Part shown: one piece after another, positions 1-64,000 of the stretch
Layout: each line of letters opens with the position of its first letter
Position numbering within the stretch: position 1 is the first letter of the stretch
Virus record (IMG/VR): IMGVR_UViG_3300045988_109438
Source of the DNA: a virus
Reading direction: 5' to 3' (one strand)
Length of the DNA stretch: 64,000 nt
Notes under the pieces: generated by a model
Told to the model about the DNA's origin: nothing
The model's database searches: none
The model's input: the letters and a program-made list of their open reading frames with translations, nothing else
Program-made: the position numbers and the translations under genes

Positions 1-6
1 GCTTTT

Positions 7-3000
7 ATGCATGCTCTTGATAAAGTAAGGGAAGATAGGATGAAGGAAGCAGAAGATGATATAAAAGAGTCACCGCTTACGGAGTCTGTATCGGATGAAG
101 ATTATGAGGCTGCTATGGATAATCCTATTATGGTTCCGGCCGTAAGGCAGTCTATAATTGATAAACTATATACAGGTAATGCCGATCTTCTTACTGCGAG
201 AGAAAAAGATGTGTATGATAAATATAAACAAGATTTTGATGATTATGTATCGTCTTTGGGTGACAGTCCTGTTAATCTCATAAAATCATTATCTGAGAAG
301 GCTGATAGGCTTACAAGTCCGAGATCTGTGTATGAGGATAATAAAGCTATTATTGATATGGCTAAATCCAATTTGGAACCAGATCAAAGGAAGGAACTTG
401 ATGATGCTATTTCTTCGTATGTTGATATAATGAACAGACGGGATAAAGGGGAGAAGGTTGACGAAGATGAGCTTGCCGATTCGGTATTTACCATAGAAGA
501 TCTTGGCCAGGTTGGAAACATCACAGATCTCCTTCCTTATATCGAACAAAACAGGATTATTGATAAAGGTCGTATTTCCGAATCTACGTTAAGTAATTTT
601 GGAGAGGATGATGTTAATATAGATTCTCTTGTAAATGAATTAGACGAATCTGACAATACACCGGGAGCTAACATAGATAGCGTCCAGAATCCAGAGACGT
701 TGATGGTAAGAAGAATCTCCAATGACGGCAATGAAAGGTATGAAATTGCAGGTCTTAGAGCTGATAAATTTATATCTTCTATAAAATCATTGGTTCCTAT
801 TCAAATAAGCTCTGAAACGAACGCTAATGGCACTAAAAGGTATTCTCTTAACATAGGTGGAGAAACGGCTACCGTGATAGAACTGCCTTATCATGCGAGA
901 TGGTCTATAGACAAAGAATCGGCTCGTGTTCTTAACCGTTACACAGATGTGTCTATTCAGGACGTGGGTAATTCATATTCTTTGGTTTATAAGCGTCTTG
1001 ATTCAGACGAATTGGTTCCGTACAGAACAGGTGTTGGATTCGGAGAGAATGAAGTAGATAAAATAGATCAGGAAGCATTATCTTCTTTGAAGAAAGGAGA
1101 TAAGGTTAATCTTGAGATAGATGCAAATGATACCTATAATCAGTCTCTTTTTGCCGAATACAATGATGCTGTTCAGTCCGGTGATAAAAAAAGAATAGAA
1201 TCTGCTGAAAATAAGCTGGTATCCAATATGGTTATCAAGGTTATGAGTGGAAACAGATTCGTTTCTGTTGTAAAAGCTGACACAGGAGGCATAGATGGTA
1301 TAAGTAAGATAAGAAGAACGGCTTTTAACAAGTGGAAGAAGGACGCCGGCCGGTCGGCCACCATCAACGTCGGCACGCATGTTGTTGCCCAGACCCTTCC
1401 TGGAAGACCGGTGTTTAACATGAGAGTAAACGGTCAAGGATATGGTCAGGTAGAAAATCTCCCTATTACCGAAAAAGGAGCTGAAAAAGTATCTGATGTC
1501 GGATATGTATTAAATGGCAAAGTCGTGCTTAAGAACGGATCTAAATACACAGGCTTCCCATTTGCTTATTCTATATTAAATGACAAGGGGAATAATTACA
1601 AAAATGTAAGAGTTCCGGTAGTTGTCATCAAAGGCAAAAACGGTCTTAATTATCTTTTTCCGGTTAGTCTACGTTCTGTGGAATCAGAGGAAGGAAAGAA
1701 ATGGATTTCTTTTATAGATATGCTGCTTGAATCAGGTGACTCTGAATTGTTACAGATGGGTCAAGATGATATACAAGATCTTAATGCGTATCTAACCAAG
1801 TTAGGCCTTGATCCGGCTTCGTATCAAGTATCGTATTTGAATCCTATTTCAGGGCTTAGAAAAGCTCGTGAGGCTATAGAAAAATTATCTACGGTTCCTG
1901 ATGTTGTTAAATGGGTAGAAGATGAAAGCAGGAATGTGAAAGACATTGTGATGTCTGAAGTAGAATCTGGAATAGATTTCGAAGGTGAGATGTTTGTCGC
2001 TCCTAAGATCAGGATTCAGTTTGGTAAATCATCTTCCAGACCTAAATCACTTATAGAAGATGATCTCCCTTTCTCCGATGAGGGTAAGACCGTTACTTCC
2101 AAGGAAGATGTGGATATTTACGAAGATGAAATGCCAGAGGAAGACCCTGTCCGGGGGACTCGGCCGGCGCCACCAGCCCAGCCGGCTCCTGCGGCACAAG
2201 CTACGCAGTCCTTACATGGCAAGAAGCGCACCTCCAGAAAAAACTTCTCTCTTATGTTAAACGAAATAGAATCTCATATAGAAAAAGAAGGATTGCCGTC
2301 TTATGCTAATATTTTTGATTTTATAGCAAGGAAGATTGTAGGAGGTGATTTGAGGTTTCTTCGTGAGAGAGGTAATCCTAAAAGCCTTAAGGAAGAAATG
2401 GGATTAGAACCTAAAGGAACAGTAGGTGATAAAATATCCACTCCTTCTAAAAAGGGAGGTAAGACCTTAGAAGAATATGTTTCTTGGCTTCGTTCTCAAA
2501 CAGATCAGGTGGTGGTTGATTATGTTGGTCCAAGATCTGACGAACAAATTATATCAGAGTTGAAAAACTTTTTGAAATATATTAATTTTGTTCCAAGCAA
2601 GGCTTTGAATTATTCTCTTAGAGTCAATGGCATGGATGCCCTAAAAGAATATGGCACAAAAGAGGAAGTAGAAAAAATGGAATCTGATATCAATAGTTTG
2701 GTTTCTAAAGTTTTGCCTACGGTGGATAATAAAACTGTAGAAGATGTTTCTACTGCAATAAAATCAAACAACTTGCCTGCCATATGGGAGCCCGTGGAAA
2801 GCCTTGATATGACAAACGAGGAAAAAATAGAGTTTTTGAATAACGTAGCAGATTTCCTTAGCGGCATACCAGAGTATGATGCTGTCGTGGAGTCTATAGA
2901 GTCAGAATCAGATAATATTTTAAATGATGGAAAAGAAGGAAGTGCAGAAGGCGGTGCAGTACGCACTGAGGAAGATGGCGATAAAAAGGGAGATGGAGAA

Positions 3001-3852
3001 GGCAAAGGACAATCCAGAACAAATGTCGAAGTTGAAAGAAATGTCGAATTACCTGGATCTGAAGAAGGAAGAGTAGATAACTATAGGAAGAACGGAGATA
3101 AGTTCTCTGACATTGCTGAAGTTACTTTATGGCTACTTAGAAGGGCTGCCGGCATAACCTCTATCCCGGAAGGAGAAGAGGTTTATGTAGAGGGAGATGA
3201 GGTTAATAGTATTATGACCGATATGGAATCAAGGTATGGTATAGACACCATCAATCACTCGCATACGACTAAGGCTATAAGGGACCTTAACGGCGTATCA
3301 GGTTATAAAGTAGAATACGGCTTAACCTTTTTGACATACGATCCTTTTATTAGAATATCCAATCTAAGGAAAGGATCTAAGGCTGCGAAAGACGAACCTC
3401 GTATATCCGAAGAGTCGCTTACTCACATATCAAGGGTGACAACCCCTTATTTCCTGTACGGCGGCGATGAAGCATATACATCTGTTCCGGCTAAGGTAGA
3501 ACCTATACCGGAGAAGATAATGGGTCGTAATGGCATTAAATTTGGTATGAGTGTAGTCGAGTTAACCAAATTAGGGTACAAAAAAGCTGGTGGAAACTGG
3601 ATATATAAATTTTATATGAACTCAGGTGTGTATGATTTGTATAATATCAGTACCGGTGAAGCGTTTAGGGCAAAACCGGATCTTGGAGTTAAGATAAGTT
3701 CCAGTGCATTCATCCGCTCTTTATCTCAATCTGGTAGAAAAATACAAAATATGATGAGTAACATGAGTCAGGAAGAGATAGATAGGAATAAGAATCTCGT
3801 AGAAGGTTCTGATAATTCGGATTCGATAAATGAGTTAAATAAAGAGTGTTGA
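7..3852 (+). CDS. large virion/structural-type protein, 5'-truncated by window edge (>=1281 aa); contains low-complexity PAPPAQPAPAAQ linker
   Basis: Uninterrupted 3.8 kb ORF; size and position next to other giant ORFs typical of phage virion modules; no recognisable catalytic motif. Confidence 0.5.
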   Translation: MHALDKVREDRMKEAEDDIKESPLTESVSDEDYEAAMDNPIMVPAVRQSIIDKLYTGNADLLTAREKDVYDKYKQDFDDYVSSLGDSPVNLIKSLSEKADRLTSPRSVYEDNKAIIDMAKSNLEPDQRKELDDAISSYVDIMNRRDKGEKVDEDELADSVFTIEDLGQVGNITDLLPYIEQNRIIDKGRISESTLSNFGEDDVNIDSLVNELDESDNTPGANIDSVQNPETLMVRRISNDGNERYEIAGLRADKFISSIKSLVPIQISSETNANGTKRYSLNIGGETATVIELPYHARWSIDKESARVLNRYTDVSIQDVGNSYSLVYKRLDSDELVPYRTGVGFGENEVDKIDQEALSSLKKGDKVNLEIDANDTYNQSLFAEYNDAVQSGDKKRIESAENKLVSNMVIKVMSGNRFVSVVKADTGGIDGISKIRRTAFNKWKKDAGRSATINVGTHVVAQTLPGRPVFNMRVNGQGYGQVENLPITEKGAEKVSDVGYVLNGKVVLKNGSKYTGFPFAYSILNDKGNNYKNVRVPVVVIKGKNGLNYLFPVSLRSVESEEGKKWISFIDMLLESGDSELLQMGQDDIQDLNAYLTKLGLDPASYQVSYLNPISGLRKAREAIEKLSTVPDVVKWVEDESRNVKDIVMSEVESGIDFEGEMFVAPKIRIQFGKSSSRPKSLIEDDLPFSDEGKTVTSKEDVDIYEDEMPEEDPVRGTRPAPPAQPAPAAQATQSLHGKKRTSRKNFSLMLNEIESHIEKEGLPSYANIFDFIARKIVGGDLRFLRERGNPKSLKEEMGLEPKGTVGDKISTPSKKGGKTLEEYVSWLRSQTDQVVVDYVGPRSDEQIISELKNFLKYINFVPSKALNYSLRVNGMDALKEYGTKEEVEKMESDINSLVSKVLPTVDNKTVEDVSTAIKSNNLPAIWEPVESLDMTNEEKIEFLNNVADFLSGIPEYDAVVESIESESDNILNDGKEGSAEGGAVRTEEDGDKKGDGEGKGQSRTNVEVERNVELPGSEEGRVDNYRKNGDKFSDIAEVTLWLLRRAAGITSIPEGEEVYVEGDEVNSIMTDMESRYGIDTINHSHTTKAIRDLNGVSGYKVEYGLTFLTYDPFIRISNLRKGSKAAKDEPRISEESLTHISRVTTPYFLYGGDEAYTSVPAKVEPIPEKIMGRNGIKFGMSVVELTKLGYKKAGGNWIYKFYMNSGVYDLYNISTGEAFRAKPDLGVKISSSAFIRSLSQSGRKIQNMMSNMSQEEIDRNKNLVEGSDNSDSINELNKEC

Positions 3853-3854
3853 GT

Positions 3855-4385
3855 ATGAGAAGGAGATTTTTTAATGCTGCGGATAATTTCGTGGGAGGAT
3901 GTTATAATAAGTTATCTAATGAAGATATAAAAAGGCTTGGAGGAAAAAGACCTTATGTATGTCAGTTTAATAAAATTCATATACATATAGGGCCTGTATT
4001 AAAAGATCATGATTCCGATGTTAGTTACATAATGTTTAATAGTAATTGGAATTATGGTGGTTATGAATCTATGGTTTATCATCATAGCAATAATGGTATT
4101 TTTATATTAGGTGAAAACAAAATTGGTAATATAGAAGACCATATACAAGATCTAACATATTGGTACGAATATGATCCAAGCATTAATGAAAATTATTGTT
4201 ATTTTTATTATGAGGCTAATAACAGCGGAAATGCTATCAAGTTGAATGGTGAGTTTGGTAGTACCAGTACTGTTTTCAACATTCCCAGCTTGGAAGTCAC
4301 CACTCTTCGTGATGGCAGTTTGAGTTTTCCGGAGATTTATATAGAAGGAGTTTGGGATCCGTCATTGTATAAATCAGTTTTATAA
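3855..4385 (+). CDS. hypothetical protein (Asn/Tyr-rich)
   Basis: ORF immediately downstream of giant gene; ATG at 3855 preferred over GTG at 3846. Confidence 0.45.
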   Translation: MRRRFFNAADNFVGGCYNKLSNEDIKRLGGKRPYVCQFNKIHIHIGPVLKDHDSDVSYIMFNSNWNYGGYESMVYHHSNNGIFILGENKIGNIEDHIQDLTYWYEYDPSINENYCYFYYEANNSGNAIKLNGEFGSTSTVFNIPSLEVTTLRDGSLSFPEIYIEGVWDPSLYKSVL

Positions 4386-4411
4386 TTAACTTTGCAAAAA
4401 AGTTAATTATT

Positions 4412-6670
4412 ATGGGTGTCAAATGTCAGATAGAAAAGAAGGAAAATAAAATAGAACGGGTTGAGGCTCCTAACGGTGAGCCTTCCGTTCTTTACGAAAG
4501 TGCTTTAAAAGTATTAGGAAACAGCGAGCGGGCTCTTCAGGTATGGGCTAAGGCTTACACTCCTGGTTTTTTGTCGTATTACGGTCATTGGAATAACCCG
4601 GCTCCAGGGGAGATGTTTAATACCGATCCTAATGGCGAACCTCTTTTAGAAGATGTGCTGTCGTATATGAAGCGTCAGGCTTATTTTTCCGATCCCTTAA
4701 CGGCTCAGGACATTAAGGATGTAAGGGATTTCCTTTTGTCTACTCATTATTTTTTCAATGCGTCTTCATTGTCTAATGCTATTCTCTTCGATTTTTATGT
4801 AGATGGCAGTTTGATACTGAATGAGCAGAAATTAAGGAGATCTGGTTTGTATGATGAAACAGAAATAAGTCGTATTTTATCCGATCCTTCTGTTTTAAAC
4901 GAGGTTTCGACTTCCATGAGAAAGTTAATAGATTCTTCTATTAACGAACATGATAGGGAAAAAGATAATTATTTTATGTCTATTGACTATCAGTATGGTC
5001 CTATTGTTTACAAGGAGGGAGTGTTTAACCAATTTGGTAAAAAGGTACCATATAATCCTTCTGAGCTTTATTATGCTATGCGTAAAACAGTAGCCGGCAT
5101 AAAAAACTTTTCTGAATTTTCATCTGCTTTTGAATCGTTGAGAAATTCATATCCTGAACTGGTTGAGAAATTCGTTTCTGATAAAGAATTTGCCGAATCT
5201 ATGTTTGATGAGTTCTCATCTACGAATAAGATTCCGGTAATAAACATAGAAGGGGATGATGTGGTAGAAGGCGAGAGAAGATCCTTGTCTAAGCTACAAG
5301 ATCTGTCTTATTACAATCCCGGCAAAATAGAGTTCCTAAGAGCTCGTATATCAGCTTATTTACATAGGGCTAATGCCGACACCGAATCCGATTTAAGAAG
5401 CATGATATGGGATATAGAAGAGGCTTGTACGTGGTTTGGCATAGATATAATAGGGACATCGGAAACTTATGATGGCACAGAAGAATCTTTGAATAAGATA
5501 GATAATTTGATGCTGGATCTTGATATTTATGTGGCCAGGCATAATGATGTAAATTATGCTCCAACGCTGGCATCTTCTATAGATGATGTTCTTGGTGATA
5601 GCACAGATTATTATTTTGGATTATTACCGGAGTATATGGATAATTTGAATATCGTTTATTCTGAATCCGATATAGACCCAGTAGAAGCGTTTGAGAAACA
5701 TTCATTGCTTAAGGTAGGAGATAATCTATATCAAAGGATCAGCAAAGATGATCTTAACGAGATGTATCAAATATCAACAGTGTTAGCCAAGCACAACCTA
5801 ACTCATTTTTCTACTAAAATATATCCTGAATCTTGTTTTAAGAACGGCGTTTTGGATAAAGAGAAAGTACGGAACGTAGATAATAATACGCTCATGGATT
5901 CCATTAAAAAATACGTCAGATCGTTCATGGATTCTCAGAACACGGAGGACATGATAATGACCAGGATGGCGTTTGGACACCCGGCGGTACTTGACGTTCC
6001 TTACGTGGATGTGGATCGGGAGTATAGTCGATACATGAACAAAAAACAAGATAGCGAAAACCCATTATCCTTATTCGATTTATACCAATCTTACCTTGAC
6101 AACAAACTCCATAAAACAAAATTATATGATAATGCCTATAAGTATCTTGACTTCAAACCTGGTCCATCTTTGGGCCTTATTTCTGATGATCCTGATATTT
6201 TGAAATCAATAGAATTATCTTTATCTGGAAAAGACAGGTTGATGTTGTTTGATTATAGCATGACCAGTACCGACCCTTCTTTATCAGAATTGTTTTATTT
6301 GGAGAAGTATGACTCTTCGTATGCCGGGAATGATTTTGAACACTATTTTTACACCAGGCACCCGTATCTGTTAAAAGAAAAATCGGGCCCTAATATCGTA
6401 GAGCAAGATGGTGTTATAACAGCCGAAGGTATTTATGATAATTTTATAAGAGTAGGTAATAAGATATGGTCTAAAGTAAGCGAGAGTAGTTCCGGCTCTA
6501 TCTACCAAAATCTGACAGGAACCGAATCGGAGGTGAAATACGATTCTACTCAGAAGGCTAAGACGGTAGAAACCGATTACGCTCCATACCAAAACAGATC
6601 TGGCTTGACGCAAGACATGACCGTAAGCAAGTCTGAATTGGATGACCTTAACAAATTAGAATGCAGGTAA
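4412..6670 (+). CDS. large hypothetical protein (752 aa), probable virion-associated
   Basis: Long uninterrupted ORF, same strand/operon as giant genes. Confidence 0.55.
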   Translation: MGVKCQIEKKENKIERVEAPNGEPSVLYESALKVLGNSERALQVWAKAYTPGFLSYYGHWNNPAPGEMFNTDPNGEPLLEDVLSYMKRQAYFSDPLTAQDIKDVRDFLLSTHYFFNASSLSNAILFDFYVDGSLILNEQKLRRSGLYDETEISRILSDPSVLNEVSTSMRKLIDSSINEHDREKDNYFMSIDYQYGPIVYKEGVFNQFGKKVPYNPSELYYAMRKTVAGIKNFSEFSSAFESLRNSYPELVEKFVSDKEFAESMFDEFSSTNKIPVINIEGDDVVEGERRSLSKLQDLSYYNPGKIEFLRARISAYLHRANADTESDLRSMIWDIEEACTWFGIDIIGTSETYDGTEESLNKIDNLMLDLDIYVARHNDVNYAPTLASSIDDVLGDSTDYYFGLLPEYMDNLNIVYSESDIDPVEAFEKHSLLKVGDNLYQRISKDDLNEMYQISTVLAKHNLTHFSTKIYPESCFKNGVLDKEKVRNVDNNTLMDSIKKYVRSFMDSQNTEDMIMTRMAFGHPAVLDVPYVDVDREYSRYMNKKQDSENPLSLFDLYQSYLDNKLHKTKLYDNAYKYLDFKPGPSLGLISDDPDILKSIELSLSGKDRLMLFDYSMTSTDPSLSELFYLEKYDSSYAGNDFEHYFYTRHPYLLKEKSGPNIVEQDGVITAEGIYDNFIRVGNKIWSKVSESSSGSIYQNLTGTESEVKYDSTQKAKTVETDYAPYQNRSGLTQDMTVSKSELDDLNKLECR

Positions 6671-7357
6671 TTTTTGTATATATATATAGTTTTTTCATAG
6701 TTATAATTTGGGAAGTGAGGCTTGTGAAAGTCTCACTTTTCTCATATATATACGTATATCAATAACATATAAGAAAAGTTAGATTTTCATTGTTTATGGA
6801 TTATTTTTGTTAAGTTTGCGATATTAGTTTCAGGAAGGGATTATGGGAATAAGGAAAAAGTAAGAACCGAACGTAACTAATAACAGTAGGAAATGAGAAT
6901 CAGTACCATCAAACGTAACAACAGCATTCATCTTATGTATAAAAACATTATGAATGATTTAGGTCAATTAAGAACTGTAGTTTCAAAATCCTATATTTAT
7001 AATCTGATACAAAATCAAACCGGATTAAGTATCAGAACTATATCCCATGTCTTGAATCACACAAAAGAACAGGATACAGATTCTTTGTGAAAAGCATACA
7101 TTTTCATACATTTGTGTGTTCTTTAGTTTTTAGATTTAAGTTTTTCATGGTATTAGTTTAGATTAGTGTAGATCAGGGTTCGCAGTGATGCGGGCCCTGG
7201 TTTGATTTAAAAAGTATTAAAATATTTGCTATTTAAGATCCTGTTCCTATCTTTGTTCCAGAAACAATGAACAACGAGATCCCGCCTCTGGTTGTTTGAT
7301 GTTGAAAGATATTTTTGGCTCATTAGGGTTTGTCATAGTGGGATCTGACATTCTCTT

Positions 7358-7555
7358 TTGGGCCTATTTTTTTTTATTATGTGTAATAGTATTATTTTAA
7401 AATTAGAAGATATATCTTCTATCAAGAGGTATTTTGAGTTTATCTTGTCTCAAACAGAAAAAGGCGAAAAGTTTCCCATTAAACTTGATGATGTTTTCGC
7501 TCTTGTGTATAGTAGAAAGGATAAGGCCGTTAGAGCACTTATAGATAGCGATTAA
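7358..7555 (+). CDS. N-terminal fragment of Bro-N/Rha-like antirepressor domain, terminated by TAA in-frame with downstream ORF
   Basis: Sequence ...KLDDVFALVYSRKDKAVRALIDSD continues in same frame after a single TAA into ...DYKVFPLNGG...YMLSVS; the Bro-N/Rha-type DNA-binding domain appears to span the stop. Confidence 0.35.
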   Translation: MGLFFFIMCNSIILKLEDISSIKRYFEFILSQTEKGEKFPIKLDDVFALVYSRKDKAVRALIDSD

Positions 7556-7558
7556 TTC

Positions 7559-8239
7559 ATGCAAGATATTGATTATAAGGTTTTCCCCCTAAATGGGGGA
7601 AACTCAAATGGTGGTAGACCCTCTATGGTCTACATGTTGTCTGTATCATGCTTAGAATATTTTATAGCCAGAAAAGTTAGATCGGTTTTTGAGGTTTATA
7701 GAAGTGTATTTCATGGATGTGTTTATAATGAAAAAAGAAAATTAATACCTGATTTCTCCAATCCGGCAGAGGCAGCAAGAGCATGGGCCGATCAGTATGA
7801 AGCTGCTCAGAGAGCTATAGCTGAAAAATCTCAGGCAGAGGCAGAGAAGCAACAAGCCTTGAAAACAATAGAAGAACATAAGCCCGATGTAGAATTTGCC
7901 GAGTCTTTTAGGAAAGTAGACCATAACAATATGTGGCTGATTCGTGATATTGCAAAGAAGTTAGAGCAGAATGGCGTTATTATAGCCGAAAAGAATCTTC
8001 GCTCATTCCTTGAAGAGGCTAAGTTTATATTTAGGAACGGTCTTGGCAAATGGGAGTTGTACAGTAATGTAGTGGCTAAAGGATACGGTGTGTATAGATC
8101 ATATTTTGTAGACAAGTATTCTGGAGAAAGGGTTAATCAACAAACTATCTACATGACTGGTGCCGGATATGAAGTGACCCTCAATGGCATAAAAGGAAAA
8201 CTTAAAAATGTATTTTTAAAATATGGTAAATTTTCTTGA
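7559..8239 (+). CDS. phage antirepressor, KilAC (ANT) C-terminal domain
   Basis: C-terminal region MWLIRDIAKKLEQNGVIIAEKNLRSFLEEAKFIFRNGLGKWELYSNVVAKGYGVYRS...TIYMTGAGYEVTL matches the KilAC/ANT domain pattern. Confidence 0.6.
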   Translation: MQDIDYKVFPLNGGNSNGGRPSMVYMLSVSCLEYFIARKVRSVFEVYRSVFHGCVYNEKRKLIPDFSNPAEAARAWADQYEAAQRAIAEKSQAEAEKQQALKTIEEHKPDVEFAESFRKVDHNNMWLIRDIAKKLEQNGVIIAEKNLRSFLEEAKFIFRNGLGKWELYSNVVAKGYGVYRSYFVDKYSGERVNQQTIYMTGAGYEVTLNGIKGKLKNVFLKYGKFS

Positions 8240-8250
8240 GTTTATTTATA

Positions 8251-8290
8251 GGTAGTGTTTTAAAAGAATAAAAAACACTACCTTTTTTTG
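8251..8290 (+). terminator. rho-independent terminator (11-bp perfect stem GGTAGTGTTTT/AAAACACTACC + T7)
   Basis: Inverted repeat followed by TTTTTTTG directly after stop of 7559..8239. Confidence 0.7.
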
Positions 8291-8415
8291 TTTCTGTCTT
8301 TTCTGAAAATACTTCTCTTCTATAGGAAATAAACACACCCATATTCCACCCTGCAATCATGATCTTTGTTACGTGCTTCATGCACGTATGTTTAACAATT
8401 AAATACTATAAAATT

Positions 8416-9423
8416 ATGGGTGGTGATAAAATCGTCCTTTTAGATGGAGCCGGGGCTAACGGTGGTGGTGCAGCCACTAACGGTCTTCTTTCAATGATTC
8501 CCGGCATGTTTGCTAATTTGATAGGTGGTAATAAAATGGATCCGAATCTGGTGGCGGCTTTGATGAACGGTCGTAACAACCAGGACGGTTTCGGTGGGGC
8601 TAACGGTTGGTGGCTCTGGATAATTGTTTTGTTCTGGCTGTGGGGTGGACGCGGCTTCGGTAACGGTTTTGGAAATGGCGGTGATTGTTGTGCCAATGGT
8701 TTGCCGGCTCAGTTGAATAACGATTACGGTCGTGAACTTTTGATGCAGGCAATTCAAGGTAATCGTAGCGCCATAGATCAGATTGCTTCTGCTTTGAACT
8801 GTTCTACTACTCAACTTCAAAACGCTATCTGCAACGTACAGGGTGCCATTGATAAAGTAGCTGGTCAGGTAGGTATGACTTCTCAGGCTGTTATCAACGC
8901 AGTTCAACAACAAGGTTGTGAAATAGGAAATCAAATCAGCTCTTGCTGCTGCAATCTGAGTTCGTTGATCAATCAAAGCACTTGCCAGACTCAGGGAATG
9001 ATTACTCAGCAAGGTTTTGATAACCAGCTTCGCACGTTGGAACAAACCAATATCTTGCAGAACGGTCTCAACCAAGGTCTGGCTAACAATCGTGAGCAAG
9101 CTACAAGCCAATTCAATATCTTGTCTGCGAAACTTGACGCCCAAACCGTTATGATCAACGACAAATTCTGTCAGTTGGAAATGAGGGAGATGCAGAACAC
9201 TATTGCTCAACTTCGTGAAGAAAAAGCGGCTTTGACAGCTTCGGCATTATCTCAGCAACAAACCCAGAATATCGTTGGTCAATTACGCCCGACGGCCGTC
9301 CCGGCCTACCCCTCTTGTTCTCCTTACCAGGCTTATACTTGGGGACAGGTATTCGGAGGAGGTTGCTGCAATAACGGATGTGGATGTAACAACGGATGTT
9401 GCAATAACAACGCTGCTGTCTGA
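8416..9423 (+). CDS. Gly/Gln/Asn-rich protein with one Trp-rich TM helix and Cys-rich C-terminus (GGGCCNNGCGCNNGCCNNN)
   Basis: ORF with ATG at 8416; WWLWIIVLFWLWGG hydrophobic segment; poly-Q/N coiled-coil-like middle; terminal CC/CxC repeats. Confidence 0.5.
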   Translation: MGGDKIVLLDGAGANGGGAATNGLLSMIPGMFANLIGGNKMDPNLVAALMNGRNNQDGFGGANGWWLWIIVLFWLWGGRGFGNGFGNGGDCCANGLPAQLNNDYGRELLMQAIQGNRSAIDQIASALNCSTTQLQNAICNVQGAIDKVAGQVGMTSQAVINAVQQQGCEIGNQISSCCCNLSSLINQSTCQTQGMITQQGFDNQLRTLEQTNILQNGLNQGLANNREQATSQFNILSAKLDAQTVMINDKFCQLEMREMQNTIAQLREEKAALTASALSQQQTQNIVGQLRPTAVPAYPSCSPYQAYTWGQVFGGGCCNNGCGCNNGCCNNNAAV

Positions 9424-9446
9424 TTTTATTAAGAGAGGAGGCTAAT

Positions 9447-9860
9447 ATGGCTTGTGTTTCTAAAATAGGATCGTTGTATGAGATGGTTACGAAGAATGTT
9501 ATTGTCAGTACGACAAATACAGTCTTCGGTATTAACCCACGGGCTTGGATCGCCCTTCCGTGTGAGGGTCTTATCCTTCTTAAGATAAGGCAAGTAGTCC
9601 CCACAGCCGGAAGTGCTCTACCGGTACAGATTGCGGTCCCGGCAAACAGCACAGTTTCAACAGTAGGATCCGACACCTGTTGCCCGGTTACAGGAGTGAA
9701 TGTCGTGAACCCTATTAACGTAGCTGTCACGGGTGCTGCTATGGTAAATGGCACAGAACGCCTTCTGTACTTCAATAAAGTTCGTGGCGTGTTAAGATTA
9801 ATGGATTGTTGTGTTCCAGTAGCGGCAGCCCAGGCGTCTGAAGTTAAAGCAGGTAAATGA
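9447..9860 (+). CDS. hypothetical protein (Cys-containing, beta-rich)
   Basis: Strong Shine-Dalgarno AGAGGAGG 6 nt upstream of ATG; antisense ORF 9200..9775 considered spurious. Confidence 0.5.
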   Translation: MACVSKIGSLYEMVTKNVIVSTTNTVFGINPRAWIALPCEGLILLKIRQVVPTAGSALPVQIAVPANSTVSTVGSDTCCPVTGVNVVNPINVAVTGAAMVNGTERLLYFNKVRGVLRLMDCCVPVAAAQASEVKAGK

Positions 9861-9910
9861 TTTCAGTAGGGTGATGAATATCATCACCCTATTTTCACCT
9901 AACTAATATT

Positions 9911-10405
9911 TTGATCATGTTTTCAGATTTGAAGAAAGGGTTTCAGGTACATACCCTTGATACTAATACAGTACCTAAATACGAATTGGGAAAGGTAGTA
10001 GCCGTATCCGAACCCAGGTATCTTCCTCCTCAGCCAGGTCAGTATCAGGCGATGCAGACCCGCGTGGTGGATCTGACGGTAGAGCTCACTGGCGAAACCA
10101 AGACCTATACGGTCCCGGAATCCCAGAATGTGGCTAAGGCTATGGGCATAACATTATCTACCAGCATAGATCCGATTATGAACGAACTGAATGCTATAAA
10201 AAACACCAGTCAAGACATAATAAACAGCGTAGATGCCCATCGTGCCAAGATAGAGGCTTGTGAATCTATATTAGAAGGCATCAATCCGGCATTCAAACAA
10301 ACGAGAGAGCAGGATCGTAAAATAGCTGGTATAGAAAATAAGGTGAATGACCTTACTGATTCATTCGAAGATTTAAAGAAGTTAATTGTAGAACGTTTGA
10401 AATAA
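9911..10405 (+). CDS. hypothetical protein
   Basis: ORF in operon context. Confidence 0.45.
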   Translation: MIMFSDLKKGFQVHTLDTNTVPKYELGKVVAVSEPRYLPPQPGQYQAMQTRVVDLTVELTGETKTYTVPESQNVAKAMGITLSTSIDPIMNELNAIKNTSQDIINSVDAHRAKIEACESILEGINPAFKQTREQDRKIAGIENKVNDLTDSFEDLKKLIVERLK

Positions 10406-10412
10406 GTATAAT

Positions 10413-10781
10413 ATGATAGTATATGATTTAAATTCAGGACACAGAGAATATCCTGGATATGACGAGATAGAAGACAGACGAGGTGGAGGCAGAGGCAGAA
10501 GCCGGCGTTCTGATGGGACGTACATGGGGTACGGTGGTGGTATTTACGACCATTACGGTATGCATGAGAAGATGAAGGAAATGGAAGAGCGAGAAAACGA
10601 GCTGGAAGAAAGGGAAAGAAGGCTCGAAGAGCGCGAACGTCGTCATGAAATGGAGGACCGGGAATACCGGAGGATGGGTTACGAATCCTACCCGACCGAT
10701 TACTATGGAGACGACAGATACTACGGTGACGGACCTCAGATGCGTAGAGGTCGCGGACGTGGCAGAGGTCGTTCTTATTGA
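10413..10781 (+). CDS. Arg/Glu/Tyr-rich low-complexity protein (RGG/RGRGRGR boxes, ERERRLEERERR coiled coil)
   Basis: Compositional; encoded by GC-rich patch. Confidence 0.5.
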   Translation: MIVYDLNSGHREYPGYDEIEDRRGGGRGRSRRSDGTYMGYGGGIYDHYGMHEKMKEMEERENELEERERRLEERERRHEMEDREYRRMGYESYPTDYYGDDRYYGDGPQMRRGRGRGRGRSY

Positions 10782-10874
10782 GGAGCAGACGCAGAGGATC
10801 CAGCTTATCAGAAATATGTAGATACTTACGGCTACCATTTTTCTAATGCTCTTGCTGATGAGGCGGTAAAGAAG

Positions 10875-11168
10875 ATGGTCAACGTCGATGGATCCAAGAG
10901 GATCTGGAAGCAGCCGGAAATAAAAGATATTTTTGAAAAGTGCGGAGCGAAGAAGCCGGATAAAGCGACATGGGGCGATGTCCAATATGTCTTTGCAATG
11001 TACTATTCGGATGGTTTTCCGAAGGTCTTCAAATGTGAGAACGAGTTGGTGAAAGCTACGTTAATGTATTTGGATGATCCGGATGCTCCCGAAGGAGTAG
11101 CCTTTATAAGATGGCTTGCCGTGCAAGATTACCTCGGCGAAAAAATAAACTGGAAGGATCTGACCTGA
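10875..11168 (+). CDS. hypothetical protein
   Basis: ORF, followed by terminator. Confidence 0.45.
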   Translation: MVNVDGSKRIWKQPEIKDIFEKCGAKKPDKATWGDVQYVFAMYYSDGFPKVFKCENELVKATLMYLDDPDAPEGVAFIRWLAVQDYLGEKINWKDLT

Positions 11169-11272
11169 GATCCAGATCCAGGTCCTTCCGGTGGTGCGGG
11201 AGCCATAGTAAAAAATATGATTCCCGCATTCCCGTTTTTCCCGTTTGGAAAAAAAAGAATAAAAATGTTATA

Positions 11273-11312
11273 CCGGTCGGCGGGCAATAGAATACCCGTG
11301 GCCGGTTTGTTT
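11273..11312 (+). terminator. rho-independent terminator (GC-rich stem CCGGTCGGCGGG/CCCGTGGCCGG + T-rich tail)
   Basis: Imperfect GC hairpin followed by TTTGTTT...TTTTTTTT. Confidence 0.5.
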
Positions 11313-11465
11313 CACATAACTTTTTTTTGACATGAATATAGCACACGAATCTAAATCGAATAAAACCCCATTGTATTTAATAGGAGAAGGTGATTATATA
11401 CAACTTTACACCACAAATATATCAAATTGTTTTTATATATAAATAATAATTCTTACATTTGTGTC

Positions 11466-12689
11466 ATGAGATTAATTGAACAACATACGATCAAGCCAAG
11501 TTCTGTTTATTATAATGAACTTTATGACCTATTGCATAAGTGTAAAAACTTATACAATAAAGGATTGTATGTTGTTAGGCAACACTATTTTCAATACAAG
11601 GATGACAATACCGTAAAATACAAATATCTTAACTACTATTCTCTTGAAAAGAAACTAAGAGCAGAAAATGATGTTGACTATCGTGCTTTACCAACACCAG
11701 TTGCTCAACAAGTGTTGATGATGGTTGATAGAAACTTTAAATCTTTCTTCAATCTTCTAAATAAAAGGAATAGAGGTGAGTATTCCGAATTTGTTAGAAT
11801 ACCTAAGTATCTTAACAAAGATGGTTTGTTTCCTGCTGTTTTTACAACAAATGCTTTTTCTCAAAAATGGATAAAGCAAGGCGTTGTTAAGTTACCAAAA
11901 CAATTTTCCTTTACAACAAGGACTAACAAACAAAATATCCAACAACTTAGATTCATTCCTAAGAATGGGTATATTGTTCTTGAAATAGTTTACAACAAGA
12001 AGGAAAAAGATCTTATGTTAGATAATGGAAATTATCTTGGTATCGACATAGGATTGGATAATTTAGCATCTTGTGTTTCAAACACCGGTTCTTGTTTTAT
12101 TATCAATGGTAGACCACTGAAGTCTATCAACCAGTATTATAACAAAAGGTTAGCATTCTTAAAATCTAAGTTAAAAGATAATAAACATACTTCAAAACAA
12201 ATAAGGTCATTAACAAACAAAAGGAATAACAAGATCAAAGACTATCTTCATAAGGCAAGTAGGATATTGGTTAATCACGTAGTTTTCAATGGTATTAATA
12301 CGATCATAATCGGTCATAACAAATGCTGGAAACAAGAGATCAATATCGGAAAACGAAATAATCAGAACTTTGTATCTATTCCTTTTAATGTATTTATCTC
12401 AATGATATCTTATAAAGCAACATTAGAAGGTATTAATGTTAAGATTGTTGAAGAATCTTATACTTCAAAATGTAGCTTTTTGGATAATGAACGGATTTGT
12501 AAACATGAATCTTACAAAGGAAGAAGGATCAAACGAGGATTGTTTAAAACCTCGTTTGGTAAGATCATCAATGCTGATATCAATGGTGCATTTAACATCA
12601 TTAGAAAATCAGAAAAAGAATCCTTTGATGTAACGATGTTACTAAAAGGTAGAGGGTTTTGGTGGAACCCGGTACGGATTTCCGTATAA
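11466..12689 (+). mobile_element. tnpB: TnpB-like RNA-guided nuclease (IS200/IS605 OrfB family), stand-alone, copy A
   Basis: RuvC-I IDIGLDNLAS, RuvC-II EESYTSK, RuvC-III NADINGAFNI; no TnpA nearby; zinc-finger reduced to C-x7-C. Confidence 0.8.
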
Positions 12690-12886
12690 ATATGTATTAC
12701 TTTACGCTTTTGGTGTAAAGTAATACATAATCACCTAGGAGAGTTGATTGGCGTACCGAATACGGTTATGGACTCAGCATTGCATGAACTGAAAGATAGA
12801 ATAGACAAAGACCCTAAATATAAAGATGTTAAAAATTGGCTCGAATCTTTACCCAAGATCTGAACCTATTTTTTTTCAATACCGGG

Positions 12887-12920
12887 CCCGATGCGATTTT
12901 AACGTATCGGGTTTTTATTT
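12887..12920 (+). terminator. rho-independent terminator downstream of tnpB A (may coincide with IS right end / omega-RNA 3' region)
   Basis: Stem CCCGATGCG/CGTATCGGG followed by TTTTTATTTT. Confidence 0.55.
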
Positions 12921-12991
12921 TAATTCATATTGTTTTATTTTAAATCTAATTAATTCATGAATGTCGTACTTTTGTTGAAAAAGTATTTTTT

Positions 12992-13219
12992 ATGGAAAAT
13001 AAGGAAGATTACGTTGGTTACGAAGATCAAGAACTGTGTAACCGGTATTACAAAGAGGCTGAAGCCATGAGGCAAAAGCAGGACTGGTCTCGGCTTAGGG
13101 CTGTCCCTGCTCCGGCCAAGGGAACGCCATCGCCCGGCTGGGGTCAGCTTGGACGTGGAAATGATGTCCGTGTTAAGTACGTTAGCATCAATTCAGGATT
13201 AGGAGGGGACAGATTATGA
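12992..13219 (+). CDS. hypothetical small protein
   Basis: ORF; ATGA overlap with next ORF. Confidence 0.35.
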   Translation: MENKEDYVGYEDQELCNRYYKEAEAMRQKQDWSRLRAVPAPAKGTPSPGWGQLGRGNDVRVKYVSINSGLGGDRL

Positions 13220-13431
13220 CTGTAGAAGAATTGGCTAATAAAAGATACAGTGGCGAATTTGTTTTCATGCTTGGTCATTTGGAAGGTATAACAAGATTCG
13301 TTTTTGAATGTTTTGATCCCAGACCTGATCACGAAGGTAAAAATACTTATATGGTTTCCTATTTTGATAAGGGACTTCGTAGAAGAGATGTGGTAGATGT
13401 GCCATGTTATATGAATGTTTTAGCAAAATAA
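13216..13431 (+). CDS. hypothetical small protein
   Basis: ORF translationally coupled to previous. Confidence 0.35.
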   Translation: MTVEELANKRYSGEFVFMLGHLEGITRFVFECFDPRPDHEGKNTYMVSYFDKGLRRRDVVDVPCYMNVLAK

Positions 13432-13451
13432 ATTAAAATATTGTAAATATC

Positions 13452-14087
13452 GTGGTTAGAATCGCATATTTCGGAACCGATGGCTGCCCCGGTCATCACG
13501 TTATTCCAATACGAGGTAAATTCACAGAAGAGGATATTAAGGTAATAGAATCTGTAGATTGTGATGATTTCTATAAGGTGTTTGACGTTATGCGTTTTAA
13601 GATAGCTGAGTTTAAAGGATGGACGATATTGGGAATCCCGGCAAGCTTAGACGATCATAGACTTGGAAGCAAAACCGTTATCTTCATAGAAGGTAAAGCT
13701 AACGAAGCTGATTTTATAGAAGTCACACAAGAGTATTCTTTTCTTAAAAATAAGGTAAAGAAACTTGCCGAATTGTATCATGATGGAGAATGGCTTGCGA
13801 CTGGTAAATTGAATCAAGATCCGCCTACTAACAAGGAGCGGTTTCAATTCACGTTAGACAAGGATGATATTATTAACATGATTAGGGGAGTCGATTTAGA
13901 TCCTTATTCTGATGTGGCGAATGAAATGGAGAAAATCGGATTGGGATCATCATCTGATTCTTCATATGAGGGTCCCATATGGTCTTGGTTTGTTAACAAA
14001 GTAGAACTTTGGCAGAAGAATAATGTATGGGATAGTTTCTCCGCTGAGTTTTTGTGGGGTTTGTATTGTAGGATAAAGAAAGTATAG
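13452..14087 (+). CDS. hypothetical protein
   Basis: ORF in accessory operon. Confidence 0.5.
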   Translation: MVRIAYFGTDGCPGHHVIPIRGKFTEEDIKVIESVDCDDFYKVFDVMRFKIAEFKGWTILGIPASLDDHRLGSKTVIFIEGKANEADFIEVTQEYSFLKNKVKKLAELYHDGEWLATGKLNQDPPTNKERFQFTLDKDDIINMIRGVDLDPYSDVANEMEKIGLGSSSDSSYEGPIWSWFVNKVELWQKNNVWDSFSAEFLWGLYCRIKKV

Positions 14088-14195
14088 TAACAATTAATTT
14101 AAAACAAATCATGGAATTAAAAGATTTTAAAGATGTGGTTAGAGTAATGACAAAAGAAGAGTTCGAATCAGCAATCAACGAAGATATTAAATTCG

Positions 14196-14975
14196 TTGAA
14201 AGATTTAAGCATTTTTTTTAAACATGATGATGCTACGAGGATAATAGAACACGTAAAGTCAGTGTTAGAAGCATCAGTAGATTACTTCTATCCTAATCAT
14301 CCTGAAGTAGAATTTGAAAAAGATTTTAATATACAATACGATGTCAATAATATCTTGAACAAATACGGCCACACCGAAATGGGTCTGTATAAAATACAGC
14401 TCTATGTAGAGAAGATTTTGGGTAGTATTCAAAACAAGAAGCCTGTAGACGTGGGAGAAGTCTCTGACGGATACCACACTTTCAATGAATTGTATCGGTA
14501 TAGCATGTTGTATAACGCTGCCTTCTTTAATCTATTAGCCAGAAGCGGACAGGTTGAAGTTTGCAAATCAAGGAGACACAGCGACGGAGAAAAATGCTTC
14601 GGTTCTGATGATTGGTTTATTGTGATGGCGATCCTGCCTACCGGTCAGGTATCTAATCACTATGAAAGCAAATACTGGGATTTGTTTGATGTTCCTGAAA
14701 GAGAAACCGCTTTCGAATACGATGGCCATACACCAAATGAAGCTGCCGACAGACTTAAAAAGTATCTCAAACTGCCTCGTCGTGGCATGACATTCGAACA
14801 GGCTTTAGAACGGCTTAAATTAGGTCGTAAGATAAAAAGAATCGATTGGGGTAAAAAGTATATCTGTATGTTTGACGTAAATATATTGATGGTAGATACA
14901 GGTCAAAAAGTAGCATCAAATTGGAATCCAACCGAACATGATATTATGTCTAATGACTGGGAGATTGCGGGATGA
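14196..14975 (+). CDS. two-domain protein with C-terminal DUF2829 (Tad2-like, Thoeris anti-defense family) domain
   Basis: C-terminus MTFEQALERLKLGRKIKRIDWGKKYICMFD...NWNPTEHDIMSNDWEI fits DUF2829 pattern (M-F-x-A-L-x-x-L-K-x-G-x-K-v-x-R-x-x-W ... W-x-P-x-x-x-D-x-x-x-x-D-W-E-I); N-terminal ~190 aa domain unassigned; possible N-terminal extension from ATG 14111 via T8 run. Confidence 0.6.
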   Translation: MKDLSIFFKHDDATRIIEHVKSVLEASVDYFYPNHPEVEFEKDFNIQYDVNNILNKYGHTEMGLYKIQLYVEKILGSIQNKKPVDVGEVSDGYHTFNELYRYSMLYNAAFFNLLARSGQVEVCKSRRHSDGEKCFGSDDWFIVMAILPTGQVSNHYESKYWDLFDVPERETAFEYDGHTPNEAADRLKKYLKLPRRGMTFEQALERLKLGRKIKRIDWGKKYICMFDVNILMVDTGQKVASNWNPTEHDIMSNDWEIAG

Positions 14976-15247
14976 GTTTGTTTGTATGTTCAAAATGTGG
15001 CTGTATAGATAATACAGCCACATCATATTACTGGGCTCTTATAAGACCTTGTAAGAATCGTATTTACGATAAGTCGCTAAAGGGATATGAAGGCAAGCCT
15101 CTTTGTTCTGAATGTGCCGCTATTGAATATAGTAAGGGAGGCGAAGTGGTGGTAGTTCCTGGAACGTGGCACGGTAAGTTCAAGAAAGAATGGCCTACTG
15201 AAGAAGAAAAGAAACATATTGGTAAAAACGGAATATTAAATTTATAG
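14972..15247 (+). CDS. zinc-ribbon protein (CxxC...CxxC)
   Basis: CSKCGC...CSEC pairs; ATGA overlap with upstream gene. Confidence 0.5.
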   Translation: MSLFVCSKCGCIDNTATSYYWALIRPCKNRIYDKSLKGYEGKPLCSECAAIEYSKGGEVVVVPGTWHGKFKKEWPTEEEKKHIGKNGILNL

Positions 15248-15249
15248 TC

Positions 15250-15555
15250 ATGTGCAATAAAGAAATCGTGATATGCGCTGCCATCTGGGTGCAGGACGGC
15301 AAGAAGCGTCCCTATCAGCCCACCAATATACCATCCGGAACCGTGTTCTGTGGATTGAGACACCCCTCTATACTATCTCAACTTGCGGCATACGGTATAG
15401 CCCATAAAAACCGCAGTGTTCAAGGATTTTTGACAAGCAAGAATCGGTTTTTAACAAGAGAGGAAGCGTCTGAACTTGTTAGAAACAATAATCAGGAGAT
15501 GGTGGTAGATAGGAATGCCATTAGAGAACAGTTGTATTCAGAAGATTTGTATTAA
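15250..15555 (+). CDS. hypothetical protein
   Basis: ORF. Confidence 0.45.
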   Translation: MCNKEIVICAAIWVQDGKKRPYQPTNIPSGTVFCGLRHPSILSQLAAYGIAHKNRSVQGFLTSKNRFLTREEASELVRNNNQEMVVDRNAIREQLYSEDLY

Positions 15556-15572
15556 CTAAAAAATAAAACAAT

Positions 15573-15923
15573 ATGGGATTTATAATCAGAAAGTCAATCA
15601 TTTATAATATGATGGACGGCAATCAATTAAATTATGAATTTGACAACAGGGATTTAGATCATATCACATTTAAAGGTGATGGTAAAGAACCTTTTTCATT
15701 TAACAGAGTCCTTGTTGAAAATTTAATTGAGACATTTGAGACTATGCAAGATATATACTCTGATAATTACGGAATTAAGGTTTATACCGGTAATTGCATA
15801 ATTCAACTGAATGTAAATCCAAAGAACTTAAGTGAATCCTTTTTTGACGTATATGATAGAGATGGGATGAAATTGATATATAGCATACAAAATAGTATCT
15901 TGAAAGAAATGTTTGTCATATGA
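15573..15923 (+). CDS. hypothetical protein
   Basis: ORF. Confidence 0.45.
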   Translation: MGFIIRKSIIYNMMDGNQLNYEFDNRDLDHITFKGDGKEPFSFNRVLVENLIETFETMQDIYSDNYGIKVYTGNCIIQLNVNPKNLSESFFDVYDRDGMKLIYSIQNSILKEMFVI

Positions 15924-16237
15924 TTACTAAACAAGATATACAAGCAGCAGCATCGTATATTTTCCGAAGCAGTTTTGTCTCGGAGGACCAGGCAAGGAAA
16001 GCAATGGTAAAAGCCGGCAATAACGCTACCAAGATCCTCGTCAAGACCTTTAGAGGCAAGTTGTTCAAGAAAGCTTTTGAAAGAGCCCGTAGAGGAAAGG
16101 ATATCAGTTCTTTTGAAAGACAGGAAAAAGAAAGTGGTTTCAATTTTCTACATAATCCTAATAATGGTCGTATGCAAAGCGGTCATATTATAATAGATGG
16201 AATTGGTCTGTTTAAACAAATAATTCATGAAAGGTAA
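15920..16237 (+). CDS. hypothetical basic protein
   Basis: ORF overlapping previous stop. Confidence 0.45.
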   Translation: MITKQDIQAAASYIFRSSFVSEDQARKAMVKAGNNATKILVKTFRGKLFKKAFERARRGKDISSFERQEKESGFNFLHNPNNGRMQSGHIIIDGIGLFKQIIHER

Positions 16238-16400
16238 AAAAGTTGATATTCGTTTAGGCAGAGGTCTGGCGAATCAGATTAAGATAAACAAAACCATTCC
16301 AGTGTCTCATAAACCAAAAGAAGAACGTCGAATGATGTTTATTTGTGGTGATGATATTGCTTCTCTTATAAAGCGGTTTGAAAACGAATCAAAGTAATAT

Positions 16401-16434
16401 AAAGTCGGACATGTGTCTTGTCCGACTTTTTTTA
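16401..16434 (+). terminator. rho-independent terminator closing the accessory operon (AAGTCGGAC/GTCCGACTT + T7)
   Basis: Perfect 9-bp stem, 9-nt loop, TTTTTTT. Confidence 0.7.
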
Positions 16435-16446
16435 TATATTTGTGGC

Positions 16447-16770
16447 ATGGCAAGAGGTTATTATTGGATACCACAAACAGATGAAACGTTAAATGGCAGA
16501 AGCTATTACGTGGCTAAGATAGTAGGAGATATCACGTTTGATACTAAACGAAAAAGAATCGTATTTCAAGCTGATAGGTATTTCCCTGTAGGATCTGTTT
16601 TCCATTTTACGCACAATTGCTTCAATTATATCATAACTTGCCGACTTCGTAAGCCGGGGCTTTGGTTTGAAGCCAGGAGAGAGGATTCGGGCCCTATTTG
16701 CCCTGAAGATATTGAGCGCTTTGAATCGGGAAGGTTTATACACCGAGATGGGTACATGCATTACATATAA
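16447..16770 (+). CDS. hypothetical protein
   Basis: ORF starting MARGYYW after terminator; followed by hairpin+T-run at 16824..16860. Confidence 0.35.
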   Translation: MARGYYWIPQTDETLNGRSYYVAKIVGDITFDTKRKRIVFQADRYFPVGSVFHFTHNCFNYIITCRLRKPGLWFEARREDSGPICPEDIERFESGRFIHRDGYMHYI

Positions 16771-16913
16771 GCTGAACTTGACGATTTTTCGTCAGATTAT
16801 AATTTTTTTTTCATATTATTTTTAAGCCATCAGACTGAGAAGTTAGGTGGCTTTATTTTTTATGATATGCTTTATTTTTAACTACCTTTGTCTCATAACA
16901 AAAATGTTTTATC

Positions 16914-19900
16914 ATGGTATCAACGTGTATTATTAAAAGAGATAATAAAAAGAAAGTTGTTTCTGTCTCTACCAGATCAGGGGACAGGTCTATGTTGTTT
17001 GATAAGATAGCATCTATTCCTCTTATGGAGAACAGGGAACGGGCTACTACTGTTTTTAAAACCGTATTTTCTAATAAGTTCTTAAAGGATTTTGGCGACT
17101 GGAGAAAGAGAGTGCCTATCAACAAACCGGCTTATAATAAGGTTAAATCCAACATTGATCTTATTCCGGAAGCTTATAGAGAAAGGGTACTGGATAAGGC
17201 TTCTAAGATGAGCAACCCTATTCTTGTGTCAAAATCAGATGCACCTTATGGAATCCGAGAATCGGGCTTTGGATTCTACAGCCAAGATCTGGGTGATAAT
17301 ATTATGTTGGTGGATGCTATGGTTCCGTCAAGTATTTCCGTACCGGAAGGACCTGGAATAGACGCCGGGCAGTATTTACAAGATGCTATATCTTCGGACT
17401 TCACTCCCGTATCTATGGTACAGGATAAGGGTGTTAATTATATGGTTATAAAAGACGGTCTTAAGATATTTAGCCCAGAAGAGTTACCACAGACAGATTC
17501 TAATCCTGTGGGTGTAACGTATCATACTGGAGAGCCTCGTTTGTTTTTCATGAACGATCGTAGTCAATTATTTGAAGATTACGGAGAAGCTCTTCGCTCT
17601 GGAGGGAATGATATTAGAATAGGATTCTTATCCGGCACCGTTCAAGAATCTGCCGTGGATGGCGTGGCAGACATTACTTACAAGGCTGGAAAGTATGTTC
17701 TTAATAACCCCAAGTCTTTTATACCGGTCATGACCGCTTCTGCTTCTACTTCTTTATCAACAAAAGGTGGTATAATTAACTACCTTATAAAGAAAGGTCT
17801 TTTGTCCGGATCCAAGATATTCGATCCGGAAACAAGAAGCTATTATATTACAGGAGAAGGACATACAGGACAAATTAGACTTTTCAATTCAGCCTTATCC
17901 TACACTGAGCTCCGTAATCATTTTGGTTCCGATGTTTCCATGAACGACCAGGGTATGATAACCATAAATTCATTGGATAATAGTAAGGTAACTATGAGAC
18001 TCGCCACCGGAGGAACAGAAAGAGTTAGCAAGGAGCAGATAAAGAGCGATCTTAAGTCTGGAAGATACAATGAATTGGATGCTAAATACGATCACTTTGA
18101 TGCGCTTGTAGTTTCATTTATATTAGAAGACAATGATCTTTATGCTGATACTAAAGCTAAGATAGTATCGGATTATAGCCAAGAGGAACGTAATCAACGA
18201 AATTCTATTGTTGAGATACTGAAAACGCTGGGCGTTAGTGTCGTTGGCATGACCGATTATATAGAGAAGTACCAAACTAAATACGGACACGAACCTTCTG
18301 CTAAGGCATTGGCGGATATTGCCAATAACGTAATAGCAGTCGGTGAAGATGCTACTTTGTCTGACTTAGTAGAAGAAACAGCACACTTTCTCGTAGAGGC
18401 GTACAGAGATCAGAATGCTGTTGAATCTGTTTTGCAAGATGTAGAAGGCACTGAAGAATGGAATCAGTATGCAGGTCAGTATTATAATACATACGGTAAG
18501 GTATATGAAGGCTCTGAACTTGATAATGCTGTTAGGAGAGAAATTCTTGGAAAGATCCTCGCCAGGGAGATGCAGACCGGCACAGCACAGGCGCCGGTAG
18601 AGCCCACCTCCTTCCTGGGGCGCGTCCGGCAGCTTTTCTCTGGAATCGTAAGCTGGCTTAAATCAGCTTTATCAACCCAAAGACAAGATTTGAATAACGT
18701 TATTAAAAACATTCGTGATCTTGCCATTACTGACATAGATAAAGGATTTGACACCTCTCTGTTAAAGGATAATGACTTTACATTATACTCCCTTTCTTCT
18801 ATGAACAAGAACAAGTTTCTTGAGTCTAAGATCCTGGCATTAAGGAAAACATTAAGAGACTTACGTCAGATAAGCTCTGATAGGGCTGTAACTACGTCTA
18901 TGGCCCTTGCTCAGCTTAAGACCATAGAAGATAAGATAAATAAGGTAGAGACCGAAATAGACAAGAATGAGATGGCGGCTGCCATGAACAGCATGATCTC
19001 TACAGCCGAAGCTCAGGTCAGATACTTAAGCAATGTGGTGAACACCATCCTTCATGGTGATACCAAAGACGGTAAGCTTCACTTCAATACCAATGATCGA
19101 AAGAACGTAGATATTATCAACAATCAGGTTCTTCCGATCATGAACGATCTTCGAGGATATATCCGTAACAGAAGTACCGAATTTGATGAACGTGAAAAGC
19201 AGGATTATACAAATAGGATCAATACCGTCATTGCCGACATCAATGGTATTCAGTCTGATATTAAATCAGTACAAGACCTTGATGAAAGTACGTTGCTTGA
19301 TAAGTTAATGAACGAACTTCATGTGCCGGCAGATAAGGTAAAGAGAGTAAAAGAATTTTTCGACAAGGTTCAACACGATGTTTCTTGGATAAGTAGGTGG
19401 TTCGGTATATTAGAGCATTCTTCCAGTCCGTTCAATAACGCTCTTGGAGCTATGATTGCCAAAGACAATTACAATGCGATGGTGAATGCCCAGCCCGCCA
19501 TATCCGATTTCCTGGCATATGCGAAAAAGCATGGTTTTAACAAATCTGAATTTGAAAAACTGCTTCAGAAAGTAGACGGCAAAACTTCTAATTACCTTCG
19601 TAGTGCTCTTGATATGGCTAAATACGATCGTAATAAGAAGCTGGCGCAGATGCGAGCGTTTGCGACTGCCATGAACATAGAGATATCAGAAGAAGAAATT
19701 GGTGATGTGGTTGACAATAACCGTAATTACGTATTTAAAAGAGAAGTAGTTGACAAGGATGGAAATACGGTTACTGAAAACGCTAAATTCAAACCATCGT
19801 CTGATAGGGTTAATACCGATATTTTTACCATCGAGCAGGAAAAGATCTATACAGAGCAGATGGAAAAGTGGGATGCTGAAAATTCGGAACTGGAATTTAG

Positions 19901-22900
19901 CGAAAGTTATGCCACAAGAATGGAATCCATATACAAAAAGGCTGAAGAAGAATTAGGGTATCCGGTTTCTCAAACAACCAAAGAATACCTTAATGCCCTA
20001 TCCCGGCAAAAACGGATATTGAGGCAGCCTTTTATTGATAGCGGTGGTAATTTTGATGAAGTTGCCTATTTTAAAAGCAGCAATTACGAAGAAGAAGGAC
20101 TGCTTCGTAAACAACGTAAAGAAGCAGCTTCAGAATACATATATGTAGGAACCAGGAGAGTGGAAAAAACCGGCGACCAACTTAAGATGGCCAAAGAAAT
20201 ACAAGCTATAAATGAAGTTTGGAGAAAAGAATCAAATAATGTTACCAATGCCGTATCAGAATCGTTTTTGCAAAAATTAAGAACGATTCAGAGCGAGTCG
20301 GGAGGAGAAGCTGCGCTGAAGACACTTATGTTGGGAGGTCACCTGTCGTTCAATGATCGGTTTTGGAATGAAGTAGAATCGGAACAGTCGGCGCGTACCG
20401 AATCAAATAACAAGGCTTCGTATCTTAAAATGGCGCATGATATCATTAGTTCTACGACAAGTGATAGAGATGCGACTGACGTGGATTCGATTGTGAAAGA
20501 TATAGAAAAAAATAAGGCCATTATCAAGGAAATAATCGGAAACAACCGAGATGTGGCTGATATCGGAGAAATTAACGAAGCGACATTTACCTCATCTGAA
20601 AGAGATGCTTTTAGGGCCGCATCTGAAGCTATTGAAGCTGATTACGCTATCTTAATAGATTATGCTAAGATGGTGGGTCTTGAAGATATTGATAAGTACC
20701 TTACTAAAAGCAGTAAGGCCGAAAACGAAGTAAATCAGTCTTATTTAAATGCTCTTGCTGACTCCAAGGAAGTGGAATGGAAGTTCGTACAACGTCATAC
20801 TACGGCGAAGAAAGCAAAAAGGATTCAGGCTTTAAGGGATAAGCTGTTTAAGGCTGCTGATAACCGATATCTGTTTACCGTATCTGAAACCAACTACCTG
20901 TCAGAAAAGCTTGGTATAAGCAAAGAATTAGACGGTAGAGATTTTAGGAATGCTGTCAATACTAAGATGGCCAGCTTGTTTTTAAATAACACAAGAGAAT
21001 CAGGTATAGAAGAGGCTAATGCTATTGTTAATGAATTTGCCAGAAGTCAAGTCTTTTCATATTACAAACGCATGACTCCTACCGGATATGCGGCTATGCT
21101 TGGTAAAATAGGTCGAGGTGAGATAGACGTGGCACAGATGGTTAAAGACGTACAGAACGGGACATCCACACAAGATTATGGTATGAATATATCGTACCTG
21201 TCTTTCGACCCTGCAAGAGCGTGGGTGGCTGAATCTGAAGCTGAAAATAGCGGTCGTAACCCAGATTATGTAAAAGATCATGGGTATGGTTATCGTATGC
21301 CCAAGAAGAGCCTGTATCGTGATGAATCGTATTTCAATGACTTCGGCATTAGATATGATGCTGATGGTAATGAGATTGCTACTAAAAACGTAGAGCAATG
21401 GAATATGATTCAAAAACTTAAGGAAATAAAAAGACAATCCCTTTCCTTATACAAAGAGCAGAGCCCCAATTTGTATGCTATTCCACAGATATCCAAACAA
21501 GATATAGAACGTATGGAGGGATTGGGTATCAACTTCAAAAATACGGTTCGTAATTTTGTATCAGATCTCTGTCTGGACAGAGTAGACGATTCTCTATACG
21601 GTAAAACCAGACAAGGGGAAGTATATGATCCAGAAGATAGGATTAGGTCTATACCTAAATACTACATATATGAATTAGAGAACCAAGATGACGTATCTCA
21701 TGATTTTGGTTATTCTTATTCGATGCTTATGATGCAATCATCGTTATACAACGAAAAGCAGAAGTCTATAGAGCTTGCCCAAGGACTGGAGCAGATGTTA
21801 CTGAATAAGCAATTTGAAGGCGGTAAGAAAGCTGAGGCAACTCAAGCATACCAGATGTTTAGAGACTTCTTTAATGACCATTATTATGGCATTAGGATGA
21901 ACACCAAGAAACTTACGGTTAACATCGGTGGATACACGATAGATCTTACAAGAATTATGATGGCCGTTGAAAGATTTATGTCGGTCATGAACTTAGCGCT
22001 GTCTCCGTTTGTGGCAGCTACCGGCGCCCTGACAGGTCATATCAACCTCATCATGGAATCTGCCGTAGGACAGTATATAAGCAAAGACTCCCTTAAATAC
22101 GCATCGGCTGAGTTTTCACGTCTTGCGCCATCTTGTATAGCAGAAACCGGAGACATAGATAGGAAAAGCAAATTATATGTCATAGGTGAGAGAATGGGGA
22201 TATTCAATATCCGAAATCGTATGTATGGTGCCGGATACAATAGAGCGGCCAGGACCTTAATGCGTTCGCCTATGTATGCTTTTATGGAAATCCTGAACTA
22301 CCCTCTTGATCCGCAGGTTATGATTGCTACTATGGACAATGTTCGTTATTACAAAGGCCGGTTCTACACGTTCCAAGATTTCAAGATGGAAAAAGAACGC
22401 AATAAAGAACAGAGTACCATAAAAAGAGAATGGAATGCATTAAAAGATCGTACTTTATGGAGTATGGTAGACGTCGTGGATGGAAAGGTGGTTGTAAAGC
22501 CGGGATCGGGTGTTACTGTTGAGGAAGTTGAAACCCAGATGGCTATAACCAGGAATCAAGTCCGTAGCTTGTCGCAGATATGTAACGGATCTTTGAATGA
22601 AGAAAACCGAACTGCCGCATCGCGCAACTGGATAGCCAGGTTCATGACCGCCCACCGAGGCTGGCTGGTGCTGGCAGCTCAGCGTCTGTGGAAAAGACGT
22701 GGCTTCAATTTCCAGACAATGCAAGAAGAGGAAGGGTTGTCAATTACGTTAAAGAATATGATAGCCAAAACATTTAGCCTGGCTTCCGAGTCTGGTATGA
22801 AAAACATCATAGATGCCTGGAACGAAAATAAAGACAATATGAATGAGGTAGAAAAAACTAATCTCAAACGCCTCAGTGTCTATGCCGGCACGTTCCTTAT

Positions 22901-23336
22901 CATGCAGGCCGTATCTATGCTTCTTGCCGGATGGCGTGATGATGATGAAAACGAAGAAAGTTGGCTTACTCAATTTGGATCCTATGTCGGATTCAGAACC
23001 ATAAACGAAATAGCTTCACAGATGCCGTTTATTATGGAGCTTAACGTGGTAGATATCATTAACGATCCGTTTGTTATGGGGCGAAAACTGAAGGATCTTA
23101 CCGATCTTAGGAATTATTCACTTGATAAAGTAACATCCGGTGCATACAAGGGAGAGTCTAAGTTATTTAGGCAACTCGCCAAACAGACGTTTATCAAACA
23201 ATGGTATAATATCAAGACGCCGGAAGACGTAGCGCGCGCCTATAATTGGTGGCAGCAGACGAACAACAAGTCAATGATGTTCTTCATCGGCGCTACTCCT
23301 GATTCGGAAGGAGACGATGACGTTAGTTACAAATAG
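16914..23336 (+). CDS. giant virion protein (2140 aa); C-terminal region with hydrophobic helices - tape-measure/ejection-protein candidate
   Basis: 6.4 kb uninterrupted ORF; coiled-coil rich middle; predicted TM-like segments near residues ~1700-1950; no DxDGD RNAP motif found. Confidence 0.7.
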   Translation: MVSTCIIKRDNKKKVVSVSTRSGDRSMLFDKIASIPLMENRERATTVFKTVFSNKFLKDFGDWRKRVPINKPAYNKVKSNIDLIPEAYRERVLDKASKMSNPILVSKSDAPYGIRESGFGFYSQDLGDNIMLVDAMVPSSISVPEGPGIDAGQYLQDAISSDFTPVSMVQDKGVNYMVIKDGLKIFSPEELPQTDSNPVGVTYHTGEPRLFFMNDRSQLFEDYGEALRSGGNDIRIGFLSGTVQESAVDGVADITYKAGKYVLNNPKSFIPVMTASASTSLSTKGGIINYLIKKGLLSGSKIFDPETRSYYITGEGHTGQIRLFNSALSYTELRNHFGSDVSMNDQGMITINSLDNSKVTMRLATGGTERVSKEQIKSDLKSGRYNELDAKYDHFDALVVSFILEDNDLYADTKAKIVSDYSQEERNQRNSIVEILKTLGVSVVGMTDYIEKYQTKYGHEPSAKALADIANNVIAVGEDATLSDLVEETAHFLVEAYRDQNAVESVLQDVEGTEEWNQYAGQYYNTYGKVYEGSELDNAVRREILGKILAREMQTGTAQAPVEPTSFLGRVRQLFSGIVSWLKSALSTQRQDLNNVIKNIRDLAITDIDKGFDTSLLKDNDFTLYSLSSMNKNKFLESKILALRKTLRDLRQISSDRAVTTSMALAQLKTIEDKINKVETEIDKNEMAAAMNSMISTAEAQVRYLSNVVNTILHGDTKDGKLHFNTNDRKNVDIINNQVLPIMNDLRGYIRNRSTEFDEREKQDYTNRINTVIADINGIQSDIKSVQDLDESTLLDKLMNELHVPADKVKRVKEFFDKVQHDVSWISRWFGILEHSSSPFNNALGAMIAKDNYNAMVNAQPAISDFLAYAKKHGFNKSEFEKLLQKVDGKTSNYLRSALDMAKYDRNKKLAQMRAFATAMNIEISEEEIGDVVDNNRNYVFKREVVDKDGNTVTENAKFKPSSDRVNTDIFTIEQEKIYTEQMEKWDAENSELEFSESYATRMESIYKKAEEELGYPVSQTTKEYLNALSRQKRILRQPFIDSGGNFDEVAYFKSSNYEEEGLLRKQRKEAASEYIYVGTRRVEKTGDQLKMAKEIQAINEVWRKESNNVTNAVSESFLQKLRTIQSESGGEAALKTLMLGGHLSFNDRFWNEVESEQSARTESNNKASYLKMAHDIISSTTSDRDATDVDSIVKDIEKNKAIIKEIIGNNRDVADIGEINEATFTSSERDAFRAASEAIEADYAILIDYAKMVGLEDIDKYLTKSSKAENEVNQSYLNALADSKEVEWKFVQRHTTAKKAKRIQALRDKLFKAADNRYLFTVSETNYLSEKLGISKELDGRDFRNAVNTKMASLFLNNTRESGIEEANAIVNEFARSQVFSYYKRMTPTGYAAMLGKIGRGEIDVAQMVKDVQNGTSTQDYGMNISYLSFDPARAWVAESEAENSGRNPDYVKDHGYGYRMPKKSLYRDESYFNDFGIRYDADGNEIATKNVEQWNMIQKLKEIKRQSLSLYKEQSPNLYAIPQISKQDIERMEGLGINFKNTVRNFVSDLCLDRVDDSLYGKTRQGEVYDPEDRIRSIPKYYIYELENQDDVSHDFGYSYSMLMMQSSLYNEKQKSIELAQGLEQMLLNKQFEGGKKAEATQAYQMFRDFFNDHYYGIRMNTKKLTVNIGGYTIDLTRIMMAVERFMSVMNLALSPFVAATGALTGHINLIMESAVGQYISKDSLKYASAEFSRLAPSCIAETGDIDRKSKLYVIGERMGIFNIRNRMYGAGYNRAARTLMRSPMYAFMEILNYPLDPQVMIATMDNVRYYKGRFYTFQDFKMEKERNKEQSTIKREWNALKDRTLWSMVDVVDGKVVVKPGSGVTVEEVETQMAITRNQVRSLSQICNGSLNEENRTAASRNWIARFMTAHRGWLVLAAQRLWKRRGFNFQTMQEEEGLSITLKNMIAKTFSLASESGMKNIIDAWNENKDNMNEVEKTNLKRLSVYAGTFLIMQAVSMLLAGWRDDDENEESWLTQFGSYVGFRTINEIASQMPFIMELNVVDIINDPFVMGRKLKDLTDLRNYSLDKVTSGAYKGESKLFRQLAKQTFIKQWYNIKTPEDVARAYNWWQQTNNKSMMFFIGATPDSEGDDDVSYK

Positions 23337-23550
23337 ACGAAGAATATCGGACTTGCATTGTTTTTGTATGATTCCAATATGTTATATTAGCATCGTCAAA
23401 GAGTAGATTGTACGTTTTTTTGTTCTTACTTGAAAGATTATGTAGGTTTAATTTTTTCTGAAATTGTTTTCTTACCGGTTCTCAGTCAGAGATGATAGAG
23501 AACCGGTTTCTTTTATGTTGTCAATTATTGCTATCTTGCAAACAAAAATC

Positions 23551-23949
23551 ATGAGACGAAGATTTCAAATAGGGATGGGGGTAAATCCCTCGCTTATAAT
23601 CAATAAAGGCATATACATCCAACATGTAGATGGAGGATTATATACAAAAGAAAATTGGTCTAATAAAGGATATTCCAATGATCTATGCAATGGAATAGCT
23701 CTTGTAGATAAAGTGTGTTTTGTTATAGCCACCGAATATATTGGCACATTTAGTTGGGGTAAGGATGGAGAAATAGACAATATATTTGCACAAGATAGTT
23801 CTCATATGGGAACTATTAAAAAGGATTATTGGGGGCGTGAAAATCAGAATGCGTATCTTGAATATGATACCAGTAATACAGATTACGCTTTTAATAAAGC
23901 TAATAGCTATGGTAATTATATACAAGTTTACACCTGTAATATTAGTTAA
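23551..23949 (+). CDS. hypothetical protein (convergent with tnpB B, 8-nt overlap)
   Basis: ORF with ATG at 23551 (MRRRFQIG...). Confidence 0.4.
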   Translation: MRRRFQIGMGVNPSLIINKGIYIQHVDGGLYTKENWSNKGYSNDLCNGIALVDKVCFVIATEYIGTFSWGKDGEIDNIFAQDSSHMGTIKKDYWGRENQNAYLEYDTSNTDYAFNKANSYGNYIQVYTCNIS

Positions 23950-25153
23950 TAAATTTCTTAACCGGGTTATACCCAAACCCTGTATAGGGTGGCATTACTG
24001 CATCCCCTTTTACTTTTCTCATAATATTATAACTTCCGTTGACATCAGCGTTTAACAACACACCGTCTTTTGTCCTAAAGATTCCTCTTTTCAACCTTTT
24101 ACCAACGTAAGTATTATGATGACATACTTTCTCCAAATCATAAGAACTGCATTTTGACGTATGAGACTCATTTACTACAAAGAATCTTAGTCCTTGTCTT
24201 TCTGATTTGTACTTTAACATTGATATAAAATCACCAAATGGGATAAAAACAAAATTCTGGTTGCTTCTCTTACCTATATTAACTTCCTGTTTCCATCCGT
24301 CATTATGACCTACTATCAATGTAGTTATATTATCTTCAACACAAATATCTATGATTTTTTTACTTGCTTTATGAAGATAATCCCTTACCTTGCTATTTCT
24401 TTTTCTTGTTAAAGACGCTAACCGTCTCGAATTTTTCTTGCCATTTACTTTCTCCAATTTACTTTGTAAAAACGAACGTTTCTTATTATAATATTGATTG
24501 ATGGATTTCAATTTTCTTCCATCTATCAATACCGGTTTGTTACTAACGTTAGTAACAACAGAAGCAAGGTTATTAACACCTAAGTCTATAGACATTATCC
24601 TATTGTTGTCAACTTTCTGTTCTTTACAACAAGATTCGTAAACTAATTCAATAACATAACATCCTTGTCTTGGTATTATCCTAACTTGTTTAACACTACC
24701 TTCTTCACACTTTGTTTTTAAGGGAGGTAGTCCTTCTTTCTTAGGGAAATAAATATATTCACCTCTATGCCGTATTTGGGCATAAGAATAGTTAAAAACA
24801 TTCCTGCCCTTTACCTTGTCCTTGTACTTAGGGAACTTAGGACATCCTGTGAATTTCTTGTTATCCCTTTTCCAAGCCTTAATAGAAGAGAAATAAGATT
24901 TTAGATTCTTATCTAATCCCATCAATATCTGTTGTGAAGAAGATCCACTTAATGCCCTGAAATCAGGATTGTTTTCAGATACCATTTTCTTGTTAAGATC
25001 CGTACATCTAATCCACTTTCCTGTATTAAGGAACTCTTGTTTGATAACATAAAGTCCAGCATTATACAGGTTCTTTGACAAGAAACAGATACGATCTAAC
25101 ATCTTATATCTCCTATCACCTTGGGTAATTATATGTTGTTCTACCAAATACAT
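23942..25153 (-). mobile_element. tnpB: TnpB-like nuclease (IS605 OrfB family), copy B
   Basis: SIDLGVNNLAS, NESHTSK, NADVNGSYNI; shares LKSINQYYNK block with copy A. Confidence 0.8.
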
Positions 25154-25157
25154 GCTG

Positions 25158-25194
25158 CAAATATAAATAGAATATTTTAAATACGCTATTTATA
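25158..25194 (-). repeat. perfect 11-bp inverted repeat AATATAAATAG...CTATTTATATT between lipoprotein gene and tnpB B
   Basis: Read directly; could be terminator or IS left-end subterminal hairpin. Confidence 0.5.
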
Positions 25195-25419
25195 TTTTAC
25201 GATCTTAACAGAATCTCCGATATTGTATTCCCCTTGGTGTCCAACGAATTTTATAAACCTATTATTTTTAAATATTGAAACTCTTCCGTCTTCACCATAA
25301 TACATCACATATCCATCCTGTAAAGGACATAGATCATATATAACCCATCCTTCATTAACCTGATCATCATGCGAACATGATGATAACACAAGTGCCATCA
25401 ATAAAACAAAATACCTCAT
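25186..25419 (-). CDS. small lipoprotein (signal peptide MRYFVLLMALVLSSC lipobox)
   Basis: Hydrophobic N-terminus followed by L-S-S-C; start at internal Met preferred. Confidence 0.5.
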   Translation of the reverse strand: MRYFVLLMALVLSSCSHDDQVNEGWVIYDLCPLQDGYVMYYGEDGRVSIFKNNRFIKFVGHQGEYNIGDSVKIVKYK

Positions 25420-25497
25420 ATTGTTTTCAAAATAAAAATTTGTAATCATCATAGTACAGCTCGGAAAGAACATCTTCTACGTACCCATCTAAGTAAT

Positions 25498-26211
25498 TCA
25501 TGATCGTTCCTCCTTATTTTTAGATTCTGCCTCTTCGAGTATGCTAATTACCTTATCGACAATATTCGAATCAGACATTTTCTCAATAAAAACATCCATC
25601 GCCTTAGTTATGTCATTGGCTTCTTTTTCCTCAAGAGCTATTTCCCCACCGGTAATAGCATCAGATAATGATGTAGATAAGTGTCTTATCTTATCAATGC
25701 TCATAAACGTAAATGGATTACCACCTTGACCCCCACCCATTTCTTTCATGATCTGATATCCACCTGAGATAAGTCTGCCTGATGTCGTGGCCAAGGAGGA
25801 TACGATTCGGGACAGTACCGCCGCTTCCGTCCACTCCTCGGACACACCCCTCGACCACACGGCTGCCCTTATAGCGCCGGCCAGGTCGTCTATGTATGGC
25901 ATGAGGCAATCCTCCATCGCTTGTGTTATATCAGCTATAACCTCACTACGCTCTTTATTTATGTAGTAGATAGAAGCATTGTACCTCTTTATCTCTTTGT
26001 CCATATCATTTAAAAGACGCTTGATATTGTGCTTATACATAGGACTGGTTTTAATTATTTCCTTTAGTTTAAGAATGTAATTATAAGCCTGGTCGTTTAC
26101 GAATAACGTCATGGTCTCAACCGTTGAATGAAGCGTGTTAAGACTGTTAAGAATCTTATCGAAATTGTTTATCAAATAAGCTTTCCTGGCTTTTGCCGCG
26201 TAATTAATCAT
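25498..26211 (-). CDS. hypothetical protein
   Basis: ORF. Confidence 0.5.
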   Translation of the reverse strand: MINYAAKARKAYLINNFDKILNSLNTLHSTVETMTLFVNDQAYNYILKLKEIIKTSPMYKHNIKRLLNDMDKEIKRYNASIYYINKERSEVIADITQAMEDCLMPYIDDLAGAIRAAVWSRGVSEEWTEAAVLSRIVSSLATTSGRLISGGYQIMKEMGGGQGGNPFTFMSIDKIRHLSTSLSDAITGGEIALEEKEANDITKAMDVFIEKMSDSNIVDKVISILEEAESKNKEERS

Positions 26212-26734
26212 CGCATTTAAATTTTAGATTTTCAAGTTCATTCAATTGTTTCTTAGTAGACTCGATCAGGTACGCTCTCCGTTCCTCTGCATGTTTTAAA
26301 GCTTCTTCTTTGCTCTCAAAAGCATCCATTCCTATTTCATAAGGAGTGAACCTATCAGGGATGTTGGCTAACAAAAGACCGCCGTACTCTTCTATTTTAG
26401 CTTTTACTTTTCTTATTATACCGTCTCTCAGGCACGCATCCGTAACCCATATAAATCTATCACATTCTTCTAATTCCCTTTCGTACAATTCATACCATTT
26501 CGGCTTAGGGAATCTTAATGTGAATCTAATTTCGGTATCTTTCTCTAAGACATTAATATCATACGCCTCCGGCCACAGTTCTTTTATACTGTCTTCGTCT
26601 TCAGCATACGCCACCAATACAAATGAATTACTGGATTCTGCGCTACACCAATACGGGTATTTTATAGGCCATTTGACTGGACGGTAATCATTGTCACAGT
26701 CATCCTTTCTAATGTGAAATCTTGCTCTGATCAT
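26204..26734 (-). CDS. hypothetical protein
   Basis: ORF. Confidence 0.5.
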   Translation of the reverse strand: MIRARFHIRKDDCDNDYRPVKWPIKYPYWCSAESSNSFVLVAYAEDEDSIKELWPEAYDINVLEKDTEIRFTLRFPKPKWYELYERELEECDRFIWVTDACLRDGIIRKVKAKIEEYGGLLLANIPDRFTPYEIGMDAFESKEEALKHAEERRAYLIESTKKQLNELENLKFKCDD

Positions 26735-26735
26735 A

Positions 26736-27044
26736 TTATTCTACTTTTTTGATTTCGCTCAAATCGTCTTCATACACCAAATAAGATCCTCTTCCAGGTC
26801 TTCCTTCTTTATTGGGTGCCTGGATCGTAAATATAACTGTTCCAGTACTCATGATTTGAACGCTCTTGAAGAAACCAACAAGAGATTCTTTCGAACGTTT
26901 GTAAAGAACGCTCACTTTATCTCCCTTCTTGAATCCATAAACAGAATCGAAATAATCCTTTTTAATTCTTTCAATATTACTTCTGTGTTTGTCCATTGCT
27001 TCAAACTCGTCGTCTAACAGACGAATCATTTGTTCTTTTGTCAT
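26736..27044 (-). CDS. hypothetical protein
   Basis: ORF. Confidence 0.45.
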   Translation of the reverse strand: MTKEQMIRLLDDEFEAMDKHRSNIERIKKDYFDSVYGFKKGDKVSVLYKRSKESLVGFFKSVQIMSTGTVIFTIQAPNKEGRPGRGSYLVYEDDLSEIKKVE

Positions 27045-27598
27045 TTCTTTTCCTCCTTATTCAATGGTATTAATCCTTTTCCGTGCTTATCATACCACAG
27101 CATAGCTATACAATTCCACGCACATTGTGCAAGATGAAAACACCCTGTATCTGAGTCTATTCTTTCTCCTTTCATGTATTCCATTAGGTGTCGAAATATT
27201 GCAGCACGATACCGTTCAATGCCATTGTCAAGATTCTGCCAAGTATTAGGACCGTACTTTTTGGCTCCGGCATGATAGACTTTTACAATGTCCTCAATCT
27301 CTTCCATTGGAAGCAAATCCCATCGTAGTTTATCATCAATGATGTCATTTTTCACCGATTTGTTTTCTATGGGGTCTTTGGTAAGAATAATATCCATAAT
27401 ATCCGTTTCTATGACGAACGTCTCCCCATTACAACAAACCTCAGCATATTTATCATTTACTTCTATGTCTGATACTGCCTCCGCTATAGCTCCTTTGGCT
27501 ATTTTAAATTCTGCACTGATTATATCATCTTTCAATATGCGAAAAATAGATCCTTTTGGATAAAGGATATTTTTAGTATTATCATCCATCTTTTCCAT
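27041..27598 (-). CDS. MazG-like dATP/dGTP pyrophosphohydrolase-domain protein
   Basis: RWDLLPMEEIEDIVKVYHAGAKKYGPNTWQNLDNGIERYRAAIFRHL resembles phage dNTP pyrophosphohydrolase N-terminal domain (RWDLLP...KYG..NW...R...RH). Confidence 0.5.
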   Translation of the reverse strand: MEKMDDNTKNILYPKGSIFRILKDDIISAEFKIAKGAIAEAVSDIEVNDKYAEVCCNGETFVIETDIMDIILTKDPIENKSVKNDIIDDKLRWDLLPMEEIEDIVKVYHAGAKKYGPNTWQNLDNGIERYRAAIFRHLMEYMKGERIDSDTGCFHLAQCAWNCIAMLWYDKHGKGLIPLNKEEKK

Positions 27599-27650
27599 TG
27601 CTTTATCGTTGTTTTACCTCATTTCGATAGCAATATAATCCATCTTCGTC

Positions 27651-27938
27651 TTATACCCTATCATTTCTGTTTTTCTCAAAATACTGTTTTACGGCTTCAA
27701 TCGCCTTATCGTCATCAAAAGCCTCTACAAACCCCTCATAGAATCTATTTCGCTCCATAGAGAACGTATTGCTTCCATCCGGAATGGTTCTGAACACAAC
27801 TACCTTCTCTCCATCTACGTTCGTTCCTATGATGTTGTTATGGAGAATAATAGAATACCGCCCAGAGTTTTTGTTCTGGACGACACTATGTTCGAGATTG
27901 TAGAGTCTAAGTAGTTCTCTTATTTCTTTTACTCCCAT
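27651..27938 (-). CDS. hypothetical protein
   Basis: ORF. Confidence 0.45.
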   Translation of the reverse strand: MGVKEIRELLRLYNLEHSVVQNKNSGRYSIILHNNIIGTNVDGEKVVVFRTIPDGSNTFSMERNRFYEGFVEAFDDDKAIEAVKQYFEKNRNDRV

Positions 27939-27980
27939 GTTATGAAAAATATTAAATTCAATAAAATCTATTATGTTTCT

Positions 27981-29237
27981 TTATAAGTTTCCGGATATAT
28001 TCATTTTGTAAAATACATTCGTAATCCTTACCGGGTTAAACAATAACCCTCTATCGATTATCCTACGAATTGATTCACAGGAATCACCGACTACTTTTCT
28101 CATAATGTTTAATGCTCCATTTATGTCTGCATTTATGAGTTTTCCTACCGAGGATTGAAACAATCCTCGGTTCTTCCTCTTTCCTAAATAGTTTTCATGT
28201 TTTCCTATCTTCTCAAATGCTAATGAATCACATTTTGAAGTATATGACTCTTCATGAATAACTATTTCAATACCAGCTAATTCACATTTATATTCTAAGT
28301 AACTCACCAATCTCGCAAAAGGGATTTGTGTGAATTTCTGGTTATTCCTTTTTCCCATATTCACATTCTGTTTCCATCCCTTGTTATAGCCTACAACTAA
28401 TTTTGTTATCTTAGAATCGACAAGCAAATCAACTATCTTTCTACTGATTTTATGAAAGACATCTTCTATGTACTGTTCCCTATCATAATATAATTTCTTT
28501 ATTCGCTTTGTTATTCCTTTTATCTTTTGTAAATCCTTGATACTATTTAATTTAGCAAGTGTTTTATTAAATAATTGATTGTATGATTTAACAAATTTAC
28601 CACTAAACAAAACAGTAAAATCCTCACTTACTAATGTTGCAAGATTATCAATCCCTAAATCGATTGAAGCAACTTTCTCTTCCCTACATTTAGATACTCC
28701 AGTATCTTTTACCTCATAAATGATTTCTATTTTATATCCACACGCTAATGGTTTTATTCTAATCTGTTTGAAATCTTTTATCAAATCAGAATACTTTTCA
28801 TATTGAGGAATACTTATTGAAATATCTTTTGATAGGATTATTTTTCCATCTTTTATTTTGCAACTCTGATTCGTGTAATACAAATTAAATTCAGATCCTC
28901 TTTTTCTATAACTTGGAAGGCCTGGTTTTTCCCTATACTTATTATAATTTTTCTTGTAATCTTGGACCGATTTGTAGTAACCTTTAATGTTTTTATCAAG
29001 AATACGAAGAATTTGTTGTGAACATTGCGCCTTTAATAATTTGTAATTAATATCTCCATCCAAATTCTTGGTATTTTTCATGATAGCATCAAGTTCAAAA
29101 TAGGACAACCACTTATCTTCTTTAGAAAGTGTTTCTCTGAAAATATACAATGCCTGATTGTACAAGTTGTTGCTAATCTTGCATAAAGATGATATATTTT
29201 CATTTTGTCCTATGTTAAACTTATATACTAATCTCAT
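27981..29237 (-). mobile_element. tnpB: TnpB-like nuclease, copy C (most divergent; zinc-finger cysteines largely lost)
   Basis: SIDLGIDNLAT, EESYTSK, NADINGALNI; only one Cys where CxxC...CxxC expected; embedded between early genes with ~40 nt spacers. Confidence 0.75.
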
Positions 29238-29343
29238 GATTTTTAATACATTAAATGCTATTTACAAACCATACATCTAAGATACATATTCCATTTATAT
29301 TACAGAATAGAATCAATTATTTTTAATGTTATTTTACATTATA

Positions 29344-30060
29344 TTATTTTACGTTTTTAGAAGTTACAGCCTCTTCTCCCCATTTCTTTACATATATAGA
29401 TCTCATCATGTTCATTAAATTAGAGAAAGAAGAGATGGTTCCCATCTCTATGCAGAATGCAAGATTAGACTGTAGGGTTTCAAGTTCTTTCAACTGCTCC
29501 TGTGTAGCCCTATTTCTTATCATGCTTTCATGCTCATTAAATACAATCCAATTTAAGCCTTTAGCCATCTTGGAGTAATCGGCATCCGGAAATCTTGATA
29601 TAGCTCTTGATAGGACATTGTATTTATCACCTGCCTCTATTCGGTTTAAGATAAGCTTATCTGTTAACCACGTAACAACCTCAGCATACAACATAGGGTT
29701 TAGTTCCATAGCTACAAGCACCCATATATATGGATTACACATAGTTCTCCTATTCTCTCCTCTACCCATTGTCTTATAAGCTCCCATTTTTTTCATCACT
29801 TTTATAAGTGACTCTTTTTCAACAGATTGTATAAAACCAGGAAATCCTGATTCTATCTTATATCCTTGTTTTTCAAGGATATAGTAAACACGTTCCGCAC
29901 TCTCCTTATTAGATAGGATATTCTCTATTCTCTTTTCATTCCACCCCATCTCAACCCTCTTCTTCGTATAGGCTTCCTGAAGGTCTGTTAAGGACATAAA
30001 CGAAGTTTTAGTGTCCTGCTTAATTATTACGCCAAATAATTCTCGGTCTTTTGATACCAT
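29344..30060 (-). CDS. KilA-N domain protein
   Basis: GRGENRRTMCNPYIWVLVAMELNPMLYAEVVTWL resembles KilA-N/APSES core. Confidence 0.55.
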   Translation of the reverse strand: MVSKDRELFGVIIKQDTKTSFMSLTDLQEAYTKKRVEMGWNEKRIENILSNKESAERVYYILEKQGYKIESGFPGFIQSVEKESLIKVMKKMGAYKTMGRGENRRTMCNPYIWVLVAMELNPMLYAEVVTWLTDKLILNRIEAGDKYNVLSRAISRFPDADYSKMAKGLNWIVFNEHESMIRNRATQEQLKELETLQSNLAFCIEMGTISSFSNLMNMMRSIYVKKWGEEAVTSKNVK

Positions 30061-30176
30061 TGTAACATTTGTTTTCATAAAATATAACACATAAAAAAAT
30101 AATACGATACAAAAATATGTATCGTATTATATCTATACAAATATATTGTGTTAAATTTTATGGTTGTATTTTTATA

Positions 30177-30539
30177 TTATGCGCCTATGGCTGCCTCTAA
30201 ATTTCCTATAATATCAGTTTCTATCTCATCGATTTTATCATCAATGGTTGAAACCGCATTCTCTAAATCCCCTACAATACTTTCCATATCATCAACAACC
30301 GCCTCCATATTAGCTACAGCCTCATCTGATTGATAATATCTTTCTGTATCTTGTAACGACTCCGGCATATTGTCTCTTGCTTCTGTCTCCTCGTCTAAAA
30401 TCATATCAACATCATCCTTGGCTGAATCCAGATTATGCCTGACCTCTGACAGCTTTGATTTGATAAACTCAAGATCTGTTTTATGCTTTTCCAAATTGGA
30501 AATAATATCCTCTATTTTCTTACGTCTTTTGCTGTTCAT
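30177..30539 (-). CDS. acidic coiled-coil protein
   Basis: ORF overlapping helicase start by 4 nt. Confidence 0.4.
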   Translation of the reverse strand: MNSKRRKKIEDIISNLEKHKTDLEFIKSKLSEVRHNLDSAKDDVDMILDEETEARDNMPESLQDTERYYQSDEAVANMEAVVDDMESIVGDLENAVSTIDDKIDEIETDIIGNLEAAIGA

Positions 30540-31960
30540 GCTTTTATCCTATTATAATATTCGATAATCTTTTCTTTCCTATCTCCCGGTTTTACCGCCA
30601 TATTCTCAGCCAAGAACCTAAAATACGACACCGGTATGTCCTTGAATCTAATTCCTTCATATTTTCCAAACCACATTATTATACTGTCAAGATCGTCTTC
30701 TCTCCTACCATCTCCATTCACAGATTTAATCGAGGCTGCCCGACGAAGGATCTCGTCTTTGGTAATAATATCACCCATCCTTATATTAGACAGAAGTTGA
30801 TCGCCGGCAAACATACACCAGCCCTTAGAAGGGAATTGCTCGATTGTCAGGTCTTCTATCCGACCAAAGCGCCTCATGTTGTCGCAGCAGTCAACTATCA
30901 GCGCCTCTTTCTTGTCAGGATGGATGCGGACGCACCTGCCGAGCACCTGGTAATATGTTGAATATGAGAATGTTGGTCGTCCAAACATCACACAATCAAG
31001 TTCGGGAAAATCAAATCCGGTAGCAAGCGTTGAATAATTAAAAACCACCTTCAACTTACCTTCTTTGAAATCGGATATGATTTGCTCTCTTTTCTTTTTG
31101 GTTGTTAGCGATGTTACGACACCGGTTATGGCTCCCATCCTGGCATTCATGAACTCTGATATTCTATTACATGATTCGATAGAATCCATGCAAACCAAAA
31201 TAGCTTTACGCTCGTTCATAAGTTGAAGAAGGCGCTTGTAGATAGAGTTGTTTAAGCCGTTTCGTACAATACTTTCTTTAATAGATTCGTTGGTGTATTC
31301 AGCTCCGGTACTGTTTAACATCAGAGCCGATTCATCAAACGACCATCGTTCGTACTTAAGAGGGCACCAAAATCCCTGAGAAGTTAGCTCTTGTATTTGA
31401 GTCACATGAACTATCTTCTTAAAGAAATTATGCTCGTCTTTCGTCAGCATATTAAGTTTGCTGTAGTTTCCTTCCAGCATGGAGCTGTAGGTCCGGAGGC
31501 GGCAGGGCGTGGCGGTGAAGCCCAGCACCTTCGCCTCTGGGAACCTGTTCATAAACTCCATAAATTCAGAACCTTCTTCAGGAGAATATCCTGAATGACA
31601 TTCGTCTATCAATAAGGTATCTATCCCTATATCCTTCAACCTCGCTACATCTTTCTTTATGCTCTTTAATGTTGCATAAGTCATAGCCGACAGCTCCTTT
31701 ATACCACATGAAGCAGAATATATAGTAGGTTTAGAACCGAATGATACGGCCTTTGCATAATTCTGCTCCAGAATCTCTTTTGAGGGCTGTAATACTAATG
31801 TCGGTCTATTTATTTCATGTGCTATCTTGGATATCAGAAGGCTCTTTCCACATCCGCATGGGGCTACGATTATGCCAGGCTTCTTAGATCTTCCTGTAAG
31901 AAACTTAAGCCCGGCATCTACTGCCTCTTTTTGGTAAGGTCTAAGTTCAAAGCCCATCAC
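30536..31960 (-). CDS. SF2 DEAD/DEAH-box DNA helicase with C-terminal DUF3820-like (FGKYxG...F..L) tail
   Basis: Motif I APCGCGKS, motif II LIDECH, motif III GFTATP, motif VI GRCVR; C-term MWFGKYEGIRFKDIPVSYFRFL. Confidence 0.8.
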   Translation of the reverse strand: MMGFELRPYQKEAVDAGLKFLTGRSKKPGIIVAPCGCGKSLLISKIAHEINRPTLVLQPSKEILEQNYAKAVSFGSKPTIYSASCGIKELSAMTYATLKSIKKDVARLKDIGIDTLLIDECHSGYSPEEGSEFMEFMNRFPEAKVLGFTATPCRLRTYSSMLEGNYSKLNMLTKDEHNFFKKIVHVTQIQELTSQGFWCPLKYERWSFDESALMLNSTGAEYTNESIKESIVRNGLNNSIYKRLLQLMNERKAILVCMDSIESCNRISEFMNARMGAITGVVTSLTTKKKREQIISDFKEGKLKVVFNYSTLATGFDFPELDCVMFGRPTFSYSTYYQVLGRCVRIHPDKKEALIVDCCDNMRRFGRIEDLTIEQFPSKGWCMFAGDQLLSNIRMGDIITKDEILRRAASIKSVNGDGRREDDLDSIIMWFGKYEGIRFKDIPVSYFRFLAENMAVKPGDRKEKIIEYYNRIKA

Positions 31961-32333
31961 AATCTATTATATTATTTTTTGAAAGTTCTATTATCGCCTC
32001 TTTCAACATCTCCCTTGCTTTATTCTCATTATCTTCAAACAGGCATACACTGCATGTAGCACCTTTGGAGGGGTAGTCTCTGTAGGCTTCTGCTCTTTCT
32101 ACAACGTACTCACAACAATAGTCGTGACTCATGTCTTTTGCTATACTTATAAAATGATCTTCTCCATCCATCAACACACAATATTCAGCATCGTTTTCGC
32201 ATGCAATAACACCTTTGTTTTTTAAAATGGATAGCACTTTGTTTCCAAAAAGTCCAATATAGACCCATATATCTTTCCCTGCATTTTTGTAAAAAATATC
32301 CATTCCTTCTTTGATTGTGACTTTCTTTTCCAT
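31947..32333 (-). CDS. hypothetical protein
   Basis: ORF. Confidence 0.45.
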   Translation of the reverse strand: MEKKVTIKEGMDIFYKNAGKDIWVYIGLFGNKVLSILKNKGVIACENDAEYCVLMDGEDHFISIAKDMSHDYCCEYVVERAEAYRDYPSKGATCSVCLFEDNENKAREMLKEAIIELSKNNIIDCDGL

Positions 32334-32339
32334 AATCCC

Positions 32340-32663
32340 TTATTTTATATCAGTAATTAAAACATATATTTTAGCAATATCTTCAAGACTCACAGAAGAA
32401 CGTATATATAGTTTTTCTTCGTACTCATATAGAGCGTACCCTTCTTTTACGTCTAATATCTTAATCACATGCTTGCCTCTTTCAAATGGATCCTCAAAGT
32501 AGTTCTTATGTTCGTATCTTTGACCGACTTTTATTTTGTCAGTTTTCTTCTTCATCTTATAACGATCTACTGCTCTACCTGTTTTTATGAAAGCTGTCGT
32601 GAGTAAGTATAATAAAACTAAATACAAAAGGATCGCTACTCCACATATTAGATCTTCTTTCAT
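32340..32663 (-). CDS. small membrane protein (N-terminal TM helix)
   Basis: ICGVAILLYLVLLYLLTTAFI. Confidence 0.45.
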   Translation of the reverse strand: MKEDLICGVAILLYLVLLYLLTTAFIKTGRAVDRYKMKKKTDKIKVGQRYEHKNYFEDPFERGKHVIKILDVKEGYALYEYEEKLYIRSSVSLEDIAKIYVLITDIK

Positions 32664-32833
32664 TGGACTCCCTTTAAGTAGTTAAACCATATATCCTCCA
32701 GCTTCTCCTGAAGCTCAAATGCTTTCTTAAAATTCCCGCATCTTACAGCAACGTCTCTCATGTATGTCAAGTTTATAACTTCCGGATCTTGCCGGTATTT
32801 TGTTCTTAACTTTTGAACATCCTCGTATTTCAT
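32660..32833 (-). CDS. 57-aa ORF (MKYEDVQKLRTKYRQDPEVINLTYMRDVAVRCGNFKKAFELQEKLEDIWFNYLKGVQ), not in ORF track (<60 aa)
   Basis: Fills 166-nt gap; ATGA overlap with downstream gene start. Confidence 0.3.
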   Translation of the reverse strand: MKYEDVQKLRTKYRQDPEVINLTYMRDVAVRCGNFKKAFELQEKLEDIWFNYLKGVQ

Positions 32834-33849
32834 CGCTTTATCTTTTTAGACGGATCCCAATCTGAAGAGAAAGGGCATTCGTTTTTGTTATGTAATCCAA
32901 AGTCACAATAATAACACAGTGCCGACGGGCAGGGTAGCTTGTTTTGCGAAACAGGCTGGCTTAGGGTGGCACGCCGCTTGCTATACCTGGCTCCTTCTGC
33001 TCCCTGGATGTACGCTTGAAATGATTTTACACTATTATCTTCAAAATCATACATTTTAGATAAAGTGTCATTTAGCATCTCTATAGATTTTGTTTTACGT
33101 TCCTCATCCACCTTAACCTTTTGGTACTGCCTGGTTCTGGTAAAGAAATAGATGTTCATATCTGGTAGAACCCCACCATATTTTCTATAGATGTAAAACG
33201 AATATATAGGATGCTGTAAATTCGTTTCCAACTTCTTAGAATCAAAAACCTTATTCCCTGATTTCCAATCTATGACATAATGGTGAATTACGTTCTTGCT
33301 CTTTATAGCCAGATGAAGGTCTACTGATCCTACTATGTACACATGGGTATGAATTACCCCATTTATGTCAACTGGCTTAGGAAGGCGGTACGGTAGCACA
33401 AAATCTTCTTCGACTCCAACTATAGCGCCGTGTCTGATAAGTTTCTCACAAGGATTAAGATCACTATCAGCTATCATAAACCTATTGCCGTCTTTTTTAA
33501 ACAGATCCACAATCCAAGCAAGAAGCTCCCCAGATTGTTTCATGGCTATCATCATATTTTCCGGTGATTGCCAAGGTATGTCTTCTTGGTAAGCATAGTA
33601 ACTTATTGCTTCTCCAAGGTCTTTGCCAGAAGGCTGCCTTCCGTTCTTGAAGAAGTATTCCAGTGTCTTATGAATAACCGTACCATAAGACGTAGCTTCT
33701 TGTTTTTCTGTAGACCTTTTGCCCTCTACGTAAGTCTTATACCATTTCATTGGACAAGTAAGAAACGTATCTATCTGGGAATAAGAAATGGCAAGACGTT
33801 TCACACCATTAAACTCCTTATATAGCAAATGCGTTTCCGGGACCATCAT
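32830..33849 (-). CDS. PD-(D/E)XK nuclease, Cas4/RecB-like with C-terminal Cys cluster
   Basis: GSVDLH...VIDWKSGNK (D...D/ExK-like with KSG), C-terminal CPSALCYYCDF...C cysteines typical of Cas4-type Fe-S nucleases. Confidence 0.7.
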   Translation of the reverse strand: MMVPETHLLYKEFNGVKRLAISYSQIDTFLTCPMKWYKTYVEGKRSTEKQEATSYGTVIHKTLEYFFKNGRQPSGKDLGEAISYYAYQEDIPWQSPENMMIAMKQSGELLAWIVDLFKKDGNRFMIADSDLNPCEKLIRHGAIVGVEEDFVLPYRLPKPVDINGVIHTHVYIVGSVDLHLAIKSKNVIHHYVIDWKSGNKVFDSKKLETNLQHPIYSFYIYRKYGGVLPDMNIYFFTRTRQYQKVKVDEERKTKSIEMLNDTLSKMYDFEDNSVKSFQAYIQGAEGARYSKRRATLSQPVSQNKLPCPSALCYYCDFGLHNKNECPFSSDWDPSKKIKR

Positions 33850-34205
33850 AAGCTATCGTCTTTAAATCCTTCTGGGTAATATACAACATATTTCTTGCCA
33901 TCCTCCGGCGTCATGGCGAATTGCATGTAGTTATTACGATTACGATGTTTGCCATCCAATCCTCGTTTCCAATACAGTATCCCGTCTATATCCACATAAG
34001 ATCGGCCTCGGTCGGCTCTAACTACGTCCGTGTGCAGCAGATACCCGTCGGAAGACACGATCCACACTTTATCCCCTTTGTTTAAATAGGATATTCTTTT
34101 TCTTACAACAACCTTTTTCTTATTATCTAATGCAAATTCCTCATCAGTCATACTCTTCATCCTCCTCTTCTTCTGTTTCAAAATCAATTCCATAACACTG
34201 ATCAT
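33846..34205 (-). CDS. hypothetical protein
   Basis: ORF. Confidence 0.45.
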   Translation of the reverse strand: MISVMELILKQKKRRMKSMTDEEFALDNKKKVVVRKRISYLNKGDKVWIVSSDGYLLHTDVVRADRGRSYVDIDGILYWKRGLDGKHRNRNNYMQFAMTPEDGKKYVVYYPEGFKDDSL

Positions 34206-34358
34206 AATGCTTGGTCAGTTCTTCTGGTTCTAAATCTTGTCCAAAATCCATGTTAAAAATATTGTAATTAGTAAAGCACTGTCCCTGCCGGCAGGAAATC
34301 TATAAATGCTGCTTTTGCTTCTTCAATTAGGCCCAAGTGTAACCTTGGGCCATTGTAT

Positions 34359-36059
34359 TTATTTTTTGTCATCTCCTTTTAACTTCTTTAAAGTATCTGC
34401 AATCGGAAGCTGATCAATGATTCCCAATGCCGGAGCAACGGCCTTAACAACATTGTTAAGGAAATTACCGGTGCTGTTCTGACCGCCGTCAAATACCGTG
34501 ATATTTCCGAGATTGATGTGCTCGAACGCCTTAACCTGTTCTCCAGCAATTTCTTTCCACTGATTAACCATCTTGTACTGGATGGCGATCTGAGGATTGG
34601 ATTCTGCTGCTTCCACCATAGCCTTAAATCCGTCGGCTTCTGCCATCAACGACTTTTTCTTACCTTCGGCTTCCGCTTCCAGCTTCATCTGAATAGCTTT
34701 TGCTTCCGCCTCTGCTTTTGCCAAATGTGCTGCTGCTTCAGCATCGGCCCGGCGTTTGATCTTCTCGGCCTCGGCATCAGCTTGCAACATAGCCTCCTGC
34801 TTCTGAATTTCAGCCGGCACAATCTTTTCAGCTTTAAGCGCAGCTTGAACCTTCTTAGCTTTAGCTTCTTCCACTTCTTTATCAGCAAGCTCTTTTGCCG
34901 TTTTCACAGCCGCTTCCGATTTAACTTTCTCTTCTCCGGCTTTCTTTTCTGATTGAGCTTTGATAACCTGCAATTCTGATTCTGATACAGCAACCTCTTT
35001 CTGGGCATTGTTGTAGCCTACAGAAGCATTTTTCTCAGCCTCAGCTTTCTTAATCTGAGCTTCAGAGTCTTGTATTGCTATAGCTGCTTGTTTGTCAGCT
35101 TCAGCTTTATTCTTTCCAACTTCTTCCATTCTTTCGGCTTCAGCTTTGTTTACTTCAAGTTCCGCCTTAGATCTTGCAATCGCTGATTCCTTGTCAGCCA
35201 AAGTCTTTGCTATAGCCGCAGCCCTATCTCTATCGGCTTGAGCTACACCGATCTGTTTTTCTTTATCGGTTAAAGCCAAAGCTACTTCTTTTTCTTTCTT
35301 TGTTTCAGCTACTACCGTTTCTTTTTCTTTTTCAGTATAGGCAATTTGAATCTCTTGCTCTTTTTGGGTATTAGCTACAGCCGTTTCTTTTTCCTTCTGT
35401 TGTACAGCAATCTTAATAGCACCCAGCTTTTCCTGTTCTTCGATATTAGCCTGTGCTTCGTTCAGAGCCTTGCTTTCAGCCTCTTTACCAAGATTCATGA
35501 TGTAGCCGGCTTCATCTCTGATGTCACTGATGTTAATGTTCAAAAGATAAAGACCCAATTTATTAAGTTCGTTATCAATGTTTTTTCTTGCCTTATCCAA
35601 AAACTCATCCCTATCAGAATTAAGTTTTTCGATTGTCATTTCGGCAATAATCAAACGCATCTGACCGTAAACGATGTCTGTAATAAGATTTTCAGTAGAT
35701 TCGGTATCCATCCCCAAAAGTCTTTCTGCTGCATTTTGCATGATTTCAGGATTTGTACTGATAGCTACTGTAATAGTTGTAGGCACATCTACTCTAATAT
35801 TCTGAGATGACAAAGCACCGGTAAGCCTACAATCTATTTGCATAGGCTCCATAGATAAAATATCATAGCTTTGGATAATAGGCAACACGAATGCTGCTCC
35901 ACCATGATATAATTTCGCCGATTTCTTCTCTCCACCTGTCTTACCATAAACGACCAAGACCTGATTAGGCTTACATCTACGATACCTTGATAAGACTCCG
36001 ATGATTGTCAAAATAATCACTACAGCTAAGATGGCCGACACGTACATAATTGTTGTCAT
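34359..36059 (-). CDS. flotillin-like SPFH/band-7 protein
   Basis: N-terminal TM helix, SPFH domain, long AEAEK/KAEAE flotillin-repeat coiled coil. Confidence 0.8.
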   Translation of the reverse strand: MTTIMYVSAILAVVIILTIIGVLSRYRRCKPNQVLVVYGKTGGEKKSAKLYHGGAAFVLPIIQSYDILSMEPMQIDCRLTGALSSQNIRVDVPTTITVAISTNPEIMQNAAERLLGMDTESTENLITDIVYGQMRLIIAEMTIEKLNSDRDEFLDKARKNIDNELNKLGLYLLNINISDIRDEAGYIMNLGKEAESKALNEAQANIEEQEKLGAIKIAVQQKEKETAVANTQKEQEIQIAYTEKEKETVVAETKKEKEVALALTDKEKQIGVAQADRDRAAAIAKTLADKESAIARSKAELEVNKAEAERMEEVGKNKAEADKQAAIAIQDSEAQIKKAEAEKNASVGYNNAQKEVAVSESELQVIKAQSEKKAGEEKVKSEAAVKTAKELADKEVEEAKAKKVQAALKAEKIVPAEIQKQEAMLQADAEAEKIKRRADAEAAAHLAKAEAEAKAIQMKLEAEAEGKKKSLMAEADGFKAMVEAAESNPQIAIQYKMVNQWKEIAGEQVKAFEHINLGNITVFDGGQNSTGNFLNNVVKAVAPALGIIDQLPIADTLKKLKGDDKK

Positions 36060-36090
36060 AACTTTTAAAATTTAATTGTTGATAAAAAAA

Positions 36091-36585
36091 TTAGATAATT
36101 AATTCTCCTTCTTCGTATTTTATATTCACCTTGTCACCGTTTTTGTAAGTTTTTCCAGACAAGCATCTTACTCTCATTTGCTCCTGTCTTCCATTTTTCG
36201 AAATATTTACCATATAATGATTCTTCCCTGATCTAAACACTATCTCCACCTCTCTGCCATTTAAATCTTCCGGACATTCGTACACCATTTCTTGCTTTAA
36301 CTTAAGAAGTAACTTATATACGTAAAACAAAACGATAAAGAAAAACGACCCTATCACAACCCCTACTAAATGGGAACCCGAAAAGTAGGTAGTCCAGCTA
36401 TATCCAAGAATAAAATGTGTTATGCCCTTGAATGATATGATGTCCGACAAAGACATACTTAAATCAGAAGCATCATCAATATCAATATCCGTATCCAGAT
36501 CAGATCCTAATATCGACAACAAAAACTGTATAACAAAAGCAAATGACGCTATTAAAGCCATGCATAAAATTATGTCACTTCCCAT
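36091..36585 (-). CDS. NfeD-like membrane protein (short form, C-terminal OB-fold)
   Basis: TM helices + C-terminal GREVEIVFRSGKNHYMVNISKNGRQEQMRVRCLSGKTYKNGDKVNIKYEEGELII; immediately upstream of flotillin as in bacterial nfeD-floT operons. Confidence 0.65.
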   Translation of the reverse strand: MGSDIILCMALIASFAFVIQFLLSILGSDLDTDIDIDDASDLSMSLSDIISFKGITHFILGYSWTTYFSGSHLVGVVIGSFFFIVLFYVYKLLLKLKQEMVYECPEDLNGREVEIVFRSGKNHYMVNISKNGRQEQMRVRCLSGKTYKNGDKVNIKYEEGELII

Positions 36586-36826
36586 ATCCTTCTGTTATTA
36601 TTTTGTAAACAAGATCAGTCATATCTTTGATGGTCTCCATATCATAATCATTAATAACAATATTGAATTTTTGTTCCACCATCATTTCCAGTTCAATTTG
36701 ATCGATAGAATCTAATCCAAGTTCTTTAAACGTCACATCTTCTTCATGAACTATATCTATTTCCGAATTAAGAAACTGAGTAATAATTATATCCTCTATT
36801 ATCTTTCTGATTCTTACTTTTTCCAT
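36575..36826 (-). CDS. acyl carrier protein-like (83 aa)
   Basis: LGLDSIDQIELEMMVE - DSx phosphopantetheine-attachment motif, acidic helical protein of ACP size. Confidence 0.6.
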   Translation of the reverse strand: MEKVRIRKIIEDIIITQFLNSEIDIVHEEDVTFKELGLDSIDQIELEMMVEQKFNIVINDYDMETIKDMTDLVYKIITEGYGK

Positions 36827-37527
36827 TGCTTTCTAATTTTGTTAAATAAATACGTTTTTATGTTTTTCAATCGCTCTTTGTCTGTTTCAGAACTTCCGGT
36901 AAACAAATAATCCGGATTGCCTTTAGCCGGCGGCGTAGGCAATTTAGATACGGCAAACAACCAATCCATTTCCTTATTCTTCTTAAACTCCAAATAAGGC
37001 TCGGTAGCGATCTTAAATTTTTCAGCTATTAAGTCAAAGAGCTTTGAATTTTTAAGGTTCATATGGACCGAAAAGGCCTGAGAAGGCGGTTTCCATATGA
37101 AGTTACATAAGCTCATTGTATAATCTCCTGACTCTGCTATATAAGATTCCGTTACCTGAAGTATGACCTCTTTCTTGAATGAGGTGTTACCCATAAACCA
37201 ACACAACCTGGATTCCGCTTCTTTTCTGCTGACACCTATGTCTTTTGAATACGATTCGTACATTCCTATCATAATCTTCAACGTTTCCAGAACCTCGTCT
37301 GTCATCTCCGGTGTCTCTATATAATTCACAAAAGACGTTCCTTTGTTGGTCAATCTCATCACGCCTGATTTTAATTTCTCAACCAGGCCAAGCTCTATAT
37401 ACCTCCCAGCATCTTTTTCCAGCATGGCTTCGATCATAACCGTATCCTTCTGTCTTATAGCAAGAAGATTAGCCAGATCATTAGGAGTCATGTCTGATGC
37501 TGCAAGTTGTCTGAAATTGATGTACAT
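36814..37527 (-). CDS. hypothetical protein
   Basis: ORF. Confidence 0.45.
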   Translation of the reverse strand: MYINFRQLAASDMTPNDLANLLAIRQKDTVMIEAMLEKDAGRYIELGLVEKLKSGVMRLTNKGTSFVNYIETPEMTDEVLETLKIMIGMYESYSKDIGVSRKEAESRLCWFMGNTSFKKEVILQVTESYIAESGDYTMSLCNFIWKPPSQAFSVHMNLKNSKLFDLIAEKFKIATEPYLEFKKNKEMDWLFAVSKLPTPPAKGNPDYLFTGSSETDKERLKNIKTYLFNKIRKQWKK

Positions 37528-37529
37528 GC

Positions 37530-37739
37530 CTAATCAGCTTTAATAAAAATAACATCCTTACCATCCTCCCTCTCTACGTGATTACACGGGCCTGCGACTA
37601 CATCTACCGACCCGCATGTAATGTGGTCATTAAATATACATCCTTCACATCCTAAGTCTGGCTCTGGAGCATCCACACATTTTAATCTCACAAGTCCGGC
37701 ATCAAACACTTCTCCTACTTTAAATTCCTTCTTTTCCAT
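37530..37739 (-). CDS. small Cys-rich protein with CEGCIFND motif (paralog of 63622..63882)
   Basis: Shared CEGCIFND + flanking Cys with second ORF. Confidence 0.45.
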   Translation of the reverse strand: MEKKEFKVGEVFDAGLVRLKCVDAPEPDLGCEGCIFNDHITCGSVDVVAGPCNHVEREDGKDVIFIKAD

Positions 37740-37754
37740 ATTTCCTCCTTGTTT

Positions 37755-38357
37755 TTAACTGTTGTACCCTTCTTTGATAATCGAATTTCTACCGGTAGAC
37801 ACCGACTGACGGAGATCATCATGTACAGAATCTACCGTAGAATACTTGTTTCTGGTTGTAAAAATAACTTCCAGCATCTCCTTGTAATCACCTAAAGCCA
37901 CTTCGTATCTTGGATCCACTTTGGCTTTTCTTTCAGCCTCGGCATTACTTTTAGCCAGCTCTCGGTCGAGAAGGTCTTCTTTGATCCGGTCAGCAATCAT
38001 ATCAAGTTCTTTTTTTATAACTTCTCCTGCTGCCCGAAGTTGACCTTCTACGTCGCCAAGCTGATCTTGGACGGTTCCTATTTCTTTCTTTAGGCGATCG
38101 TATTCGTTAATCATACCCATATCACCTGCATAGCCGGAAAAGTCCTTGATTATTCTGGTTCCTTCTTTAAGGAGTTCAATAACTCGTCTTTTACGTTCTC
38201 TGCTTATTAAAGACGGAAGACGATAATTCATATCCGCCACCGCCTTATCATGTATGGAGTTGATTAAAAACATCTCTCTTTCATCCCCTGCAAACTCAGT
38301 AAGAACCAAAAGGAACTTACTTATCAGGTATTCGTTTTCTTCTACTGTTAGTCTCAT
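37755..38357 (-). CDS. hypothetical coiled-coil protein
   Basis: ORF. Confidence 0.45.
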   Translation of the reverse strand: MRLTVEENEYLISKFLLVLTEFAGDEREMFLINSIHDKAVADMNYRLPSLISRERKRRVIELLKEGTRIIKDFSGYAGDMGMINEYDRLKKEIGTVQDQLGDVEGQLRAAGEVIKKELDMIADRIKEDLLDRELAKSNAEAERKAKVDPRYEVALGDYKEMLEVIFTTRNKYSTVDSVHDDLRQSVSTGRNSIIKEGYNS

Positions 38358-38372
38358 GGTTCTTATTTTTTT

Positions 38373-39506
38373 TTAATACAATGACTGTTCTTCCTTTGTC
38401 TCTTGTTCTTGATCTTGATTGTTCGTAACGTCTTCCACAGTATAGAGCTTGGGCGGCGTCGGCGGCTGGTTGGGGTTCACGAACTTCGTCCCGCCCTCCC
38501 CGTACATCCATCCATGTCCCGGCAGTATCTCTGGGTGGATTGTATTAGTAAGCTCTTCCATACTAACTTGCCTTACCTTCAGTATATGATGAAACACCAG
38601 TCCGGCTGTCCTGAATGATGTTTTGTTTTCAGTTTTAAACCTATCAAGAGTCTGATACCAATCTTTCCCAAATATCATATACTTATCCAGCCCGTACCTA
38701 CGAGGATTGTGCAAGCCTATCATTAACGTACATAACTGACCCAGCGTATCAGACTGGTAAAAATCAGAAAGACGCGGAGGCTGCTCTTGTGGGCTTTTTA
38801 TCCTTCCTTCTATTTCTCTGTTGAATTGGGATATGATGAGGAAAAATATGTTTTTATATACTAATTTAGCTTCGTTCATAACCGCCACCAAATCATCTAT
38901 AGCCGACTTAGGATCTAATCCCATTCTTTTTATCAAAGCAATATGATCGACTTTAAATATTATAAGACGTTTGTCTTTATGTTTGGTAGCTATATGATAC
39001 ACAGCCGCCTCAAACTCTTTTACCGTACACGGAGCATCGATGTATATTATATTATTTCTGATTTCACCTTGAAGGATTTCAAACATCCTCATCTCTTCTA
39101 CTGTATTAGAATCTTGCCTTCTTAATATTTCAGGAGCCCGCTTTTTCATATCCTGGCTCATTCTGCGAAGAAGAAGATCTTGAGGATTCATTTCGAACTC
39201 GCAATTAACAAGAAAATAATCTTCTGCTTGCGGGTTGATCATCGGATTCATCACATTTTCCAATATCTTTTGGGCCACATACGATTTACCTACAGATGGC
39301 CGGGCTCCTATGGCAATAGCATGCTGAGGGAAAATACCTCCAAGCAAAGCCTCATCAATATAATCGTATCCGGTTTTAGCGGGGATAAGCTCTCCCCGCC
39401 TGTATTTCAAGATATTCTCATACGCCTCTTCCATAACTTGTTTAGAGGTCTTGAATATCCTTCTTATATCTATCCTATTTGCTATCTCCTCTTGCATTTT
39501 TGTCAC
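38373..39506 (-). CDS. DnaB-like replicative helicase (RecA-fold C-terminal domain)
   Basis: Walker A GARPSVGKS, Walker B region, ISQFNRE (SQLNR-like) motif. Confidence 0.75.
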   Translation of the reverse strand: MTKMQEEIANRIDIRRIFKTSKQVMEEAYENILKYRRGELIPAKTGYDYIDEALLGGIFPQHAIAIGARPSVGKSYVAQKILENVMNPMINPQAEDYFLVNCEFEMNPQDLLLRRMSQDMKKRAPEILRRQDSNTVEEMRMFEILQGEIRNNIIYIDAPCTVKEFEAAVYHIATKHKDKRLIIFKVDHIALIKRMGLDPKSAIDDLVAVMNEAKLVYKNIFFLIISQFNREIEGRIKSPQEQPPRLSDFYQSDTLGQLCTLMIGLHNPRRYGLDKYMIFGKDWYQTLDRFKTENKTSFRTAGLVFHHILKVRQVSMEELTNTIHPEILPGHGWMYGEGGTKFVNPNQPPTPPKLYTVEDVTNNQDQEQETKEEQSLY

Positions 39507-39753
39507 CTTTCGTATCCGACTTGGATCCCCTATTAGCTTTTACTGATTTATACCTAAGACCGTTCTTGGTATGAGAACAATCCTTGCCTTTCCTCCAGCC
39601 CTTGCCCTTCTTCTTGTCCGTTTCGTAGTTTTTACGACCAAGCTCCCGGCGTTTGGCTTTCTGTTCCGGTCTGGCATTTATCTCCTTGTCCTTTTTAGCC
39701 TTTTTCTTCCTGGCTTCTGGATGAGTCCTGTAGTACTCTGTTGATCTGCCCAT
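39475..39753 (-). CDS. highly basic Lys/Arg-rich small protein
   Basis: ORF overlapping dnaB-like start by 32 nt. Confidence 0.35.
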   Translation of the reverse strand: MGRSTEYYRTHPEARKKKAKKDKEINARPEQKAKRRELGRKNYETDKKKGKGWRKGKDCSHTKNGLRYKSVKANRGSKSDTKGDKNARGDSK

Positions 39754-39805
39754 GTGCTTATATTTTTTTTGATTAATAATAGCACAAAGATAGGCAATTC
39801 GCGCC

Positions 39806-40372
39806 CTATTTCAACCTGCCGTAGCTCATATCAGGATCACACCAGACATACCCATCTTTCTCATCATGGAGATACTCAGGACATCCTCTACATGCGCTAC
39901 TTCCTGACACTATTTGATTGTTCTTATTAGGGCACTTATCTCCAGGCTTATGCCATTCTATTCTCGAACCTGATCGTTCTTTGTTTACATGACAGAACTG
40001 AAAGACTTTTCCCATCGTCTTCTCGCCAAACATACCTATATGTGTGTACTCTTCCGGTATAGATAGAAATTCAGATAAATCTTTATACATCCTTTCCCGT
40101 TCCTCCGGCGTAGACCATAATCTGTCAAGTTCGGCATGGACTCTTATCTTAAGAGACCTCAGTGATGGCCCCGCAAGCCGGCCTTTAGCTTTTCCCTTAT
40201 TCGGCCCTGATTCATGAACACCGACATAAGCGTTGCATGGTTTGCACATCATAACCATCCCTAAGCCTTTTCTGCTATATATTTTATCGGCATTTACCAG
40301 CTCAGTTTCTCTTCCGCAATAAGGACAAATTTCGCCTCTTAAAACCCGTTGTTGGCGCTCATTAAGTTCCAT
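39806..40372 (-). CDS. zinc-ribbon protein
   Basis: CPYCG...CKPC, CRGC. Confidence 0.45.
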   Translation of the reverse strand: MELNERQQRVLRGEICPYCGRETELVNADKIYSRKGLGMVMMCKPCNAYVGVHESGPNKGKAKGRLAGPSLRSLKIRVHAELDRLWSTPEERERMYKDLSEFLSIPEEYTHIGMFGEKTMGKVFQFCHVNKERSGSRIEWHKPGDKCPNKNNQIVSGSSACRGCPEYLHDEKDGYVWCDPDMSYGRLK

Positions 40373-40614
40373 ACCCTATTCTTTTGTTTTTCTTTAAACT
40401 TTTCATACAAACTGCTTTCAGTTTCCATTTCTGAGATCTCTACCTCTACGTCCTCTCTTTTGAAAATTACTTTCTTGGCTGTCGGATACGCACATTTAGA
40501 GATACGAATAGCATTACGAATAGCGTAAACAAAATACGTTTCTGGTGACGATTCGATCACCACTACCTCATTTAAAGTATTTTTATAATTTTCCATATTA
40601 TCTGCTTGCTTCAA
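40339..40614 (-). CDS. hypothetical protein
   Basis: ORF. Confidence 0.4.
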   Translation of the reverse strand: MKQADNMENYKNTLNEVVVIESSPETYFVYAIRNAIRISKCAYPTAKKVIFKREDVEVEISEMETESSLYEKFKEKQKNRVWNLMSANNGF

Positions 40615-40951
40615 TTATATAACCCGGATGATCTTCACACGCCTCTTTGTATTTGATAAGAAACTTAAGAAATGAATCATAAGACCCCCATCCGTTTTCT
40701 GGTTCGTATCTCAAAAGACTCTTTCTCTTGGAGATCATAATATATATACCTTTTGTGAGTATCTTCACCATCTCCTTAGTATCTATTTCCCTGCCCAATT
40801 CTTCCGGTCTCCAAACATAATCGTATAGTGTTTCTTTGTTTTCTGATACGAATATTTTTTGTGCCATCTTGTTCATGTTGTGGGTGATGTTTGCAACCCA
40901 TTTACGATCCTCTTCTTTCTTCTTGCTCTTAATATAAACGTCCAGGCTCAT
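40598..40951 (-). CDS. hypothetical protein
   Basis: ORF. Confidence 0.4.
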   Translation of the reverse strand: MSLDVYIKSKKKEEDRKWVANITHNMNKMAQKIFVSENKETLYDYVWRPEELGREIDTKEMVKILTKGIYIMISKRKSLLRYEPENGWGSYDSFLKFLIKYKEACEDHPGYIIEASR

Positions 40952-41942
40952 AATATTTCTCTTTTACTTTGTTATTAATTATCAAATCTGCCACATCATC
41001 TCCGTCCCCTACATTCTCAACACTCTGAAGATAGTCCGATACTTTTATCCTTGACTTCATCATCATCCCATCTATCTTTTTACTCCATGTGTCAAATGCT
41101 TGTCCTTTGTCCGGAAAAGCTACAGTCTTTCTATCTTTTAAAACATCTATCACTTCCGGTCTTAAGTTCTGCAACCCACCGGTAGCTACAAACAACTCAT
41201 CTGGTTTATTCACGGCGCATATAATAGCCGTCTTTTCTGACTCCACCAAATTAACTACCTTATCTGGATACTGGCTTAGAAGATGTTCTCCAAACAGGCA
41301 TTGTCTAAACAAGAAGTCTCTTGCATGCAACGAGTGATAAAACATGACATGAGGTCGCTCATTGTCACCGTCTTTTTCCTTCACTCTTTTTACATCAATC
41401 TCATTCCCCTGGCTGTCGGTCTTTATATAAAAATCCATAATCTTGCCGGTTCTGCATACAAAGTCCTTATCTATCTGCCAGAATATACAACACCCTTTCC
41501 ATCCCCATAAGTCCATTGTTCCAACATGATACCTTCTAAATACGTCAGATACCCTTTCTTTTCCCCATAGAGACGATAAAAATCTAAATACGGTGTTTCT
41601 ATCGTCTGGAACTACAGTCCTCTCAAACTCGCTAAAAGGTATGTAATTTACAACGTCAGGATTTACAGGAGGACGATAAGCTCTTATGCACTTATTTCCC
41701 GAAATCCAAAGATCTTTGTCACCTACATCCTTGCCGGTAGGTCGTTTATCATAACCGCAAGTTCGTTCATGATCGCATCTTCCAAACTCATTGCCAACGA
41801 CCTGACCGGTCGCCACATCAATATAAGGGGTAAGGCACCGGCTTTTCCCGCAAGCCGGGCAGGTTAGCTTCAGTCGGCTCCTGCCAGGCCTGCGGTCAAG
41901 TTGAAACCGAGGTACGTTTTCGTATTTTCTAAAATCAAGCAT
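40929..41942 (-). CDS. putative DNA primase (N-terminal zinc-binding CPACG...CDHERTCG, TOPRIM-like LVESEKTAIICAV...FPDKG)
   Basis: Zinc motif plus E...DxG acidic motifs; position upstream of DnaB-like helicase. Confidence 0.5.
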   Translation of the reverse strand: MLDFRKYENVPRFQLDRRPGRSRLKLTCPACGKSRCLTPYIDVATGQVVGNEFGRCDHERTCGYDKRPTGKDVGDKDLWISGNKCIRAYRPPVNPDVVNYIPFSEFERTVVPDDRNTVFRFLSSLWGKERVSDVFRRYHVGTMDLWGWKGCCIFWQIDKDFVCRTGKIMDFYIKTDSQGNEIDVKRVKEKDGDNERPHVMFYHSLHARDFLFRQCLFGEHLLSQYPDKVVNLVESEKTAIICAVNKPDELFVATGGLQNLRPEVIDVLKDRKTVAFPDKGQAFDTWSKKIDGMMMKSRIKVSDYLQSVENVGDGDDVADLIINNKVKEKYYEPGRLY

Positions 41943-41964
41943 CCTTAGCTCCTCTCATTGCTTT

Positions 41965-43293
41965 TTATATCATGAACCTTTTAGATATTTCCTCTGCAAT
42001 ATCATATACAACCGTATGATCCTCTTCATTGTATGGTTTATTGATATTCAACACTCCTTTTCTCACTTTGAATTTCTTATCTTTTCTAAGGTGATTCAAC
42101 ATACCTTGTTGGAACACACAGTCCGCCTTTTCAAGTGCTACACTGTCTTCTGTCCATTCTTTCAGCGTATATCCTTTACTGCTCGTGCTTTTTGGAGAAA
42201 AGTTCATAATACGTGCATCAATGCCATACCATGCTTTAACCATTCTTCTTTCAGCTTCCAATTGGAATGCATATGATTCCCATATTCCTCCCGATTTAAA
42301 GTCAAGAATGACCACTTCTTCTTTTTCCACTTCTCTTACTTCCTTCTTCGGATCACCTTTTTTGAACTGTCCGGTAGCCCTTTGATACACGGCTCCAAAA
42401 TAACCTTCTTCTTTGTATTTGAATGTCATTTTAACCATCGCATCAATAGGTGTTGCTACAAGGTAATCCTCTAAAGAAAGGATTCTTTCTATCATCATCG
42501 GTTTCACCTTGTAATCAGAACAGAATTTGGCAAACTTCATGACCCTGACAATCATATCGTCAAGATCATCTATGCTATTAAAGAACCGATCAAGATTTTT
42601 CTTAGATATCTTCAGCTTGCCTTCTTGCACTGTCTTAATCACAAAGCTTCGATTTAAGACCATATCTCTACCTGTTAGGTACAATCCGTATAAGTAGTGC
42701 ATGATCGTTCCCTTATCGGCTTCATACTGCGCTACCTCTTCTGGATTGCGACCAAGCATCTTTATCTCTTGCTTCCATTCCTGAAGTGCTGTCTTATCAT
42801 CTACATACCCATCTTTGATTAAAGTTGTTACCGAAGCATATATCTTAGCCGTCCCATCATCCATCTTTCTTACATAAAAACGATTATCGTCTAATGTCAA
42901 TCTTACGAATTTGGGGGTCTCAATCTTCTTTAACTCATCACAGATATAAAACGGCTCTAATGTTTCCTGATTTTCTGTAAACGGATTCGAATCTTCTTCT
43001 CCAGGGTTAGGAGCGGCTTCCTCCGCCTGAGCTTCCGGTTCCTCCTTCTGGACCGGCTCTGGCTCAGGCGCCGGCTCTTTAACTACTGGAACCTGTCCGC
43101 CTCTTTCTGCTATGTCTCTGTTCTTTATTAAAGACATAACCTCCTTCTTCAACTGCTCTGGTGTTTGGTTAGGATCTGACACCGACATCACAACATCGTT
43201 CATTCTAAACAACGTATTTCCCTCTCCTTTCACCATAGGTACAAACCCTAAATCTATTAATATTTTAATCTTTTCTTCTATCATACCTATCAA
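41965..43293 (-). CDS. putative PD-(D/E)XK-type nuclease (ILDFKSGG motif) with acidic Pro/Glu-rich linker
   Basis: EEVVILDFKSG resembles ExK motif of RecB/lambda-exo family; weak. Confidence 0.4.
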   Translation of the reverse strand: MIGMIEEKIKILIDLGFVPMVKGEGNTLFRMNDVVMSVSDPNQTPEQLKKEVMSLIKNRDIAERGGQVPVVKEPAPEPEPVQKEEPEAQAEEAAPNPGEEDSNPFTENQETLEPFYICDELKKIETPKFVRLTLDDNRFYVRKMDDGTAKIYASVTTLIKDGYVDDKTALQEWKQEIKMLGRNPEEVAQYEADKGTIMHYLYGLYLTGRDMVLNRSFVIKTVQEGKLKISKKNLDRFFNSIDDLDDMIVRVMKFAKFCSDYKVKPMMIERILSLEDYLVATPIDAMVKMTFKYKEEGYFGAVYQRATGQFKKGDPKKEVREVEKEEVVILDFKSGGIWESYAFQLEAERRMVKAWYGIDARIMNFSPKSTSSKGYTLKEWTEDSVALEKADCVFQQGMLNHLRKDKKFKVRKGVLNINKPYNEEDHTVVYDIAEEISKRFMI

Positions 43294-43783
43294 TTATTTC
43301 AATAATCAACCTACCTCTTTCCTTGATCATTCCTCTGCTTTCCATATCCAGTACCTTCTTTACCGCATACTTCCACACAAAAGGAAATTCTGTTTCAAGT
43401 TTATCAAATTCCATCCGGTCAAGATACATGTCGAATACCGTATGCTCCGATTCATGAAGGAAAACTATATTATCCCTGCAAGTAGCAACTGACTTATATA
43501 TCCTTTTCGGAAGTATGTGACAGACGTTACATACTGTAGGAAAATGAATAGCCTTACCGGTCATAGACATCCGACTATTATTTAACTCTTCCAGCATAAG
43601 ACGAAAAAACCCGGATAAATCCGGGTTCTCTAACTTTTTCTTCTTGCTGCTGTTTTTAATGGATGTAATTCTGTCTTTTTTCTTCGGAGTCAACTCTTTA
43701 CTCTTGCAAGCCTGGCATAAGCCATGACTTCTTATCATCACTTTTCGTCCGCATCTTTCGCAGACGTACAATTTCTTTTCCAC
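43265..43783 (-). CDS. HNH endonuclease with N-terminal zinc ribbon
   Basis: CERCGRK...CQAC and CNVCHILPKR...NIVFLHESEH (H-N-H). Confidence 0.5.
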   Translation of the reverse strand: MEKKLYVCERCGRKVMIRSHGLCQACKSKELTPKKKDRITSIKNSSKKKKLENPDLSGFFRLMLEELNNSRMSMTGKAIHFPTVCNVCHILPKRIYKSVATCRDNIVFLHESEHTVFDMYLDRMEFDKLETEFPFVWKYAVKKVLDMESRGMIKERGRLIIEIIDRYDRRKD

Positions 43784-43968
43784 TCTCTATATTTCAATAC
43801 AAGTGATATAATTGAAAAGGATACTGCCGTTAAAGATAACGTATATGGTAAGTTCATTAACCATCTCGGTACTTCTTCGGTCTTAATCACTATCAACAAA
43901 GTAGCACCTGCTACTACCAATAATACAATTGCCGTCGCAAGTGCTACACGGGAAACAACATCACTCAT
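43738..43968 (-). CDS. small two-TM membrane protein
   Basis: Two hydrophobic helices; short overlaps with both neighbours. Confidence 0.4.
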   Translation of the reverse strand: MSDVVSRVALATAIVLLVVAGATLLIVIKTEEVPRWLMNLPYTLSLTAVSFSIISLVLKYREWKRNCTSAKDADEK

Positions 43969-44431
43969 CAGTTTTCTTTTCTCCCAATTTTTCTACACCT
44001 TTTTGCAGATCGTATTTAAACACTTCAATGATCTTTGTTTCAGCAATAGACTCGCAATTCCAGTCTCCCAACGTACCCTGCATACCTTTAGTCAACACAG
44101 CTTCGGCGTCTTTAGGATTGCCGGCTTGGACATACATATAGCATGGCGTTTTCTTTTCTTTACCTTTCTTTTCATCCAGTGTAATGTAATTCACCTTGCA
44201 CTTATACCAGTACTCAGCTTCTCCGTTGAAAAAGATTTCTGACACTTTAATAGGGTTAATTTTTACAACCTCGAAAGAATTGTACAAATCCTTAAAGATC
44301 TCCAACGATCTTGATTCTGCCTCTGTATAAGACAAGGCATCCACCAAATACTTTTCAGTTACTTTCTTTTTTTTGCCGTTCTCGATATTATCAATCTCGG
44401 CTTTTACCGTAATTTCAAACCAGCGATTCAT
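43961..44431 (-). CDS. hypothetical protein
   Basis: ORF. Confidence 0.45.
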   Translation of the reverse strand: MNRWFEITVKAEIDNIENGKKKKVTEKYLVDALSYTEAESRSLEIFKDLYNSFEVVKINPIKVSEIFFNGEAEYWYKCKVNYITLDEKKGKEKKTPCYMYVQAGNPKDAEAVLTKGMQGTLGDWNCESIAETKIIEVFKYDLQKGVEKLGEKKTDE

Positions 44432-44442
44432 TGTATTAATAT

Positions 44443-47400
44443 TTAATTAGTTGATTTCTTTCCTTTTTCTATACTGTTTTTAAATCTTTCAGAACACCAC
44501 TGCAAAACATCCATCATCATCATCTCATTATTAGATAAGATACCTTTTATAACTAAAGCCAGTTGACGAGGAGACATACGCTGACTCATATCAAACCTAC
44601 ATTCTTCTTCGTTTACTATCGTGATCACAAAATATTTGCAACCTTCTAAATGTATCAAGGCTTCAGCCATAGCCTCTTTAATCTTTTCTTCTTCCTCTTT
44701 CATGTTTCTTACTTTTCGGACAAAGATATGTCTTTTGTTGCTTAATAAGAAACAAAATGATTTAATGTAAATTAATTTTCTTCCGGGTCAACACCGATAG
44801 ACATATTGTATCTTTTCCTGATAAAGACTTCTGTTTCTTCATTAAACGGGTAGGCTTCTTTCAAGAAAGCCATAGCCCGCTCCGCATCTTTATCTGCTAT
44901 CTCAATATATCTCTCGAAAGTCATGCAAAGGTCGATGTTGTACGCACGCTCCTGTTTTATCTTGTCCACGTATTTCAACACTCGGCTTCTTATGTTGTTG
45001 GCTTCCTCTACCGTCTTATTAAATGATCCTATTTTTTCTGATTCAGGATCATTGTTTTCTTTGTTAACTCTTTCAAATTCTTCATTGGTGTATCCTACGC
45101 AACCCTCTACTGCCGGCACGACGCCCTCGTTTATGACGTTTAACCTCTCATAAGATCGGTTTAAATACTTTGAATTCACTTTAAAAGCCCTGGACCCGAC
45201 CAGTAAATTCGCCACCTCTGTAGCGTCCTCTATCTTTCTAAATCCTACACCTATGTCTTTAATGACAAATATCGGAACCCCGCAATCCGGGTACACAACT
45301 TCCTTTTCGTTCTTTATATTCCAATTTTTAGCTTCAATTGGAATACCCTTACCAGCAAGCTCTTTGTCTATATACAGACTTATCTCTTCGTCTGTCAATG
45401 CCACAATCTCATCTCTGCTTAAATCAAAAACTGTTTTCATTTCTTTTTATTTATTAAATTAAACAATCTACCTCTTTGTTCAGGCTCCGTATATTCTACC
45501 CATATATCGGCTGCCACATTTCTAAGAAATTCCATAAAGTCATGATGATCCCTGTATTCAATAGAATCGACTTTTCTCACAAAACTTAGGATTTCCTTTA
45601 ACATCTTATTGTTTTCTTCAAGAAGCTCTCTGTCGGTCATAACCTTTCAAATTTTCTTCTTAATTTATTCATTCTTCTATTTTCTTTAAAACAAGGAAAT
45701 GGCTTATCTTTTACCGATAAATAACCATCTTGAATACAGTCGCTTATAGCTTTAGAGGATAGTATTTTTACTAATTTTGTACCCGATCTATCATTAGGAT
45801 CGTCAAGTCCTAAAACGTTTTGCATTCCGGTATTAGACCTCGCCTCTACGAATTAAATAACATTCTCCTTTTTTATTAGGATGCTTCTTAAACGGATCTT
45901 TTGGCAAATATATGTATTCATACTTATCAGTACATTTTTTTTGTTTCTCCAAATTGGATGAAGTGTTTTTCCTTTTTTGTCTCATAACTCTAACTTTTAA
46001 AAATGAATAATTAATTGAGTATATAATTACCTAAGGTAATAGATCATCCAAATAAGCCCATGATTCCATTTCATCTAATCTGCATAAAATACATCCTGGA
46101 CGGCTGGATATAAAAGTTCTGTTCTCTTCCAATATACCCATAATTGGATTCTTTGATCCTATTGTTGATTTCTTAGGGAGAAACACAATAAAACGGTGGC
46201 AATCTGGAATTACTGTTATAGAATGCCATACGCTGTTAATGCGCCACTCTGCACCAGCTTTAAAAAGAGGAACAGCATATTCTATATCTTGTTTCATGTC
46301 TTATTATTGTTTAATTAATTTAAATATTTTTAGTTTTGAAATTATTTAATATGCTTATCGGCTGGATTGATTATCAATCCATCGTCACATGAAGGGAATG
46401 ATATGTTAGATTCTCCATTATCAAGATTAGTCAGTTTAACCGTTCCAGCATATTCATCATCCACAAAAAACAATTGACCCGAAGAAACCACAAACCTGCA
46501 TTGATATGCATTCATCATTGCTCCAAGCTGTCTAATCTTAGTTTTAATCTCTAAAAGTTGAGCGTTGTTGATTATATTCTTATTCATATTTTATTAAAGT
46601 TTATCTATTATTTTGTCACCCATTTCCTGCCATTCATCACTCACGCTTATAACCAATCCTATGACAGTGAATGATAATAACAACGTAAAAATAAGCCATA
46701 ACAGAAAGCAGATAAAAACACATACACACCTCATGATTTTTTTAGTTGTTAGATAAAAGCAAAATCGGTTCATTTGACCCCGCAATTGCTTTTATTTGTT
46801 CTGGATTGATAAAACTCTTAACTTGTTCGCTTATATTACAAATGGACTTGATCATATCAACGAATAATTTCGAGGTACATTCGTTACACTCCACTTCCAT
46901 TACCTGTTTATATCTATTGTATGATATGCTCGTTACACAATTCAGCCAGTGCGCATAGGTTCCTTTTTCTGTATTTAACCTGCTGTATTCTACTTTTGTC
47001 TCTCCATTTCCATATTCAATTACTCTTTTTAGAAATGGTTTTGCATAAACACTAAAACCGAAAGGTTGGGCGTTTAAGGCATCTAAAACGGGAAGTTCCA
47101 TCCCTCCATTCTCCATTTTCATCGCCTCCTGTCCATTCCTTAGAGGGGTTAGGGACAATATTTCCGTTTTTGTCATATGAAAACGTGCAATTCGTTTCCA
47201 GTTGATACTTAATAACAGGCACTTCTTCTACTATTTTATAACTCAAACATCTCTTCAGAACTTCCCTGATTTGACTTTCCAAATCAGAAAGTGCTATACT
47301 ATTGAAATATCCTTCGTTGCCTAATCTGTTTGTAGGTAATTTGATCCCATAAGAATGAATCTTGTCCACATCTTCTTTTGACAAGGTAGTGGTAAACACT

Positions 47401-48478
47401 CCTTCTTTGGTGACATTCACTTTAGCAGTTACAGACAAACTGTTATTAGCGTTCTTTTCCGTTATATTTAGTGTTGTTAATGCTGCCATAATCAGATCTT
47501 TTTAAAATCAATTCGAATAAATATAATACATTCCTGCTTCATATACCTTATGTACATCAGGGTCATTCTTGTCTTCCGGTTCCAATTCACTCTCTTCACA
47601 AGTATAATCCCATTCAGAGTTGTAGTACATATCCTCGTCTGTTTTCTCCAAGGAACAATCTTTCATTAGATTCATATTTTCTCCCCATACTGCAACTTCT
47701 TGTCGTTGCTCTTCTTCTGTCATAAGGGATATTTTGTCTTTTAATTCTTTCCAGGTCATGATTTCTAAAATATGATCAATAATTCATTCTACATCAAAAA
47801 GTTGATCTAACACCAATAATTCTGCATCCATATCTTCATCTTTCGGGAAACGAACTTTTATGTTTCCGAACTTAGATGTCTTAAACAAGATGTAGGGGTT
47901 CATGTCTTCGGCGGTCACCGGCTTATATTCCTTAACTTCCGACATCTTGAGATACCAGTCGCCTATTTTTACAAATCCGGAGAAGACAGAACACAGATGC
48001 GCTTTTACAGACTGTATCTCCTTTTTATCTTTGAAAGGTATAATTTCGTCCTTTCCCCTTATCCTGATTGACAGAAAAGGACGAATGTTATCTGTTTCAT
48101 TTTGGAACTTGAAGCCTGTTATAGCTTGCTTGGGGATTCTTCTTCCCATTAATATAAAATAGCTCATTGTGATAAGTGATTTTGTTTTATGTTAGGTAAG
48201 TAATTTGTAATAACATCAAGTGATATCCATAACTCTGGCTCTATGCTGTTTTTTATTCTATCACTGAAAAGAGAATTATCATCACAATCACAATGAGAGA
48301 TTGTGATATAACAATCTTGATAATCCCACCAATGAGCCGATTTAAAATCGTCTCCTCCATTCCAAAACCCTATTCTTATACCTCTTGGGTTGAAATCTTC
48401 ATCTATCCAACTTGGGTGATAAGCCAACACTTCTTCTCCCTCTGAAGGTTTTTCCTCTTTGTATTTCTTCCAGTCCAT
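44443..48478 (-). other. cluster of ~14 small minus-strand early ORFs (60-220 aa) of unknown function, tightly packed/overlapping
   Basis: Contiguous ORF chain in ORF track (44443..44703, 44772..45440, 45437..45640, 45637..45825, 46031..46297, 46342..46587, 46594..46785, 46742..47176, 47052..47489, 47508..47759, 47784..48167, 48164..48478). Confidence 0.4.
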
Positions 48479-48489
48479 TTCACTTTTAA

Positions 48490-49287
48490 TTAGTTAGATA
48501 CAAATATACAAGTTTTACTAAGATACCCTTCTGTCATCTCTATAAAGTTCACACAATCTAATTTGCTTAACTTGTAAATCAATGCCGGATTGTGTACTAT
48601 GGCTATAATTTGTGTTTGTGGTTTATGGAATGACAATACATTATAAATTTGCATTATGTTGTCAATGTCAAGATTCCTATCTGGCTCATCCATGAGAACC
48701 GTGTATTCAAAACTGCTTTCTGTTAATGTTATGCGGTTTCTTTCATAATACTTCAACAGGTTATCAATTCTTTTAATCCAAAACGCATTTGATTTTTTCT
48801 TGTATTCTACAAGATCTTGTATTGGAAACGTATAATCCTTTTGACCGAACATTAAATTGAAAAGTGATTCCAATGATAACACCACTTTCTCTCCATAAGA
48901 TCTTCGAATATTATTCACATACAAATCTAAGTTGCTGATGTTTTTCAATACGCTATCTCGATTCATCTCCGCCGATGGCAATAAACGGAATACTTTCCCT
49001 GCATAATCGGATGATATGTCAATCCCATCAAGAACCTTGTCATCATCATCAAATATAGGTGGAAAATCCAGCGCCTCAGCCGGCATTTCAGAGCACATGG
49101 ACTTCTCGCATAACGCATACATTGATATGATGTTAAGCAAAGTTGATTTTCCACTACCGTTTTTACCTATAATTACATTCACTCCTGGCTTGAAAATAAA
49201 TTCTTTACCATTTTCAAACGCTTCTATGTCCGAAGCATATTCAAATGGAGTTTTTGTATTGTCTTTTATTTTTACTGATGTTATCAT
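48490..49287 (-). CDS. ABC-type (RecF/SMC-like, AAA_21-type) ATPase
   Basis: Walker A GKNGSGKST, signature-like SYGEKVVLSL, Walker B VLMDEPD, H-loop IVHNP. Confidence 0.65.
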   Translation of the reverse strand: MITSVKIKDNTKTPFEYASDIEAFENGKEFIFKPGVNVIIGKNGSGKSTLLNIISMYALCEKSMCSEMPAEALDFPPIFDDDDKVLDGIDISSDYAGKVFRLLPSAEMNRDSVLKNISNLDLYVNNIRRSYGEKVVLSLESLFNLMFGQKDYTFPIQDLVEYKKKSNAFWIKRIDNLLKYYERNRITLTESSFEYTVLMDEPDRNLDIDNIMQIYNVLSFHKPQTQIIAIVHNPALIYKLSKLDCVNFIEMTEGYLSKTCIFVSN

Positions 49288-49298
49288 TGTAATCCTTT

Positions 49299-50153
49299 TT
49301 AAAAATCAATTACCGCCCGAACCATGTCTCCGATGTGCTTGTTGCCGGTGCCCGTGAGGCCACTGGAGAAGACCACGTACCACGCGACGGCCTGGCTGCT
49401 CTCAGTACTGGACCAATACCACGTCGAGGAGAGGGGAGATGCCGAAACATAAGTGAATGCTTTGTTTAGTTCGTCCATATAATGGGCCATTAAATTTAAT
49501 TGACCAAGAGATGGTATATACTCGCCATCTTCCAGCAGATTTCTCAATTTTGGATTTCTGGTTACAAGGCGTTCCGTATTGCCGCGTCCGTCAATGTCAA
49601 ACAGCGCATCACATTCACGTTCGTAATATGTTCCACTTCCGGATTCTTCACGGCTATCATCGTCAAGCAATTGTATGATATCATGCTCCGTCAGTGAGAT
49701 TGCAAATGACATGTATCTGTGCTTCAACCCAATGTATCGTACACAATCTTTGGAGTTATCGCCGGTAAACGGCTCTGCATGTCCGTCTTTGTAGATTATA
49801 TACAGTCCGTCAGTTGACTCTTTCTTATCCTCTTCGGATGGTACTCTGTTTTCACATGTACATTTCTCACTTTTGGATCTTACGATTATATTCAACTCAT
49901 TTAATACATGATTCCTGATGACGCTCTCGCACGCTTTTCTTACAAAATCATGATCTCTTCGTTTGAGTTCATCATTCACCATGCATCTGATCCAGTTTTC
50001 TATCTGGTTGTCACCTCCATATGTATTAACCATGTACCGTTTTACGTGTTTCTCCAATAACGGCTCTATGTTTTTGATTATATCTTCTTTGGTAAGGTGA
50101 AGTTCATTTAATATACAGTTCCTTACTGCCTTGTATTCTTTACTTGTGCTCAT
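49299..50153 (-). CDS. protein with C-terminal DUF1566 (Lcl-like) domain
   Basis: TWYWSSTESSQAVAWYVVFSSGLTGTGNKHIGDMVRAV matches DUF1566 core (yWSS...aw.v.f..G...nk....vR.V). Confidence 0.45.
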   Translation of the reverse strand: MSTSKEYKAVRNCILNELHLTKEDIIKNIEPLLEKHVKRYMVNTYGGDNQIENWIRCMVNDELKRRDHDFVRKACESVIRNHVLNELNIIVRSKSEKCTCENRVPSEEDKKESTDGLYIIYKDGHAEPFTGDNSKDCVRYIGLKHRYMSFAISLTEHDIIQLLDDDSREESGSGTYYERECDALFDIDGRGNTERLVTRNPKLRNLLEDGEYIPSLGQLNLMAHYMDELNKAFTYVSASPLSSTWYWSSTESSQAVAWYVVFSSGLTGTGNKHIGDMVRAVIDF

Positions 50154-50164
50154 GATATGCCCAT

Positions 50165-50632
50165 TTAATACTGTGAATCATATTTTCTTTCTCTCCCGCT
50201 GTCTTCCCCTATAGGATTATCCCATCCGTATTTTACAGCCGTAGCTTTAAATAGAGGTAGCCCGTAAAATCCATAATCATCCTCATCCCAGTCTTCAAGA
50301 CCTTCTTCCAGGATGTAGTTCCACATCATTACACATTCAAACATTAAACTGGCTGATATTCCTCTCTGATTTAATGCCTTTTCAAAACCGAATCTTACAT
50401 CTTCTTCAAGCTGTTTCAAAACATTCTCCCTGGTAAATTCAACTACAGTACTGTTCCACCTTTCTTCGTTATTGTATTCTTCGTTCGGCTCCATACCGAA
50501 ATCCTTTATCATGTTATATGGGATAAATTTAGCCAGTCTGTTAAAATCTCTACCGTCTAAACATTTTGATTCTAATTCTTTAAGTTGTTCTAATGTTTTC
50601 ATAAGCAATTTTGTTTTATAGGTTAATCCCAT
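50165..50632 (-). CDS. hypothetical acidic protein
   Basis: ORF. Confidence 0.45.
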   Translation of the reverse strand: MGLTYKTKLLMKTLEQLKELESKCLDGRDFNRLAKFIPYNMIKDFGMEPNEEYNNEERWNSTVVEFTRENVLKQLEEDVRFGFEKALNQRGISASLMFECVMMWNYILEEGLEDWDEDDYGFYGLPLFKATAVKYGWDNPIGEDSGRERKYDSQY

Positions 50633-51285
50633 CCTCCAGTAGTGTACAAAGATACATCTTCCTCCTCTACGTTTACACCTTTAATAGCCTGTAGAAGTTT
50701 TTTCTTTGTCTCCCGGCACATATTGTAACCATATCCTTTATACCGATATGAGCGCTCCCATGTACTTACTGGGAAAGGAATATTTTCGTCAATAACCAGC
50801 CTCTTCATATGAAGATGTTCGAAGAATTTCTCATGATAGAGTAGTTTGTACTCGTATGCTACTATACTTGCAGATGAGAATGGAAAATAATCATCTTCCT
50901 TTTCTTCGTATTTAGGCTCCTTATAGTAAGCCATTTTTGCCACAGTAAAGTCAAAGCTCCTAAGAATCTCTTCTGGTTTACCGAACTCTGACTCTATGAA
51001 CTCTACCCATACTTTTTCTCCCTCTTTCTGGAACGCGCATACCTTCTTATTTCTATATTTAAATTTCCATCCTTCTTTCTGATGTTTTTCATCATTGAAC
51101 AAATCAACAGCCTCCTGAAAATCGCTTTCACTTTCAAAGAAAATATCAATGTCTTTTACTCTTTCTCCGGAAAGGATATTTTTAAAACATCCACCAGCTA
51201 TGAATCCTTTGTGGCCTTCCATATACTTGTCAAGCCATCTTATTTGCCAGAAATTATCTGGAGTATCTATTACAAAATTATTCAT
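50623..51285 (-). CDS. nucleotidyltransferase, CCA-adding-enzyme/poly(A)-polymerase head-domain-like (Pol beta superfamily)
   Basis: GFIAGGCFKNILSGERVKDIDIFF (GG...DxD) and LRSFDFTVAKMAY (RDFTxNA-like third carboxylate motif). Confidence 0.6.
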   Translation of the reverse strand: MNNFVIDTPDNFWQIRWLDKYMEGHKGFIAGGCFKNILSGERVKDIDIFFESESDFQEAVDLFNDEKHQKEGWKFKYRNKKVCAFQKEGEKVWVEFIESEFGKPEEILRSFDFTVAKMAYYKEPKYEEKEDDYFPFSSASIVAYEYKLLYHEKFFEHLHMKRLVIDENIPFPVSTWERSYRYKGYGYNMCRETKKKLLQAIKGVNVEEEDVSLYTTGGWD

Positions 51286-51654
51286 ATTGCTTATGTTTTG
51301 CCGTTACCAAGCGAGATAAAAATTCCGCTTCACAATAATACAATGAGTGTAATTACTCAGGTCGATTCCGTTGTCCGTAAATGCATCCAGGACCCGTTTT
51401 TCCACGTATTTGAGTTTTACTGTTATCCCCTTCTTAAACACTTCTATTAACTTCTCATTGCACTCAATAGGCCCAATAAGACAGTATCTATTCGAAGGAC
51501 TGTCTGATATACAATATGTCTGACATCCTAACATGTTGCTTAAAATATCCTCATTCATGTTTTTATGATTTTAATATGATGTTTATAAACGTCGAAACTG
51601 ATAGTGATTACGCCGTATTTACATCGCTGATTTTGCTCCTTGATTTACTTGTTT

Positions 51655-52392
51655 TCATTTTTCTGGATTTTCAGTAGTTCCTAAAAGACATTCATTACCC
51701 TCAAAATGAATACAATAATCCCATAATGTTCCATTGGAACATTCGTACTTATAAGGCAATCCATTATAATCGTCCACAATTTCCCTTGCAAACAAACTGA
51801 TATTCCATTTTTTATTTCCTTCTTTTCTTACCAGCACTTTGTCAAACGGCTTAAAATCATATTTCGGCTCTTCTTTAATCCCGAAGAAGCGTTTCAGATA
51901 TTCTTTTGCTTTAGGATTTTCGCTTTTCTTTAACGCTTTAATCATCTTCTGTTTTTCCGAATCTGTTGCAAGTCTATAACATTCTATGTGGTTTTCGTGT
52001 GCAGCAATATTATCCGATATATTAAGACTTGTTCCCGCTGCAAGACTCGCATACAAAGATGTTAAATATTTCCCATTAGTATTTAAGATAAAAATAAAAT
52101 TTCCTTCTTCGTTGCTTAACACATCTCCATCTTTAAATGTAGTATATTCCGGGACTTCAAGAAGGAGGCGATTTTCGCTGCTAAATGCTTTTCCTGTAGC
52201 AGAAAACCAATCTGCCGATACAGAAATAGAATGAATTACAACCAATAACGGACAAATTGACGAATTGTCTTCATATACTATTTCTGCTCTATTTCGTCCT
52301 TTCTCTGTCACAATCTGACCTACTCTTTCCCCTATGTTTATTTTTTTTGCCGTTTCTAAATCAAACGGGATTGTTACCATTTTATATTCCAT
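51655..52392 (-). CDS. hypothetical protein, tandem paralog 1
   Basis: Shares IPFDLxTAxKI, DFKPFxxVLVR, W...LF.R, YEC, C..EGNE.LLGT with adjacent gene. Confidence 0.5.
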   Translation of the reverse strand: MEYKMVTIPFDLETAKKINIGERVGQIVTEKGRNRAEIVYEDNSSICPLLVVIHSISVSADWFSATGKAFSSENRLLLEVPEYTTFKDGDVLSNEEGNFIFILNTNGKYLTSLYASLAAGTSLNISDNIAAHENHIECYRLATDSEKQKMIKALKKSENPKAKEYLKRFFGIKEEPKYDFKPFDKVLVRKEGNKKWNISLFAREIVDDYNGLPYKYECSNGTLWDYCIHFEGNECLLGTTENPEK

Positions 52393-52396
52393 AATC

Positions 52397-53188
52397 TTAT
52401 TTGTTTTTATTGGTTCCTAAAAGATGTTCGTTCCCTTCGTATGGGATACACTGACTAAATGTTACGCCTCCTAAACATTCATATTTGTCATCTATTTCTG
52501 ATCTTCTGGAGAATAAATGCAATTTCCACCTCTCTTGGTTGGTTCTTCTCACCAACACTCGTTCAAATGGTTTGAAGTCACGTTTCGGCATCTCATCTAA
52601 TAGATACTCATATTCACTTAAATATCGTTTTATTATATCTATTTTTCTACTGTCTTCGACTTTTATAATCTTTTCTGCTAAAAATTTCTTCTCTTCTTCT
52701 ATAGCCTTTCTTACATGCCGTTTTTTATCTTCATCATACACATCAGTCCATAATCCGCTATGATCAAACTTAATATCTCCAGATGTTACCATTCCACATA
52801 TACTTCCCATTACCCCTTTGGTAATAAGTCCATCATATATAAATTGACATCCTTTAGTGCTTGTTAATACATCTCCTTTCTTAAAATACGCTCCAGCCTC
52901 TACCCTCAATTCCAGAGTGGTGCCGCCAATAATACAACCTTCCGTGTTGGCATATATAGCACTTATCCCATATCCATCTTTTTTTACAAAAAGCAAATTA
53001 TAAGGACCTGCACAGTCTTTCGACTCATATACAAATTCTATTTCAATATTATCAATTAATACCGAACCTTCTATTTCTCCGCTTTTAATTTTTCTCGCCG
53101 TATTTAAATCAAACGGAATAATAATTGCATTTTCCATATTTTTCTTGTTTTTAGTTGTTATAAAATAAGATGGGTTACTTACGCCCAT
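52397..53188 (-). CDS. hypothetical protein, tandem paralog 2
   Basis: As above. Confidence 0.5.
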   Translation of the reverse strand: MGVSNPSYFITTKNKKNMENAIIIPFDLNTARKIKSGEIEGSVLIDNIEIEFVYESKDCAGPYNLLFVKKDGYGISAIYANTEGCIIGGTTLELRVEAGAYFKKGDVLTSTKGCQFIYDGLITKGVMGSICGMVTSGDIKFDHSGLWTDVYDEDKKRHVRKAIEEEKKFLAEKIIKVEDSRKIDIIKRYLSEYEYLLDEMPKRDFKPFERVLVRRTNQERWKLHLFSRRSEIDDKYECLGGVTFSQCIPYEGNEHLLGTNKNK

Positions 53189-54243
53189 CCCAGTTGCTTT
53201 GCAATACTTTCCATCTCACTATACGCAATACGATGACATCCGGCTGTCAGTATATCGTTTTCATACCGGTTTATGCTCCACTTATTGCCACCCACGTCCT
53301 CTACCAGGCCATGCCGGAACTGGCCTCCCCGGTGCAACAGTGACACCATCTGCCACATCCTTCTGGCTTCTTCTATCCCGATTTTTATTTGTTTGCTCGT
53401 TTCAATAATTCCCCCTTTTATGCGCATCCAAGCATTTACGTCAGCACAATCAATAAAATAATATGAATGCAAGAAATTAAGTTCTCCCGACTTCCATTTT
53501 TCTAATTTTTCATAAAAATCCTTACGAAATTTGTCTAATTCTTCTTCCCTTGCCCTTCGCTTTTTTTCCTGTTTTGCTTCTATATTTATTCTATATTTTT
53601 CAACTCTTTCCCGATATTTCAACCAAGTTCCTTCACCACAAACTTCATCTACAATCACAATAACGGTTCCAAGGACTTCCAGTGCTTGATGATTCAATAA
53701 TATCTGGAAAACACGTTTCAACTCACGGACATGTTCACGTTTAATCTTATCTGATTTCCATGATAATTCATGGTTAGTTCCAAGCCATTCGTTTGCGCTC
53801 TTTTTAAGAAGACGCCGGGGAGTCCCCATATCGAAGAACTCAATATAATCCATCAGATTTTTAAAATTCCCCCAAACATCCCGATAAGACAATTCGGTTC
53901 TGGCTTTCTTGTATTTTTCAATAGCATCTTTAATACATTCCAACATATTGGTAACAAAGAGCATGTTACCGATACAATATGATATATTACATTCAACATA
54001 GAACACCTTTGAGCCAGTTGGTATTGCTTCACGAACATAATATTGATGCCTGCTTGTAGTAAAAGAATAGTATGTATCATTAATCAAATACGCCTTTTCT
54101 CCACGCTTGTTTCGCACGATTCTTCCGACCTCAAAATGTCTTCCATAGGAGTAAATACTTTCACCTTCAAAATAGAAATTACTACCATTTGCAGATTCTT
54201 GCTTTTCGTTTGCCCACAAGTGAGCGACCATTGAATTGTTCAT
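53179..54243 (-). CDS. hypothetical protein (354 aa)
   Basis: ORF. Confidence 0.5.
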   Translation of the reverse strand: MNNSMVAHLWANEKQESANGSNFYFEGESIYSYGRHFEVGRIVRNKRGEKAYLINDTYYSFTTSRHQYYVREAIPTGSKVFYVECNISYCIGNMLFVTNMLECIKDAIEKYKKARTELSYRDVWGNFKNLMDYIEFFDMGTPRRLLKKSANEWLGTNHELSWKSDKIKREHVRELKRVFQILLNHQALEVLGTVIVIVDEVCGEGTWLKYRERVEKYRINIEAKQEKKRRAREEELDKFRKDFYEKLEKWKSGELNFLHSYYFIDCADVNAWMRIKGGIIETSKQIKIGIEEARRMWQMVSLLHRGGQFRHGLVEDVGGNKWSINRYENDILTAGCHRIAYSEMESIAKQLGWA

Positions 54244-55018
54244 ATAAATATCTTTTTAATTGTTTAACTTACCTTTATCATATGACATTCTTTTTTCGTA
54301 TTTTTCAATACGTTCGATTATCATATCGCAGAAGACTTGCCCATCTTTTTCGGAACCTCTGAAGTAACCGATCATCTTCAGGATATTCCCGTTAAACTCA
54401 TGGACAAACTTGTTATAATAATGTTCACCCATAACTTTCCCGTATTTTCCCATAAACAAATCCTTGTCTAACGACTCATCCTTGAAACAACGGTTGTAAT
54501 CCCATCTTACAATACGAAACAATGTTTCAAAATCCAATCTTTCCATATCCTGTATTTTATTTAAGCTCAAACTTAATACCTTCCGGCAACTGAGAGCGGT
54601 CTACCTTATTCACAAAATCATCAAACTCTTCCTGTGTGATTTTTTTCTCCATAACCGTTCCAGTATAAAATCACTCATGGTATTGGCATGTTCTCTAAGA
54701 TCATACCAGTCCATTTCTTCAATATCCCAAGGTCTATTCTCCTTTATATGTGGATAGAATACGTTTGTGTCCCCTATCTCCAAATTAATCAACTCATCTA
54801 TTATCGATTCCGGTTTGCCAACAATGAAATACCAATGCGTCGAAATCTCTTCTTTATCAAATTCTTCCCATTCATTATTCCAAAACTCTTTTGATGTCAT
54901 GGATGGGCACTCACTCATTAACTTCTCCCAAGCCTTCTTATCTTTGTTTCTAGACCAATAGACTTCTCTGTTTTGCTCTGTAATAGGAATTTTTATTATT
55001 TTCATATCTGTATAGGTT

Positions 55019-55432
55019 TTAAAAGAAACTCCAACAAAATGTTACGATAAATCCTCCCACTCCGTATTCAGCAAGTTGCTTAAACGATTCTATCCCATTG
55101 CAATAACAAAAAACATCATCATTGTCATCATCGTTGATGCTCAATGATAGTTTTATTGTCTTTCTTTGTTCATCTCCTGTCTCTTTCCGTACAATCTGAC
55201 ATTCTACGTATTCAGGCTCCTTCCCTGTTCTTTCTACAAATTCATGAAATCTTAAATCAATTTCATGTTTGACTTCTTCAATGTTGGATATTATCACCTC
55301 GTTTTCACAATTCGAGCAAATAGCATGCATGAAAGATCCATCAAAATAATCTATTATTTTTCCGGTATTCGGATTTACTATGGCTTCACAGGCAACATTT
55401 GTTCCACCACATCTTGTACATATATATCCCAT
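55019..55432 (-). CDS. zinc-ribbon protein
   Basis: CTRCGG...C and CSNCEN. Confidence 0.4.
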   Translation of the reverse strand: MGYICTRCGGTNVACEAIVNPNTGKIIDYFDGSFMHAICSNCENEVIISNIEEVKHEIDLRFHEFVERTGKEPEYVECQIVRKETGDEQRKTIKLSLSINDDDNDDVFCYCNGIESFKQLAEYGVGGFIVTFCWSFF

Positions 55433-55576
55433 AATTATCTGTTTTTAAAATGTTCAACAATTTCATCTACTGTAGCATTACGCCACGCAGAGCAGGCCGC
55501 GTCTCCTCTGAACCGGAACTCTTCGCGCTTTACCCACCTGTCTCCTGCGGCGTCCGTCACTATCAGCCATTACAAC

Positions 55577-56386
55577 CTATTCTTCTAAGCCATTCTCTAT
55601 CATGACTTCCTTTATCAATTCATCTGTCTCCTCGTAACATCCCCAGCAAGAATCAACCTCTTCCCATTCTTCGCAATCTTCATCCTCTCTTGATTCGTCT
55701 TTGTATTTCTTGGTAAATGCTACCTTCTTTTCAAGAACGTACCCTTTTACATCTCCCCACATCCACATACCTATGGACTTTACTTCATTATCTATAATTT
55801 TGGCACAATCTTCTTTCCAGTCTCCTTCTTTGTTGCAGACTTCATTATCATATTTTTCTTTTGTAACGTATGCTATCCCTTTTATATAATCACCTTGATT
55901 ATAACCCCTTGTCGACCACTCTATAGCTACCACATCTTTTCCATATTTGGATATGATATCTAACAGGTCTTCATCATCCAGATCCTCTATTAATTCTCCT
56001 CTGCAATCAAAGTCCTTCAAATCACCTGGTGAAAACTCTTGACCTATATATAGACTTGTCTTATGTTTCAACTCCCATACATTGCCACCTCTGTTGTATG
56101 TGAATGAGATCCCATTCGCTTCCCCTTTCTTTAAATATTTTACAATGTCTTTCTGTTCTATATGCTTCATTACAATAGCATCAATAACATCTCTAAGATC
56201 ATGCTTGTTATCGTAGAAGAAAGTTTTCCAATTGCATTCATCATGTAATCGATGTGTATCTGAGTATTCAAAAAAGAATGACCCAAACAAACCCCAATTA
56301 GTTATAGGACATTCTGAATCACGGCAATAATACACTTTAATGCGATAATCGCCTACTTCTTTTGTTGTAATAAGATCGTCTTCCAT
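55577..56386 (-). CDS. hypothetical protein with strongly acidic Cys-containing C-terminus
   Basis: ORF. Confidence 0.45.
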   Translation of the reverse strand: MEDDLITTKEVGDYRIKVYYCRDSECPITNWGLFGSFFFEYSDTHRLHDECNWKTFFYDNKHDLRDVIDAIVMKHIEQKDIVKYLKKGEANGISFTYNRGGNVWELKHKTSLYIGQEFSPGDLKDFDCRGELIEDLDDEDLLDIISKYGKDVVAIEWSTRGYNQGDYIKGIAYVTKEKYDNEVCNKEGDWKEDCAKIIDNEVKSIGMWMWGDVKGYVLEKKVAFTKKYKDESREDEDCEEWEEVDSCWGCYEETDELIKEVMIENGLEE

Positions 56387-58939
56387 GTCTTTATATTTTA
56401 AATAGTTCTTAATTTTTCTTCGATAAATGCATCTATTTCATCATAGTATGATCCATCAAAATCACAATTCCCATATTCCTCTGCAAACTCTTTAGCCCAC
56501 CCTTGAATGATGTCAAATGCCTCTTCCCTGCTACATTCTTTTAATCCCGTTTGCTTTAGCTATGGGAGTATGTCAAAGAGTGAATACTATATATCTAACA
56601 CCATAACTGTTATGTTTGTATGATACTAAGAAACCCTCATAACGAGCAAAATCAATTGCTATCTGTTCATGTACCATACGAATCGTGTTACCGTTAGGCG
56701 ATACATCGGTTTCTCGAATATGCTTGTCGCAAATAAAACTTGCATATCCATACGCCTTAATTAGACGAGAGATTTTACTAATAAATTCGTCCTTACTAAA
56801 TGGTGCTTCTTGCGCTATTTCCATACGCAATTTTTCTGCTGCTGTCATAATATTAATTTATTATTCTACATCAATTATTCCATACTCTGCCACTTCCAAC
56901 ACATCCTGTACTATTTCCGGATAGTCAGTTGTATCTAACGAAGCATCTTGTACGTATGCTTCTGCTAATTTCTTGGCTTCTTCAAACGATTCGGCTTGTA
57001 TATATAAGTCAAGCGTCAATGAAAACGGGTATAACATAGCTAATCGGTTATTCTGTAATAATAATCAAGTTCTTCTCCCTTAAAGTTGCTCATGGCATAC
57101 TCGTCAGCTTCTCGCCACAACCGGTCATACAATGCAGCCAGTTCACGATTGCTTTCATAATGCTGCCAGATTTTATGATTCAATACGAGCGTTAATTCCG
57201 TGAAGAACTTATAATCGTCTTTCCATTCATTGAACGCACGTCTGTAGGTATCTTTGACACCTACTATACCATACTTGTCGGCTATACTAAAATCTTCCCA
57301 AAAGGTAGTCAGTAGGTTATAGCCCACTTCTTTCATAAATTCTTTGAATGTCATAAACTATTATTTTAGGTATATAATTATCTTATCTTATCAATGACCT
57401 CTCTCTTGAACTCGTAATATTCATATATGCGACCTTTATAATCAGCCACCATTTCTTAAAATTACTTCTGCTTCTTCTGCGCTGTTAAGTTTTAATTCGT
57501 TTCCCATTTTATGTATTGTTTTCGCCGTTCACTATCTGATTAATGTATGGCCCTGGCCACGAACAGCCAGGCTGGCCTCATGGCAGGACGGGCGCCTCCT
57601 TACCCTGGCTGCTCTGCCCACTCCCTGTATCCTACGTTAAAACCAATAGGATCATACCTTTTGATCATAGTACCATAATTCTCTCTACCGCAATACCTGT
57701 TCTTTCCTCCAATGATCCATGCCTCATCGTCTCTATCTGGAGATATGGAGTTAAGAAACTTCTCATAATCTTTTCTACTCTTTCCCATCTTTGTCTTGAT
57801 TTAAGCAATAGTTAATAAAATAAGCAACCTGTTCATTTTCCCCTGTATTATCAAAATCACCTAAAGTCATATCATCATAGTCCAGCAGAACCATACGAAA
57901 ATCGTTTTTTTTGACATACACCTCCGTTAAAAACATAGGAATCCCAGCAATTTCTATTATCACCGGAAACTGATCATCAAAGTCAAACGCATTATTATCT
58001 TCTCCCCATTTTTTAAATTTTAGCTTTATACTTCCACCATTCTCCACTAATGCCTCTTTGATGTACTTTAATCTTTTTGCATTCAGATCAATCTCTGCTT
58101 TTTCTATTTCTTTGTACAATTCATTCAGATCCATATTCCACTATATTTATATTGTCAAATTTTTCTTTTATAATATCCAAAGCACCGCACTCGTTTGTTA
58201 CCATAACATACTTTCCCGGCTTCATTCCTTTATTCTCCTTATCTTTAAATTGTTATTCCCACAGTATTCCTTCAGCCAACTATCCGTTAGATAACGATTA
58301 ACTCTATCGTATTTCTTTTTCGGACCCTTGCTCCAGAATTTCCATTCGTTTGTGATATTGTACCCATATTTATCAAACCAATAGATATAATACACTACGT
58401 TACCATATAAATCCACTCTTTTTCTTTCCTGTATGACTACCTCATAAGGTATCTCCTTGTCTCTTTTTCCCATCTTTGTCCTCCTTCCTTGAATAAAAAA
58501 AACGGCGCCTATCTTCGCAGACCAGTGCCGGTAACTAACTTACATGGAAAACTACTTAACCTCAACTAATTCTACAGAGCTGTAGAATTTAGTGAAGCTA
58601 CCAACAAATTCTCTTATATTTTTATATTCTTCTGGTCGTTTTCTGTTACCATCTTTTATATAATTCACCCACAGTCTATCCTCTATGTTCTTAATCGCAT
58701 TCTCTATCGTAAATTCGTCGCTGACGCTCATTAAACACGAAGACCCGGTTTTCTTATGTGGTTTATATATCCTTGAAAAAGACCACATTTTTATTCTATC
58801 ATATATATATCCGTTGTTGGGATAAACGAATCCTATCCGGCTGTCACCTTCTTTAGCGTAAAACACACCTGGCTCCTTCCCGCCCTTTCTATATACTACA
58901 AATCCTTTTTCTTTTAGGATATTAACCACTTTATCTAAT

Positions 58940-59413
58940 TTATTTTCTACGTTCATTTTCATGCAAAAATTTAAAAACGACCCTCATTATAGTTGCGGAG
59001 TTCTCTACCTTAACCCACTCATGAGCTACTGCTCTAAGTACAGACGTTTCATATGTTGGGACATTGTCTTCTTCAACCACCTTACAAGAAGCCAGAACTC
59101 CTTCAGTCGGCTTTAGTCCACGGTCATGCAGCTCGCAGAGACCGTCTGGCCGGCGGAACACGCACCACCCGTCTTTCTCTGTTGGCTGGATCATCGCTAT
59201 TGGTCTTTCTTTCACTGCAAGATACCCCACCATCCACATTGTCTCTTTTAGCCTGTCAGCATATCCTGCATCTATGATAGCTTCCATGTCCTTTGGTGTA
59301 CCAATACAAGGAACCTTACACATGTTCTTGCATTTATCACATGTACAAGGCTGCTCCCATCTATTATGATCTATGCCAACCAATCTCTTTATCCGTTCTA
59401 CTTCCTCTTTCAT
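58940..59413 (-). CDS. Cys-rich protein (CTCDKCKNMC...C; possible CxxCxxCC metal-binding domain)
   Basis: Cys spacing only. Confidence 0.35.
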   Translation of the reverse strand: MKEEVERIKRLVGIDHNRWEQPCTCDKCKNMCKVPCIGTPKDMEAIIDAGYADRLKETMWMVGYLAVKERPIAMIQPTEKDGWCVFRRPDGLCELHDRGLKPTEGVLASCKVVEEDNVPTYETSVLRAVAHEWVKVENSATIMRVVFKFLHENERRK

Positions 59414-60615
59414 ATTATACTGTCTCTGTTAGTTTTTCATAATACAACTTCATTTCCGGTGAAGCGTATTCCATGAACGCTTCGAATAAGCGAGGCACCT
59501 CTATTATCATATTCACATTACAACCTTCTGCCTGTGAAAGCGATTCAAGATCATTACTGTATGAACATGTTACATGAGCTCCTATATTAAACACATGTAA
59601 ATCTAATCTTGCATATTCCATACATAAATCTAACGCTTTAAACAAGTTCTCTACCTCAATCTCCTGAAATAGGTCTATAAACATTCTTAAATCCATCATT
59701 TTATCACCCTTTCCACGTGTTTAATTAATACTACTGCTATTCCCTTACCGGTTTTTATCGCACATTCCGACCCTTTTATCCATTCTACACACCCTACATA
59801 CTTTTCCGTAGCATGAAATCTGGGATTGTATTTTCCAGATGTACTGAACTCTACCGTATCCCCTACCTTCAAATCATCAAAAGCAATAGACCATGTGGTC
59901 CAAATTCTATCATGTCTCCCAGGCTGAATGGCTCCGATTACGCCTTTTTTACGACCGTTTTTTATCGCCCTTAGTATTATCTTTCTATCACCTTCGATAA
60001 GGCTGCAAAAGCGCCCGTAAAAGGTCAAATCAACCTGTTTTCCTCCTATTTCTTCTCTTATTTTTGTTATTCTGTTCATTTTCTGATTTTGTTTTATTTT
60101 TTTCTTTGTTTTTTCTATCTTCTATAGAAGATGATAATAACATTATCTTTTCTATGTTACTTTTTGACTGTAAAAAAGAATCGCATTTCATTACTACTAC
60201 CACCTTCTTAAGCTCCCCATTATCGTATAGCGATACACGCATCATGTTTTGCGCCTCGTCCACTATCAGACCTGGAGTAGTCTTAGCCATTTTACGTAGC
60301 TTGTTATACTCCGGTCTTTCCATTTCCTCTGTTTATTACTCTATAGTATTTATCCTTATCCCCTTCTTTCAACTTCTCCAGATAGAAAATTCCATCATGT
60401 AAATGAGACAAACAAAACCTGTATCCGTATTTCTGTACTCTTCTTACATGATCTCGCAGTCTTATCTCTTCACTTTTGTCTTGTACTTTGATCTTAATAC
60501 TGTCTCCTTCTTTGATTGTGTATAAAATAGTTTGAATCTCTTCTTTTTTCATCTTATAAAATATTTTAACGGCAGCACCTATACTCACGCACCACTACTG
60601 CCTTATGTTTAACAA

Positions 60616-61425
60616 TTAAATACTTAACTCTTCAATGGTCAAGCCTTTTTCTTTTGCCCACTTTAGCATCGCGCATAATTCTGTTTCTGACTTATATTTC
60701 GGATCACGCCACGCCCATCCGAATTTATCCAGGACATGATGATATAATTCGTCGGCCTTTGCCGTGTAAATGTCTTTGAATAAATGCTCCGAACCTTCTG
60801 GTATAAGCATCTCTGTTGTTGCAAAATCGGAATACGACAAACATCCGTAAGCATATTCTGTTATTTCACTCCACGCTTCTCCGGCTTTAAATCCAAATTC
60901 TTTTACAAAAGCCAAAGTTAGATACATATTTAATAATATTGTTACATCATATCCCGAATCTGACTTTCTTTCTATTATTTTCTTTTCAAATTCCTTTAAA
61001 TCTTCAGGCCCTAAAAAGATGTATCCTGATACCGACCGGCAATTAGCCTCCGCATACTTCTTGCATTTATCATCATTGGCAATCTTACCAATGTTAGATA
61101 ACATCTTTTGCCTCCATTCATCACAAAACTCTACCCTTACATCCATCCAATCAGTACCATAATTGCGATCTTTTGGATGTCCGACCGATATTACCTTTAT
61201 GTTATTCACACCATATTCATAAAGGCGTTCGCCCACCTTATTCGCCCATTCCTGTACAAAAGGAATAAACTTATTGTAATAAGAATCAAAATCAAAATCC
61301 GATTCCTCCTCATATTCTGGCATCTCTTCATAATCCTGTTCAAAGAAATGACGAGGATCTGCTATTGTTTCGTAGAAACTTACGTTAATGAAACAAAACT
61401 CGTTGGTTGTCGTTTTTAATATCAT
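60616..61425 (-). CDS. hypothetical protein (269 aa)
   Basis: ORF. Confidence 0.45.
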   Translation of the reverse strand: MILKTTTNEFCFINVSFYETIADPRHFFEQDYEEMPEYEEESDFDFDSYYNKFIPFVQEWANKVGERLYEYGVNNIKVISVGHPKDRNYGTDWMDVRVEFCDEWRQKMLSNIGKIANDDKCKKYAEANCRSVSGYIFLGPEDLKEFEKKIIERKSDSGYDVTILLNMYLTLAFVKEFGFKAGEAWSEITEYAYGCLSYSDFATTEMLIPEGSEHLFKDIYTAKADELYHHVLDKFGWAWRDPKYKSETELCAMLKWAKEKGLTIEELSI

Positions 61426-62049
61426 AACTTTTTGTATTTACGTACATTTTTCTTGCCATAGAATCTACACATGGCACGAATCTGACTATAAAATACTTTT
61501 GTCCTCCTGGCCTCAAAGTATTTAAACATTTCTTCATTCTTTGTTTCCCAAACGTAATCCGTTTGGGAACTCATGCGATCTTTCTCCTTGCGTGAATAAT
61601 GGTAATATGATACCACAACACGTTTCATACCATTCTTTACAGGTACGATATTTACGTCTATACTATTCTCTGTCATATTATTATTGTTTTATGCATTATA
61701 CAAATACAAAGAGCGCATACCTTCACAGGCCGGCGCTCCTTTCAATAAAAATGAAAAAACTAATATTACATAAACATATTGTTTTCTACTCTTTATTACA
61801 ATACTTTTGTTCCGCAATTATTATATCTTCCGTACTCTTTTTTCGTATCATTCAAGATTTCAAAAACCATCTTCTTGTGATCTTCGTTTGGTAACCTATC
61901 CTTAACAGCCGATATTACGCCCGCTATAGACGTAAAGCCTGAATCTGTTATTGAACACAGCAACACGCCTCTGTCGGCTCCGGTGCTTATTGCTGACGCC
62001 TTTATAATATCATTCTTATATATTCTCATAACTTTTTTGTTTTATTGTT

Positions 62050-62146
62050 TGTGAGATGCCCAGAATCGAACCAGGACCGGCACATACGCACCGGCACGCC
62101 GCGTCATCCCCCTCTATGATGCAGAAATAGGCATGCCTATCCTCAC
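62050..62146 (-). ncRNA. tRNA-like GC-rich element #1 (97 nt): terminal 7-bp helix GTGAGGA/ATCTCAC, canonical-looking T-arm CCTGG-TTCGATT-CTGGG; not a clean cloverleaf
   Basis: Read on minus strand; intergenic; shares 3' 26 nt with element #2 and CATAGAGGGGGA block with element #3. Confidence 0.35.
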
Positions 62147-63307
62147 GAACCGACATGCCAAAACCCAAAACTTAATTTGATGAATAAAATAGATTAACAA
62201 AAATACTATTCTAATTCTTTTATAATGTCTTTTACGATATTTAGCCTCACCTCCTTCGTTTCTGGACTAATACAGCCAAACCATCCATATATCCTCCATT
62301 CTTCTTCTGGTTCTGTAGCCATACTTTTCTTTTCCTCCAATTCCGGGAAATATGTTTTCACCAGTTCATCTAAATATAACCCATAAATGGATTCTATTTT
62401 TTTAGGAGTACTGAAAAACTTAAATACTATATTTCTCAACATGACGCATATATAATCCCCATTCTCTGACCTTTCGATCTCCTCATATACCTTTTTCCAA
62501 ATGAATAATCGCTCTTCTTTTGTAAACATATCTTTCTTTATTTTTATGGTATTATTTGACTGTATGCAGACTTTTCCATGTACACAACACTATGTTCCCG
62601 TCCAAGTATTTTCTTTGCTGCTTCTTTCTTTATCGCGCAATATCTCCCTGTACGATACGGATTCTTTTGATCTGATCCATCCTCGACTTCGATAATAAAA
62701 CAACCTCCGTCATCTATTATCTTTTTGCAATTGTCACATATTTCTCCCGTGCATATATGATGCGGCGCCTGCCCTTTGATGTTATTCCCTAATAAAGCAA
62801 TCCCCATCTCTTCACCGCATACTATGCATAGTTCTATGGATGGATTCAACCCATGCTCTGGATGCAATACAATACCATCTTTCATTTTCTATCCTCCTTT
62901 ATTAATTCTATTATAAACTTTTTACCTTGTTCCCACAATGGCAGCCCTTCTTTTACTGTGTATGCCACTGTTTCCCTCTCTCCTATTAATCGCACGGCAA
63001 TCTCTCTTGCTTTCAAGTCATCCTCCTCATGCGATTTGTTTATTAAATCATAGGCACATGATTCCACCTTTTGCCTTTCGATTATTATCGAACCCATTAA
63101 CTCGCTTATATGCGATCCTAAAAACGATAAGACATTAATAGCTTTCCCAATATCATTTGAAATAGCACTTGCTAAATACATCTTATCCATATACTCCGGC
63201 AAAGCCTCGTATGCCGTTTCTATGTTTTTATACTGATTTTCGTTTACCTCCCTTTTAATCAGTTCTTCAAATTCTTCTTTTAACATGTTCTTCCCTATTT
63301 TAATGTT

Positions 63308-63395
63308 GTGTGAGATCGCCGGAATCGAACCAGCCTACCGCACCATGAATCCCATAAAGCAAATGATCCGATCTTCGCAGACGGGGGCATTCTGT
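63308..63395 (-). ncRNA. tRNA-like GC-rich element #2: T-arm GCTGG-TTCGATT-CCGGC followed by GATCTCAC(ACA); 5' partner imperfect
   Basis: Intergenic; 12-nt identity GAATCGAACCAG (plus strand) with element #1. Confidence 0.3.
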
Positions 63396-63563
63396 CTAAA
63401 GCATAAGAAAATTAATGAAGAAATTTTTCTCACTTACACCATAGCATCTAAAATAGCTATCAGCACTATTTCTATGACAAACATAATAGAAAATATCTTA
63501 AATGCCTTTTTCATATCGCTATCTCCTCCTTTTTATTTTTTTTAGTTCCACAATAAACTGTTC

Positions 63564-63662
63564 CGGCTCTGCTCCGAACTACGTTCCACCTACAACCGCA
63601 GGCCTTAGCCCAAGGCGCCGCCTACTCCCCCTCTATGGCAGCCTGTTCGTACCTACAAAGCC
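63564..63662 (-). ncRNA. GC-rich structured element #3 (99 nt): 7-bp terminal helix GGCTTTG/CAGAGCC, U8-A9, D-arm-like GGTA/TGCC, conserved CATAGAGGGGGA block
   Basis: Intergenic/overlapping 3' end of 63622..63882; shares 12-nt TCCCCCTCTATG (plus strand) with element #1. Confidence 0.3.
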
Positions 63663-63882
63663 AGTCTCCATCTACACAACTAACACTACGCGATAATAAA
63701 CATTTATTCTTATAACAATCATTAAAAATACACCCCTCACAACTGTAATCCTTAACTTCTACACAGCTAACTACCTTAGCATATACTATACCATCACTAC
63801 CTTCTATTCCTTTCACCCCAAAAATAGAACCTTCTTCCTCCTTACTCAAATCTAAGTCAGGCGCAAAATCATATACGTTCAT
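63622..63882 (-). CDS. small Cys-rich protein with CEGCIFND motif (paralog of 37530..37739)
   Basis: Shared motif. Confidence 0.45.
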   Translation of the reverse strand: MNVYDFAPDLDLSKEEEGSIFGVKGIEGSDGIVYAKVVSCVEVKDYSCEGCIFNDCYKNKCLLSRSVSCVDGDWLCRYEQAAIEGE

Positions 63883-64000
63883 GTTGTTTATATTTTAATT
63901 GTTAAACATTTCACTTACTACCAGCCTATGGAATGATGTTTTAAAACGCTATCATACTTTATTTTGTTGGAAAACCTACAGAATACTGTTTTAAAACGCT

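Follow-up and report, generated by a model that had tools for sequence, protein, structure and literature searches.

The window, a 64,000-nucleotide stretch of viral DNA, is gut crAss-like phage DNA with three solo-tnpB mobile elements of two transposon types. All three TnpB genes are recently mobile mini-transposons, with A and B lying within an IS1595 inverted-repeat shell. The best joint explanation, which was given a probability of about 0.7, is that A and B are IS1595-shell tnpB elements, that C is an IS607-type element minus its recombinase, and that they spread by RNA-guided homing. [quoted passage not shown] This phage was without A, B and C, and the exact junctions made the empty sites visible; the comparison of flanks with related phages, as recommended in the initial annotation, thus gave unoccupied sites for all three elements, and another phage contig (L202) had the exact empty site of C.

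The three TnpB open reading frames were confirmed at the following positions.

11466..12689, + strand: tnpB-A, 407 aa; the ORF is already open from a TTG at 11427
23942..25153, - strand: tnpB-B, 403 aa; 43% identical to A
27981..29237, - strand: tnpB-C, 418 aa; profile matches

All three proteins matched Pfam OrfB_IS605 and Cas12f1-like_TNB and NCBIfam guided_TnpB (NF040570) over their full length, with E values of 1e-45 to 1e-54. The structural matches of the AlphaFold model of TnpB-A (pLDDT 86.9) were Cas12f, ISDra2 TnpB, ISFba1 TnpB and mimivirus Fanzor2. The RuvC triad was intact, as first described, and the motifs IDxG, E[SH]YTSK and NAD[IV]NG were found in A, B and C. D194, E330 and D371 (A numbering) were invariant in a 19-sequence alignment; the invariant RuvC-II glutamate was the 'alternative' one, and the canonical position read G-H/Y-N. 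The zinc finger was degenerate and reduced to a single Cys in C, as had been noted, but the cysteines of A and B were spaced C-x8-C and not C-x7-C. A and B had also been called clearly closest to each other; they were the closest pair only marginally, protein identity being 43% for A–B, 38.5% for A–C and 40% for B–C. The real common ground of A and B is the transposon shell, not protein similarity. The nearest relative outside the shell (P0104, 57% identical) was encoded directly 3′ of an IS607 Resolvase gene. With its D-phi-G motif, alternative RuvC glutamate and lost zinc finger, the A/B TnpB likely descends from an IS607-associated lineage. Of 133 elements, 129 had an intact ORF in which no motif of the three was missing. 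The family-wide dN/dS of tnpB was 0.08, and TnpB is under strong purifying selection.

No TnpA was found in the window, in agreement with the initial annotation: tblastn with an IS607 serine TnpA gave no match. Likewise, tblastn detected no IS1595 transposase in the 64 kb, and an approximate IS200 Y1 probe had no match in the window (E > 1). The absent Y1 enzyme is irrelevant; what matters for transposition is a DDE enzyme on the one hand and a serine recombinase on the other, both of which are encoded elsewhere in the phage population.

A and B had been assigned to the IS605 type. Instead, they had 24-bp terminal inverted repeats (TIRs) and 8-bp target-site duplications (TSDs), and the TIRs were common to IS1595-family DDE transposons. 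Element A had a clean empty site in csAssE-Sib, and its features are given below.

11378..11380, + strand: putative TAM, TAA (context TTTAA followed by T), directly 5′ of the left TSD copy
11381..11388, + strand: left 8-bp TSD, TAGGAGAA
11389..12735, + strand: element A, complete, 1347 bp, non-autonomous IS1595 shell with tnpB as its sole gene
11389..11412, + strand: left TIR, GGTGATTATATACAACTTTACACC; the first 23 bases match the TIR of transposase-bearing L412, L416 and L417 at 23/23
12712..12735, + strand: right TIR, doubling as the 3′ arm of the terminal hairpin
12736..12743, + strand: right TSD copy, TAGGAGAG; the csAssE-Sib empty site has a single TAGGAGAG
12736..12755, + strand: putative guide, TAGGAGAGTTGATTGGCGTA, from the DNA flanking the right end
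12738..12863, + strand: 3′ remnant (41 codons and stop) of a 56-aa helix-turn-helix-like gene split by A, by comparison with the translation of csAssE-Sib L001 16348..16518

The first 19 codons of the split gene ended at 11388. Approximately 300 nt past A had been regarded as non-coding IS DNA; the element ends at 12735, 46 nt past the stop codon, and the DNA beyond is the 3′ part of the split host gene. The putative guide was identical to the DNA after TTTAA in the csAssE-Sib empty site (L001, from 16391).

The conserved ends of element A were shared by 80 IMG/VR loci, which represented many different insertion sites, and A/B-type ends were conserved at 68 distinct sites. The TSD was a perfect 8 bp at 19 of the 68 and matched at 7 of 8 positions at 6 more, and no other length fitted. 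It was hence kept at 25/68 TnpB-element sites, whereas 27/43 unique autonomous-element sites retained it (8 bp). Many TnpB-element sites had one flank in common and the other flank different. The autonomous relatives came from a genome scan with the TIR pattern, in which at least 120 stretches matched and 80 loci were examined. In approximately 25 of these 80, a gene matching PF12762 (DDE_Tnp_IS1595; E 1e-44) lay some 80 nt inward of the repeat, and no TnpB was found in those PF12762-bearing loci. The transposase-bearing elements in phage contigs had a TIR identical to that of A (L412, L416, L417) or B-like (L396 and others), and in three contigs a transposase element occurred together with a TnpB element. 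Homology between A and L412, L416 and L417 was limited to about 24 bp at either end. A and B are therefore likely to be non-autonomous members of the IS1595 family (DDE, ISXO2-like), in which only the ~24-bp TIRs required by the transposase were kept and tnpB with a 3′ guide-RNA scaffold replaced the transposase.

The hairpin after A, proposed earlier as the right end of the IS, is that end and is also predicted to close the likely guide-RNA scaffold.

12622..12735, + strand: predicted four-stem omega/reRNA scaffold of A, which overlaps the tnpB 3′ end and stops at the right end
12691..12729, + strand: terminal 16-bp hairpin of A, part of the predicted scaffold

Fold z-scores for A were -6.2 over its final 180 nt (12556..12735) and -5.65 over its final 150 nt. 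The consensus structure over 12556..12735 was 97.8% paired, compared with about 40% in slid controls. Compensatory changes occurred in 6 pairs of the A-type consensus; this covariation was modest, and much of it came from one sub-clade. The 3′ end of B folded no better than shuffles (z -1.2). The right-end RNA may use the flanking DNA as a guide in both A and B, as suggested by the identity of the flanks with targets in csAssE-Sib.

Element B was delimited by comparison with csAssE-Sib and complete B-type elements.

23911..25196, - strand: element B, IS1595-shell tnpB element with an incomplete left end
23911..23934, - strand: right TIR; the + strand reads GGTAATTATATACAAGTTTACACC
23891..23910, - strand: putative guide, ATAGCTATTAGCTTTATTAA on the - strand

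The window segment 23911..25194 stood in place of L001 26813..28378; the outermost ~34 nt at the left end of B, TIR included, have been lost together with 1.57 kb of neighbouring phage DNA. In complete B-type elements (L082 and others), GGTGATTATATACGACTTTACACCTAAAAACATC preceded the position at which the window copy begins. csAssE-Sib had AAATAA followed by ATAGCTATTAGCTTTATTAAAAGC, that is, TAA-A and a target identical to the putative B guide. B should be immobile for the transposase, but its tnpB and right end are intact.

Element C had been interpreted as domesticated within the early operon.

27937..29342, - strand: element C, IS607-type without tnpA, about 1.4 kb, no TIR and no TSD; the ends are ambiguous by a shared AT dinucleotide

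C is mobile rather than domesticated: this discrete element of 1.4 kb is absent from csAssE-Sib, its exact empty site was AAAATAATAT joined to GGGAGTAAAAG (L202 8285-8335), its ends were conserved at many sites, and phage contigs showed roughly 30 other insertion sites. Relatives at 85-86% TnpB identity had an overlapping 201-aa TnpA with a Resolvase domain, and the short C-type left end was unrelated to the left end of these full IS607 relatives. C appears to be an IS607-type element minus its serine-recombinase gene. The spacers around C, described as about 40 nt, were 42 nt downstream but approximately 106 nt upstream. C is tightly packed because it was inserted in a 1-nt spacer (TAA-T-ATG), its terminal AT remaking the ATG.

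The search for TAM-like motifs, which had also been recommended, revealed an asymmetric motif at the TnpB-bearing shells that was rare at transposase-bearing shells with identical TIRs. T[AT]A was present at -11..-9 in 53/68 unique TnpB-element sites, versus 8/68 on the mirror side (p 2e-15) and 16/86 autonomous-element sides (p 1e-13); the background was 5%. Autonomous elements had TAA in 7/43 cases, which was some enrichment over background. Because of this mild enrichment, AT-rich target preference contributes part of the TAA signal. The motif lay just 5′ of the left duplication and differed by TnpB lineage, being TAA-T, TAA-A or AAA-T. AAA-T belonged to a third lineage of TnpB within this shell (15-16/18 at each position; p 3e-8). 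A lineage-specific base also followed the right end, namely T at 38/39 family A sites and A at 22/29 family B sites. The asymmetric flank motif may represent a TAM maintained by RNA-guided homing.

A and B would have been moved in trans by the IS1595 transposases of full-length, same-repeat elements in the phage population. The right-end RNA would read into the flank, such that the guide consists of the TSD and downstream flank. Related phage genomes free of the insertion may then be cut by TnpB where the motif (TAA-T in the case of A, TAA-A in that of B) is followed by the identical target, and repair by recombination with a filled genome, during co-infection or replication, would copy the element in, as a homing endonuclease does. 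Drive would be possible only for insertions landing by chance 8 bp downstream of a motif, which would explain why nearly all insertions in the assemblies have the motif only on the left-end side. Having lost one repeat, B would now spread by the recombination route only. TnpB cleavage and homing in this phage are thus proposed from comparisons of sequences.

An unlikely account is that TnpB is a passenger, or serves inter-phage exclusion or RNA-guided repression, and that TAA-N8 reflects the insertion preference of the specific transposase acting on these derivatives, or the survival of insertions directly behind stop codons where genes are tightly packed, with no TAM. Phage IS1595 elements do frequently hold unrelated passenger genes (KilA-N, RhuM, lipoproteins, HNH), autonomous elements share the mild TAA enrichment, TAA is a stop codon and insertions are often intergenic. 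However, the motif was strictly phased and one-sided, varied with TnpB lineage within the same TIR shell and was rare beside transposase-bearing elements with identical TIRs; the TAA of A falls within coding sequence, out of frame. A nuclease-dead regulator is unlikely, given the invariant RuvC residues and the dN/dS of 0.08.

It is very improbable that TnpB-RNA bound at the TAM or guide match steers the IS1595 transposase to insert at a constant distance of 8 bp downstream, in a primitive form of RNA- or TAM-directed transposition. The motif-to-insertion distance was fixed in nearly all cases, and in Cas12k-guided transposons TnpB descendants are able to direct transposases. Transposase guidance by TnpB-family proteins has reportedly also been engineered (bioRxiv 10.1101/2025.08.27.672191). 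Nevertheless, the RuvC triad is intact and conserved, unlike that of Cas12k, adaptor genes are absent, other elements encode the transposase, an insertion at 8 bp from the TAM would fall within the R-loop, and homing selection would give the same pattern without a new mechanism. That the three are orphan IS200/IS605-type (IS1341-like) TnpBs left after Y1 TnpA loss, with C domesticated in the early operon, is hardly tenable: the window without TnpA, the OrfB_IS605 matches of A, B and C and the close packing of C among same-orientation phage genes would fit, but the TIRs of A and B are those of IS1595, TIRs and 8-bp TSDs are foreign to IS200/IS605 by family definition (PMC13565253), and C, with its empty site, ~30 other sites and TnpA-bearing IS607 relatives, is not fixed at one single site across the phage clade.

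The reading as homing tnpB elements in IS1595 and IS607-type contexts was compared with known systems. In the IS1595 family (ISfinder description; Pfam PF12762), an 8-bp TSD is the rule and passenger genes are common. A and B share the TIR consensus GGTRAYTATATA..A.TTTRCA and the 8-bp TSD; unlike IS1595 elements, they lack any transposase, and their passenger is an RNA-guided nuclease with its own predicted RNA. Among eukaryotic transposons, the Merlin superfamily is considered the counterpart of the prokaryotic IS1595. Cut-and-paste DNA transposons with TIRs and TSDs have also captured TnpB homologues in eukaryotes, namely Fanzor2* and Fanzor1 (Bao & Jurka 2013, PMC3627910; Yoon et al. 2023, PMC10711439). 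As in Fanzors, A and B have an IS607-lineage TnpB with the alternative RuvC glutamate as the lone gene of a non-autonomous TIR/TSD transposon, the DDE transposase probably acting in trans; the TIR is part of the predicted guide-RNA scaffold, the TSD lies between scaffold and unique flank, and the elements occur in viruses. The host here is a bacteriophage rather than a eukaryote or eukaryotic virus, RuvC-I reads D-I/L-G rather than the Fanzor DPG fingerprint, the proteins are TnpB-sized (403-418 aa) with the zinc-finger cysteines lost, and the shell is common to two or more lineages of TnpB that are unrelated (alternative-E and canonical-E). For TnpB inside the TIR shell of another (DDE) family, the published descriptions found so far concern eukaryotic Fanzor genes only.

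C resembles IS607 elements with TnpB (e.g., ISXfa1; Yoon et al. 2023, PMC10711439) in having no TIR or TSD, a shared junction dinucleotide and relatives with an overlapping serine-recombinase gene, but its dinucleotide is AT, whereas that in the cited work is GG. Outside the shell, the nearest relative of the TnpBs of A and B is IS607-linked, and the near-invariant base after the right end of A and B recalls the IS607 'right-flanking nucleotide', which is part of the RNA scaffold. Unlike IS607 with TnpA, none of the three copies has TnpA, and A and B have IS1595 repeats in place of IS607 ends. Elements of the IS1341 type are likewise ~1.3 kb long, encode TnpB alone and have a guide RNA at the right end. 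IS200/IS605 elements, however, lack TIRs as well as TSDs, integrate immediately 3′ of the TAM and need a Y1 HUH transposase (PMC13565253), and A and B differ in all four respects. The proposed cutting of a co-infecting gene-less genome, recombinational repair and flank-marker co-conversion parallel the T4 free-standing homing endonucleases Seg and Mob (PMC13565253); unlike theirs, recognition would be by RNA guide and TAM, re-set at each new insertion site, and the TnpB gene is housed in a true transposon.

The three open reading frames that the initial annotation had called stand-alone TnpB genes were found where it had placed them, and the profile searches that it had proposed assigned all of them to TnpB. 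The genes and the elements that carry them are the following.

11389..12735, + strand, element A; it starts with GGTGATTATATACAACTTTACACC and carries the inverted copy of GGTGATTATATACAACTTTACACC at the other end (ends from locus alignment)
11466..12689, + strand, TnpB gene of A
23911..25196, - strand, element B
23942..25153, - strand, TnpB gene of B
27937..29342, - strand, element C
27981..29237, - strand, TnpB gene of C

Each protein matched Pfam OrfB_IS605 (PF01385) and Cas12f1-like_TNB (PF07282), and the NCBIfam profile guided_TnpB NF040570 was matched over its full length (positions 5-389 of 389, E 1e-45 to 1e-54). A search of the PDB with A as a single sequence (phmmer) gave no match, and a profile was needed for the structure alignment. 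The AlphaFold model of A had a mean pLDDT of 86.9, and Foldseek aligned it with Cas12f, ISDra2 TnpB 8h1j, ISFba1 TnpB 8iaz and mimivirus Fanzor2 9b0l (E 1e-13 to 1e-17). The profile and fold matches agree with a full-length TnpB (WED/REC, split RuvC and TNB). The pairwise protein identities were 43% for A-B, 38.5% for A-C and 40% for B-C.

The RuvC residues D194, E330 and D371 (numbering of A) were invariant in an alignment of 19 sequences, which agrees with the claim that the catalytic D/E/D set is kept. According to the profile alignment to solved TnpB/Cas12f structures, the position of the canonical RuvC-II glutamate was occupied by G-H/Y-N ('IIGHNKCWKQE'), and the conserved glutamate was the alternative one, immediately N-terminal to the former zinc finger ('EESYTSKC'). 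RuvC-I read IDIG or IDLG in the three proteins. With the alternative glutamate and D-I/L-G in RuvC-I, the alignment places A, B and C in the 'Ealt, D-phi-G' class of Yoon et al. 2023 (PMC10711439). The CxxC...CxxC finger between RuvC-II and RuvC-III was not present. Its degeneracy and the single Cys in C were as first described, but the spacing in A and B was C-x8-C followed by His rather than C-x7-C. All four finger cysteines were missing from the clade consensus; the loss of the zinc finger is a clade-wide trait and does not point to decay. The finger is present in 'many', not all, TnpBs (Yoon et al., PMC10711439), so its absence does not exclude membership. In line with an active TnpB, 129 of 133 A/B-type elements had an intact reading frame with all three catalytic motifs, and the median dN/dS of A/B-type tnpB was 0.08 (293 pairs).

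[quoted passage not shown] The proposed search of relatives for empty sites was successful, as A, B and C were all missing from csAssE-Sib. A was a clean insertion: it is flanked by TAGGAGAA and TAGGAGAG in the window, and csAssE-Sib holds a single TAGGAGAG. B takes the place of 1566 nt of csAssE-Sib DNA, and C lies within a 2.3-kb segment specific to the window. The filled site of A also occurred in two other phage loci, L002 and L003. A splits a 56-aa helix-turn-helix-like gene after codon 19 (parts at window 11332..11388 and 12738..12863), which is annotated as 'DNA binding protein' in csAssE-Sib (L001 16348..16518).

In IMG/VR, A had 579 relatives and B had 317. The ends of these elements were fixed by aligning 160 fetched A/B loci, mostly gut phage contigs of 60-160 kb with insertions at many different sites. 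An 8-bp duplication was perfect in 19 of 68 non-redundant A/B-type sites and matched at 7 of 8 positions in 6 more; no other length of target-site duplication (TSD) fitted across the 68 sites. Two early readings were abandoned. The location of A inside a gene had prompted the idea of an IStron (group I intron plus TnpB), which was rejected because only 77 nt lie upstream of the reading frame and no intron match was found. The duplicated TAGGAGA had suggested an IS605-like reading in which the right end would mimic the target, and this was dropped when many sites proved to carry different 8-bp duplications. IS200/IS605 and IS607 elements have neither terminal inverted repeats (TIRs) nor target duplications (PMC13565253, PMC6188088). 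Elements of IS200/IS605 are further marked by subterminal hairpins at either end, by integration immediately 3' of the target motif and by a Y1 HUH TnpA. The TIRs of A and B are 24 bp long and their TSDs 8 bp, and a hairpin is present at the right end only. By these ends, A and B belong neither to IS200/IS605 nor to IS607 as transposons.

One genome per bacterial species was then scanned for the TIR pattern of this shell, a ~24-bp TIR pair with an 8-bp TSD. At least 120 stretches matched, and 80 loci were examined. Among the matches listed, ~25 of the 80 loci carried a ~305-aa PF12762 DDE_Tnp_IS1595 gene (E 1e-44) ~80 nt inside the repeat, some of these genes adjoining a passenger gene (KilA-N, RhuM), and in none of the 80 was a TnpB found beside the TIRs. 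A search with an alignment of the IS1595 transposases gave 486 IMG/VR relatives. In three of the phage loci (L412, L416 and L417), transposase elements of 2.8-4.2 kb had repeats that match the first 23 bases of the A repeat exactly, and B-like repeats were found on transposase elements of the same size range in L396, L387, L427 and others. Moreover, 8-bp duplications occurred at 27 of 43 unique sites of the transposase-bearing phage elements, whose passengers include lipoprotein-like and HNH proteins. On three phage contigs, a transposase element co-occurred with a TnpB element, and none of 80 transposase-centred phage loci had both genes within one TIR pair. A was homologous to the autonomous elements over the ~24-bp repeats only. 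Although A and B have the TIRs and TSDs of IS1595, neither encodes a DDE_Tnp_IS1595 transposase. We conclude from the shared ends that A and B are non-autonomous IS1595-family derivatives with TnpB as cargo and, having no transposase, not insertion sequences in the strict sense.

Autonomous IS1595 elements with 1-3 kb passengers were observed in crAss-like phage contigs and in Bacteroidota (L412 678..4187, L396 852..4166, L257 4077..6371 and L276 480..2645). The passengers (lipoprotein-like, HNH, KilA-N, RhuM) lie upstream or downstream of the transposase, and the elements act as cargo transposons in phages. Gene-less miniatures with the same repeats were also seen, as TIR pairs of 331 bp and 204 bp and as 51-bp back-to-back repeats (L121 650..980, L381 6809..6859, L397 4229..4279 and L256 5125..5328).

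In the window, the left end of B lacks its outermost ~34 nt and with them the repeat, and 1.57 kb of adjoining phage DNA is missing as well. With the left repeat lost, B should be immobile for the transposase. The loss coincides with a 1.57-kb deletion (L001 26813..28378) that held three small genes of csAssE-Sib, and the last codons of the neighbouring gene 25186..25473 are now supplied by the remnant of the left end. The GC skew changes sign at ~23900..24000, and B lies where the + strand structural and - strand replication blocks converge.

C belonged to a different type of element. Its family (96 relatives) had conserved ends at many sites, without repeats or duplication. The exact empty site of C, AAAATAATAT joined directly to GGGAGTAAAAG, was found in the phage locus L202. 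The two junctions share only an AT dinucleotide, which is all that is left when empty and filled sites are compared, as expected of a serine recombinase and of the IS607 type. An overlapping 201-aa Resolvase-domain TnpA was found in L192, L202, L203, L215 and L216, the TnpBs of which were 77-86% identical. Remnants of TnpA remained in seven further loci, and TnpA was absent at C in the window. Judged by its junctions and relatives, C is an IS607-type element that has lost its recombinase. In the short form of C, the left end (108 nt) was unrelated to that of the full IS607 relatives, as judged against L202. The tight packing of C in its operon had been interpreted as a sign of domestication. 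This interpretation did not hold, because C occupies the 1-nt spacer (TAA-T-ATG) that separates the phage genes 29344..30090 and 27651..27938. The downstream start codon is restored by the terminal AT of C, which accounts for the packing. The junctions lie at window 27936..27938 and 29341..29346. Many right flanks in the C family start with G, so that ...AACAT and this G together give the following gene its start codon.

The absence of TnpA from the window, as claimed in the initial annotation, was borne out by tblastn with an IS607 serine TnpA, which gave no match. An IS1595 transposase was likewise not found in the window (tblastn), and an IS200 Y1 probe of approximate sequence had no match there. 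Two other TnpB genes, but no further transposase, are annotated in csAssE-Sib, and the paper on this phage speaks only of two 'transposases'.

Outside the shell, A was closest to the protein P0104 (57% identical), which lies directly downstream of a Resolvase-domain gene in six loci. This is the IS607 arrangement, and the TnpBs of A and B hence derive from elements of the IS607 type. The same IS1595 shell also carried an unrelated third lineage of TnpB (L012 4942..6272, also L447-L492), with 55 IMG/VR relatives. Its 410-aa protein has the canonical RuvC-II glutamate ('IIEDLN') and an intact CxxC finger. Therefore, capture by the shell happened more than once.

The last 180 nt of A folded far better than shuffled sequences (z -6.2), and 97.8% of the consensus structure of 22 family members was paired, compared with ~40% in slid controls. 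Six compensatory pairs were found in the A-family structure, some of them within the coding region. The right repeat provides the 3' arm of a 16-bp terminal hairpin at 12691..12729, which resembles the reported Fanzor RNAs in TIR transposons. For A, a structured guide RNA is predicted that would overlap the 3' end of the gene and end at the right end of the element. Against shuffles, the 3' end of C gave a modest z of -2.9, and that of B folded no better (z -1.2). A GGGUU...AACCC hairpin with an N5-7 loop near the 3' end of the reading frame was common to A, B and C (12657..12673, 23964..23980 and 28033..28049). It encodes G-F/L-x-x-N-P and is shared although the proteins are only ~40% identical. 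Rfam gave no match at gathering score in the entire window.

The sequences flanking the shells were then compared. T[AT]A stood directly 5' of the left duplication at 53 of 68 TnpB-element sites and on the mirror side at 8 of 68 (p 2e-15), whereas it was found on 16 of 86 sides of the transposase-bearing elements (p 1e-13), against a background of 5%. In family B, each of the three positions (T, A, A) was conserved at 28 of 29 sites. At the following position, base 1 of the duplication and also the base past the right end, family A had T in 38 of 39 sites and family B had A in 22 of 29 (p 8e-11). The third lineage, in the same shell, had AAA-T at the equal positions (15-16 of 18; p 3e-8). A motif that is one-sided and phased, varies with the nuclease lineage and is rare beside transposase cargo would look like a TAM rather than a preference of the transposase. 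The insertion landscape is the strongest indirect evidence for TnpB activity. In the A and B shells, the 8-bp TSD lies between the motif and the left end, unlike in IS605. The base past the right end may be part of the scaffold, as in IS607, or of the putative TAM. The IS607 relatives of A (L440-L445) offered three sites, too few for a TAM reading. In csAssE-Sib, TTTAA is followed by TAGGAGAGTTGATTGG and AAATAA by ATAGCTATTAGC, that is, the motif and then sequence identical to the right-end flank of A and B, respectively.

Most of the TnpB-bearing shells were without an intact TSD, and one left flank was often joined to several right flanks. Possible causes of the missing duplications are adjacent deletions as at B, recombination between copies and intramolecular transposition. 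In a check of inter-copy recombination, orphan left TSDs reappeared as right flanks in only 5 of 43 cases in the sample. Loci with mixed flanks were seen among A, B and D types (for example, L133/L134, L136/L146/L148/L154 and L448/L451). The TSD was mostly kept in transposase-bearing shells.

A mechanism can be proposed for the spread of these elements. The IS1595 transposases of sister elements would insert the shell into AT-rich 8-mers, and the right-end RNA would run into the flank, so that the guide would consist of the duplication and the downstream DNA. Where the motif lay by chance just upstream of the duplication, TnpB would cut genomes without the insertion, and recombination would copy the element into the cut genome. 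Such copying-in after cleavage is named 'transposon non-restorative homing' in a review (PMC13565253). The filled allele would be safe, as the target there continues for just 8 nt past the motif. Since assemblies show majority alleles, mostly insertions able to drive would be seen.

The closest described systems are Fanzor2* and Fanzor1, eukaryotic nucleases of the IS607 lineage captured by TIR/TSD transposons, and A and B would work like Fanzor2*. However, RuvC-I reads IDIG or IDLG instead of DPG in A, B and C, and the host is a crAss-like bacteriophage; hence, the elements are not Fanzors. A joint reading as a phage parallel to the origins of Fanzors is given odds slightly better than even (about 55%). 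At least three TnpB lineages, two with the alternative glutamate and derived from IS607 and one canonical, would repeatedly have moved into an unrelated DDE shell of the IS1595/Merlin type. The hybrid would spread in crAss-like phages as a re-targetable homing element, and this drive would have left the lineage-specific motif, 8 bp away from the left end, as a population-level footprint.

In the part of the literature covered, no account was found of TnpB in IS1595, Merlin or ISXO2-type shells, nor of such an arrangement in crAss-like phages. For prokaryotes, current descriptions link TnpB to IS200/IS605 and IS607, and its capture by cut-and-paste TIR transposons has so far been treated as a eukaryotic step toward Fanzor1. 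If the joint reading is true, bacteriophages have seen the same capture on more than one occasion, and gut viromes contain hundreds of copies. The idea of a TnpB homing drive could then be tested on natural elements, as one shell can be compared with and without the nuclease, and a TAM-filtered insertion landscape would be confined to the nuclease-bearing shells. In practice, the families offer compact TnpBs that lack the zinc finger, together with A/T-rich candidate TAMs and defined predicted scaffolds. In crAss-like phage genomes, mis-annotated 'transposases' as well as deletions and rearrangements would in part stem from such elements.

Two TnpB proteins, one of them 90% identical to A, were encoded on a 4.3-kb contig (L446) of the Parabacteroides goldsteinii assembly GCA_949386655.1. 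As this contig is filed under a Bacteroidales genome, it could be a hint of the host or phage contamination of the assembly. Finally, window 16914..23336 is one 2140-aa open reading frame, compared with two overlapping coding sequences in csAssE-Sib (L001 19836..20681 and 20581..26238), which may reflect a frameshift in a structural protein or a difference in its annotation.

What the first reader, a model, noticed from the sequence alone, without database searches (positions are those of the whole stretch)
14111..14975. Tad2-like (DUF2829) domain fused to an unassigned ~190-aa N-terminal domain inside a terminator-bounded accessory island
The C-terminal 65 aa (MTFEQALERLKLGRKIKRIDWGKK...NWNPTEHDIMSNDWEI) match the DUF2829 family. 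That family includes the Thoeris anti-defense protein Tad2, which sponges gcADPR signalling molecules. Tad2 proteins are normally ~90-100 aa and single-domain. Here the domain is C-terminal to a larger unknown domain (SDGYHTFNELYRYSMLYNAAFFNLL...). The gene lies in a compact operon (13452..16237) between tnpB A and a strong terminator, together with zinc-ribbon and unknown small ORFs. That arrangement is typical of anti-defense/moron islands, so the neighbours may also be anti-defense factors.
Basis: partly seen in the sequence, partly recalled or inferred. Interest (0 to 1): 0.7.

Follow-up and report, generated by a model that had tools for sequence, protein, structure and literature searches.

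The report
Frameshifted WDGH–Tad2-like phage accessory gene
A gut-phage gene joins a stripped-down copy of a known "immune-signal sponge" domain (Tad2) to WDGH, a very conserved phage domain whose fold and function are unknown; in this genome a one-base slip in a run of T's splits the gene.

Summary
The Tad2-like/DUF2829 call is right: Pfam PF11195 scores 43 bits against a cut-off of 25, and the model matches solved Tad2 structures. Two parts of the observation are wrong.

- **Not one ORF.** 14111-14975 is split by a T8 tract at 14212-14219. It leaves a 36-codon ORF and a 259-codon ORF. Relatives with T7 encode an intact 287-aa protein.
- **The N-terminal part is assigned.** Residues 115-217 are a Pfam WDGH domain (PF25311, E 4e-35).

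The Tad2-like domain is the most reduced among 38 fusion relatives. It lacks the β2-β5 insertion. It keeps W25, W73 and D79 of the gcADPR pocket, but N26 is Gly.

Some relatives are WDGH–Sequestin(PF21825)–Tad2 triple fusions. This ties WDGH to two validated Thoeris sponge families. Fusion to a known sponge is how Sequestin itself was found.

The likeliest function is counter-defence by capture of nucleotide immune signals. This is untested. WDGH is a candidate second anti-signalling module. Disrupted T-tract alleles make up about 18% of related contigs.

The parts
14111..14221 (+). 5' fragment of the gene: ATG plus 36 codons (MELKDFKDVVRVMTKEEFESAINEDIKFVERFKHFF), ending at a TAA created by the extra T
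   Evidence: The same 36 residues form the N-terminus of the intact 287-aa protein P0001.
14212..14219 (+). T8 homopolymer tract, the site of the +1-base frameshift (T7 in intact alleles)
   Evidence: Alleles in 80 IMG/VR contigs: T7 and interrupted tracts are intact; T8, T6 and T8A2 (TAA) are disrupted.
14196..14975 (+). Mechanical 259-aa ORF (TTG start). From 14220 (KHDD...) it encodes the rest of the protein in the +1 frame.
   Evidence: The exact product is seen on 87 contigs.
14220..14453 (+). Remainder of the N-terminal predicted helical region, with no family. 14307-14436 is a lineage-specific ~130-nt insertion absent from csAssE-Sib and the L014 lineage.
14454..14762 (+). WDGH domain (PF25311). 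The WDGH motif reads YDGH in this protein.
   Evidence: E 4.2e-35, 120 bits against a cut-off of 27; model pLDDT 96.2; no PDB fold match.
14787..14972 (+). Minimal Tad2-like (DUF2829, PF11195) domain of 62 aa, lacking the β2-β5 insertion
12992..16397 (+). Co-directional, tightly packed accessory gene array: 75, 71, 211, (36+259), 91, 101, 116, 105 and 56 aa
   Evidence: Gene content varies between related contigs: the 211-aa slot is replaced or absent in L001, L014 and L019.
15250..15555 (+). Neighbour ORF of the T4_Y16D family (PF26092), function unknown
   Evidence: phrog_839
12884..12914 (+). Terminator-like hairpin upstream of the array, downstream of the tnpB insertion
16401..16429 (.). 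Strong bidirectional terminator-like hairpin with a T tail, closing the array

Best explanation
The locus is a frameshift-interrupted allele of a three-part phage accessory gene. The parts are an N-terminal helical region (about 112 aa, no family), a WDGH domain (about 103 aa) and a minimal Tad2-like domain (62 aa).

Shown:
- the domain assignments;
- the Tad2 fold of the C-terminal domain;
- the retention of the W/W/D core of the Tad2 gcADPR pocket;
- the autonomy and very strong conservation of WDGH;
- relatives in which WDGH is fused to both Sequestin and Tad2.

Inferred:
- The full-length (T7) protein oligomerises, and paired Tad2-like domains form interface pockets. These pockets sequester an ADP-ribose-derived or cyclic-nucleotide immune signal (Thoeris/CBASS/Pycsar type), blunting abortive-infection defences.
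- The loss of N26 and of the insertion argues for an altered ligand range or a dimer-only assembly.
- WDGH is most likely a second nucleotide-directed module, either a sponge or a small His-dependent hydrolase. Its dense set of invariant polar residues (D119, H122, K152, S153, H156, Q179, N182, H183, Y184, H206 and others) would form the site.

In this window the T8 allele yields full-length protein only through rare RNA-polymerase or ribosome slippage at UUU-UAA-A, if at all. Here the gene is probably off or strongly down-regulated.
For: Tad2-like domain:
- Pfam hits for both domains.
- Foldseek to Tad2 structures at probability 1.0.
- The published SPO1 Tad2 contact residues W25, W73 and D79 (preprint 10.1101/2023.05.01.538930) map to W, W and D in the window protein. 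They are kept in 38/38, 37/38 and 38/38 WDGH-Tad2 fusions.
- The pocket-forming elements (β1-β2 loop, β4, α3) all lie in the retained segments.

Link to sponges:
- Relatives P0112, P0117 and P0120 are WDGH(67-167)-PF21825(177-238)-Tad2(250-345).
- PF21825 is Sequestin, an experimentally shown 3'cADPR sponge. It was discovered precisely because it is fused to Tad2/Acb4 (PMC12265669).

WDGH as an autonomous module:
- It exists as stand-alone proteins of 107-150 aa in phages.
- It shares 59-77% identity with the window's domain across proteins whose other parts differ.
- It has about 20 invariant, mostly polar or aromatic residues.

Context and selection:
- The gene sits in a variable accessory array.
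- The downstream ORF stays full length with the Tad2 motif in 25 of 26 tract-disrupted alleles from several backgrounds.
Against: - No functional data exist for any WDGH protein or any WDGH-Tad2 fusion. Multi-domain Tad2 proteins that also carry PF21825 or a PDB 6E3C-like domain were removed from the large functional survey (PMC12393519).
- N26, which contacts the phosphates, is Gly here and is kept in only 19/38 fusions. T78 is His.
- The α2-containing insertion that makes the V-shaped dimer of the Tad2 tetramer is deleted.
- The gene lies in the structural (late-orientation) block, next to a 2140-aa virion protein. P22-like phages carry WDGH between the coat and adaptor genes. This is not the usual early position of sponges.
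- In an unbiased sample only 4 of 147 WDGH representatives carry Tad2-like. Most partners are linker-rich modular gut-phage proteins, so fusion may partly reflect module shuffling.
- The window allele is frameshifted, with no stimulatory RNA structure (z = -0.29).
Confidence: 0.45

Rival explanations
1. Null allele or dispensable gene. In this genome the T8 frameshift simply inactivates an accessory gene. The tract is an ordinary mutational hot spot, and the disrupted alleles are neutral or conditionally favoured losses. Whatever the family does, this copy does nothing.
For: - TAA falls in frame after codon 36.
- There is no in-frame ATG near the junction.
- There is no significant RNA structure.
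- Three other T>=7 tracts nearby, all intergenic, are equally length-polymorphic in the same 80 contigs, so tract variation is general.
- Disrupted alleles (T8, T6, T8A2 nonsense) are 14 of about 77 contigs.
- Many assemblies show deletions and chimeras in this region.
Against: - The exact T8 product is the most frequent single sequence sampled in its cluster (87 contigs).
- Disruption recurs in at least 4 sequence backgrounds.
- Despite that, the downstream 209-254 codons stay open with an intact Tad2 motif in 25 of 26 cases.
- UUU-UAA-A allows perfect +1 re-pairing of tRNA-Phe, and T8 can support transcriptional slippage (established knowledge). Some full-length product is therefore possible.
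Confidence: 0.35
2. WDGH is the business end and has a non-immune role, such as host takeover or a nucleic-acid or protein target. The Tad2-like domain is only a small-molecule-sensing or oligomerisation appendage that regulates it.
For: - WDGH is far more conserved and more widespread than the fusion.
- It occurs alone.
- Occasional partners are DNA-binding domains: Bro-N, sigma-70 region 4, Myb, FaeA, YccV.
- It sits in the late operon in P22-like phages.
Against: - Each DNA-binding partner is seen only once.
- No nuclease or other enzyme fold is recognised.
- The triple fusion with two validated sponges is better explained by a shared target class.
Confidence: 0.2
3. Module shuffling without functional coupling. 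In gut phages, small domains are recombined through conserved linkers. The WDGH-Tad2 juxtaposition would then be one inherited accident, uninformative about WDGH.
For: - 123 of 239 flanking segments of WDGH representatives belong to one linker/repeat-rich cluster ('WLEKQGEQKP', 'WSEEDE') with very varied modules.
- WDGH identity within the fusions is 65-95%, compatible with a single ancestral fusion.
Against: - The fusion persists with three different Tad2 insertion types, at least three different N-terminal domains, and with or without Sequestin. The order WDGH then Tad2 is always kept.
Confidence: 0.15
4. Anti-CRISPR of the AcrIIA7 type. AcrIIA7 is a DUF2829 protein first reported as a Cas9 inhibitor.
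For: Weak sequence matches to AcrIIA7/HgmTad2 chains (E 0.08-0.46).
Against: The AcrIIA7 protein was later shown to be a gcADPR/cyclic-dinucleotide sponge (HgmTad2; PMC10680739). Binding to Cas9 was never shown.
Confidence: 0.04

Closest known systems
Tad2 (SPO1 gp34.65; Pfam PF11195/DUF2829), a phage sponge for 1''-3' gcADPR and, in homologues, His-ADPR, N7-cADPR, cyclic dinucleotides and cUMP/cCMP
   Same: HMM membership, α1 plus antiparallel-sheet fold, C-terminal DW motif, and conserved W25/W73/D79 pocket residues.
   Different: - 62 aa instead of about 90.
- The whole β2-β5 insertion (α2, the V-dimer interface) is missing.
- N26 is Gly and T78 is His.
- It is not a stand-alone protein but the C-terminus of a 287-aa three-part protein.
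- Oligomeric state and ligand are unknown.
Sponge-sponge fusions (Acb4-Tad2 of Pasteurella phage Pm86; Tad2-Sequestin and Acb4-Sequestin; PMC12265669)
   Same: A Tad2 domain is fused in one polypeptide to another small phage module. Relatives of this gene carry WDGH-Sequestin-Tad2.
   Different: The partner here, WDGH, has never been tested. The window protein itself has no Sequestin domain.
WDGH domain family (Pfam PF25311), e.g. phage L Orf186, BTP1 gp06, Deep Blue gp106, Listeria LP-125 gp039
   Same: A clear member (120 bits). All invariant residues of the family are present.
   Different: The name-giving Trp is Tyr (YDGH). Most members are stand-alone or sit in other modular proteins, and only about 3% of representatives carry Tad2-like.
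Acb5, a small phage enzyme that cleaves 3'3'-cGAMP using conserved W/R/H residues (PMC12265669)
   Same: It is a precedent for a very small phage protein with conserved His that degrades rather than sequesters a signal. WDGH has four invariant His residues.
   Different: No sequence or fold relationship was found. The taxonomic distribution differs: Acb5 is mostly in Streptomyces and Mycobacterium phages, whereas WDGH is mostly in Listeria, Bacillus and Salmonella phages.

Membership tests
Tad2 / PF11195 (DUF2829) | Profile-HMM match above the curated gathering score | tested here: met
   43.3 bits against a cut-off of 25, E 5.5e-11, profile positions 1-72 of 73 covered by only 60 residues.
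Tad2 / PF11195 (DUF2829) | Tad2 fold (N-terminal helix, antiparallel β-sheet, short C-terminal helix) | tested here: met
   Foldseek of model m0157440985d6 against 8smf, 8wje, 8v3e and 9eib: probability 1.0, target TM 0.6-0.74, local pLDDT 85-93.
Tad2 / PF11195 (DUF2829) | gcADPR-contact residues W25, W73 and D79 (SPO1 numbering) | tested here: met
   They map to W, W and D in the window protein. They are conserved in 38/38, 37/38 and 38/38 fusion relatives.
Tad2 / PF11195 (DUF2829) | N26 (phosphate contact) and T78 (adenine contact) | tested here: not met
   N26 is Gly and T78 is His in the window protein. N is kept in 19/38 relatives.
Tad2 / PF11195 (DUF2829) | β2-β5 insertion with helix α2 forming the V-shaped dimer of the homotetramer | tested here: not met
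   SPO1 residues about 35-59 have no counterpart. The W25 to I63 spacing is 15 aa, against 38 in SPO1 and 50 in long forms. This is the shortest of 38 relatives.
Tad2 / PF11195 (DUF2829) | Homotetramer with two interface pockets; binding of gcADPR; inhibition of Thoeris | not testable with these tools
   No multimer or ligand modelling and no experiment were available.
WDGH / PF25311 | Profile-HMM match above the gathering score, with the family's invariant residues | tested here: met
   120.4 bits against a cut-off of 27. D119, G120, H122, E126, K152, S153, H156, Q179, N182, H183, Y184 and H206 are present. The motif reads YDGH.
Sequestin / PF21825 | Profile-HMM match | tested here: not met
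   Absent from the window protein. Present between WDGH and Tad2 in relatives P0112, P0117 and P0120.
Known anti-phage defence proteins (PADLOC-DB) | Any profile match for the gene, for stand-alone WDGH proteins or for the neighbours | tested here: not met
   No hits at E <= 0.01.
Programmed ribosomal frameshift site | Slippery sequence plus a stimulatory element, with the shifted arrangement conserved as the only allele | tested here: inconclusive
   UUU-UAA-A permits +1 re-pairing (sequence). There is no significant RNA structure (z -0.29). Intact T7 and tract-free alleles are the majority.

The most novel reading that the evidence does not exclude
WDGH is a previously unrecognised family, with a new fold, of phage proteins that sequester or cleave nucleotide immune signals. 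It is present in model-type phages: P22-like Salmonella phages, A511/P100-like Listeria phages and Bastille-like Bacillus phages. The WDGH-(Sequestin)-Tad2 proteins would then be multi-signal 'polyvalent sponges'. Their expression in gut phage populations would be toggled by a hypermutable T tract.
Probability: 0.22. Interest if true: 0.8.

Novelty: new variant of a known kind. Interest (0 to 1): 0.5.

Why it matters
Sponges that soak up immune signals are a central phage counter-defence. Sequestin was found through fusion to known sponges. WDGH is fused to both Tad2 and Sequestin, yet it has no literature, no recognisable fold and thousands of members, some in cultivable phages where it can be tested directly.

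If WDGH binds or cleaves a signal, it adds a new family. It would also explain accessory genes in P22-like, Listeria and Bacillus phages.

The minimal Tad2 domain also tests how much of Tad2 is needed for pocket formation.

If none of this holds, the locus is just one more frameshifted accessory gene of unknown function.

Tried and rejected
- **Literature.** Searches for 'WDGH', 'PF25311' and 'csAssE-Sib' gave no relevant paper. The EVADES supplements contain neither term. The supplements of PMC12265669 are not held.
- **Neighbourhoods of stand-alone WDGH genes.** I checked Listeria LP-125, Bacillus Deep Blue, Bacillus phage Nate, BTP1 and two metagenomic contigs. No known anti-defence neighbour turned up. 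One adjacent NADAR gene was seen in phage Nate.
- **Other N-terminal domains of relatives.** The 'MKKYIGTKQ...' and 'MKYIKKP...' types looked Acb4-like from memory. They have no Pfam or PDB hit, so I dropped that idea.
- **T4_Y16D neighbour.** It has a homologue in Pasteurella phage Pm86, the phage with the tested Acb4-Tad2 fusion. That homologue is not next to any Tad2-like gene there.
- **Host inference from the recently inserted TnpB.** The best genomic relatives are only 40-51% identical and taxonomically scattered. One MAG label 'Clostridium sp.' is too weak to use.
- **Programmed frameshifting.** There is no stimulatory structure, and other nearby T tracts vary just as much.
- **NCBIfam and PADLOC** gave nothing for the gene or its neighbours.
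- **IMG/VR scan for diverse WDGH loci.** It returned only close relatives (92-100% identity). These were useful for allele counts but not for a co-localisation test.

Full report
**What is at the coordinates**

The window is part of a gut phage of about 150 kb. It is 94% identical over this region to phage csAssE-Sib (OR575929.1). Replication genes lie on the minus strand. Large virion proteins lie on the plus strand.

The interval 14111-14975 is 865 nt and is not one ORF. An ATG at 14111 opens 36 codons (MELKDF...ERFKHFF). They end at a TAA produced by a run of eight T's at 14212-14219. The remainder is read in the +1 frame, as the mechanical ORF 14196-14975 of 259 aa. csAssE-Sib has seven T's and an intact CDS annotated 'DUF2829'. 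An intact 287-aa protein that differs from the window's repaired protein at one residue (R to S) is the representative of a 2,378-member database cluster (P0001).

**Domain anatomy**

Pfam finds two domains in the 259-aa ORF:
- WDGH (PF25311) at residues 87-189, E 4.2e-35.
- Tad2-like (PF11195) at residues 198-257, E 5.5e-11.

So the 'unassigned' N-terminal part contains a catalogued domain of unknown function. Only the first ~112 residues of the full protein have no family. They are predicted helical, and part of them is a lineage-specific insertion of about 40 aa.

A full-length AlphaFold model has mean pLDDT 72.6, with 85-93 in the C-terminal domain. Its C-terminal domain matches solved Tad2 structures (SPO1 8smf/8wje, Myroides 8v3e/9eib) at Foldseek probability 1.0 and target TM about 0.7.

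**How Tad2-like is the Tad2-like domain?**

Published SPO1 Tad2 contacts to 1''-3' gcADPR are W25, N26, W73 and D79, plus T78, I63 and T65 and water-coordinating D67, H71 and S76. The pocket is built from the β1-β2 loop, β4 and α3 of two non-dimeric protomers of a tetramer. The V-shaped dimers of that tetramer pack through helix α2 (preprint 10.1101/2023.05.01.538930).

By the HMMER alignment, the window protein compares as follows:

| SPO1 Tad2 residue | Window protein |
|---|---|
| W25 | W (kept) |
| W73 | W (kept) |
| D79 | D (kept) |
| N26 | G |
| T78 | H |
| D67 | Q |
| H71 | S |

The window protein also lacks the entire β2-β5 insertion (SPO1 residues about 35-59), which includes α2.

Across 38 WDGH-Tad2 fusions, W25, W73 and D79 are kept in 38, 37 and 38 sequences, and N26 in only 19. 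The window protein has the shortest W25-to-I63 spacing: 15 aa, against 38 in SPO1 and 50 in long-insertion relatives. That insertion is the cyclic-dinucleotide-binding part of HgmTad2 (PMC10680739).

The core pocket signature is therefore preserved under selection. Tetramer architecture and ligand specificity cannot be assumed.

**WDGH**

A phmmer scan of 1.84 billion cluster representatives found 3,677 WDGH proteins at E <= 1e-3. The best 150 share 59-98% identity with the window's domain, while their lengths run from 140 to 638 aa.

Of 147 representatives, only 4 carry Tad2-like and 1 carries PF21825. Single examples carry GNAT, sigma-70 region 4, Myb, FaeA or YccV.

Many members are stand-alone proteins of 114-150 aa. 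tblastn finds WDGH in 198 cultured phage records: Listeria 54, Bacillus 45, Salmonella 34, then Streptococcus, Lactococcus, Klebsiella and others. Examples:
- a 107-aa protein in Bacillus phage Deep Blue and a 115-aa protein in Listeria phage LP-125;
- the 186-aa gp06 between the coat and adaptor genes of P22-like BTP1.

Invariant residues are mostly polar or aromatic: D119, G120, H122, E126, Y128, Y134, N140, K152, S153, H156, Q179, N182, H183, Y184 and H206. They lie in loops next to the β-sheet. This is the pattern of a ligand-binding or catalytic site.

A domain-only model is very confident (pLDDT 96.2, pTM 0.86), yet no match was found:
- The profile finds no PDB sequence.
- BFVD returns only other uncharacterised 'WDGH domain-containing' phage proteins.
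- No paper mentions WDGH or PF25311.

**The link to immune-signal sponges**

Relatives P0112, P0117 and P0120 have the architecture WDGH(67-167)-PF21825(177-238)-Tad2(250-345). PF21825 is 'Sequestin', shown experimentally to sequester 3'cADPR and to block type I Thoeris. It was discovered because it is the family most often fused to Tad2 and Acb4. Fused sponges such as Acb4-Tad2 of phage Pm86 block two systems at once (PMC12265669).

The large functional survey of Tad2 diversity removed Tad2 proteins that also carry PF21825 or a PDB 6E3C-like domain, and proteins over 500 aa (PMC12393519). I found no report that tests a WDGH fusion.

By the same guilt-by-fusion logic, WDGH is a candidate signal-directed module. 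Acb5 in the same preprint shows that a very small His-dependent phage protein can cleave rather than bind a signal.

This step is inference. Several points count against it:
- Only about 3% of WDGH representatives are fused to Tad2.
- Most partners are linker-rich modular gut-phage proteins ('WLEKQGEQKP', 'WSEEDE'), so shuffling is frequent.
- The neighbourhoods of stand-alone WDGH genes were uninformative.
- The gene sits in late-orientation blocks, both here and in P22-like phages.

**The T tract**

The exact 259-aa frameshifted product is on 87 contigs from NCBI, ENA and Logan. That makes it the most frequent single sequence among the 40 cluster members read. T8 was verified in six independent samples. 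Frameshifted ORFs starting MK[DE]LSIFFKHDD occur in at least four sequence backgrounds (P0386, P0045, P0420, P0424).

In 80 IMG/VR contigs of this phage group the alleles are:

| Allele | Contigs | State |
|---|---|---|
| T7 | about 33 | intact |
| Tract interrupted (AATTTCTT and similar) | about 29 | intact |
| T8 preceded by a CAT-to-CTT change | 1 | intact |
| T8 | 8 | frameshift |
| T6 | 3 | frameshift |
| T8A2 | 3 | in-frame TAA |
| Not resolved | 3 | not scored |

Across these contigs plus the loci fetched earlier, the downstream ORF stays full length with the Tad2 motif in 25 of 26 tract-disrupted alleles.

Three other T>=7 tracts nearby, all intergenic, are equally length-variable. No stimulatory RNA structure follows the site (z = -0.29).

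My reading is an ordinary hypermutable tract inside a dispensable or conditionally useful accessory gene, giving on/off variants in the population. Low-level rescue is mechanistically possible, by +1 slippage at UUU-UAA-A or by RNA-polymerase slippage. It is not shown.

**Surroundings**

The gene lies in a packed co-directional array (12992-16397) between terminator-like hairpins at 12884-12914 and 16401-16429. Array content varies between related contigs. The 211-aa slot upstream is absent or replaced in csAssE-Sib and other lineages. Assemblies contain many deletion chimeras.

Only one neighbour has a family: the 101-aa ORF belongs to T4_Y16D (PF26092, function unknown). No neighbour hits PADLOC, NCBIfam or an informative PHROG.

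The tnpB element (11396-12735) is an insertion absent from all five relatives compared.

**Verdict**

The Tad2-like domain is real. The single ORF and the 'unassigned domain' are not.
- The anti-Thoeris interpretation is plausible but unproven for this reduced domain.
- The main remaining interest is WDGH. It is a large, strongly conserved, phage-borne family with no recognisable fold and no literature. It is physically fused to two validated sponge families.
- I rate this a new variant of a known kind, of moderate interest, with a testable higher-novelty reading.

Noticed in passing
window 14212-14219; L027-L106: The T tract inside the gene is length-polymorphic in the phage population. About 18% of 80 IMG/VR contigs carry T6, T8 or a T8A2 nonsense allele, in at least 4 sequence backgrounds. 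The downstream ORF stays intact. This is on/off variation of an accessory gene at a hypermutable site.
   Followed up: yes
window 12869-12876, 16427-16433, 16803-16811: Three intergenic T>=7 tracts are also length-variable among the same 80 contigs (lengths 6-10). Homopolymer instability, or assembly noise at such tracts, is therefore general in this phage group.
   Followed up: partly
window 11396-12735: A 1.34-kb TnpB-only element (tnpB ORF 11427-12689) is an insertion absent from all compared relatives (L001, L002, L004, L014, L019). The subject coordinates flanking the insertion overlap by 14 bases in every relative compared. Two more tnpB genes lie at 23942-25153(-) and 27981-29237(-). 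The closest genomic TnpB relatives are only 40-51% identical.
   Followed up: partly
window 15250-15555: This 101-aa ORF belongs to the T4_Y16D family (PF26092). Homologues occur in Sphingomonas phage PAU, Tenacibaculum pT24, T4-like Acinetobacter phages and Pasteurella phage Pm86. Function is unknown. In Pm86 it is not adjacent to a Tad2-like gene.
   Followed up: partly
window 13452-14087: This 211-aa ORF with no family occupies a hypervariable slot directly upstream. It is absent from csAssE-Sib. It is replaced by a 67-aa ORF in the L014 lineage, and by 67-aa and 165-aa ORFs in the L019 lineage. Several assemblies contain in-frame chimeras of it with the WDGH gene (P0002, P0107).
   Followed up: partly
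window 14307-14436: A ~130-nt insertion lies in the N-terminal region of the gene. It encodes ...FNIQYDVNNILNKYGHTEMGLYKIQLYVEKILGSIQNKKPVD. It is present in some lineages and replaced by a 9-residue EPEAEPGDM-type linker in others.
   Followed up: no
P0130, P0133, P0161, P0164, P0205, P0232 (WDGH representatives): Most close WDGH representatives from gut metagenomes are 'beads-on-a-string' proteins of 400-640 aa. WDGH and other small modules are joined in them by conserved linkers (WLEKQGEQKP, WSEEDE). This looks like a module-shuffling system.
   Followed up: partly
L012 3848-5048 (Bacillus phage vB_BanS_Nate gp134-gp135): A stand-alone WDGH gene overlaps the start of a NADAR-family (ADP-ribose-related) gene. 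This is a single case and was not checked in other phages.
   Followed up: no
L013 3821-4381 (Salmonella phage BTP1 gp06; also epsilon34, ST104, phage L Orf186): In P22-like phages the WDGH protein (186 aa) sits between the coat and head-tail adaptor genes, which is a late-operon moron position.
   Followed up: partly
window 14972-15247: This 91-aa ORF overlaps the stop codon of the WDGH-Tad2 gene (ATGA). It has CxxC...CxxC cysteines, consistent with a zinc ribbon. It hits only phrog_11861 (unknown function).
   Followed up: no

Follow-up and report, generated by a model that had tools for sequence, protein, structure and literature searches.

A Bacteroidales-type flotillin gene pair in a variable slot among the replication genes of a gut phage

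Results

Three consecutive genes lie between a helicase and a nuclease

The window, by which we mean the whole 64-kb stretch of DNA analysed here, appears to derive from a 151-kb human-gut phage whose host, judging from gene similarity alone, is probably a member of the Bacteroidales. The features discussed below are, from upstream to downstream on the minus strand:

38373..39506: DnaB_C helicase (Pfam), upstream flank of the cluster
36814..37527, minus strand: conserved 237-aa backbone protein, upstream edge of the variable slot; homologues of 36-99% identity
36826..36575, minus strand: ACP-like gene, 83 aa, pI 4.3 (ORF list and Pfam PP-binding)
36585..36091, minus strand: NfeD-like flotillin partner, 164 aa (fold, membrane topology, operon position)
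36059..34359, minus strand: flotillin, 566 aa (Pfam Band_7 and Flot)
34268..34372, minus strand: small ORF, 34 aa here, overlapping the flotillin stop codon and the hairpin
34330..34351, minus strand: perfect G+C-rich hairpin with an 8-bp stem, GGCCCAAG/CTTGGGCC, and a loop of 6 (GGCCCAAG-N6-CTTGGGCC)
33846..34205, minus strand: conserved 115/119-aa backbone protein preceding the PD-(D/E)XK nuclease, marks where the slot ends downstream
32830..33849: PD-(D/E)XK nuclease (Pfam), downstream flank of the cluster

The original prediction had described three consecutive minus-strand ORFs encoding an ACP-like protein, an NfeD-like protein and a flotillin, and their coordinates proved exact: the first two ORFs overlap by 11 nt (36585 versus 36575), and a 31-nt gap on the same strand separates the second from flotillin. 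The placement of this cluster between a DnaB-like helicase and a nuclease was likewise borne out, with DnaB_C upstream, PD-(D/E)XK downstream and intervening ORFs on both sides (three towards the helicase, one or two towards the nuclease). Gene overlaps are frequent across the whole compact block. Homologues of the 237-aa protein (36-99% identity) served as the handle for tracing phage relatives. For the 115/119-aa protein, the true start is probably the ATG at 34193; its homologue in L023 starts MELILKQ, L176 and L177 have related ORFs ahead of their nuclease, and the gene is intact in 80/80 relatives. Scans of the window with Rfam (gathering threshold) and for tRNAs returned no matches. PADLOC gave no defence-system match for flotillin, partner or ACP, and its lone match, to LmuC for the 237-aa protein, was weak (E 0.002) and was disregarded.

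Over 8 kb around the cluster, the window shares 95.3% nucleotide identity and the same gene order with phage csAssE-Sib (GenBank OR575929.1; 151,256 bp; human gut, Russia), the module of which is essentially that of the window. The three products are annotated there as 'acyl carrier protein', 'transmembrane protein' and 'flotillin family protein', the second not being recognised as NfeD-like. The novelty first attributed to the trio was therefore overstated at the annotation level, since OR575929.1 labels both flotillin and ACP, and a flotillin is also annotated in Vibrio phage KIT04. Within the literature library searched, no paper was found on csAssE-Sib and none on flotillin with crAss-like phages; a paper on phage Perkons that mentions flotillin often concerns integration into the host floA gene and not a phage-encoded flotillin. 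A crAss-like identity had been prompted by the GenBank product names 'ring' and 'muzzle'. The capsid search pointed elsewhere, the nearest cultured relatives being Cellulophaga phages phi17:2 and phi4:1 (34%), and membership of the Crassvirales is not claimed.

A flotillin is encoded with a partner of NfeD-like fold

The flotillin assignment held at the level of profiles, as both Band_7 (PF01145; E 2.5e-25, 90 bits versus a cut-off of 23.6, residues 30-211) and the C-terminal Flot domain (PF15975; E 3.9e-9, 37.1 bits versus a cut-off of 27, residues 450-559) matched above their curated cut-offs. Reading the sequence itself, we find a Glu/Ala/Lys-rich coiled coil at residues ~212-449, with which the weak and short tandem repeats of the gene are consistent, and an N-terminal hydrophobic stretch at residues ~5-24 that is a putative membrane anchor. 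The best solved relatives in the PDB are human flotillin-2 (E 6e-23) and flotillin-1 (E 5.5e-18), compared with only E 4e-4 for the stomatin-like QmcA, and by this comparison the phage protein is nearer to flotillins than to the stomatin, HflK/C or prohibitin types. The NCBIfam FloT equivalog model (NF058507) scored 146.6 bits, below its 700-bit cut-off; by profile, the protein is classed as a member of the flotillin family and not as a FloT equivalog. PHROGs contained no match for either flotillin or its partner.

The partner was predicted to be NfeD-like, and this label holds solely at the level of fold, membrane topology and gene position in the operon, not of profiles. It combines three membrane helices, as predicted, with an acidic DxDxDxD loop, and it carries an SFKGxxHF motif as well as an OB-type beta-barrel at its C-terminus. 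In the structure model the helices span residues 2-25, 52-69 and 72-101, segments that are hydrophobic in the sequence, and the N-terminal region is predicted to cross the membrane several times. The modelled C-terminus is a five-stranded OB-type beta-barrel of the NfeD kind, and the best structural matches of the model are the NfeD domains 3cp0 and 3wwv, YuaF (2k14) and YbbJ (8z5g). Profile searches gave a different picture: Pfam NfeD (PF01957) did not match the window partner even at E<=10, nor any of seven Bacteroidales and one phage homologues at E<=1, and NCBIfam likewise had no match for the partner. Within the partner family, Pfam NfeD was matched by 2/72 members (best E 6e-5), and the family profile reached E 0.27 against YuaF. 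Such Bacteroidota partners of flotillin, NfeD-like in fold, are defined here as a Pfam-orphan family that comprises 414 cluster representatives at E<=0.001.

Short-form NfeD proteins are co-encoded with an SPFH scaffold in B. subtilis yuaF-floT, S. aureus nfeD-floA, and E. coli yqiJ-yqiK and ybbJ-qmcA, as in the phage. The phage pair differs from these operons in that its partner has no significant Pfam NfeD match and its flotillin falls below the FloT equivalog cut-off.

FtsH of E. coli is under the control of SPFH cages, and the lysis-lysogeny decision of phage lambda depends in part on HflK/C. By these precedents, a phage SPFH cage might enclose or regulate a host membrane protease in the style of HflK/C-FtsH and thereby set the stability of phage or host proteins, and some NfeD proteins are themselves proteases that act on their SPFH partner (PMC13086221). 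We consider such protease control quite improbable for this module, as the scaffold is of the flotillin type and not of the HflK/C or stomatin type (flotillin-1 and -2 being the best matches, with QmcA far behind), and the partner is a short form without a protease domain.

The phage pair is a copy of a Bacteroidales operon

The pairing of an NfeD-like protein with a flotillin was expected to mirror bacterial operons, and it does; more exactly, it reproduces the gene order of the Bacteroidales, where a partner of ~165 aa is encoded directly upstream of flotillin in 78/80 loci, mostly with a gap of ~20-30 nt. This operon, found in Bacteroides, Parabacteroides, Phocaeicola, Prevotella and Leyella (for example B. 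thetaiotaomicron L116), matches the phage pair in its two genes, their order, their shared strand and the short gap between them. Its partner resembles that of the phage in length (~165 aa), in the DxDxDxD loop and SFKGxxHF motif and in a C-terminal LVGR...GD...YYI beta domain, and its flotillin has the same architecture as the phage flotillin. The setting is different: in the phage, replication genes surround the pair and an ACP-like gene precedes it, whereas the Bacteroidales pair lies among housekeeping genes, and no ACP was found within 4 kb of the host flotillin operon in any of the 80 loci.

The phage flotillin shares 66-69% identity with named Bacteroidales chromosomal flotillins, host flotillins being 74-95% identical among themselves. 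For the partner, identity is 31-42% to host copies and 37-39% to the ORF that immediately precedes flotillin in bacterial metagenome contigs. Each of the two phage genes falls on a long branch of its own, apart from the host copies. Between phage and host flotillins, identity is 79-82% in the SPFH domain and 83-84% in the Flot C-terminal domain, versus 50-56% in the coiled coil. Of 319 host-invariant flotillin positions, 269 are kept in both phage lineages that carry the gene (see below), while in both lineages 30 positions are altered at which 28 host sequences show no variation. The phage pair is a copy of the operon in its Bacteroidales host order, not a phage invention, and is best explained by acquisition from a Bacteroidales-type host operon by an ancestor of this gut-phage lineage, a reading that we hold, as a whole, with moderate confidence.

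The pair is under purifying selection in a variable cargo slot

The partner-flotillin arrangement is also present in phage lineages L090 and L092, and all three genes occur together only in the window lineage and in L090/L091. Between the two flotillin-bearing lineages, flotillin is 82.5% identical, at least equal to the core replication genes (76-84%). Its dN/dS is 0.044 versus csAssE-Sib and 0.057 versus L090, equal to that of DnaB, nuclease and helicase. Judging from this conservation in two phage lineages and from a dN/dS of about 0.05, the pair is not a recent capture. The original prediction was to fall if the operon proved absent and non-conserved in relatives, and this came true only in part: the pair is conserved in two lineages, and the cluster is absent from more distant relatives.

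The contents of the locus vary among these relatives. The more distant ones have either an ACP-like gene, with Asp in place of the phosphopantetheine Ser, together with a methylase and two radical-SAM genes, or neither ACP nor flotillin; L093 and L178 have the ACP-like gene at the same position without the flotillin pair, and L094, L176 and L177 lack both. The region from the 237-aa gene to the nuclease is a slot of variable content, in which the pair is cargo.

Natural loss was seen even among close relatives. In 80 near-identical IMG/VR genomes, the flotillin gene is full-length in 60 and deleted or broken in 17 (nine clean deletions, three partial deletions and five split ORFs), whereas DnaB, the 237-aa protein, the 119-aa protein and the nuclease are intact in 78-80/80. 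Two independent ENA assemblies show partner and flotillin fused in frame. Variants that lack flotillin persist in many samples, and the lineage as a whole is represented by >150 IMG/VR contigs and by thousands of member sequences in public assemblies. The pair is a real, selected yet dispensable accessory module of host origin.

The 17 losses and the variability of the slot would also be expected of a neutral passenger or a decaying remnant of captured host DNA, which we nevertheless regard as very improbable. The data disfavour it: dN/dS values of 0.04-0.06 equal those of essential neighbours, the pair was already present, and has been kept, when two lineages now ~20% different in core proteins diverged, the 269 host-invariant positions are kept in both of these lineages, and a full-length gene is present in three-quarters of the near-identical genomes (60/80).

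The same observations bear on whether the diverged phage flotillin joins or displaces the host flotillin and so re-purposes membrane microdomains, either to tether replication or assembly complexes to the membrane or to keep out the DNA of a second phage (superinfection exclusion), roles that the original prediction had put forward. The module is situated within the replication gene block on the same strand, its SPFH and C-terminal oligomerisation regions are host-like beside a strongly diverged coiled coil and termini, 30 host-invariant positions differ in both phage lineages, and the long branch would fit a new function. We rate this as possible, though of rather low probability, as none of the replication or structural proteins was found to have a recognisable flotillin-binding feature, the module gave no PADLOC match, and flotillin-less variants persist. 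Moreover, the slot in relatives holds unrelated cargo (methylase, radical-SAM) or neither flotillin nor ACP genes while their replication modules are otherwise the same, and replication therefore does not need the flotillin module.

The ACP-like gene has a separate history

Both Pfam PP-binding (PF00550; E 9.4e-8, 32.6 bits versus a cut-off of 20.8) and PHROG 5934 'acyl carrier protein' (E 1.7e-10) matched the ACP-like protein, as did 89 solved ACPs in the PDB at E<0.01; all NCBIfam ACP models stayed under their cut-offs (best 37 versus 71). The phosphopantetheine-attachment Ser that had been predicted is Ser40, in an LGLDSID motif that aligns with GFDSID of T. maritima ACP. The motif LGLDS[VIL]D occurs in 78/79 close relatives and the Ser is also kept in L090. 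Outside the flotillin-bearing lineages the prediction fails, as the ACP-like genes of L093 and L178 have Asp in place of the Ser. Other phage ACPs (PHROG 5934; Yersinia jumbo phage fHe-Yen9-04 g153) are, like that of the window, small, acidic PP-binding proteins of large phages with a DS(L/I)D motif; the window ACP differs from them in that no partner enzymes are annotated and the Ser is lost in sister lineages.

If the three genes acted in one pathway, a holo-ACP might supply an acyl or lipid group for modification of the scaffold or of the surrounding membrane lipids. The 11-nt overlap of the ACP and partner genes is found in both flotillin-bearing lineages, which also retain Ser40, and it is in the two flotillin-less lineages that Asp stands at this position. 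Gene overlaps, however, are common throughout the compact block, and the rate of evolution of the ACP is several times that of the pair (39% versus 82% identity between the two flotillin-bearing lineages; dN/dS 0.2-0.3 versus 0.05). In addition, the annotation of the 151-kb csAssE-Sib genome contains no phosphopantetheinyl transferase, acyltransferase or fatty-acid synthesis gene, functions for which host enzymes could serve. The view of the three genes as one unit was not upheld, given the 80 host operons without a nearby ACP, the ACP-like gene that occurs without the pair in the same slot of L093 and L178, and the relatives that have neither. We therefore give a common pathway only a small chance. 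As part of the overall reading towards which we lean, the ACP-like gene is best explained as an older, fast-evolving resident of the slot that is evolutionarily separate from the flotillin pair.

A conserved hairpin and a small ORF follow flotillin

A hairpin had been predicted downstream of the cluster, at 34322..34343. It exists and is perfect, and it lies at 34330..34351, starting 7 nt past the flotillin stop codon, with a predicted free energy of -17.4 kcal/mol. The stem has 8 bp and not 9, since extension by one more pair would set G against A. No other perfect 8-bp hairpin with at least six G/C per arm is present in the 64-kb window. In L090, a lineage at 82% identity, the stem is kept through a compensatory A-U to G-C change (GGCCCAGG/CCTGGGCC), and two independent deletions terminate at or within the hairpin. 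On the minus strand it is followed by TAATTGAAGAAG, which contains no T-run, and the hairpin is therefore not a canonical intrinsic terminator for this operon.

The terminator scan matched the plus strand only, with a match count equal to the shuffle expectation, and overall the scans for sigma-70-type promoters and for terminators gave no more than chance level. The Bacteroidetes -33/-7 pattern gave 4 matches versus 2.3 expected, none of them close to the cluster. As no sigma-70- or Bacteroidetes-type promoter stands out near the cluster, the timing of expression is deduced solely from gene order and strand.

The small ORF that overlaps the hairpin encodes 50 aa, with a hydrophobic tail, in 38/80 relatives and 34 aa, as here, in 22/80. 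Its counterpart is called as a 52-aa ORF in L090 and is labelled hypothetical in the csAssE-Sib annotation; its status as a coding sequence is uncertain, and we list it as putative.

Discussion

Flotillin/NfeD scaffolds are nearly universal in bacteria, and their physiological role is still debated. In S. aureus, FloA-NfeD stabilises unfolded proteins independently of ATP, and NfeD stabilises the flotillin oligomer (PMC11222466); E. coli SPFH-NfeD cages have been described as well (Tan et al., 2024, as cited in PMC13086221).

The interpretation that we judge reasonably probable is that the core of the locus is a two-gene operon of an NfeD-like protein and a FloT/YqiK-type flotillin, derived from the host and carried as selected but dispensable cargo that boosts host flotillin function. 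The pair would probably be produced alongside the co-directional replication genes. The flotillin would insert into the host inner membrane via its N-terminal hydrophobic segment and form oligomers, on its own or together with host flotillin, by way of the SPFH and C-terminal Flot domains that have stayed host-like; the OB-fold partner would stabilise the assembly. The module may in this way supply or boost ATP-independent stabilisation of membrane proteins and the upkeep of membrane order and fluidity, and we infer as the benefit that the membrane of the infected cell stays energised and working during phage replication. The frequent natural loss of flotillin shows that any benefit is conditional at most, and a benefit that depends on host or conditions would explain the circulation of flotillin-less variants. 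The phage copy is far more diverged than the host copies are from one another, and its function could be altered instead of being a simple augmentation.

Taken further, such alteration might have made the pair a phage-specific membrane device, either a cage that shields the inner membrane of the infected cell from membrane-disrupting abortive-infection effectors or premature lysis, or one that keeps out competing phages. We think this unlikely. If it were true, the presence or absence of flotillin would track the defence or competitor landscape of the host strains, which would explain the combination of strong purifying selection with recurrent clean deletions.

A widespread gut-phage lineage keeps a diverged flotillin copy on which selection is no weaker than on its replication genes, which suggests that flotillin function matters during Bacteroidales infection. 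The natural flotillin-minus variants, otherwise near-identical, constitute a ready-made comparison for the value of flotillin to the virus and to the infected cell.

An unrelated, cultured phage carries a flotillin gene as well. Vibrio phage KIT04 (Demerecviridae) encodes a full-length flotillin of 473 aa that is 27.8% identical to that of the window and is directly preceded, as in the window phage, by a small multi-pass membrane protein. This upstream protein differs from the partner described here (82 aa, no OB domain), and KIT04 has no ACP. Both the phage family and the host phylum differ, and independent acquisition is therefore most likely.

A phage-encoded flotillin lies downstream of an ACP-like gene and a small membrane protein gene

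Three consecutive ORFs were found on the minus strand, at exactly the coordinates of the original prediction:

36826..36575, minus strand: ACP-like ORF, 83 aa, called as an ORF with a Pfam PP-binding match
36585..36091, minus strand: partner ORF, 164 aa, with an 11-nt overlap with the ACP-like ORF
36059..34359, minus strand: flotillin ORF, 566 aa, after a 31-nt gap following the partner ORF

The assignment of the third ORF as a flotillin holds, with matches to Pfam Band_7 (E 2.5e-25) and Flot (E 3.9e-9) that both exceed the curated cut-offs. Its nearest solved structures are human flotillin-2 and flotillin-1 (E 6e-23), while the stomatin-like QmcA is matched at only E 4e-4. The DnaB-like helicase and nuclease expected on the two sides are also present, as a DnaB_C helicase and a PD-(D/E)XK nuclease, with several small genes in between. 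A 200-aa ORF (37755-38357) between DnaB and the gene for a conserved 237-aa protein has a 249-251-aa form in 22 of 80 near-identical IMG/VR relatives, probably through use of another start codon upstream or through an extended N-terminus.

Phage csAssE-Sib (OR575929.1), a 151-kb phage of the human gut, matches the window at 95% identity, and its annotation already includes an 'acyl carrier protein', a 'transmembrane protein' and a 'flotillin family protein'. The nearest cultured relatives by capsid are Cellulophaga phages phi17:2 and phi4:1 (34% identity). This flotillin type was found in 161 IMG/VR contigs, and the best 80 of these comprise 79 of this phage lineage and one 96% B. thetaiotaomicron-like fragment. 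Phage-encoded flotillins are already in annotation, both in csAssE-Sib and in Vibrio phage KIT04, where the gene ahead of the annotated flotillin encodes an 82-aa membrane protein without an OB domain; a literature search found no paper that studies either. What is added here is a natural series of flotillin knockouts, together with the delineation of a partner family. We also noted in the csAssE-Sib record a diversity-generating retroelement, with reverse transcriptase, TR/VR and IMH all annotated, whose target is a putative tail fibre gene. The same genome has six tRNAs, two TnpB genes and a gene for a Ro60-related protein; neither these nor the retroelement occur in the window stretch examined.

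The partner is NfeD-like in fold

The partner had been predicted to be an NfeD protein, which sequence profiles did not confirm: it has no Pfam match at E<=10 and none in NCBIfam or PHROGs. When 1.84 billion cluster representatives were searched with a profile, a family of ~160-180-aa proteins emerged (414 matches at E<=0.001). Pfam NfeD was reached by only 2/72 of its full-length members, at E 6e-5 in the better case, and at E<=1 it was also missed by the second flotillin-bearing phage lineage and by seven members from Bacteroidales. The family profile matched the YuaF soluble domain at only E 0.27, in an alignment that covers the entire OB domain. The AlphaFold model (mean pLDDT 73.6, 80-88 in the C-terminal domain) places a small beta-barrel after three membrane helices, and its top Foldseek match was YbbJ (8z5g; E 7e-3, 119 columns), which is the NfeD component of the QmcA-YbbJ cage in E. 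coli. With structure in favor and sequence profiles against, the partner is therefore NfeD-like in fold, membrane topology and operon position, but not a demonstrated PF01957 member. Nearly invariant in the family (window-protein numbering) are D33 and D37 in an acidic DxDxDxD loop and S51, K53, G54, H57 and F58 in an SFKGxxHF motif. The family merits its own model, linked to NfeD.

The pair resembles a Bacteroidales chromosomal operon

BLASTP detected flotillins 50-61% identical to the phage protein in ordinary bacterial chromosomal contexts, each directly preceded by a 165-aa ORF 37-39% identical to the phage partner and without a Pfam match. A survey of one genome per species gave 80 loci, drawn from Bacteroides, Parabacteroides, Phocaeicola, Prevotella, Leyella and relatives. 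In 78 of these, a partner homologue in the same orientation immediately precedes the flotillin, the two genes being mostly some 20-30 nt apart; these ~165-aa proteins (L096-L175; alignment A2) form a Pfam-orphan family. The phage flotillin is 66-69% identical to every host flotillin sampled, as against 74-95% between hosts, and the phage partner is 31-42% identical to host partners. Both phage genes stand apart on a long branch of their own. On these comparisons, the whole two-gene operon appears to have been acquired from a Bacteroidales-type donor, in an acquisition that is old or fast-evolving rather than a recent capture. The Bacteroidales operon is the closest known system, and the phage module shares the function class of yuaF-floT, nfeD-floA, yqiJ-yqiK and ybbJ-qmcA. 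We consider the phage flotillin pair a real and well-supported finding.

The pair occupies a variable slot next to an older ACP-like gene

Relatives at graded distances were traced with the 237-aa protein encoded upstream of the ACP-like gene. L090 and L091, of a second phage lineage with an 82% identical flotillin, keep ACP, partner and flotillin in the same order with the 11-nt overlap. In L093 and L178 (237-aa protein 57-60% identical), the slot lacks the flotillin pair, and genes for a DNA methylase and two radical-SAM proteins come after the ACP-like gene, while both ACP and pair are absent from the slot in L094, L176, L177 and L095. This differing gene content marks the region bounded by the 237-aa gene and the 115/119-aa-plus-nuclease genes as a variable cargo slot, in which the ACP-like gene is an older occupant and the flotillin pair joined in one subclade.

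The ACP call itself was borne out by the PP-binding profile (32.6 bits, cut-off 20.8) and by matches to 89 solved ACPs, with the phosphopantetheine serine at Ser40 in LGLDSID, aligned with GFDSID of T. maritima ACP. This serine is retained in 78/79 close relatives and in L090, where the protein is only 39% identical. The L093 (6675-6938) and L178 (5675-5938) proteins still pass Pfam PP-binding with GFDDLD, in which Asp replaces the serine; together with the methylase and radical-SAM genes downstream, this suggests a carrier-independent role for the fold in those phages. A true three-gene acyl or lipid pathway seems improbable to us; no phosphopantetheinyl transferase, acyltransferase or fatty-acid synthesis gene is annotated across the whole csAssE-Sib genome. 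The proposal that ACP, NfeD and flotillin form one functional unit is not supported, given that none of the 80 host loci has an ACP homologue within 4 kb of the flotillin and that L093 and L178 carry the ACP-like gene without the pair.

Flotillin is under selection but frequently lost

Between the window and csAssE-Sib, dN/dS was 0.044 for flotillin, 0.096 for the partner, 0.32 for ACP and 0.04-0.06 for DnaB, nuclease and helicase; flotillin gave 0.057 against L090, to which it is 82.5% identical (core replication genes, 76-84%). These values speak against the pair being a neutral passenger, which we regard as very improbable. Compared with hosts, identity is 79-82% in the SPFH domain and 83-84% in the C-terminal Flot domain, falling to 50-56% in the coiled coil. 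Flotillin dS (0.36, window and csAssE-Sib) is two to six times that of neighbouring genes (0.06-0.17), which hints at recombination or allele exchange at the locus. Coiled-coil length also varies by in-frame deletion: L092 (6001-7446) encodes a 481-aa form that lacks 85 aa but is otherwise 97% identical, and forms of 533-597 aa occur in public assemblies. If flotillin forms a cage, cage height may differ among strains.

Losses were counted in 80 near-identical IMG/VR genomes, chosen as best matches to the partner protein, so that partner intactness in this set is uninformative. Flotillin alone is cleanly deleted in 9/80, from just past the partner stop codon to about 100 nt beyond the flotillin stop, with two junction types at A/T-rich microhomology. 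Three more carry other partial deletions, two ending at or in the downstream hairpin, and five have a split ORF. DnaB, the 237-aa and 119-aa proteins and the nuclease are intact in 78-80 of the same genomes. Several distinct in-frame fusions of the partner N-terminus to the flotillin C-terminus were detected in public (Logan, ENA) assemblies, one of them in two independent ENA contigs with otherwise colinear context. Low dN/dS and frequent loss thus indicate that flotillin is selected when present yet dispensable, as would be expected for an accessory gene whose usefulness depends on conditions.

A possible role in supporting the host scaffold

In S. aureus, NfeD stabilises the flotillin oligomer, and the stabilisation of unfolded proteins by FloA-NfeD in membrane microdomains needs no ATP (PMC11222466); E. 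coli SPFH-NfeD pairs are described as forming cages (Tan et al. 2024, as cited in PMC13086221). The phage pair would form an SPFH-NfeD scaffold in the inner membrane of the host, resembling the host's own. Probably expressed together with the co-directional replication genes, the phage copy would maintain or raise host scaffold function while the infected cell is stressed. Taken together with the identity and origin of the pair, this is the reading toward which we lean slightly. The pair could instead hijack host microdomains for replication, assembly or superinfection exclusion, which we think unlikely, and control of a membrane protease in an HflK/C-like manner is more doubtful still.

Features downstream of flotillin

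The predicted hairpin is real but differs in position, lying at 34330..34351, where an 8-bp stem with a 6-nt loop begins 7 nt past the flotillin stop codon. No T-run follows it on the transcribed strand. No other hairpin in the 64-kb window combines a perfect 8-bp stem with 6 or more G/C in each arm, and the stem is kept in the 82%-identity lineage through a compensatory A-U to G-C change. A polymorphic small ORF (34268-34372, minus strand) runs across both the hairpin and the flotillin stop codon. It encodes 34 aa in the window and 22/80 relatives, where loss of 10 nt between AGTG repeats accounts for the shorter form, and 50 aa with a hydrophobic tail in 38/80; the counterpart called in the L090 lineage has 52 aa. 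The ORF may encode a small membrane protein, or may not be a gene.

About a dozen of the 80 near-identical relatives have ~355-360 nt inserted after the flotillin module, ahead of the 115-aa gene (L023 (8403-8647), L029, L038, L044, L049, L053, L057, L061, L066, L067, L073 and L084), at a site corresponding to window ~34193, where the window itself has none. The L023 insertion matches the Rfam HEARO RNA (RF02033; 95.2 bits, gathering score 83, E 4e-20), an IscB-associated RNA. With no IscB-sized ORF adjoining the L023 match, the insertion has the appearance of a solo HEARO/omega-RNA element that uses this intergenic site.

Follow-up and report, generated by a model that had tools for sequence, protein, structure and literature searches.

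A standalone nucleotidyltransferase with a minimal CCA/PAP-like core beside a hypervariable paralog island in a relative of the gut phage crAssE-Sib

Gene content of the locus

The human gut is rich in Epsilon crAss-like phages, whose early genes are for the most part unexplained. The window analysed here, i.e., the whole 64,000-nt stretch of viral DNA, shares about 93% identity with the gut phage crAssE-Sib, a member of this group. The locus of interest contains the following genes and features:

50165..50632, minus strand: 155-aa ORF (phrog_5706), the start of which overlaps the nucleotidyltransferase stop by 10 nt; an optional neighbour
50623..51285, minus strand: nucleotidyltransferase (NT220), 220 aa, standalone, with a minimal class II (CCA/PAP)-like catalytic core
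51304..51558, minus strand: 84-aa Cys-rich ORF, directly upstream of the nucleotidyltransferase, between it and the paralogs
51559..51654, minus strand: intergenic stretch of 96 nt, the site of extra variable genes in relatives
51655..52392, minus strand: paralog A, 245 aa
52397..53137, minus strand: paralog B, 246 aa if started at M18, or 263 aa as the longest ORF, which reaches 53188
53179..54243, minus strand: 354-aa protein (phrog_7247), bounding the hypervariable island on its upstream side

The ORFs of 220, 245, 263 (longest form) and 354 aa that were named in the original prediction are all present on the minus strand. The 84-aa ORF separating the nucleotidyltransferase from the paralogs was not mentioned there.

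Conservation of the locus was followed through 80 close loci, every one of which contains the nucleotidyltransferase (80/80). The 84-aa ORF is full-length in 75 of the 80, with a median identity of 96.4%, and was not found beside divergent homologues of NT220; it is co-inherited with the nucleotidyltransferase within its own phage lineage only. The 155-aa ORF is intact in only 42 of the 80 close loci and is absent beside the divergent homologues. Database homologues of 311 aa were considered as fusions of the 84-aa ORF with the nucleotidyltransferase, or as products of stop-codon recoding, and were rejected as gene-calling artefacts, since the 84-aa ORF stops with TAA, which the gene callers read as Gln, in all 59 of the close loci with a locatable junction. 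No recoding signal is shown by the window.

Sequence motifs and putative catalytic residues of NT220

The GG-x12-DIDI and RSFDFT motifs, on which the original prediction was built, were both located in the translation of NT220. The conserved segments are as follows:

51145..51195, minus strand: motif A, G31-G32-x12-D45-x-D47, translating to GGCFKNILSGERVKDID, with both Asp residues putatively metal-binding
50944..51003, minus strand: candidate third carboxylate E95, followed by FG.PEEIL..FDFT (the motif B equivalent), translating to EFIESEFGKPEEILRSFDFT
50740..50772, minus strand: helix of the motif D region, P172-x-[SN]-T-[FW]-x-R178-x-x-[RK]181-Y182, translating to PVSTWERSYRY

Residue conservation was counted over 66 diverse family members. 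G31, G32, D45 and D47 of motif A are invariant (66/66), and this segment aligns with the GGAVRD...DxD segment of TRNT1, Cca and PcnB. Position 95 is acidic in all 66 sequences (E in 52, D in 14), and the predicted model of NT220 has a strand at residues 93–98 that carries E95. Further along, F111 is kept in 65 of the 66 members and D112 and F113 in every one, the preceding residue being variable; the whole 50944..51003 segment aligns with FGsiEEDaqRRDFTIN of PcnB. Because its catalytic carboxylates are invariant, NT220 is probably catalytically competent.

In the motif D region, R178, [RK]181 and Y182 are kept in 66/66, T/S175 in 64/66 and P172 in 62/66. The predicted model shows a helix at residues 175–184, but with a pLDDT below 50, as for residues 160–220 in general, i.e., the C-terminal third, which contains the most conserved block of the protein. 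The C-terminal tail has a conserved Y...G-x-D pattern. This helix can be aligned to the motif D pattern EDxxRxxRxxRF in two registers, in which the Asp position corresponds to either T175 (HMMER) or F171 (hhalign); it is never acidic.

Relationship to class II CCA-adding enzymes and poly(A) polymerases

NT220 has the attributes of a class II head, i.e., the Pol-beta head fold, motif A in the form GG-x9-13-DxD and the third carboxylate. A fold search returned tRNA CCA-adding and A-adding enzymes as the nearest structures, and class II RNA-end enzymes stand clearly above every other Pol-beta clade in both the fold and the profile searches. The original prediction had named the MNT/KNTase clade as the assignment that would overturn it; the fold search gave no nearer match to that clade, with CCA/A-adding enzymes coming first, and the HEPN or resistance context of MNT/KNTase-type proteins (HEPN–MNT antitoxins and aminoglycoside/lincosamide nucleotidyltransferases) was not found for NT220.

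The HMMER comparison with Pfam PolyA_pol (PF01743), which the original prediction proposed as a check, gave a match that covers the head only and, at 14.9 bits (E = 0.034), lies below the gathering cutoff of 23. Sub-threshold PolyA_pol matches occur in 25 of the 66 family members, the best at 1.8e-5. Searched against the PDB, the family profile ranks human TRNT1 first (E = 0.039), and 8 of the 10 matches are CCA/PAP enzymes; such weak matches came only from the diverse alignment, PDB searches with the single sequence and with the close-family profile having returned nothing. An hhalign comparison of the NT220 family with a class II reference set of six sequences (four phage tRNA nucleotidyltransferases, E. 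coli Cca and PcnB) gave a probability of 84% (E = 7e-6) over 151 columns, and comparisons with single Cca or PcnB sequences were weak, the PcnB alignment spanning motif A to motif B.

Motif B is an invariant RRD (R90-R91-D92) in the six reference sequences, whereas it is x-F-D throughout the NT220 family. Similarly, D131 and R134 of motif D are invariant in the reference set, whereas the Asp position is non-acidic across the NT220 family. Motif B follows the third carboxylate at a distance of 17 residues in NT220 vs. 35 in E. coli Cca, i.e., about 18 residues closer. The hhalign match reaches only residue 162 of the 412 residues of Cca, and body, tail and HD domains are all missing from NT220, which stops at residue 220. 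The protein was thus rightly described as lacking HD and body domains, Pfam showing only the sub-threshold PolyA_pol head, and it is truly a minimal nucleotidyltransferase. The nearest known systems are class II CCA-adding and A-adding enzymes and bacterial poly(A) polymerase I, with structures such as 3h37 (T. maritima), 3aql (E. coli PAP), 4wby (A. aeolicus) and 1ou5/4x4w (human TRNT1); in contrast to NT220, the top-ranked solved class II chains are 344–517 aa long. Judged by the missing body and tail, the replacement of RRD by x-F-D, the loss of the motif D Asp and the sub-threshold PolyA_pol match, NT220 is not a canonical CCA-adding enzyme.

Comparison with other small or phage nucleotidyltransferases

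Phage-borne, class II-type enzymes without an HD domain are also found among T4-like and jumbo phages, where tRNA nucleotidyltransferases are encoded by, e.g., Aeromonas phage 65 (ST65p392), Cronobacter phage S13 (gp235), Erwinia phage pEa_SNUABM_50 and Vibrio phage PC-Liy1. However, these four enzymes are 346–370 aa long, so that NT220 is about 130 residues shorter; they share 44–56% identity with the N-terminal half of E. coli Cca and keep RRD and DPxR, whereas their similarity to NT220 is at the profile level only. Half-length tblastn matches to E. coli Cca had raised the candidate of CCA enzymes of about 200 aa in these phages, which was rejected when the four checked were found to be ORFs of 346–370 aa.

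A 191-aa standalone protein of S. pneumoniae (NP_344798.1; 2la3), described as a 'CCA-adding enzyme head domain' protein, shares 12% identity with NT220 and is not retrieved by the NT220 family profile, and therefore the two probably represent separate families. The proteins of phiNV3, LIMEzero, PP2 and PS3 (181–201 aa) are compact phage nucleotidyltransferases with the same head fold as NT220, to which they are matched by Foldseek against BFVD with E values of 3e-4 to 2e-3. However, their identity to NT220 is 12–15%, with query-normalised TM-scores of 0.33–0.40, and they were not retrieved by the NT220 sequence searches. Their database labels read 'Poly A polymerase head domain-containing' or 'nucleotidyltransferase'.

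RlaP (PF10127) is a small Pol-beta nucleotidyltransferase that adds one or two NMPs onto damaged RNA 3′ ends (PMC12776372; PMC7824862). It occurs in bacteria and jumbo phages in association with RNA ligases, whereas the structural neighbours of NT220 are different; PF10127 does not match NT220 at E ≤ 1, and no RNA ligase gene adjoins any homologue examined. By analogy, RlaP is a plausible functional counterpart of NT220.

Family distribution and genomic contexts

NT220 matches phrog_4400 over residues 1–218 (E = 8.9e-66), and the precomputed domain PF26128 is assigned to 118 of the 120 homologues listed, down to 56% identity. The family comprises 1,057 clusters at 50% identity and occurs in 131 cultured phage records, with hosts including Streptococcus, Bacillus, Listeria, Bacteroides, Maribacter, Aeromonas and Vibrio. 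Only 21 loci were found among about 185,000 bacterial species genomes, and the two Streptococcus bacterial loci whose neighbours were read have a prophage-like gene order; the family is almost exclusively one of phages and prophages. It is kept from Bacteroides phages to those of Streptococcus, Bacillus and Listeria and to marine phages, and is therefore probably of general use during infection. A literature search found no characterised minimal CCA-like enzyme of a phage and no assayed member of phrog_4400/PF26128, and the paper describing crAssE-Sib is silent on its orthologue.

The homologues lie in early, replication, recombination or nucleotide-metabolism regions. For example, Streptococcus phages and prophages have the order Erf – nucleotidyltransferase – SSB – RusA, in Bacteroides phage BF486P3 the gene is flanked by dUTPase and dCMP-hydroxymethylase-like genes, and elsewhere it is near ThyX and RNR genes. 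No conserved partner gene was found across the divergent loci or nine annotated phage contexts, and in these nine contexts the nucleotidyltransferase is near no tRNA, RNA ligase or Pnkp gene. Homologues are common in phages of 31–53 kb without detected tRNA genes. PADLOC defence and anti-defence models match neither the nucleotidyltransferase nor the paralogs nor the 354-, 84- and 155-aa proteins.

The presence of tRNA-like elements in the window, as had been claimed, was not borne out: ARAGORN predicted 0 tRNAs, and Rfam gave nothing at gathering thresholds and no tRNA-like match even at E ≤ 1. The related phage crAssE-Sib has six tRNAs with no encoded CCA, all of them outside the region that matches the window, and it also encodes a polynucleotide kinase/3′-phosphatase, an NrnA-like phosphodiesterase and a Ro60-related protein; the gene content of this lineage is compatible with RNA-end chemistry.

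Paralogs and the hypervariable island

Paralogs A and B share 32% identity over 250 residues by BLASTP (E = 3e-30), far beyond chance, and the IPFDL..TA.KI, DFKPF[DE].VLVR, YEC and EGNE.LLGT blocks appear in the alignment, so that their proposed paralogy is real. Of the sizes given for them, 245 aa stands for paralog A, whereas 263 aa is the longest ORF of paralog B only. Since the crAssE-Sib orthologue of B (246 aa, 87% identical) starts at the equivalent of M18, and the members listed in its public cluster most often have 246 aa, the start of paralog B is most likely M18 (53137), for a length of 246 aa. In that cluster, the sequence with the widest occurrence is on 90 contigs. The M18 start abolishes the 10-nt overlap with the 354-aa gene.

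The paralogs are full-length in 46–48 of the 80 close loci (B in 46, with a median identity of 68.9%), and the 354-aa protein, which is 73% identical to its crAssE-Sib orthologue, is full-length in 59 with a median identity of 68.7%; the latter has no Pfam, PADLOC or NCBIfam assignment. Within the lineage, the median identity is 69–82% for the paralogs vs. 97% for the nucleotidyltransferase, i.e., the paralogs diverge several times faster across the 80 loci. The crAssE-Sib orthologue of paralog A is 393 aa long and is followed by genes of 74 and 158 aa, both of which are missing from the window. At the 51559..51654 site, relatives carry a Zn-ribbon extension of paralog A and the 74-aa and 158-aa ORFs, and these pieces combine in many ways across the 80 loci. 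Together, the paralogs and the 354-aa gene make up a mosaic accessory island, hypervariable and subject to presence/absence variation, within a backbone that is otherwise 95–98% conserved. The diversification of the paralogs suggested by the original prediction receives indirect support from these identities and the presence/absence variation. Similarly placed genes of about 250 and 223 aa in other phages were considered as relatives of the paralogs and found to be unrelated.

That the paralogs might be a common pair of structural genes can be set aside, as they are located on the minus-strand early/replication arm, are full-length in little more than half of the close loci and are absent from other phages that carry the nucleotidyltransferase. 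An island of this kind, among early-region genes, is expected for host-interaction or counter-defence functions, and in Epsilon crAss-like phages it could serve as a hotspot of counter-defence. The predicted structure of paralog A (model pLDDT 57) has a beta-rich N-terminal region, a helical linker and a small C-terminal beta-barrel, for which Tudor, PWWP and chromo-like five-stranded barrels of the SH3 type are the candidate classes. The C-terminal module may be a Tudor/SH3-like barrel, in a model that is poor because the alignment is shallow, the best 120 matches of both homology searches being 72–98% identical.

Proposed function and alternative readings

We favour, with moderate confidence, the reading that NT220 is an active standalone 3′-end nucleotidyltransferase of class II descent that most likely acts on RNA, and that the paralog island is a separate matter. 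The protein would have originated in the class II lineage of the Pol-beta superfamily by reduction to the catalytic head and a short helical segment, and motif A, the third carboxylate, the motif B-like FDFT and an Arg-rich helix are collinear in it. Two metal ions would be held by D45, D47 and E95, and the enzyme would transfer a nucleotide from a (d)NTP, independently of any template, onto a nucleic-acid 3′-OH, most likely at an RNA 3′ end. The outcome might be the tailing or repair of a tRNA or another small RNA, or possibly the addition of poly(A)-like tails by which host RNA is flagged for decay.

In class II enzymes, the first two residues of motif B are linked to ribose discrimination, and the region between the third carboxylate and motif B contains a loop needed for A-addition. 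Because NT220 has no body or tail, carries x-F-D, has lost the motif D Asp and is about 18 residues shorter in this region, it is unlikely to build a complete CCA as canonical enzymes do, and its nucleotide specificity probably differs from theirs. The change from RR to x-F in motif B could reflect the use of dNTPs or an acceptor other than a nucleic acid. A bolder and more tentative proposal is that phrog_4400/PF26128 is a phage-specific class II offshoot with no tRNA ruler and a re-engineered pocket, in which x-F-D would replace RRD and a Thr/Arg helix would replace EDxxR, catalysing a reaction so far undescribed for the superfamily. Such an enzyme might add, for example, a nucleotide other than C or A, or a deoxynucleotide, onto a specific RNA or DNA 3′ end, with the effect of bringing the RNA metabolism of the host under phage control or of neutralising the substrate or signal of an immune nuclease.

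The original prediction envisaged the repair or completion of tRNA 3′ ends, and jumbo phages do carry CCA-adding enzymes within their RNA-repair toolkits (PMC7824862), a precedent for NT220 being a genuine minimal CCA-adding or repair enzyme for phage tRNAs or for host tRNAs damaged by defence nucleases. The nearest structures and the GenBank labels of two homologues point the same way, as do the six tRNAs of crAssE-Sib and its Pnkp and Ro60-like genes. However, the four authentic phage enzymes are full-sized, whereas NT220 has neither body nor tail; the family-wide replacements (x-F-D for RRD, T/F at D131/R134) and the halved spacing before motif B make canonical repair doubtful, which is further weakened by the occurrence of homologues in phages without tRNA genes. 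Moreover, the gene never adjoins tRNA or RNA-repair genes in the contexts examined, the window has no tRNA, and the host possesses a CCA-adding enzyme of its own. We therefore regard this explanation as quite improbable.

The recurrent placement of the gene in replication, recombination and nucleotide-metabolism modules would fit a DNA-end or nucleotide substrate equally well, and it raises the possibility that NT220 does not act on RNA at all. One candidate role is the tailing or blocking of DNA 3′ ends in the course of replication or recombination; another is takeover or counter-defence through nucleotidylation of a protein or small molecule of the host; a third is the synthesis or modification of a nucleotide-derived molecule. 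The non-basic residue and Phe at the motif B positions associated with ribose discrimination, together with the missing tRNA-binding domain, would suit such a role. However, class II RNA-end enzymes top the fold and profile searches, no defence or anti-defence model matches, and the neighbourhood evidence is weak because genes of many unrelated functions are intermingled in the early and middle regions of phages, all of which leaves a non-RNA substrate rather unlikely. A module in which the enzyme works together with the paralogs as diversified decoys, inhibitors or specificity subunits would account for the adjacency and common orientation of these genes, an arrangement that recurs in crAssE-Sib. 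However, several of the 80 relatives have neither paralog (e.g., L007, L033, L058 and L062) and others have one, whereas the nucleotidyltransferase is retained regardless; the paralogs also diverge much faster, and an iterative search found no relatives of them beside divergent nucleotidyltransferase homologues. The module is thus largely refuted by the comparative data and appears highly improbable: the adjacency is not functional, and the paralogs are not linked to the enzyme outside the lineage of the window.

Significance

NT220 keeps the catalytic machinery of a CCA enzyme but has dropped the tRNA-binding domains and the residues that choose between C and A. It thus offers a small system in which to examine how template-independent polymerases encode their specificity, and is a candidate for a small enzyme that labels RNA or DNA 3′ ends. 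Family members of 200–220 aa call for caution in annotation, as names like 'polyA polymerase' or 'CCA tRNA nucleotidyltransferase' exceed the evidence. For the Epsilon crAss-like phages themselves, the hypervariable paralog island is a place to seek host-interaction or anti-defence genes.

Gene order and source of the region

The NT220 interval, named for its 220-aa nucleotidyltransferase (NTase), is part of the window's minus-strand arm; along the window, the GC-skew sign flips near 24 kb, coinciding with a switch in gene orientation.

ORF calls around NT220, in transcription order
53179-54243, minus strand, 354-aa ORF, first
52397-53188 (longest ORF), minus strand, paralog B, second
51655-52392, minus strand, paralog A, third
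51304-51558, minus strand, 84-aa ORF, fourth, just before NT220
50623-51285, minus strand, NT220, 220 aa, fifth
50165-50632, minus strand, 155-aa ORF, with a 10-nt overlap with the NT220 stop

At 93% identity, the region matches crAssE-Sib (GenBank OR575929, where the name is entered as 'csAssE-Sib'), an Epsilon crAss-like human-gut phage whose 151-kb genome has 196 ORFs together with six tRNAs (Babkin et al. 2024, PMC11054128). The crAssE-Sib orthologue of NT220 is 96.8% identical and bears the GenBank label 'polyA polymerase; CCA-adding enzyme'; it is not discussed in the main text of the crAssE-Sib paper (PMC11054128). In a close-relative set of 80 loci, whose NTases are 95–100% identical, the 84-aa ORF precedes the NTase in 75 loci, and the 155-aa ORF is intact in 42.

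A standalone ABC/SMC-type ATPase of 265 aa, encoded two genes downstream of the NTase (48490-49287, minus strand), resembles ATPase components of defence systems (mad3, 2.6e-17; AriA, 1e-12; also PtuA, GajA and LmuB). It is full-length in 72 of the 80 close relatives, has no evident nuclease partner, and might serve the phage as an exclusion or decoy ATPase. The 284-aa protein at 49299-50153 (minus strand), annotated as DUF3988 in crAssE-Sib, weakly matches the Lcl C-terminal domain (E = 2.4e-4) and also phrog_4245, with identities of 73 to 99% among close relatives. On the plus-strand arm, a ribosomal S15 leader match in Rfam (18074-18188, plus strand) spans the full model length at a sub-threshold 31.2 bits (gathering score 39.5, E = 0.0025). 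A palindromic hairpin at 6727-6787 has weak miRNA-precursor-like Rfam matches on both strands (E 0.13–0.2) and probably represents an inverted repeat, such as a terminator-like one.

Paralogs and the variable island

The ORFs, motifs and paralogy described in the original prediction are confirmed, with a full-length identity of 32% between paralogs A and B (E = 3e-30). The start of paralog B is most likely M18, giving 246 aa, since the crAssE-Sib orthologue starts there and the cluster members listed are most often 246 aa long. Iterative searches found only two copies in the window and no paralog relatives near divergent NTase homologues. Databases contain over 6,800 relatives of the paralogs, with no Pfam or PHROG assignment, and the top matches are all 72–98% identical variants from the same heavily sampled phage lineage.

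The island, which runs from the 354-aa gene to the 84-aa ORF, has a mosaic make-up within this lineage: a locus may have two paralogs, a single one or neither, paralog A occurs with or without a Cys-rich Zn-ribbon extension (393–402 aa forms), and extra genes of 74 and 158 aa are present or absent by locus. Across the 80 close relatives, paralog A has a median identity to the window of 81.5%, paralog B of 68.9% and the 354-aa protein of 68.7%; the corresponding values are 96.8% for the NTase and 95–98% for most flanking genes. The paralogs are clearly not the structural gene pair that had been considered as an alternative, and on the sequence evidence they are functionally uncoupled from the NTase. 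In crAssE-Sib (stretch L001, 10651-11832), as in many relatives, paralog A has a Cys-rich, Zn-ribbon-like C-terminal module, which in other relatives forms separate small ORFs; where relatives carry it, the window has a mere 96-nt spacer (51559-51654).

Many near-identical public 'homologues' of the NTase (P0001, P0005 and others) are 311 aa long. These were rejected as true fusions of the 84-aa ORF and the NTase; they are artefacts of callers reading the TAA of the 84-aa ORF as Gln. This stop is kept in all 59 close loci with a locatable junction, and no stop-codon recoding signal was found in the window.

Assignment of NT220 to class II

Both motifs quoted for NT220 (GG-x12-DIDI and RSFDFTV) are present in the translated window. 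The Pfam model PolyA_pol scores 14.9 bits, below its cutoff of 23, and neither NCBIfam nor a single-sequence search of the PDB gave a match. NT220 is a member of phrog_4400 (E = 8.9e-66) with 874 close database relatives, and precomputed PF26128 assignments were present on 118 of the 120 listed; the family comprises 1,057 clusters at 50% identity, mainly standalone proteins of 190–230 aa. For profile work, a family alignment of 66 diverse sequences was used. Against the PDB, its top match was human TRNT1 (E = 0.039), with CCA-adding enzymes and poly(A) polymerases making up 8 of the 10 matches, and weak PolyA_pol matches occurred in 25 of the 66 members (best 1.8e-5). Profile–profile comparison with a class II reference set (n = 6: E. 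coli Cca, PcnB and four phage tRNA nucleotidyltransferases) gave a probability of 84% (E = 7e-6) over 151 columns. In the profile searches, the best match is class II, not an MNT/KNTase-type enzyme, and the original prediction was right about both the clade and the 'minimal' label. Catalogues already include the family, and members occasionally bear a homology-based annotation; public names are 'hypothetical protein' or a generic 'nucleotidyltransferase', and no characterised member was found.

Putative active site and missing class II features

Residues G31, G32, D45 and D47 of NT220 are invariant among the 66 members, as are D112, F113, R178, Y182 and G186, and position 95, in predicted strand 93–98, is always acidic. 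Such conservation across the 66 members is consistent with a functional two-metal active site and suggests that the enzyme is probably active. The extreme C-terminus (residues 214–220; 50623-50643, minus strand), Y214...G218-x-D220 followed by the stop, is also conserved across the diverse family (Y214 in 65/66, D220 in 58/66). Model confidence is low at this tail, which might fold back towards the active site.

NT220 lacks three features that define class II, i.e., the body/tail, an intact motif B and an intact motif D. In class II enzymes, the body and tail measure the tRNA, RRD in motif B detects the 2'-OH of the ribose, the Asp and Arg of EDxxR act as the template for CTP and ATP, and switching to A-addition requires a flexible loop located between motifs A and B. 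The hhalign match of the NT220 family stops at residue 162 of the 412 of Cca, and authentic phage tRNA nucleotidyltransferases are 346–370 aa long (four checked). Whereas RRD is invariant in the reference set, the NT220 family has a variable residue, Phe (F111, in 65 of 66 members) and Asp. D131 and R134 of motif D, likewise invariant in the reference set, are altered: HMMER aligns them to T175/R178, and hhalign to F171/S174, with R137/R140 at R178/R181. The motif D Asp is conserved in neither of these two alternative registers, which fall in a stretch where the model is of low confidence. The third carboxylate lies 17 residues from motif B, in contrast to 35 in E. coli Cca. Given the class II roles of these features, ordered CCA synthesis on tRNA by NT220 is unlikely, and its nucleotide specificity is probably different.

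Context of the family in phages and bacteria

The family occurs in 131 cultured-phage records. In Streptococcus prophages and Streptococcus thermophilus phage L5A1, the NTase has the Erf-type recombinase region on one side and SSB/RusA on the other; it is flanked by dUTPase and dCMP-hydroxymethylase-like genes in Bacteroides phage BF486P3, is close to ThyX and RNR genes in Thomasclavelia phage TR-TP1 and Lactococcus phage PMBT69, and sits amid small unknown early genes in Listeria P35, Bacillus Basilisk and Maribacter phages. Divergent loci outside the lineage share no conserved neighbour of the NTase. Distant homologues in Aeromonas and Vibrio phages have C-terminal extensions (347 and 472 aa). 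In bacteria, the family is nearly absent, with 21 loci in about 185,000 species, mostly Streptococcus; neighbouring genes were read for two Streptococcus loci, and both show a prophage-like gene order.

The L5A1 homologue (L165 20001-20618; NC_070687.1 31467-32084) is a continuous 191-codon match, of which the record annotates just a 108-aa CDS (gp34), the C-terminal part; this RefSeq entry apparently either misplaces the gene start or contains a disrupted gene. The Robertmurraya siralis homologue (NZ_SWLZ01000004.1; L190 4989-5638), split into 74-aa and 109-aa ORFs, is an apparent pseudogene, and the N-termini of the ORFs after it look DNA methyltransferase-like by eye.

RNA ends as the likely acceptor

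The original prediction held that NT220 could repair or complete tRNA 3' ends and that tRNA-like elements in the window lack an encoded CCA. The window has neither tRNAs nor tRNA-like elements: ARAGORN and Rfam at gathering thresholds each found none, and Rfam gave no tRNA-like match at E ≤ 1. The six tRNAs of crAssE-Sib (Cys, Arg, Gln, Met, Tyr, Lys) all lack an encoded CCA, and this phage also encodes a polynucleotide kinase/3'-phosphatase, an NrnA-like phosphodiesterase and a Ro60-related protein; the tRNAs and RNA-handling genes are all outside the region matching the window. Because of these CCA-less tRNAs and RNA-handling genes, an RNA-end function is plausible in the crAssE-Sib lineage. 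This RNA-handling toolkit is located at L161 2615-4409 and L162 22756-24725 of OR575929, where the kinase/phosphatase adjoins the phosphodiesterase and the Ro60-related gene is immediately downstream of tRNA-Tyr and tRNA-Lys.

The tRNA argument from crAssE-Sib cannot explain the family, which is no less common in the three tRNA-less phages examined (L5A1, P35 and BF486P3): ARAGORN found no tRNAs in the 62–76% of each genome scanned, their records apparently listing protein-coding genes only. No tRNA, RNA ligase or Pnkp genes were seen in the cultured-phage NTase contexts examined. With the body/tail absent, motifs B and D altered and the family present in tRNA-less phages, the CCA-repair mechanism is unsupported. 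On the best-supported reading, NT220 would be an active, standalone enzyme of the class II lineage that transfers nucleotides to 3' ends without a template; its specificity determinants are altered, and its acceptor would most likely be RNA ends.
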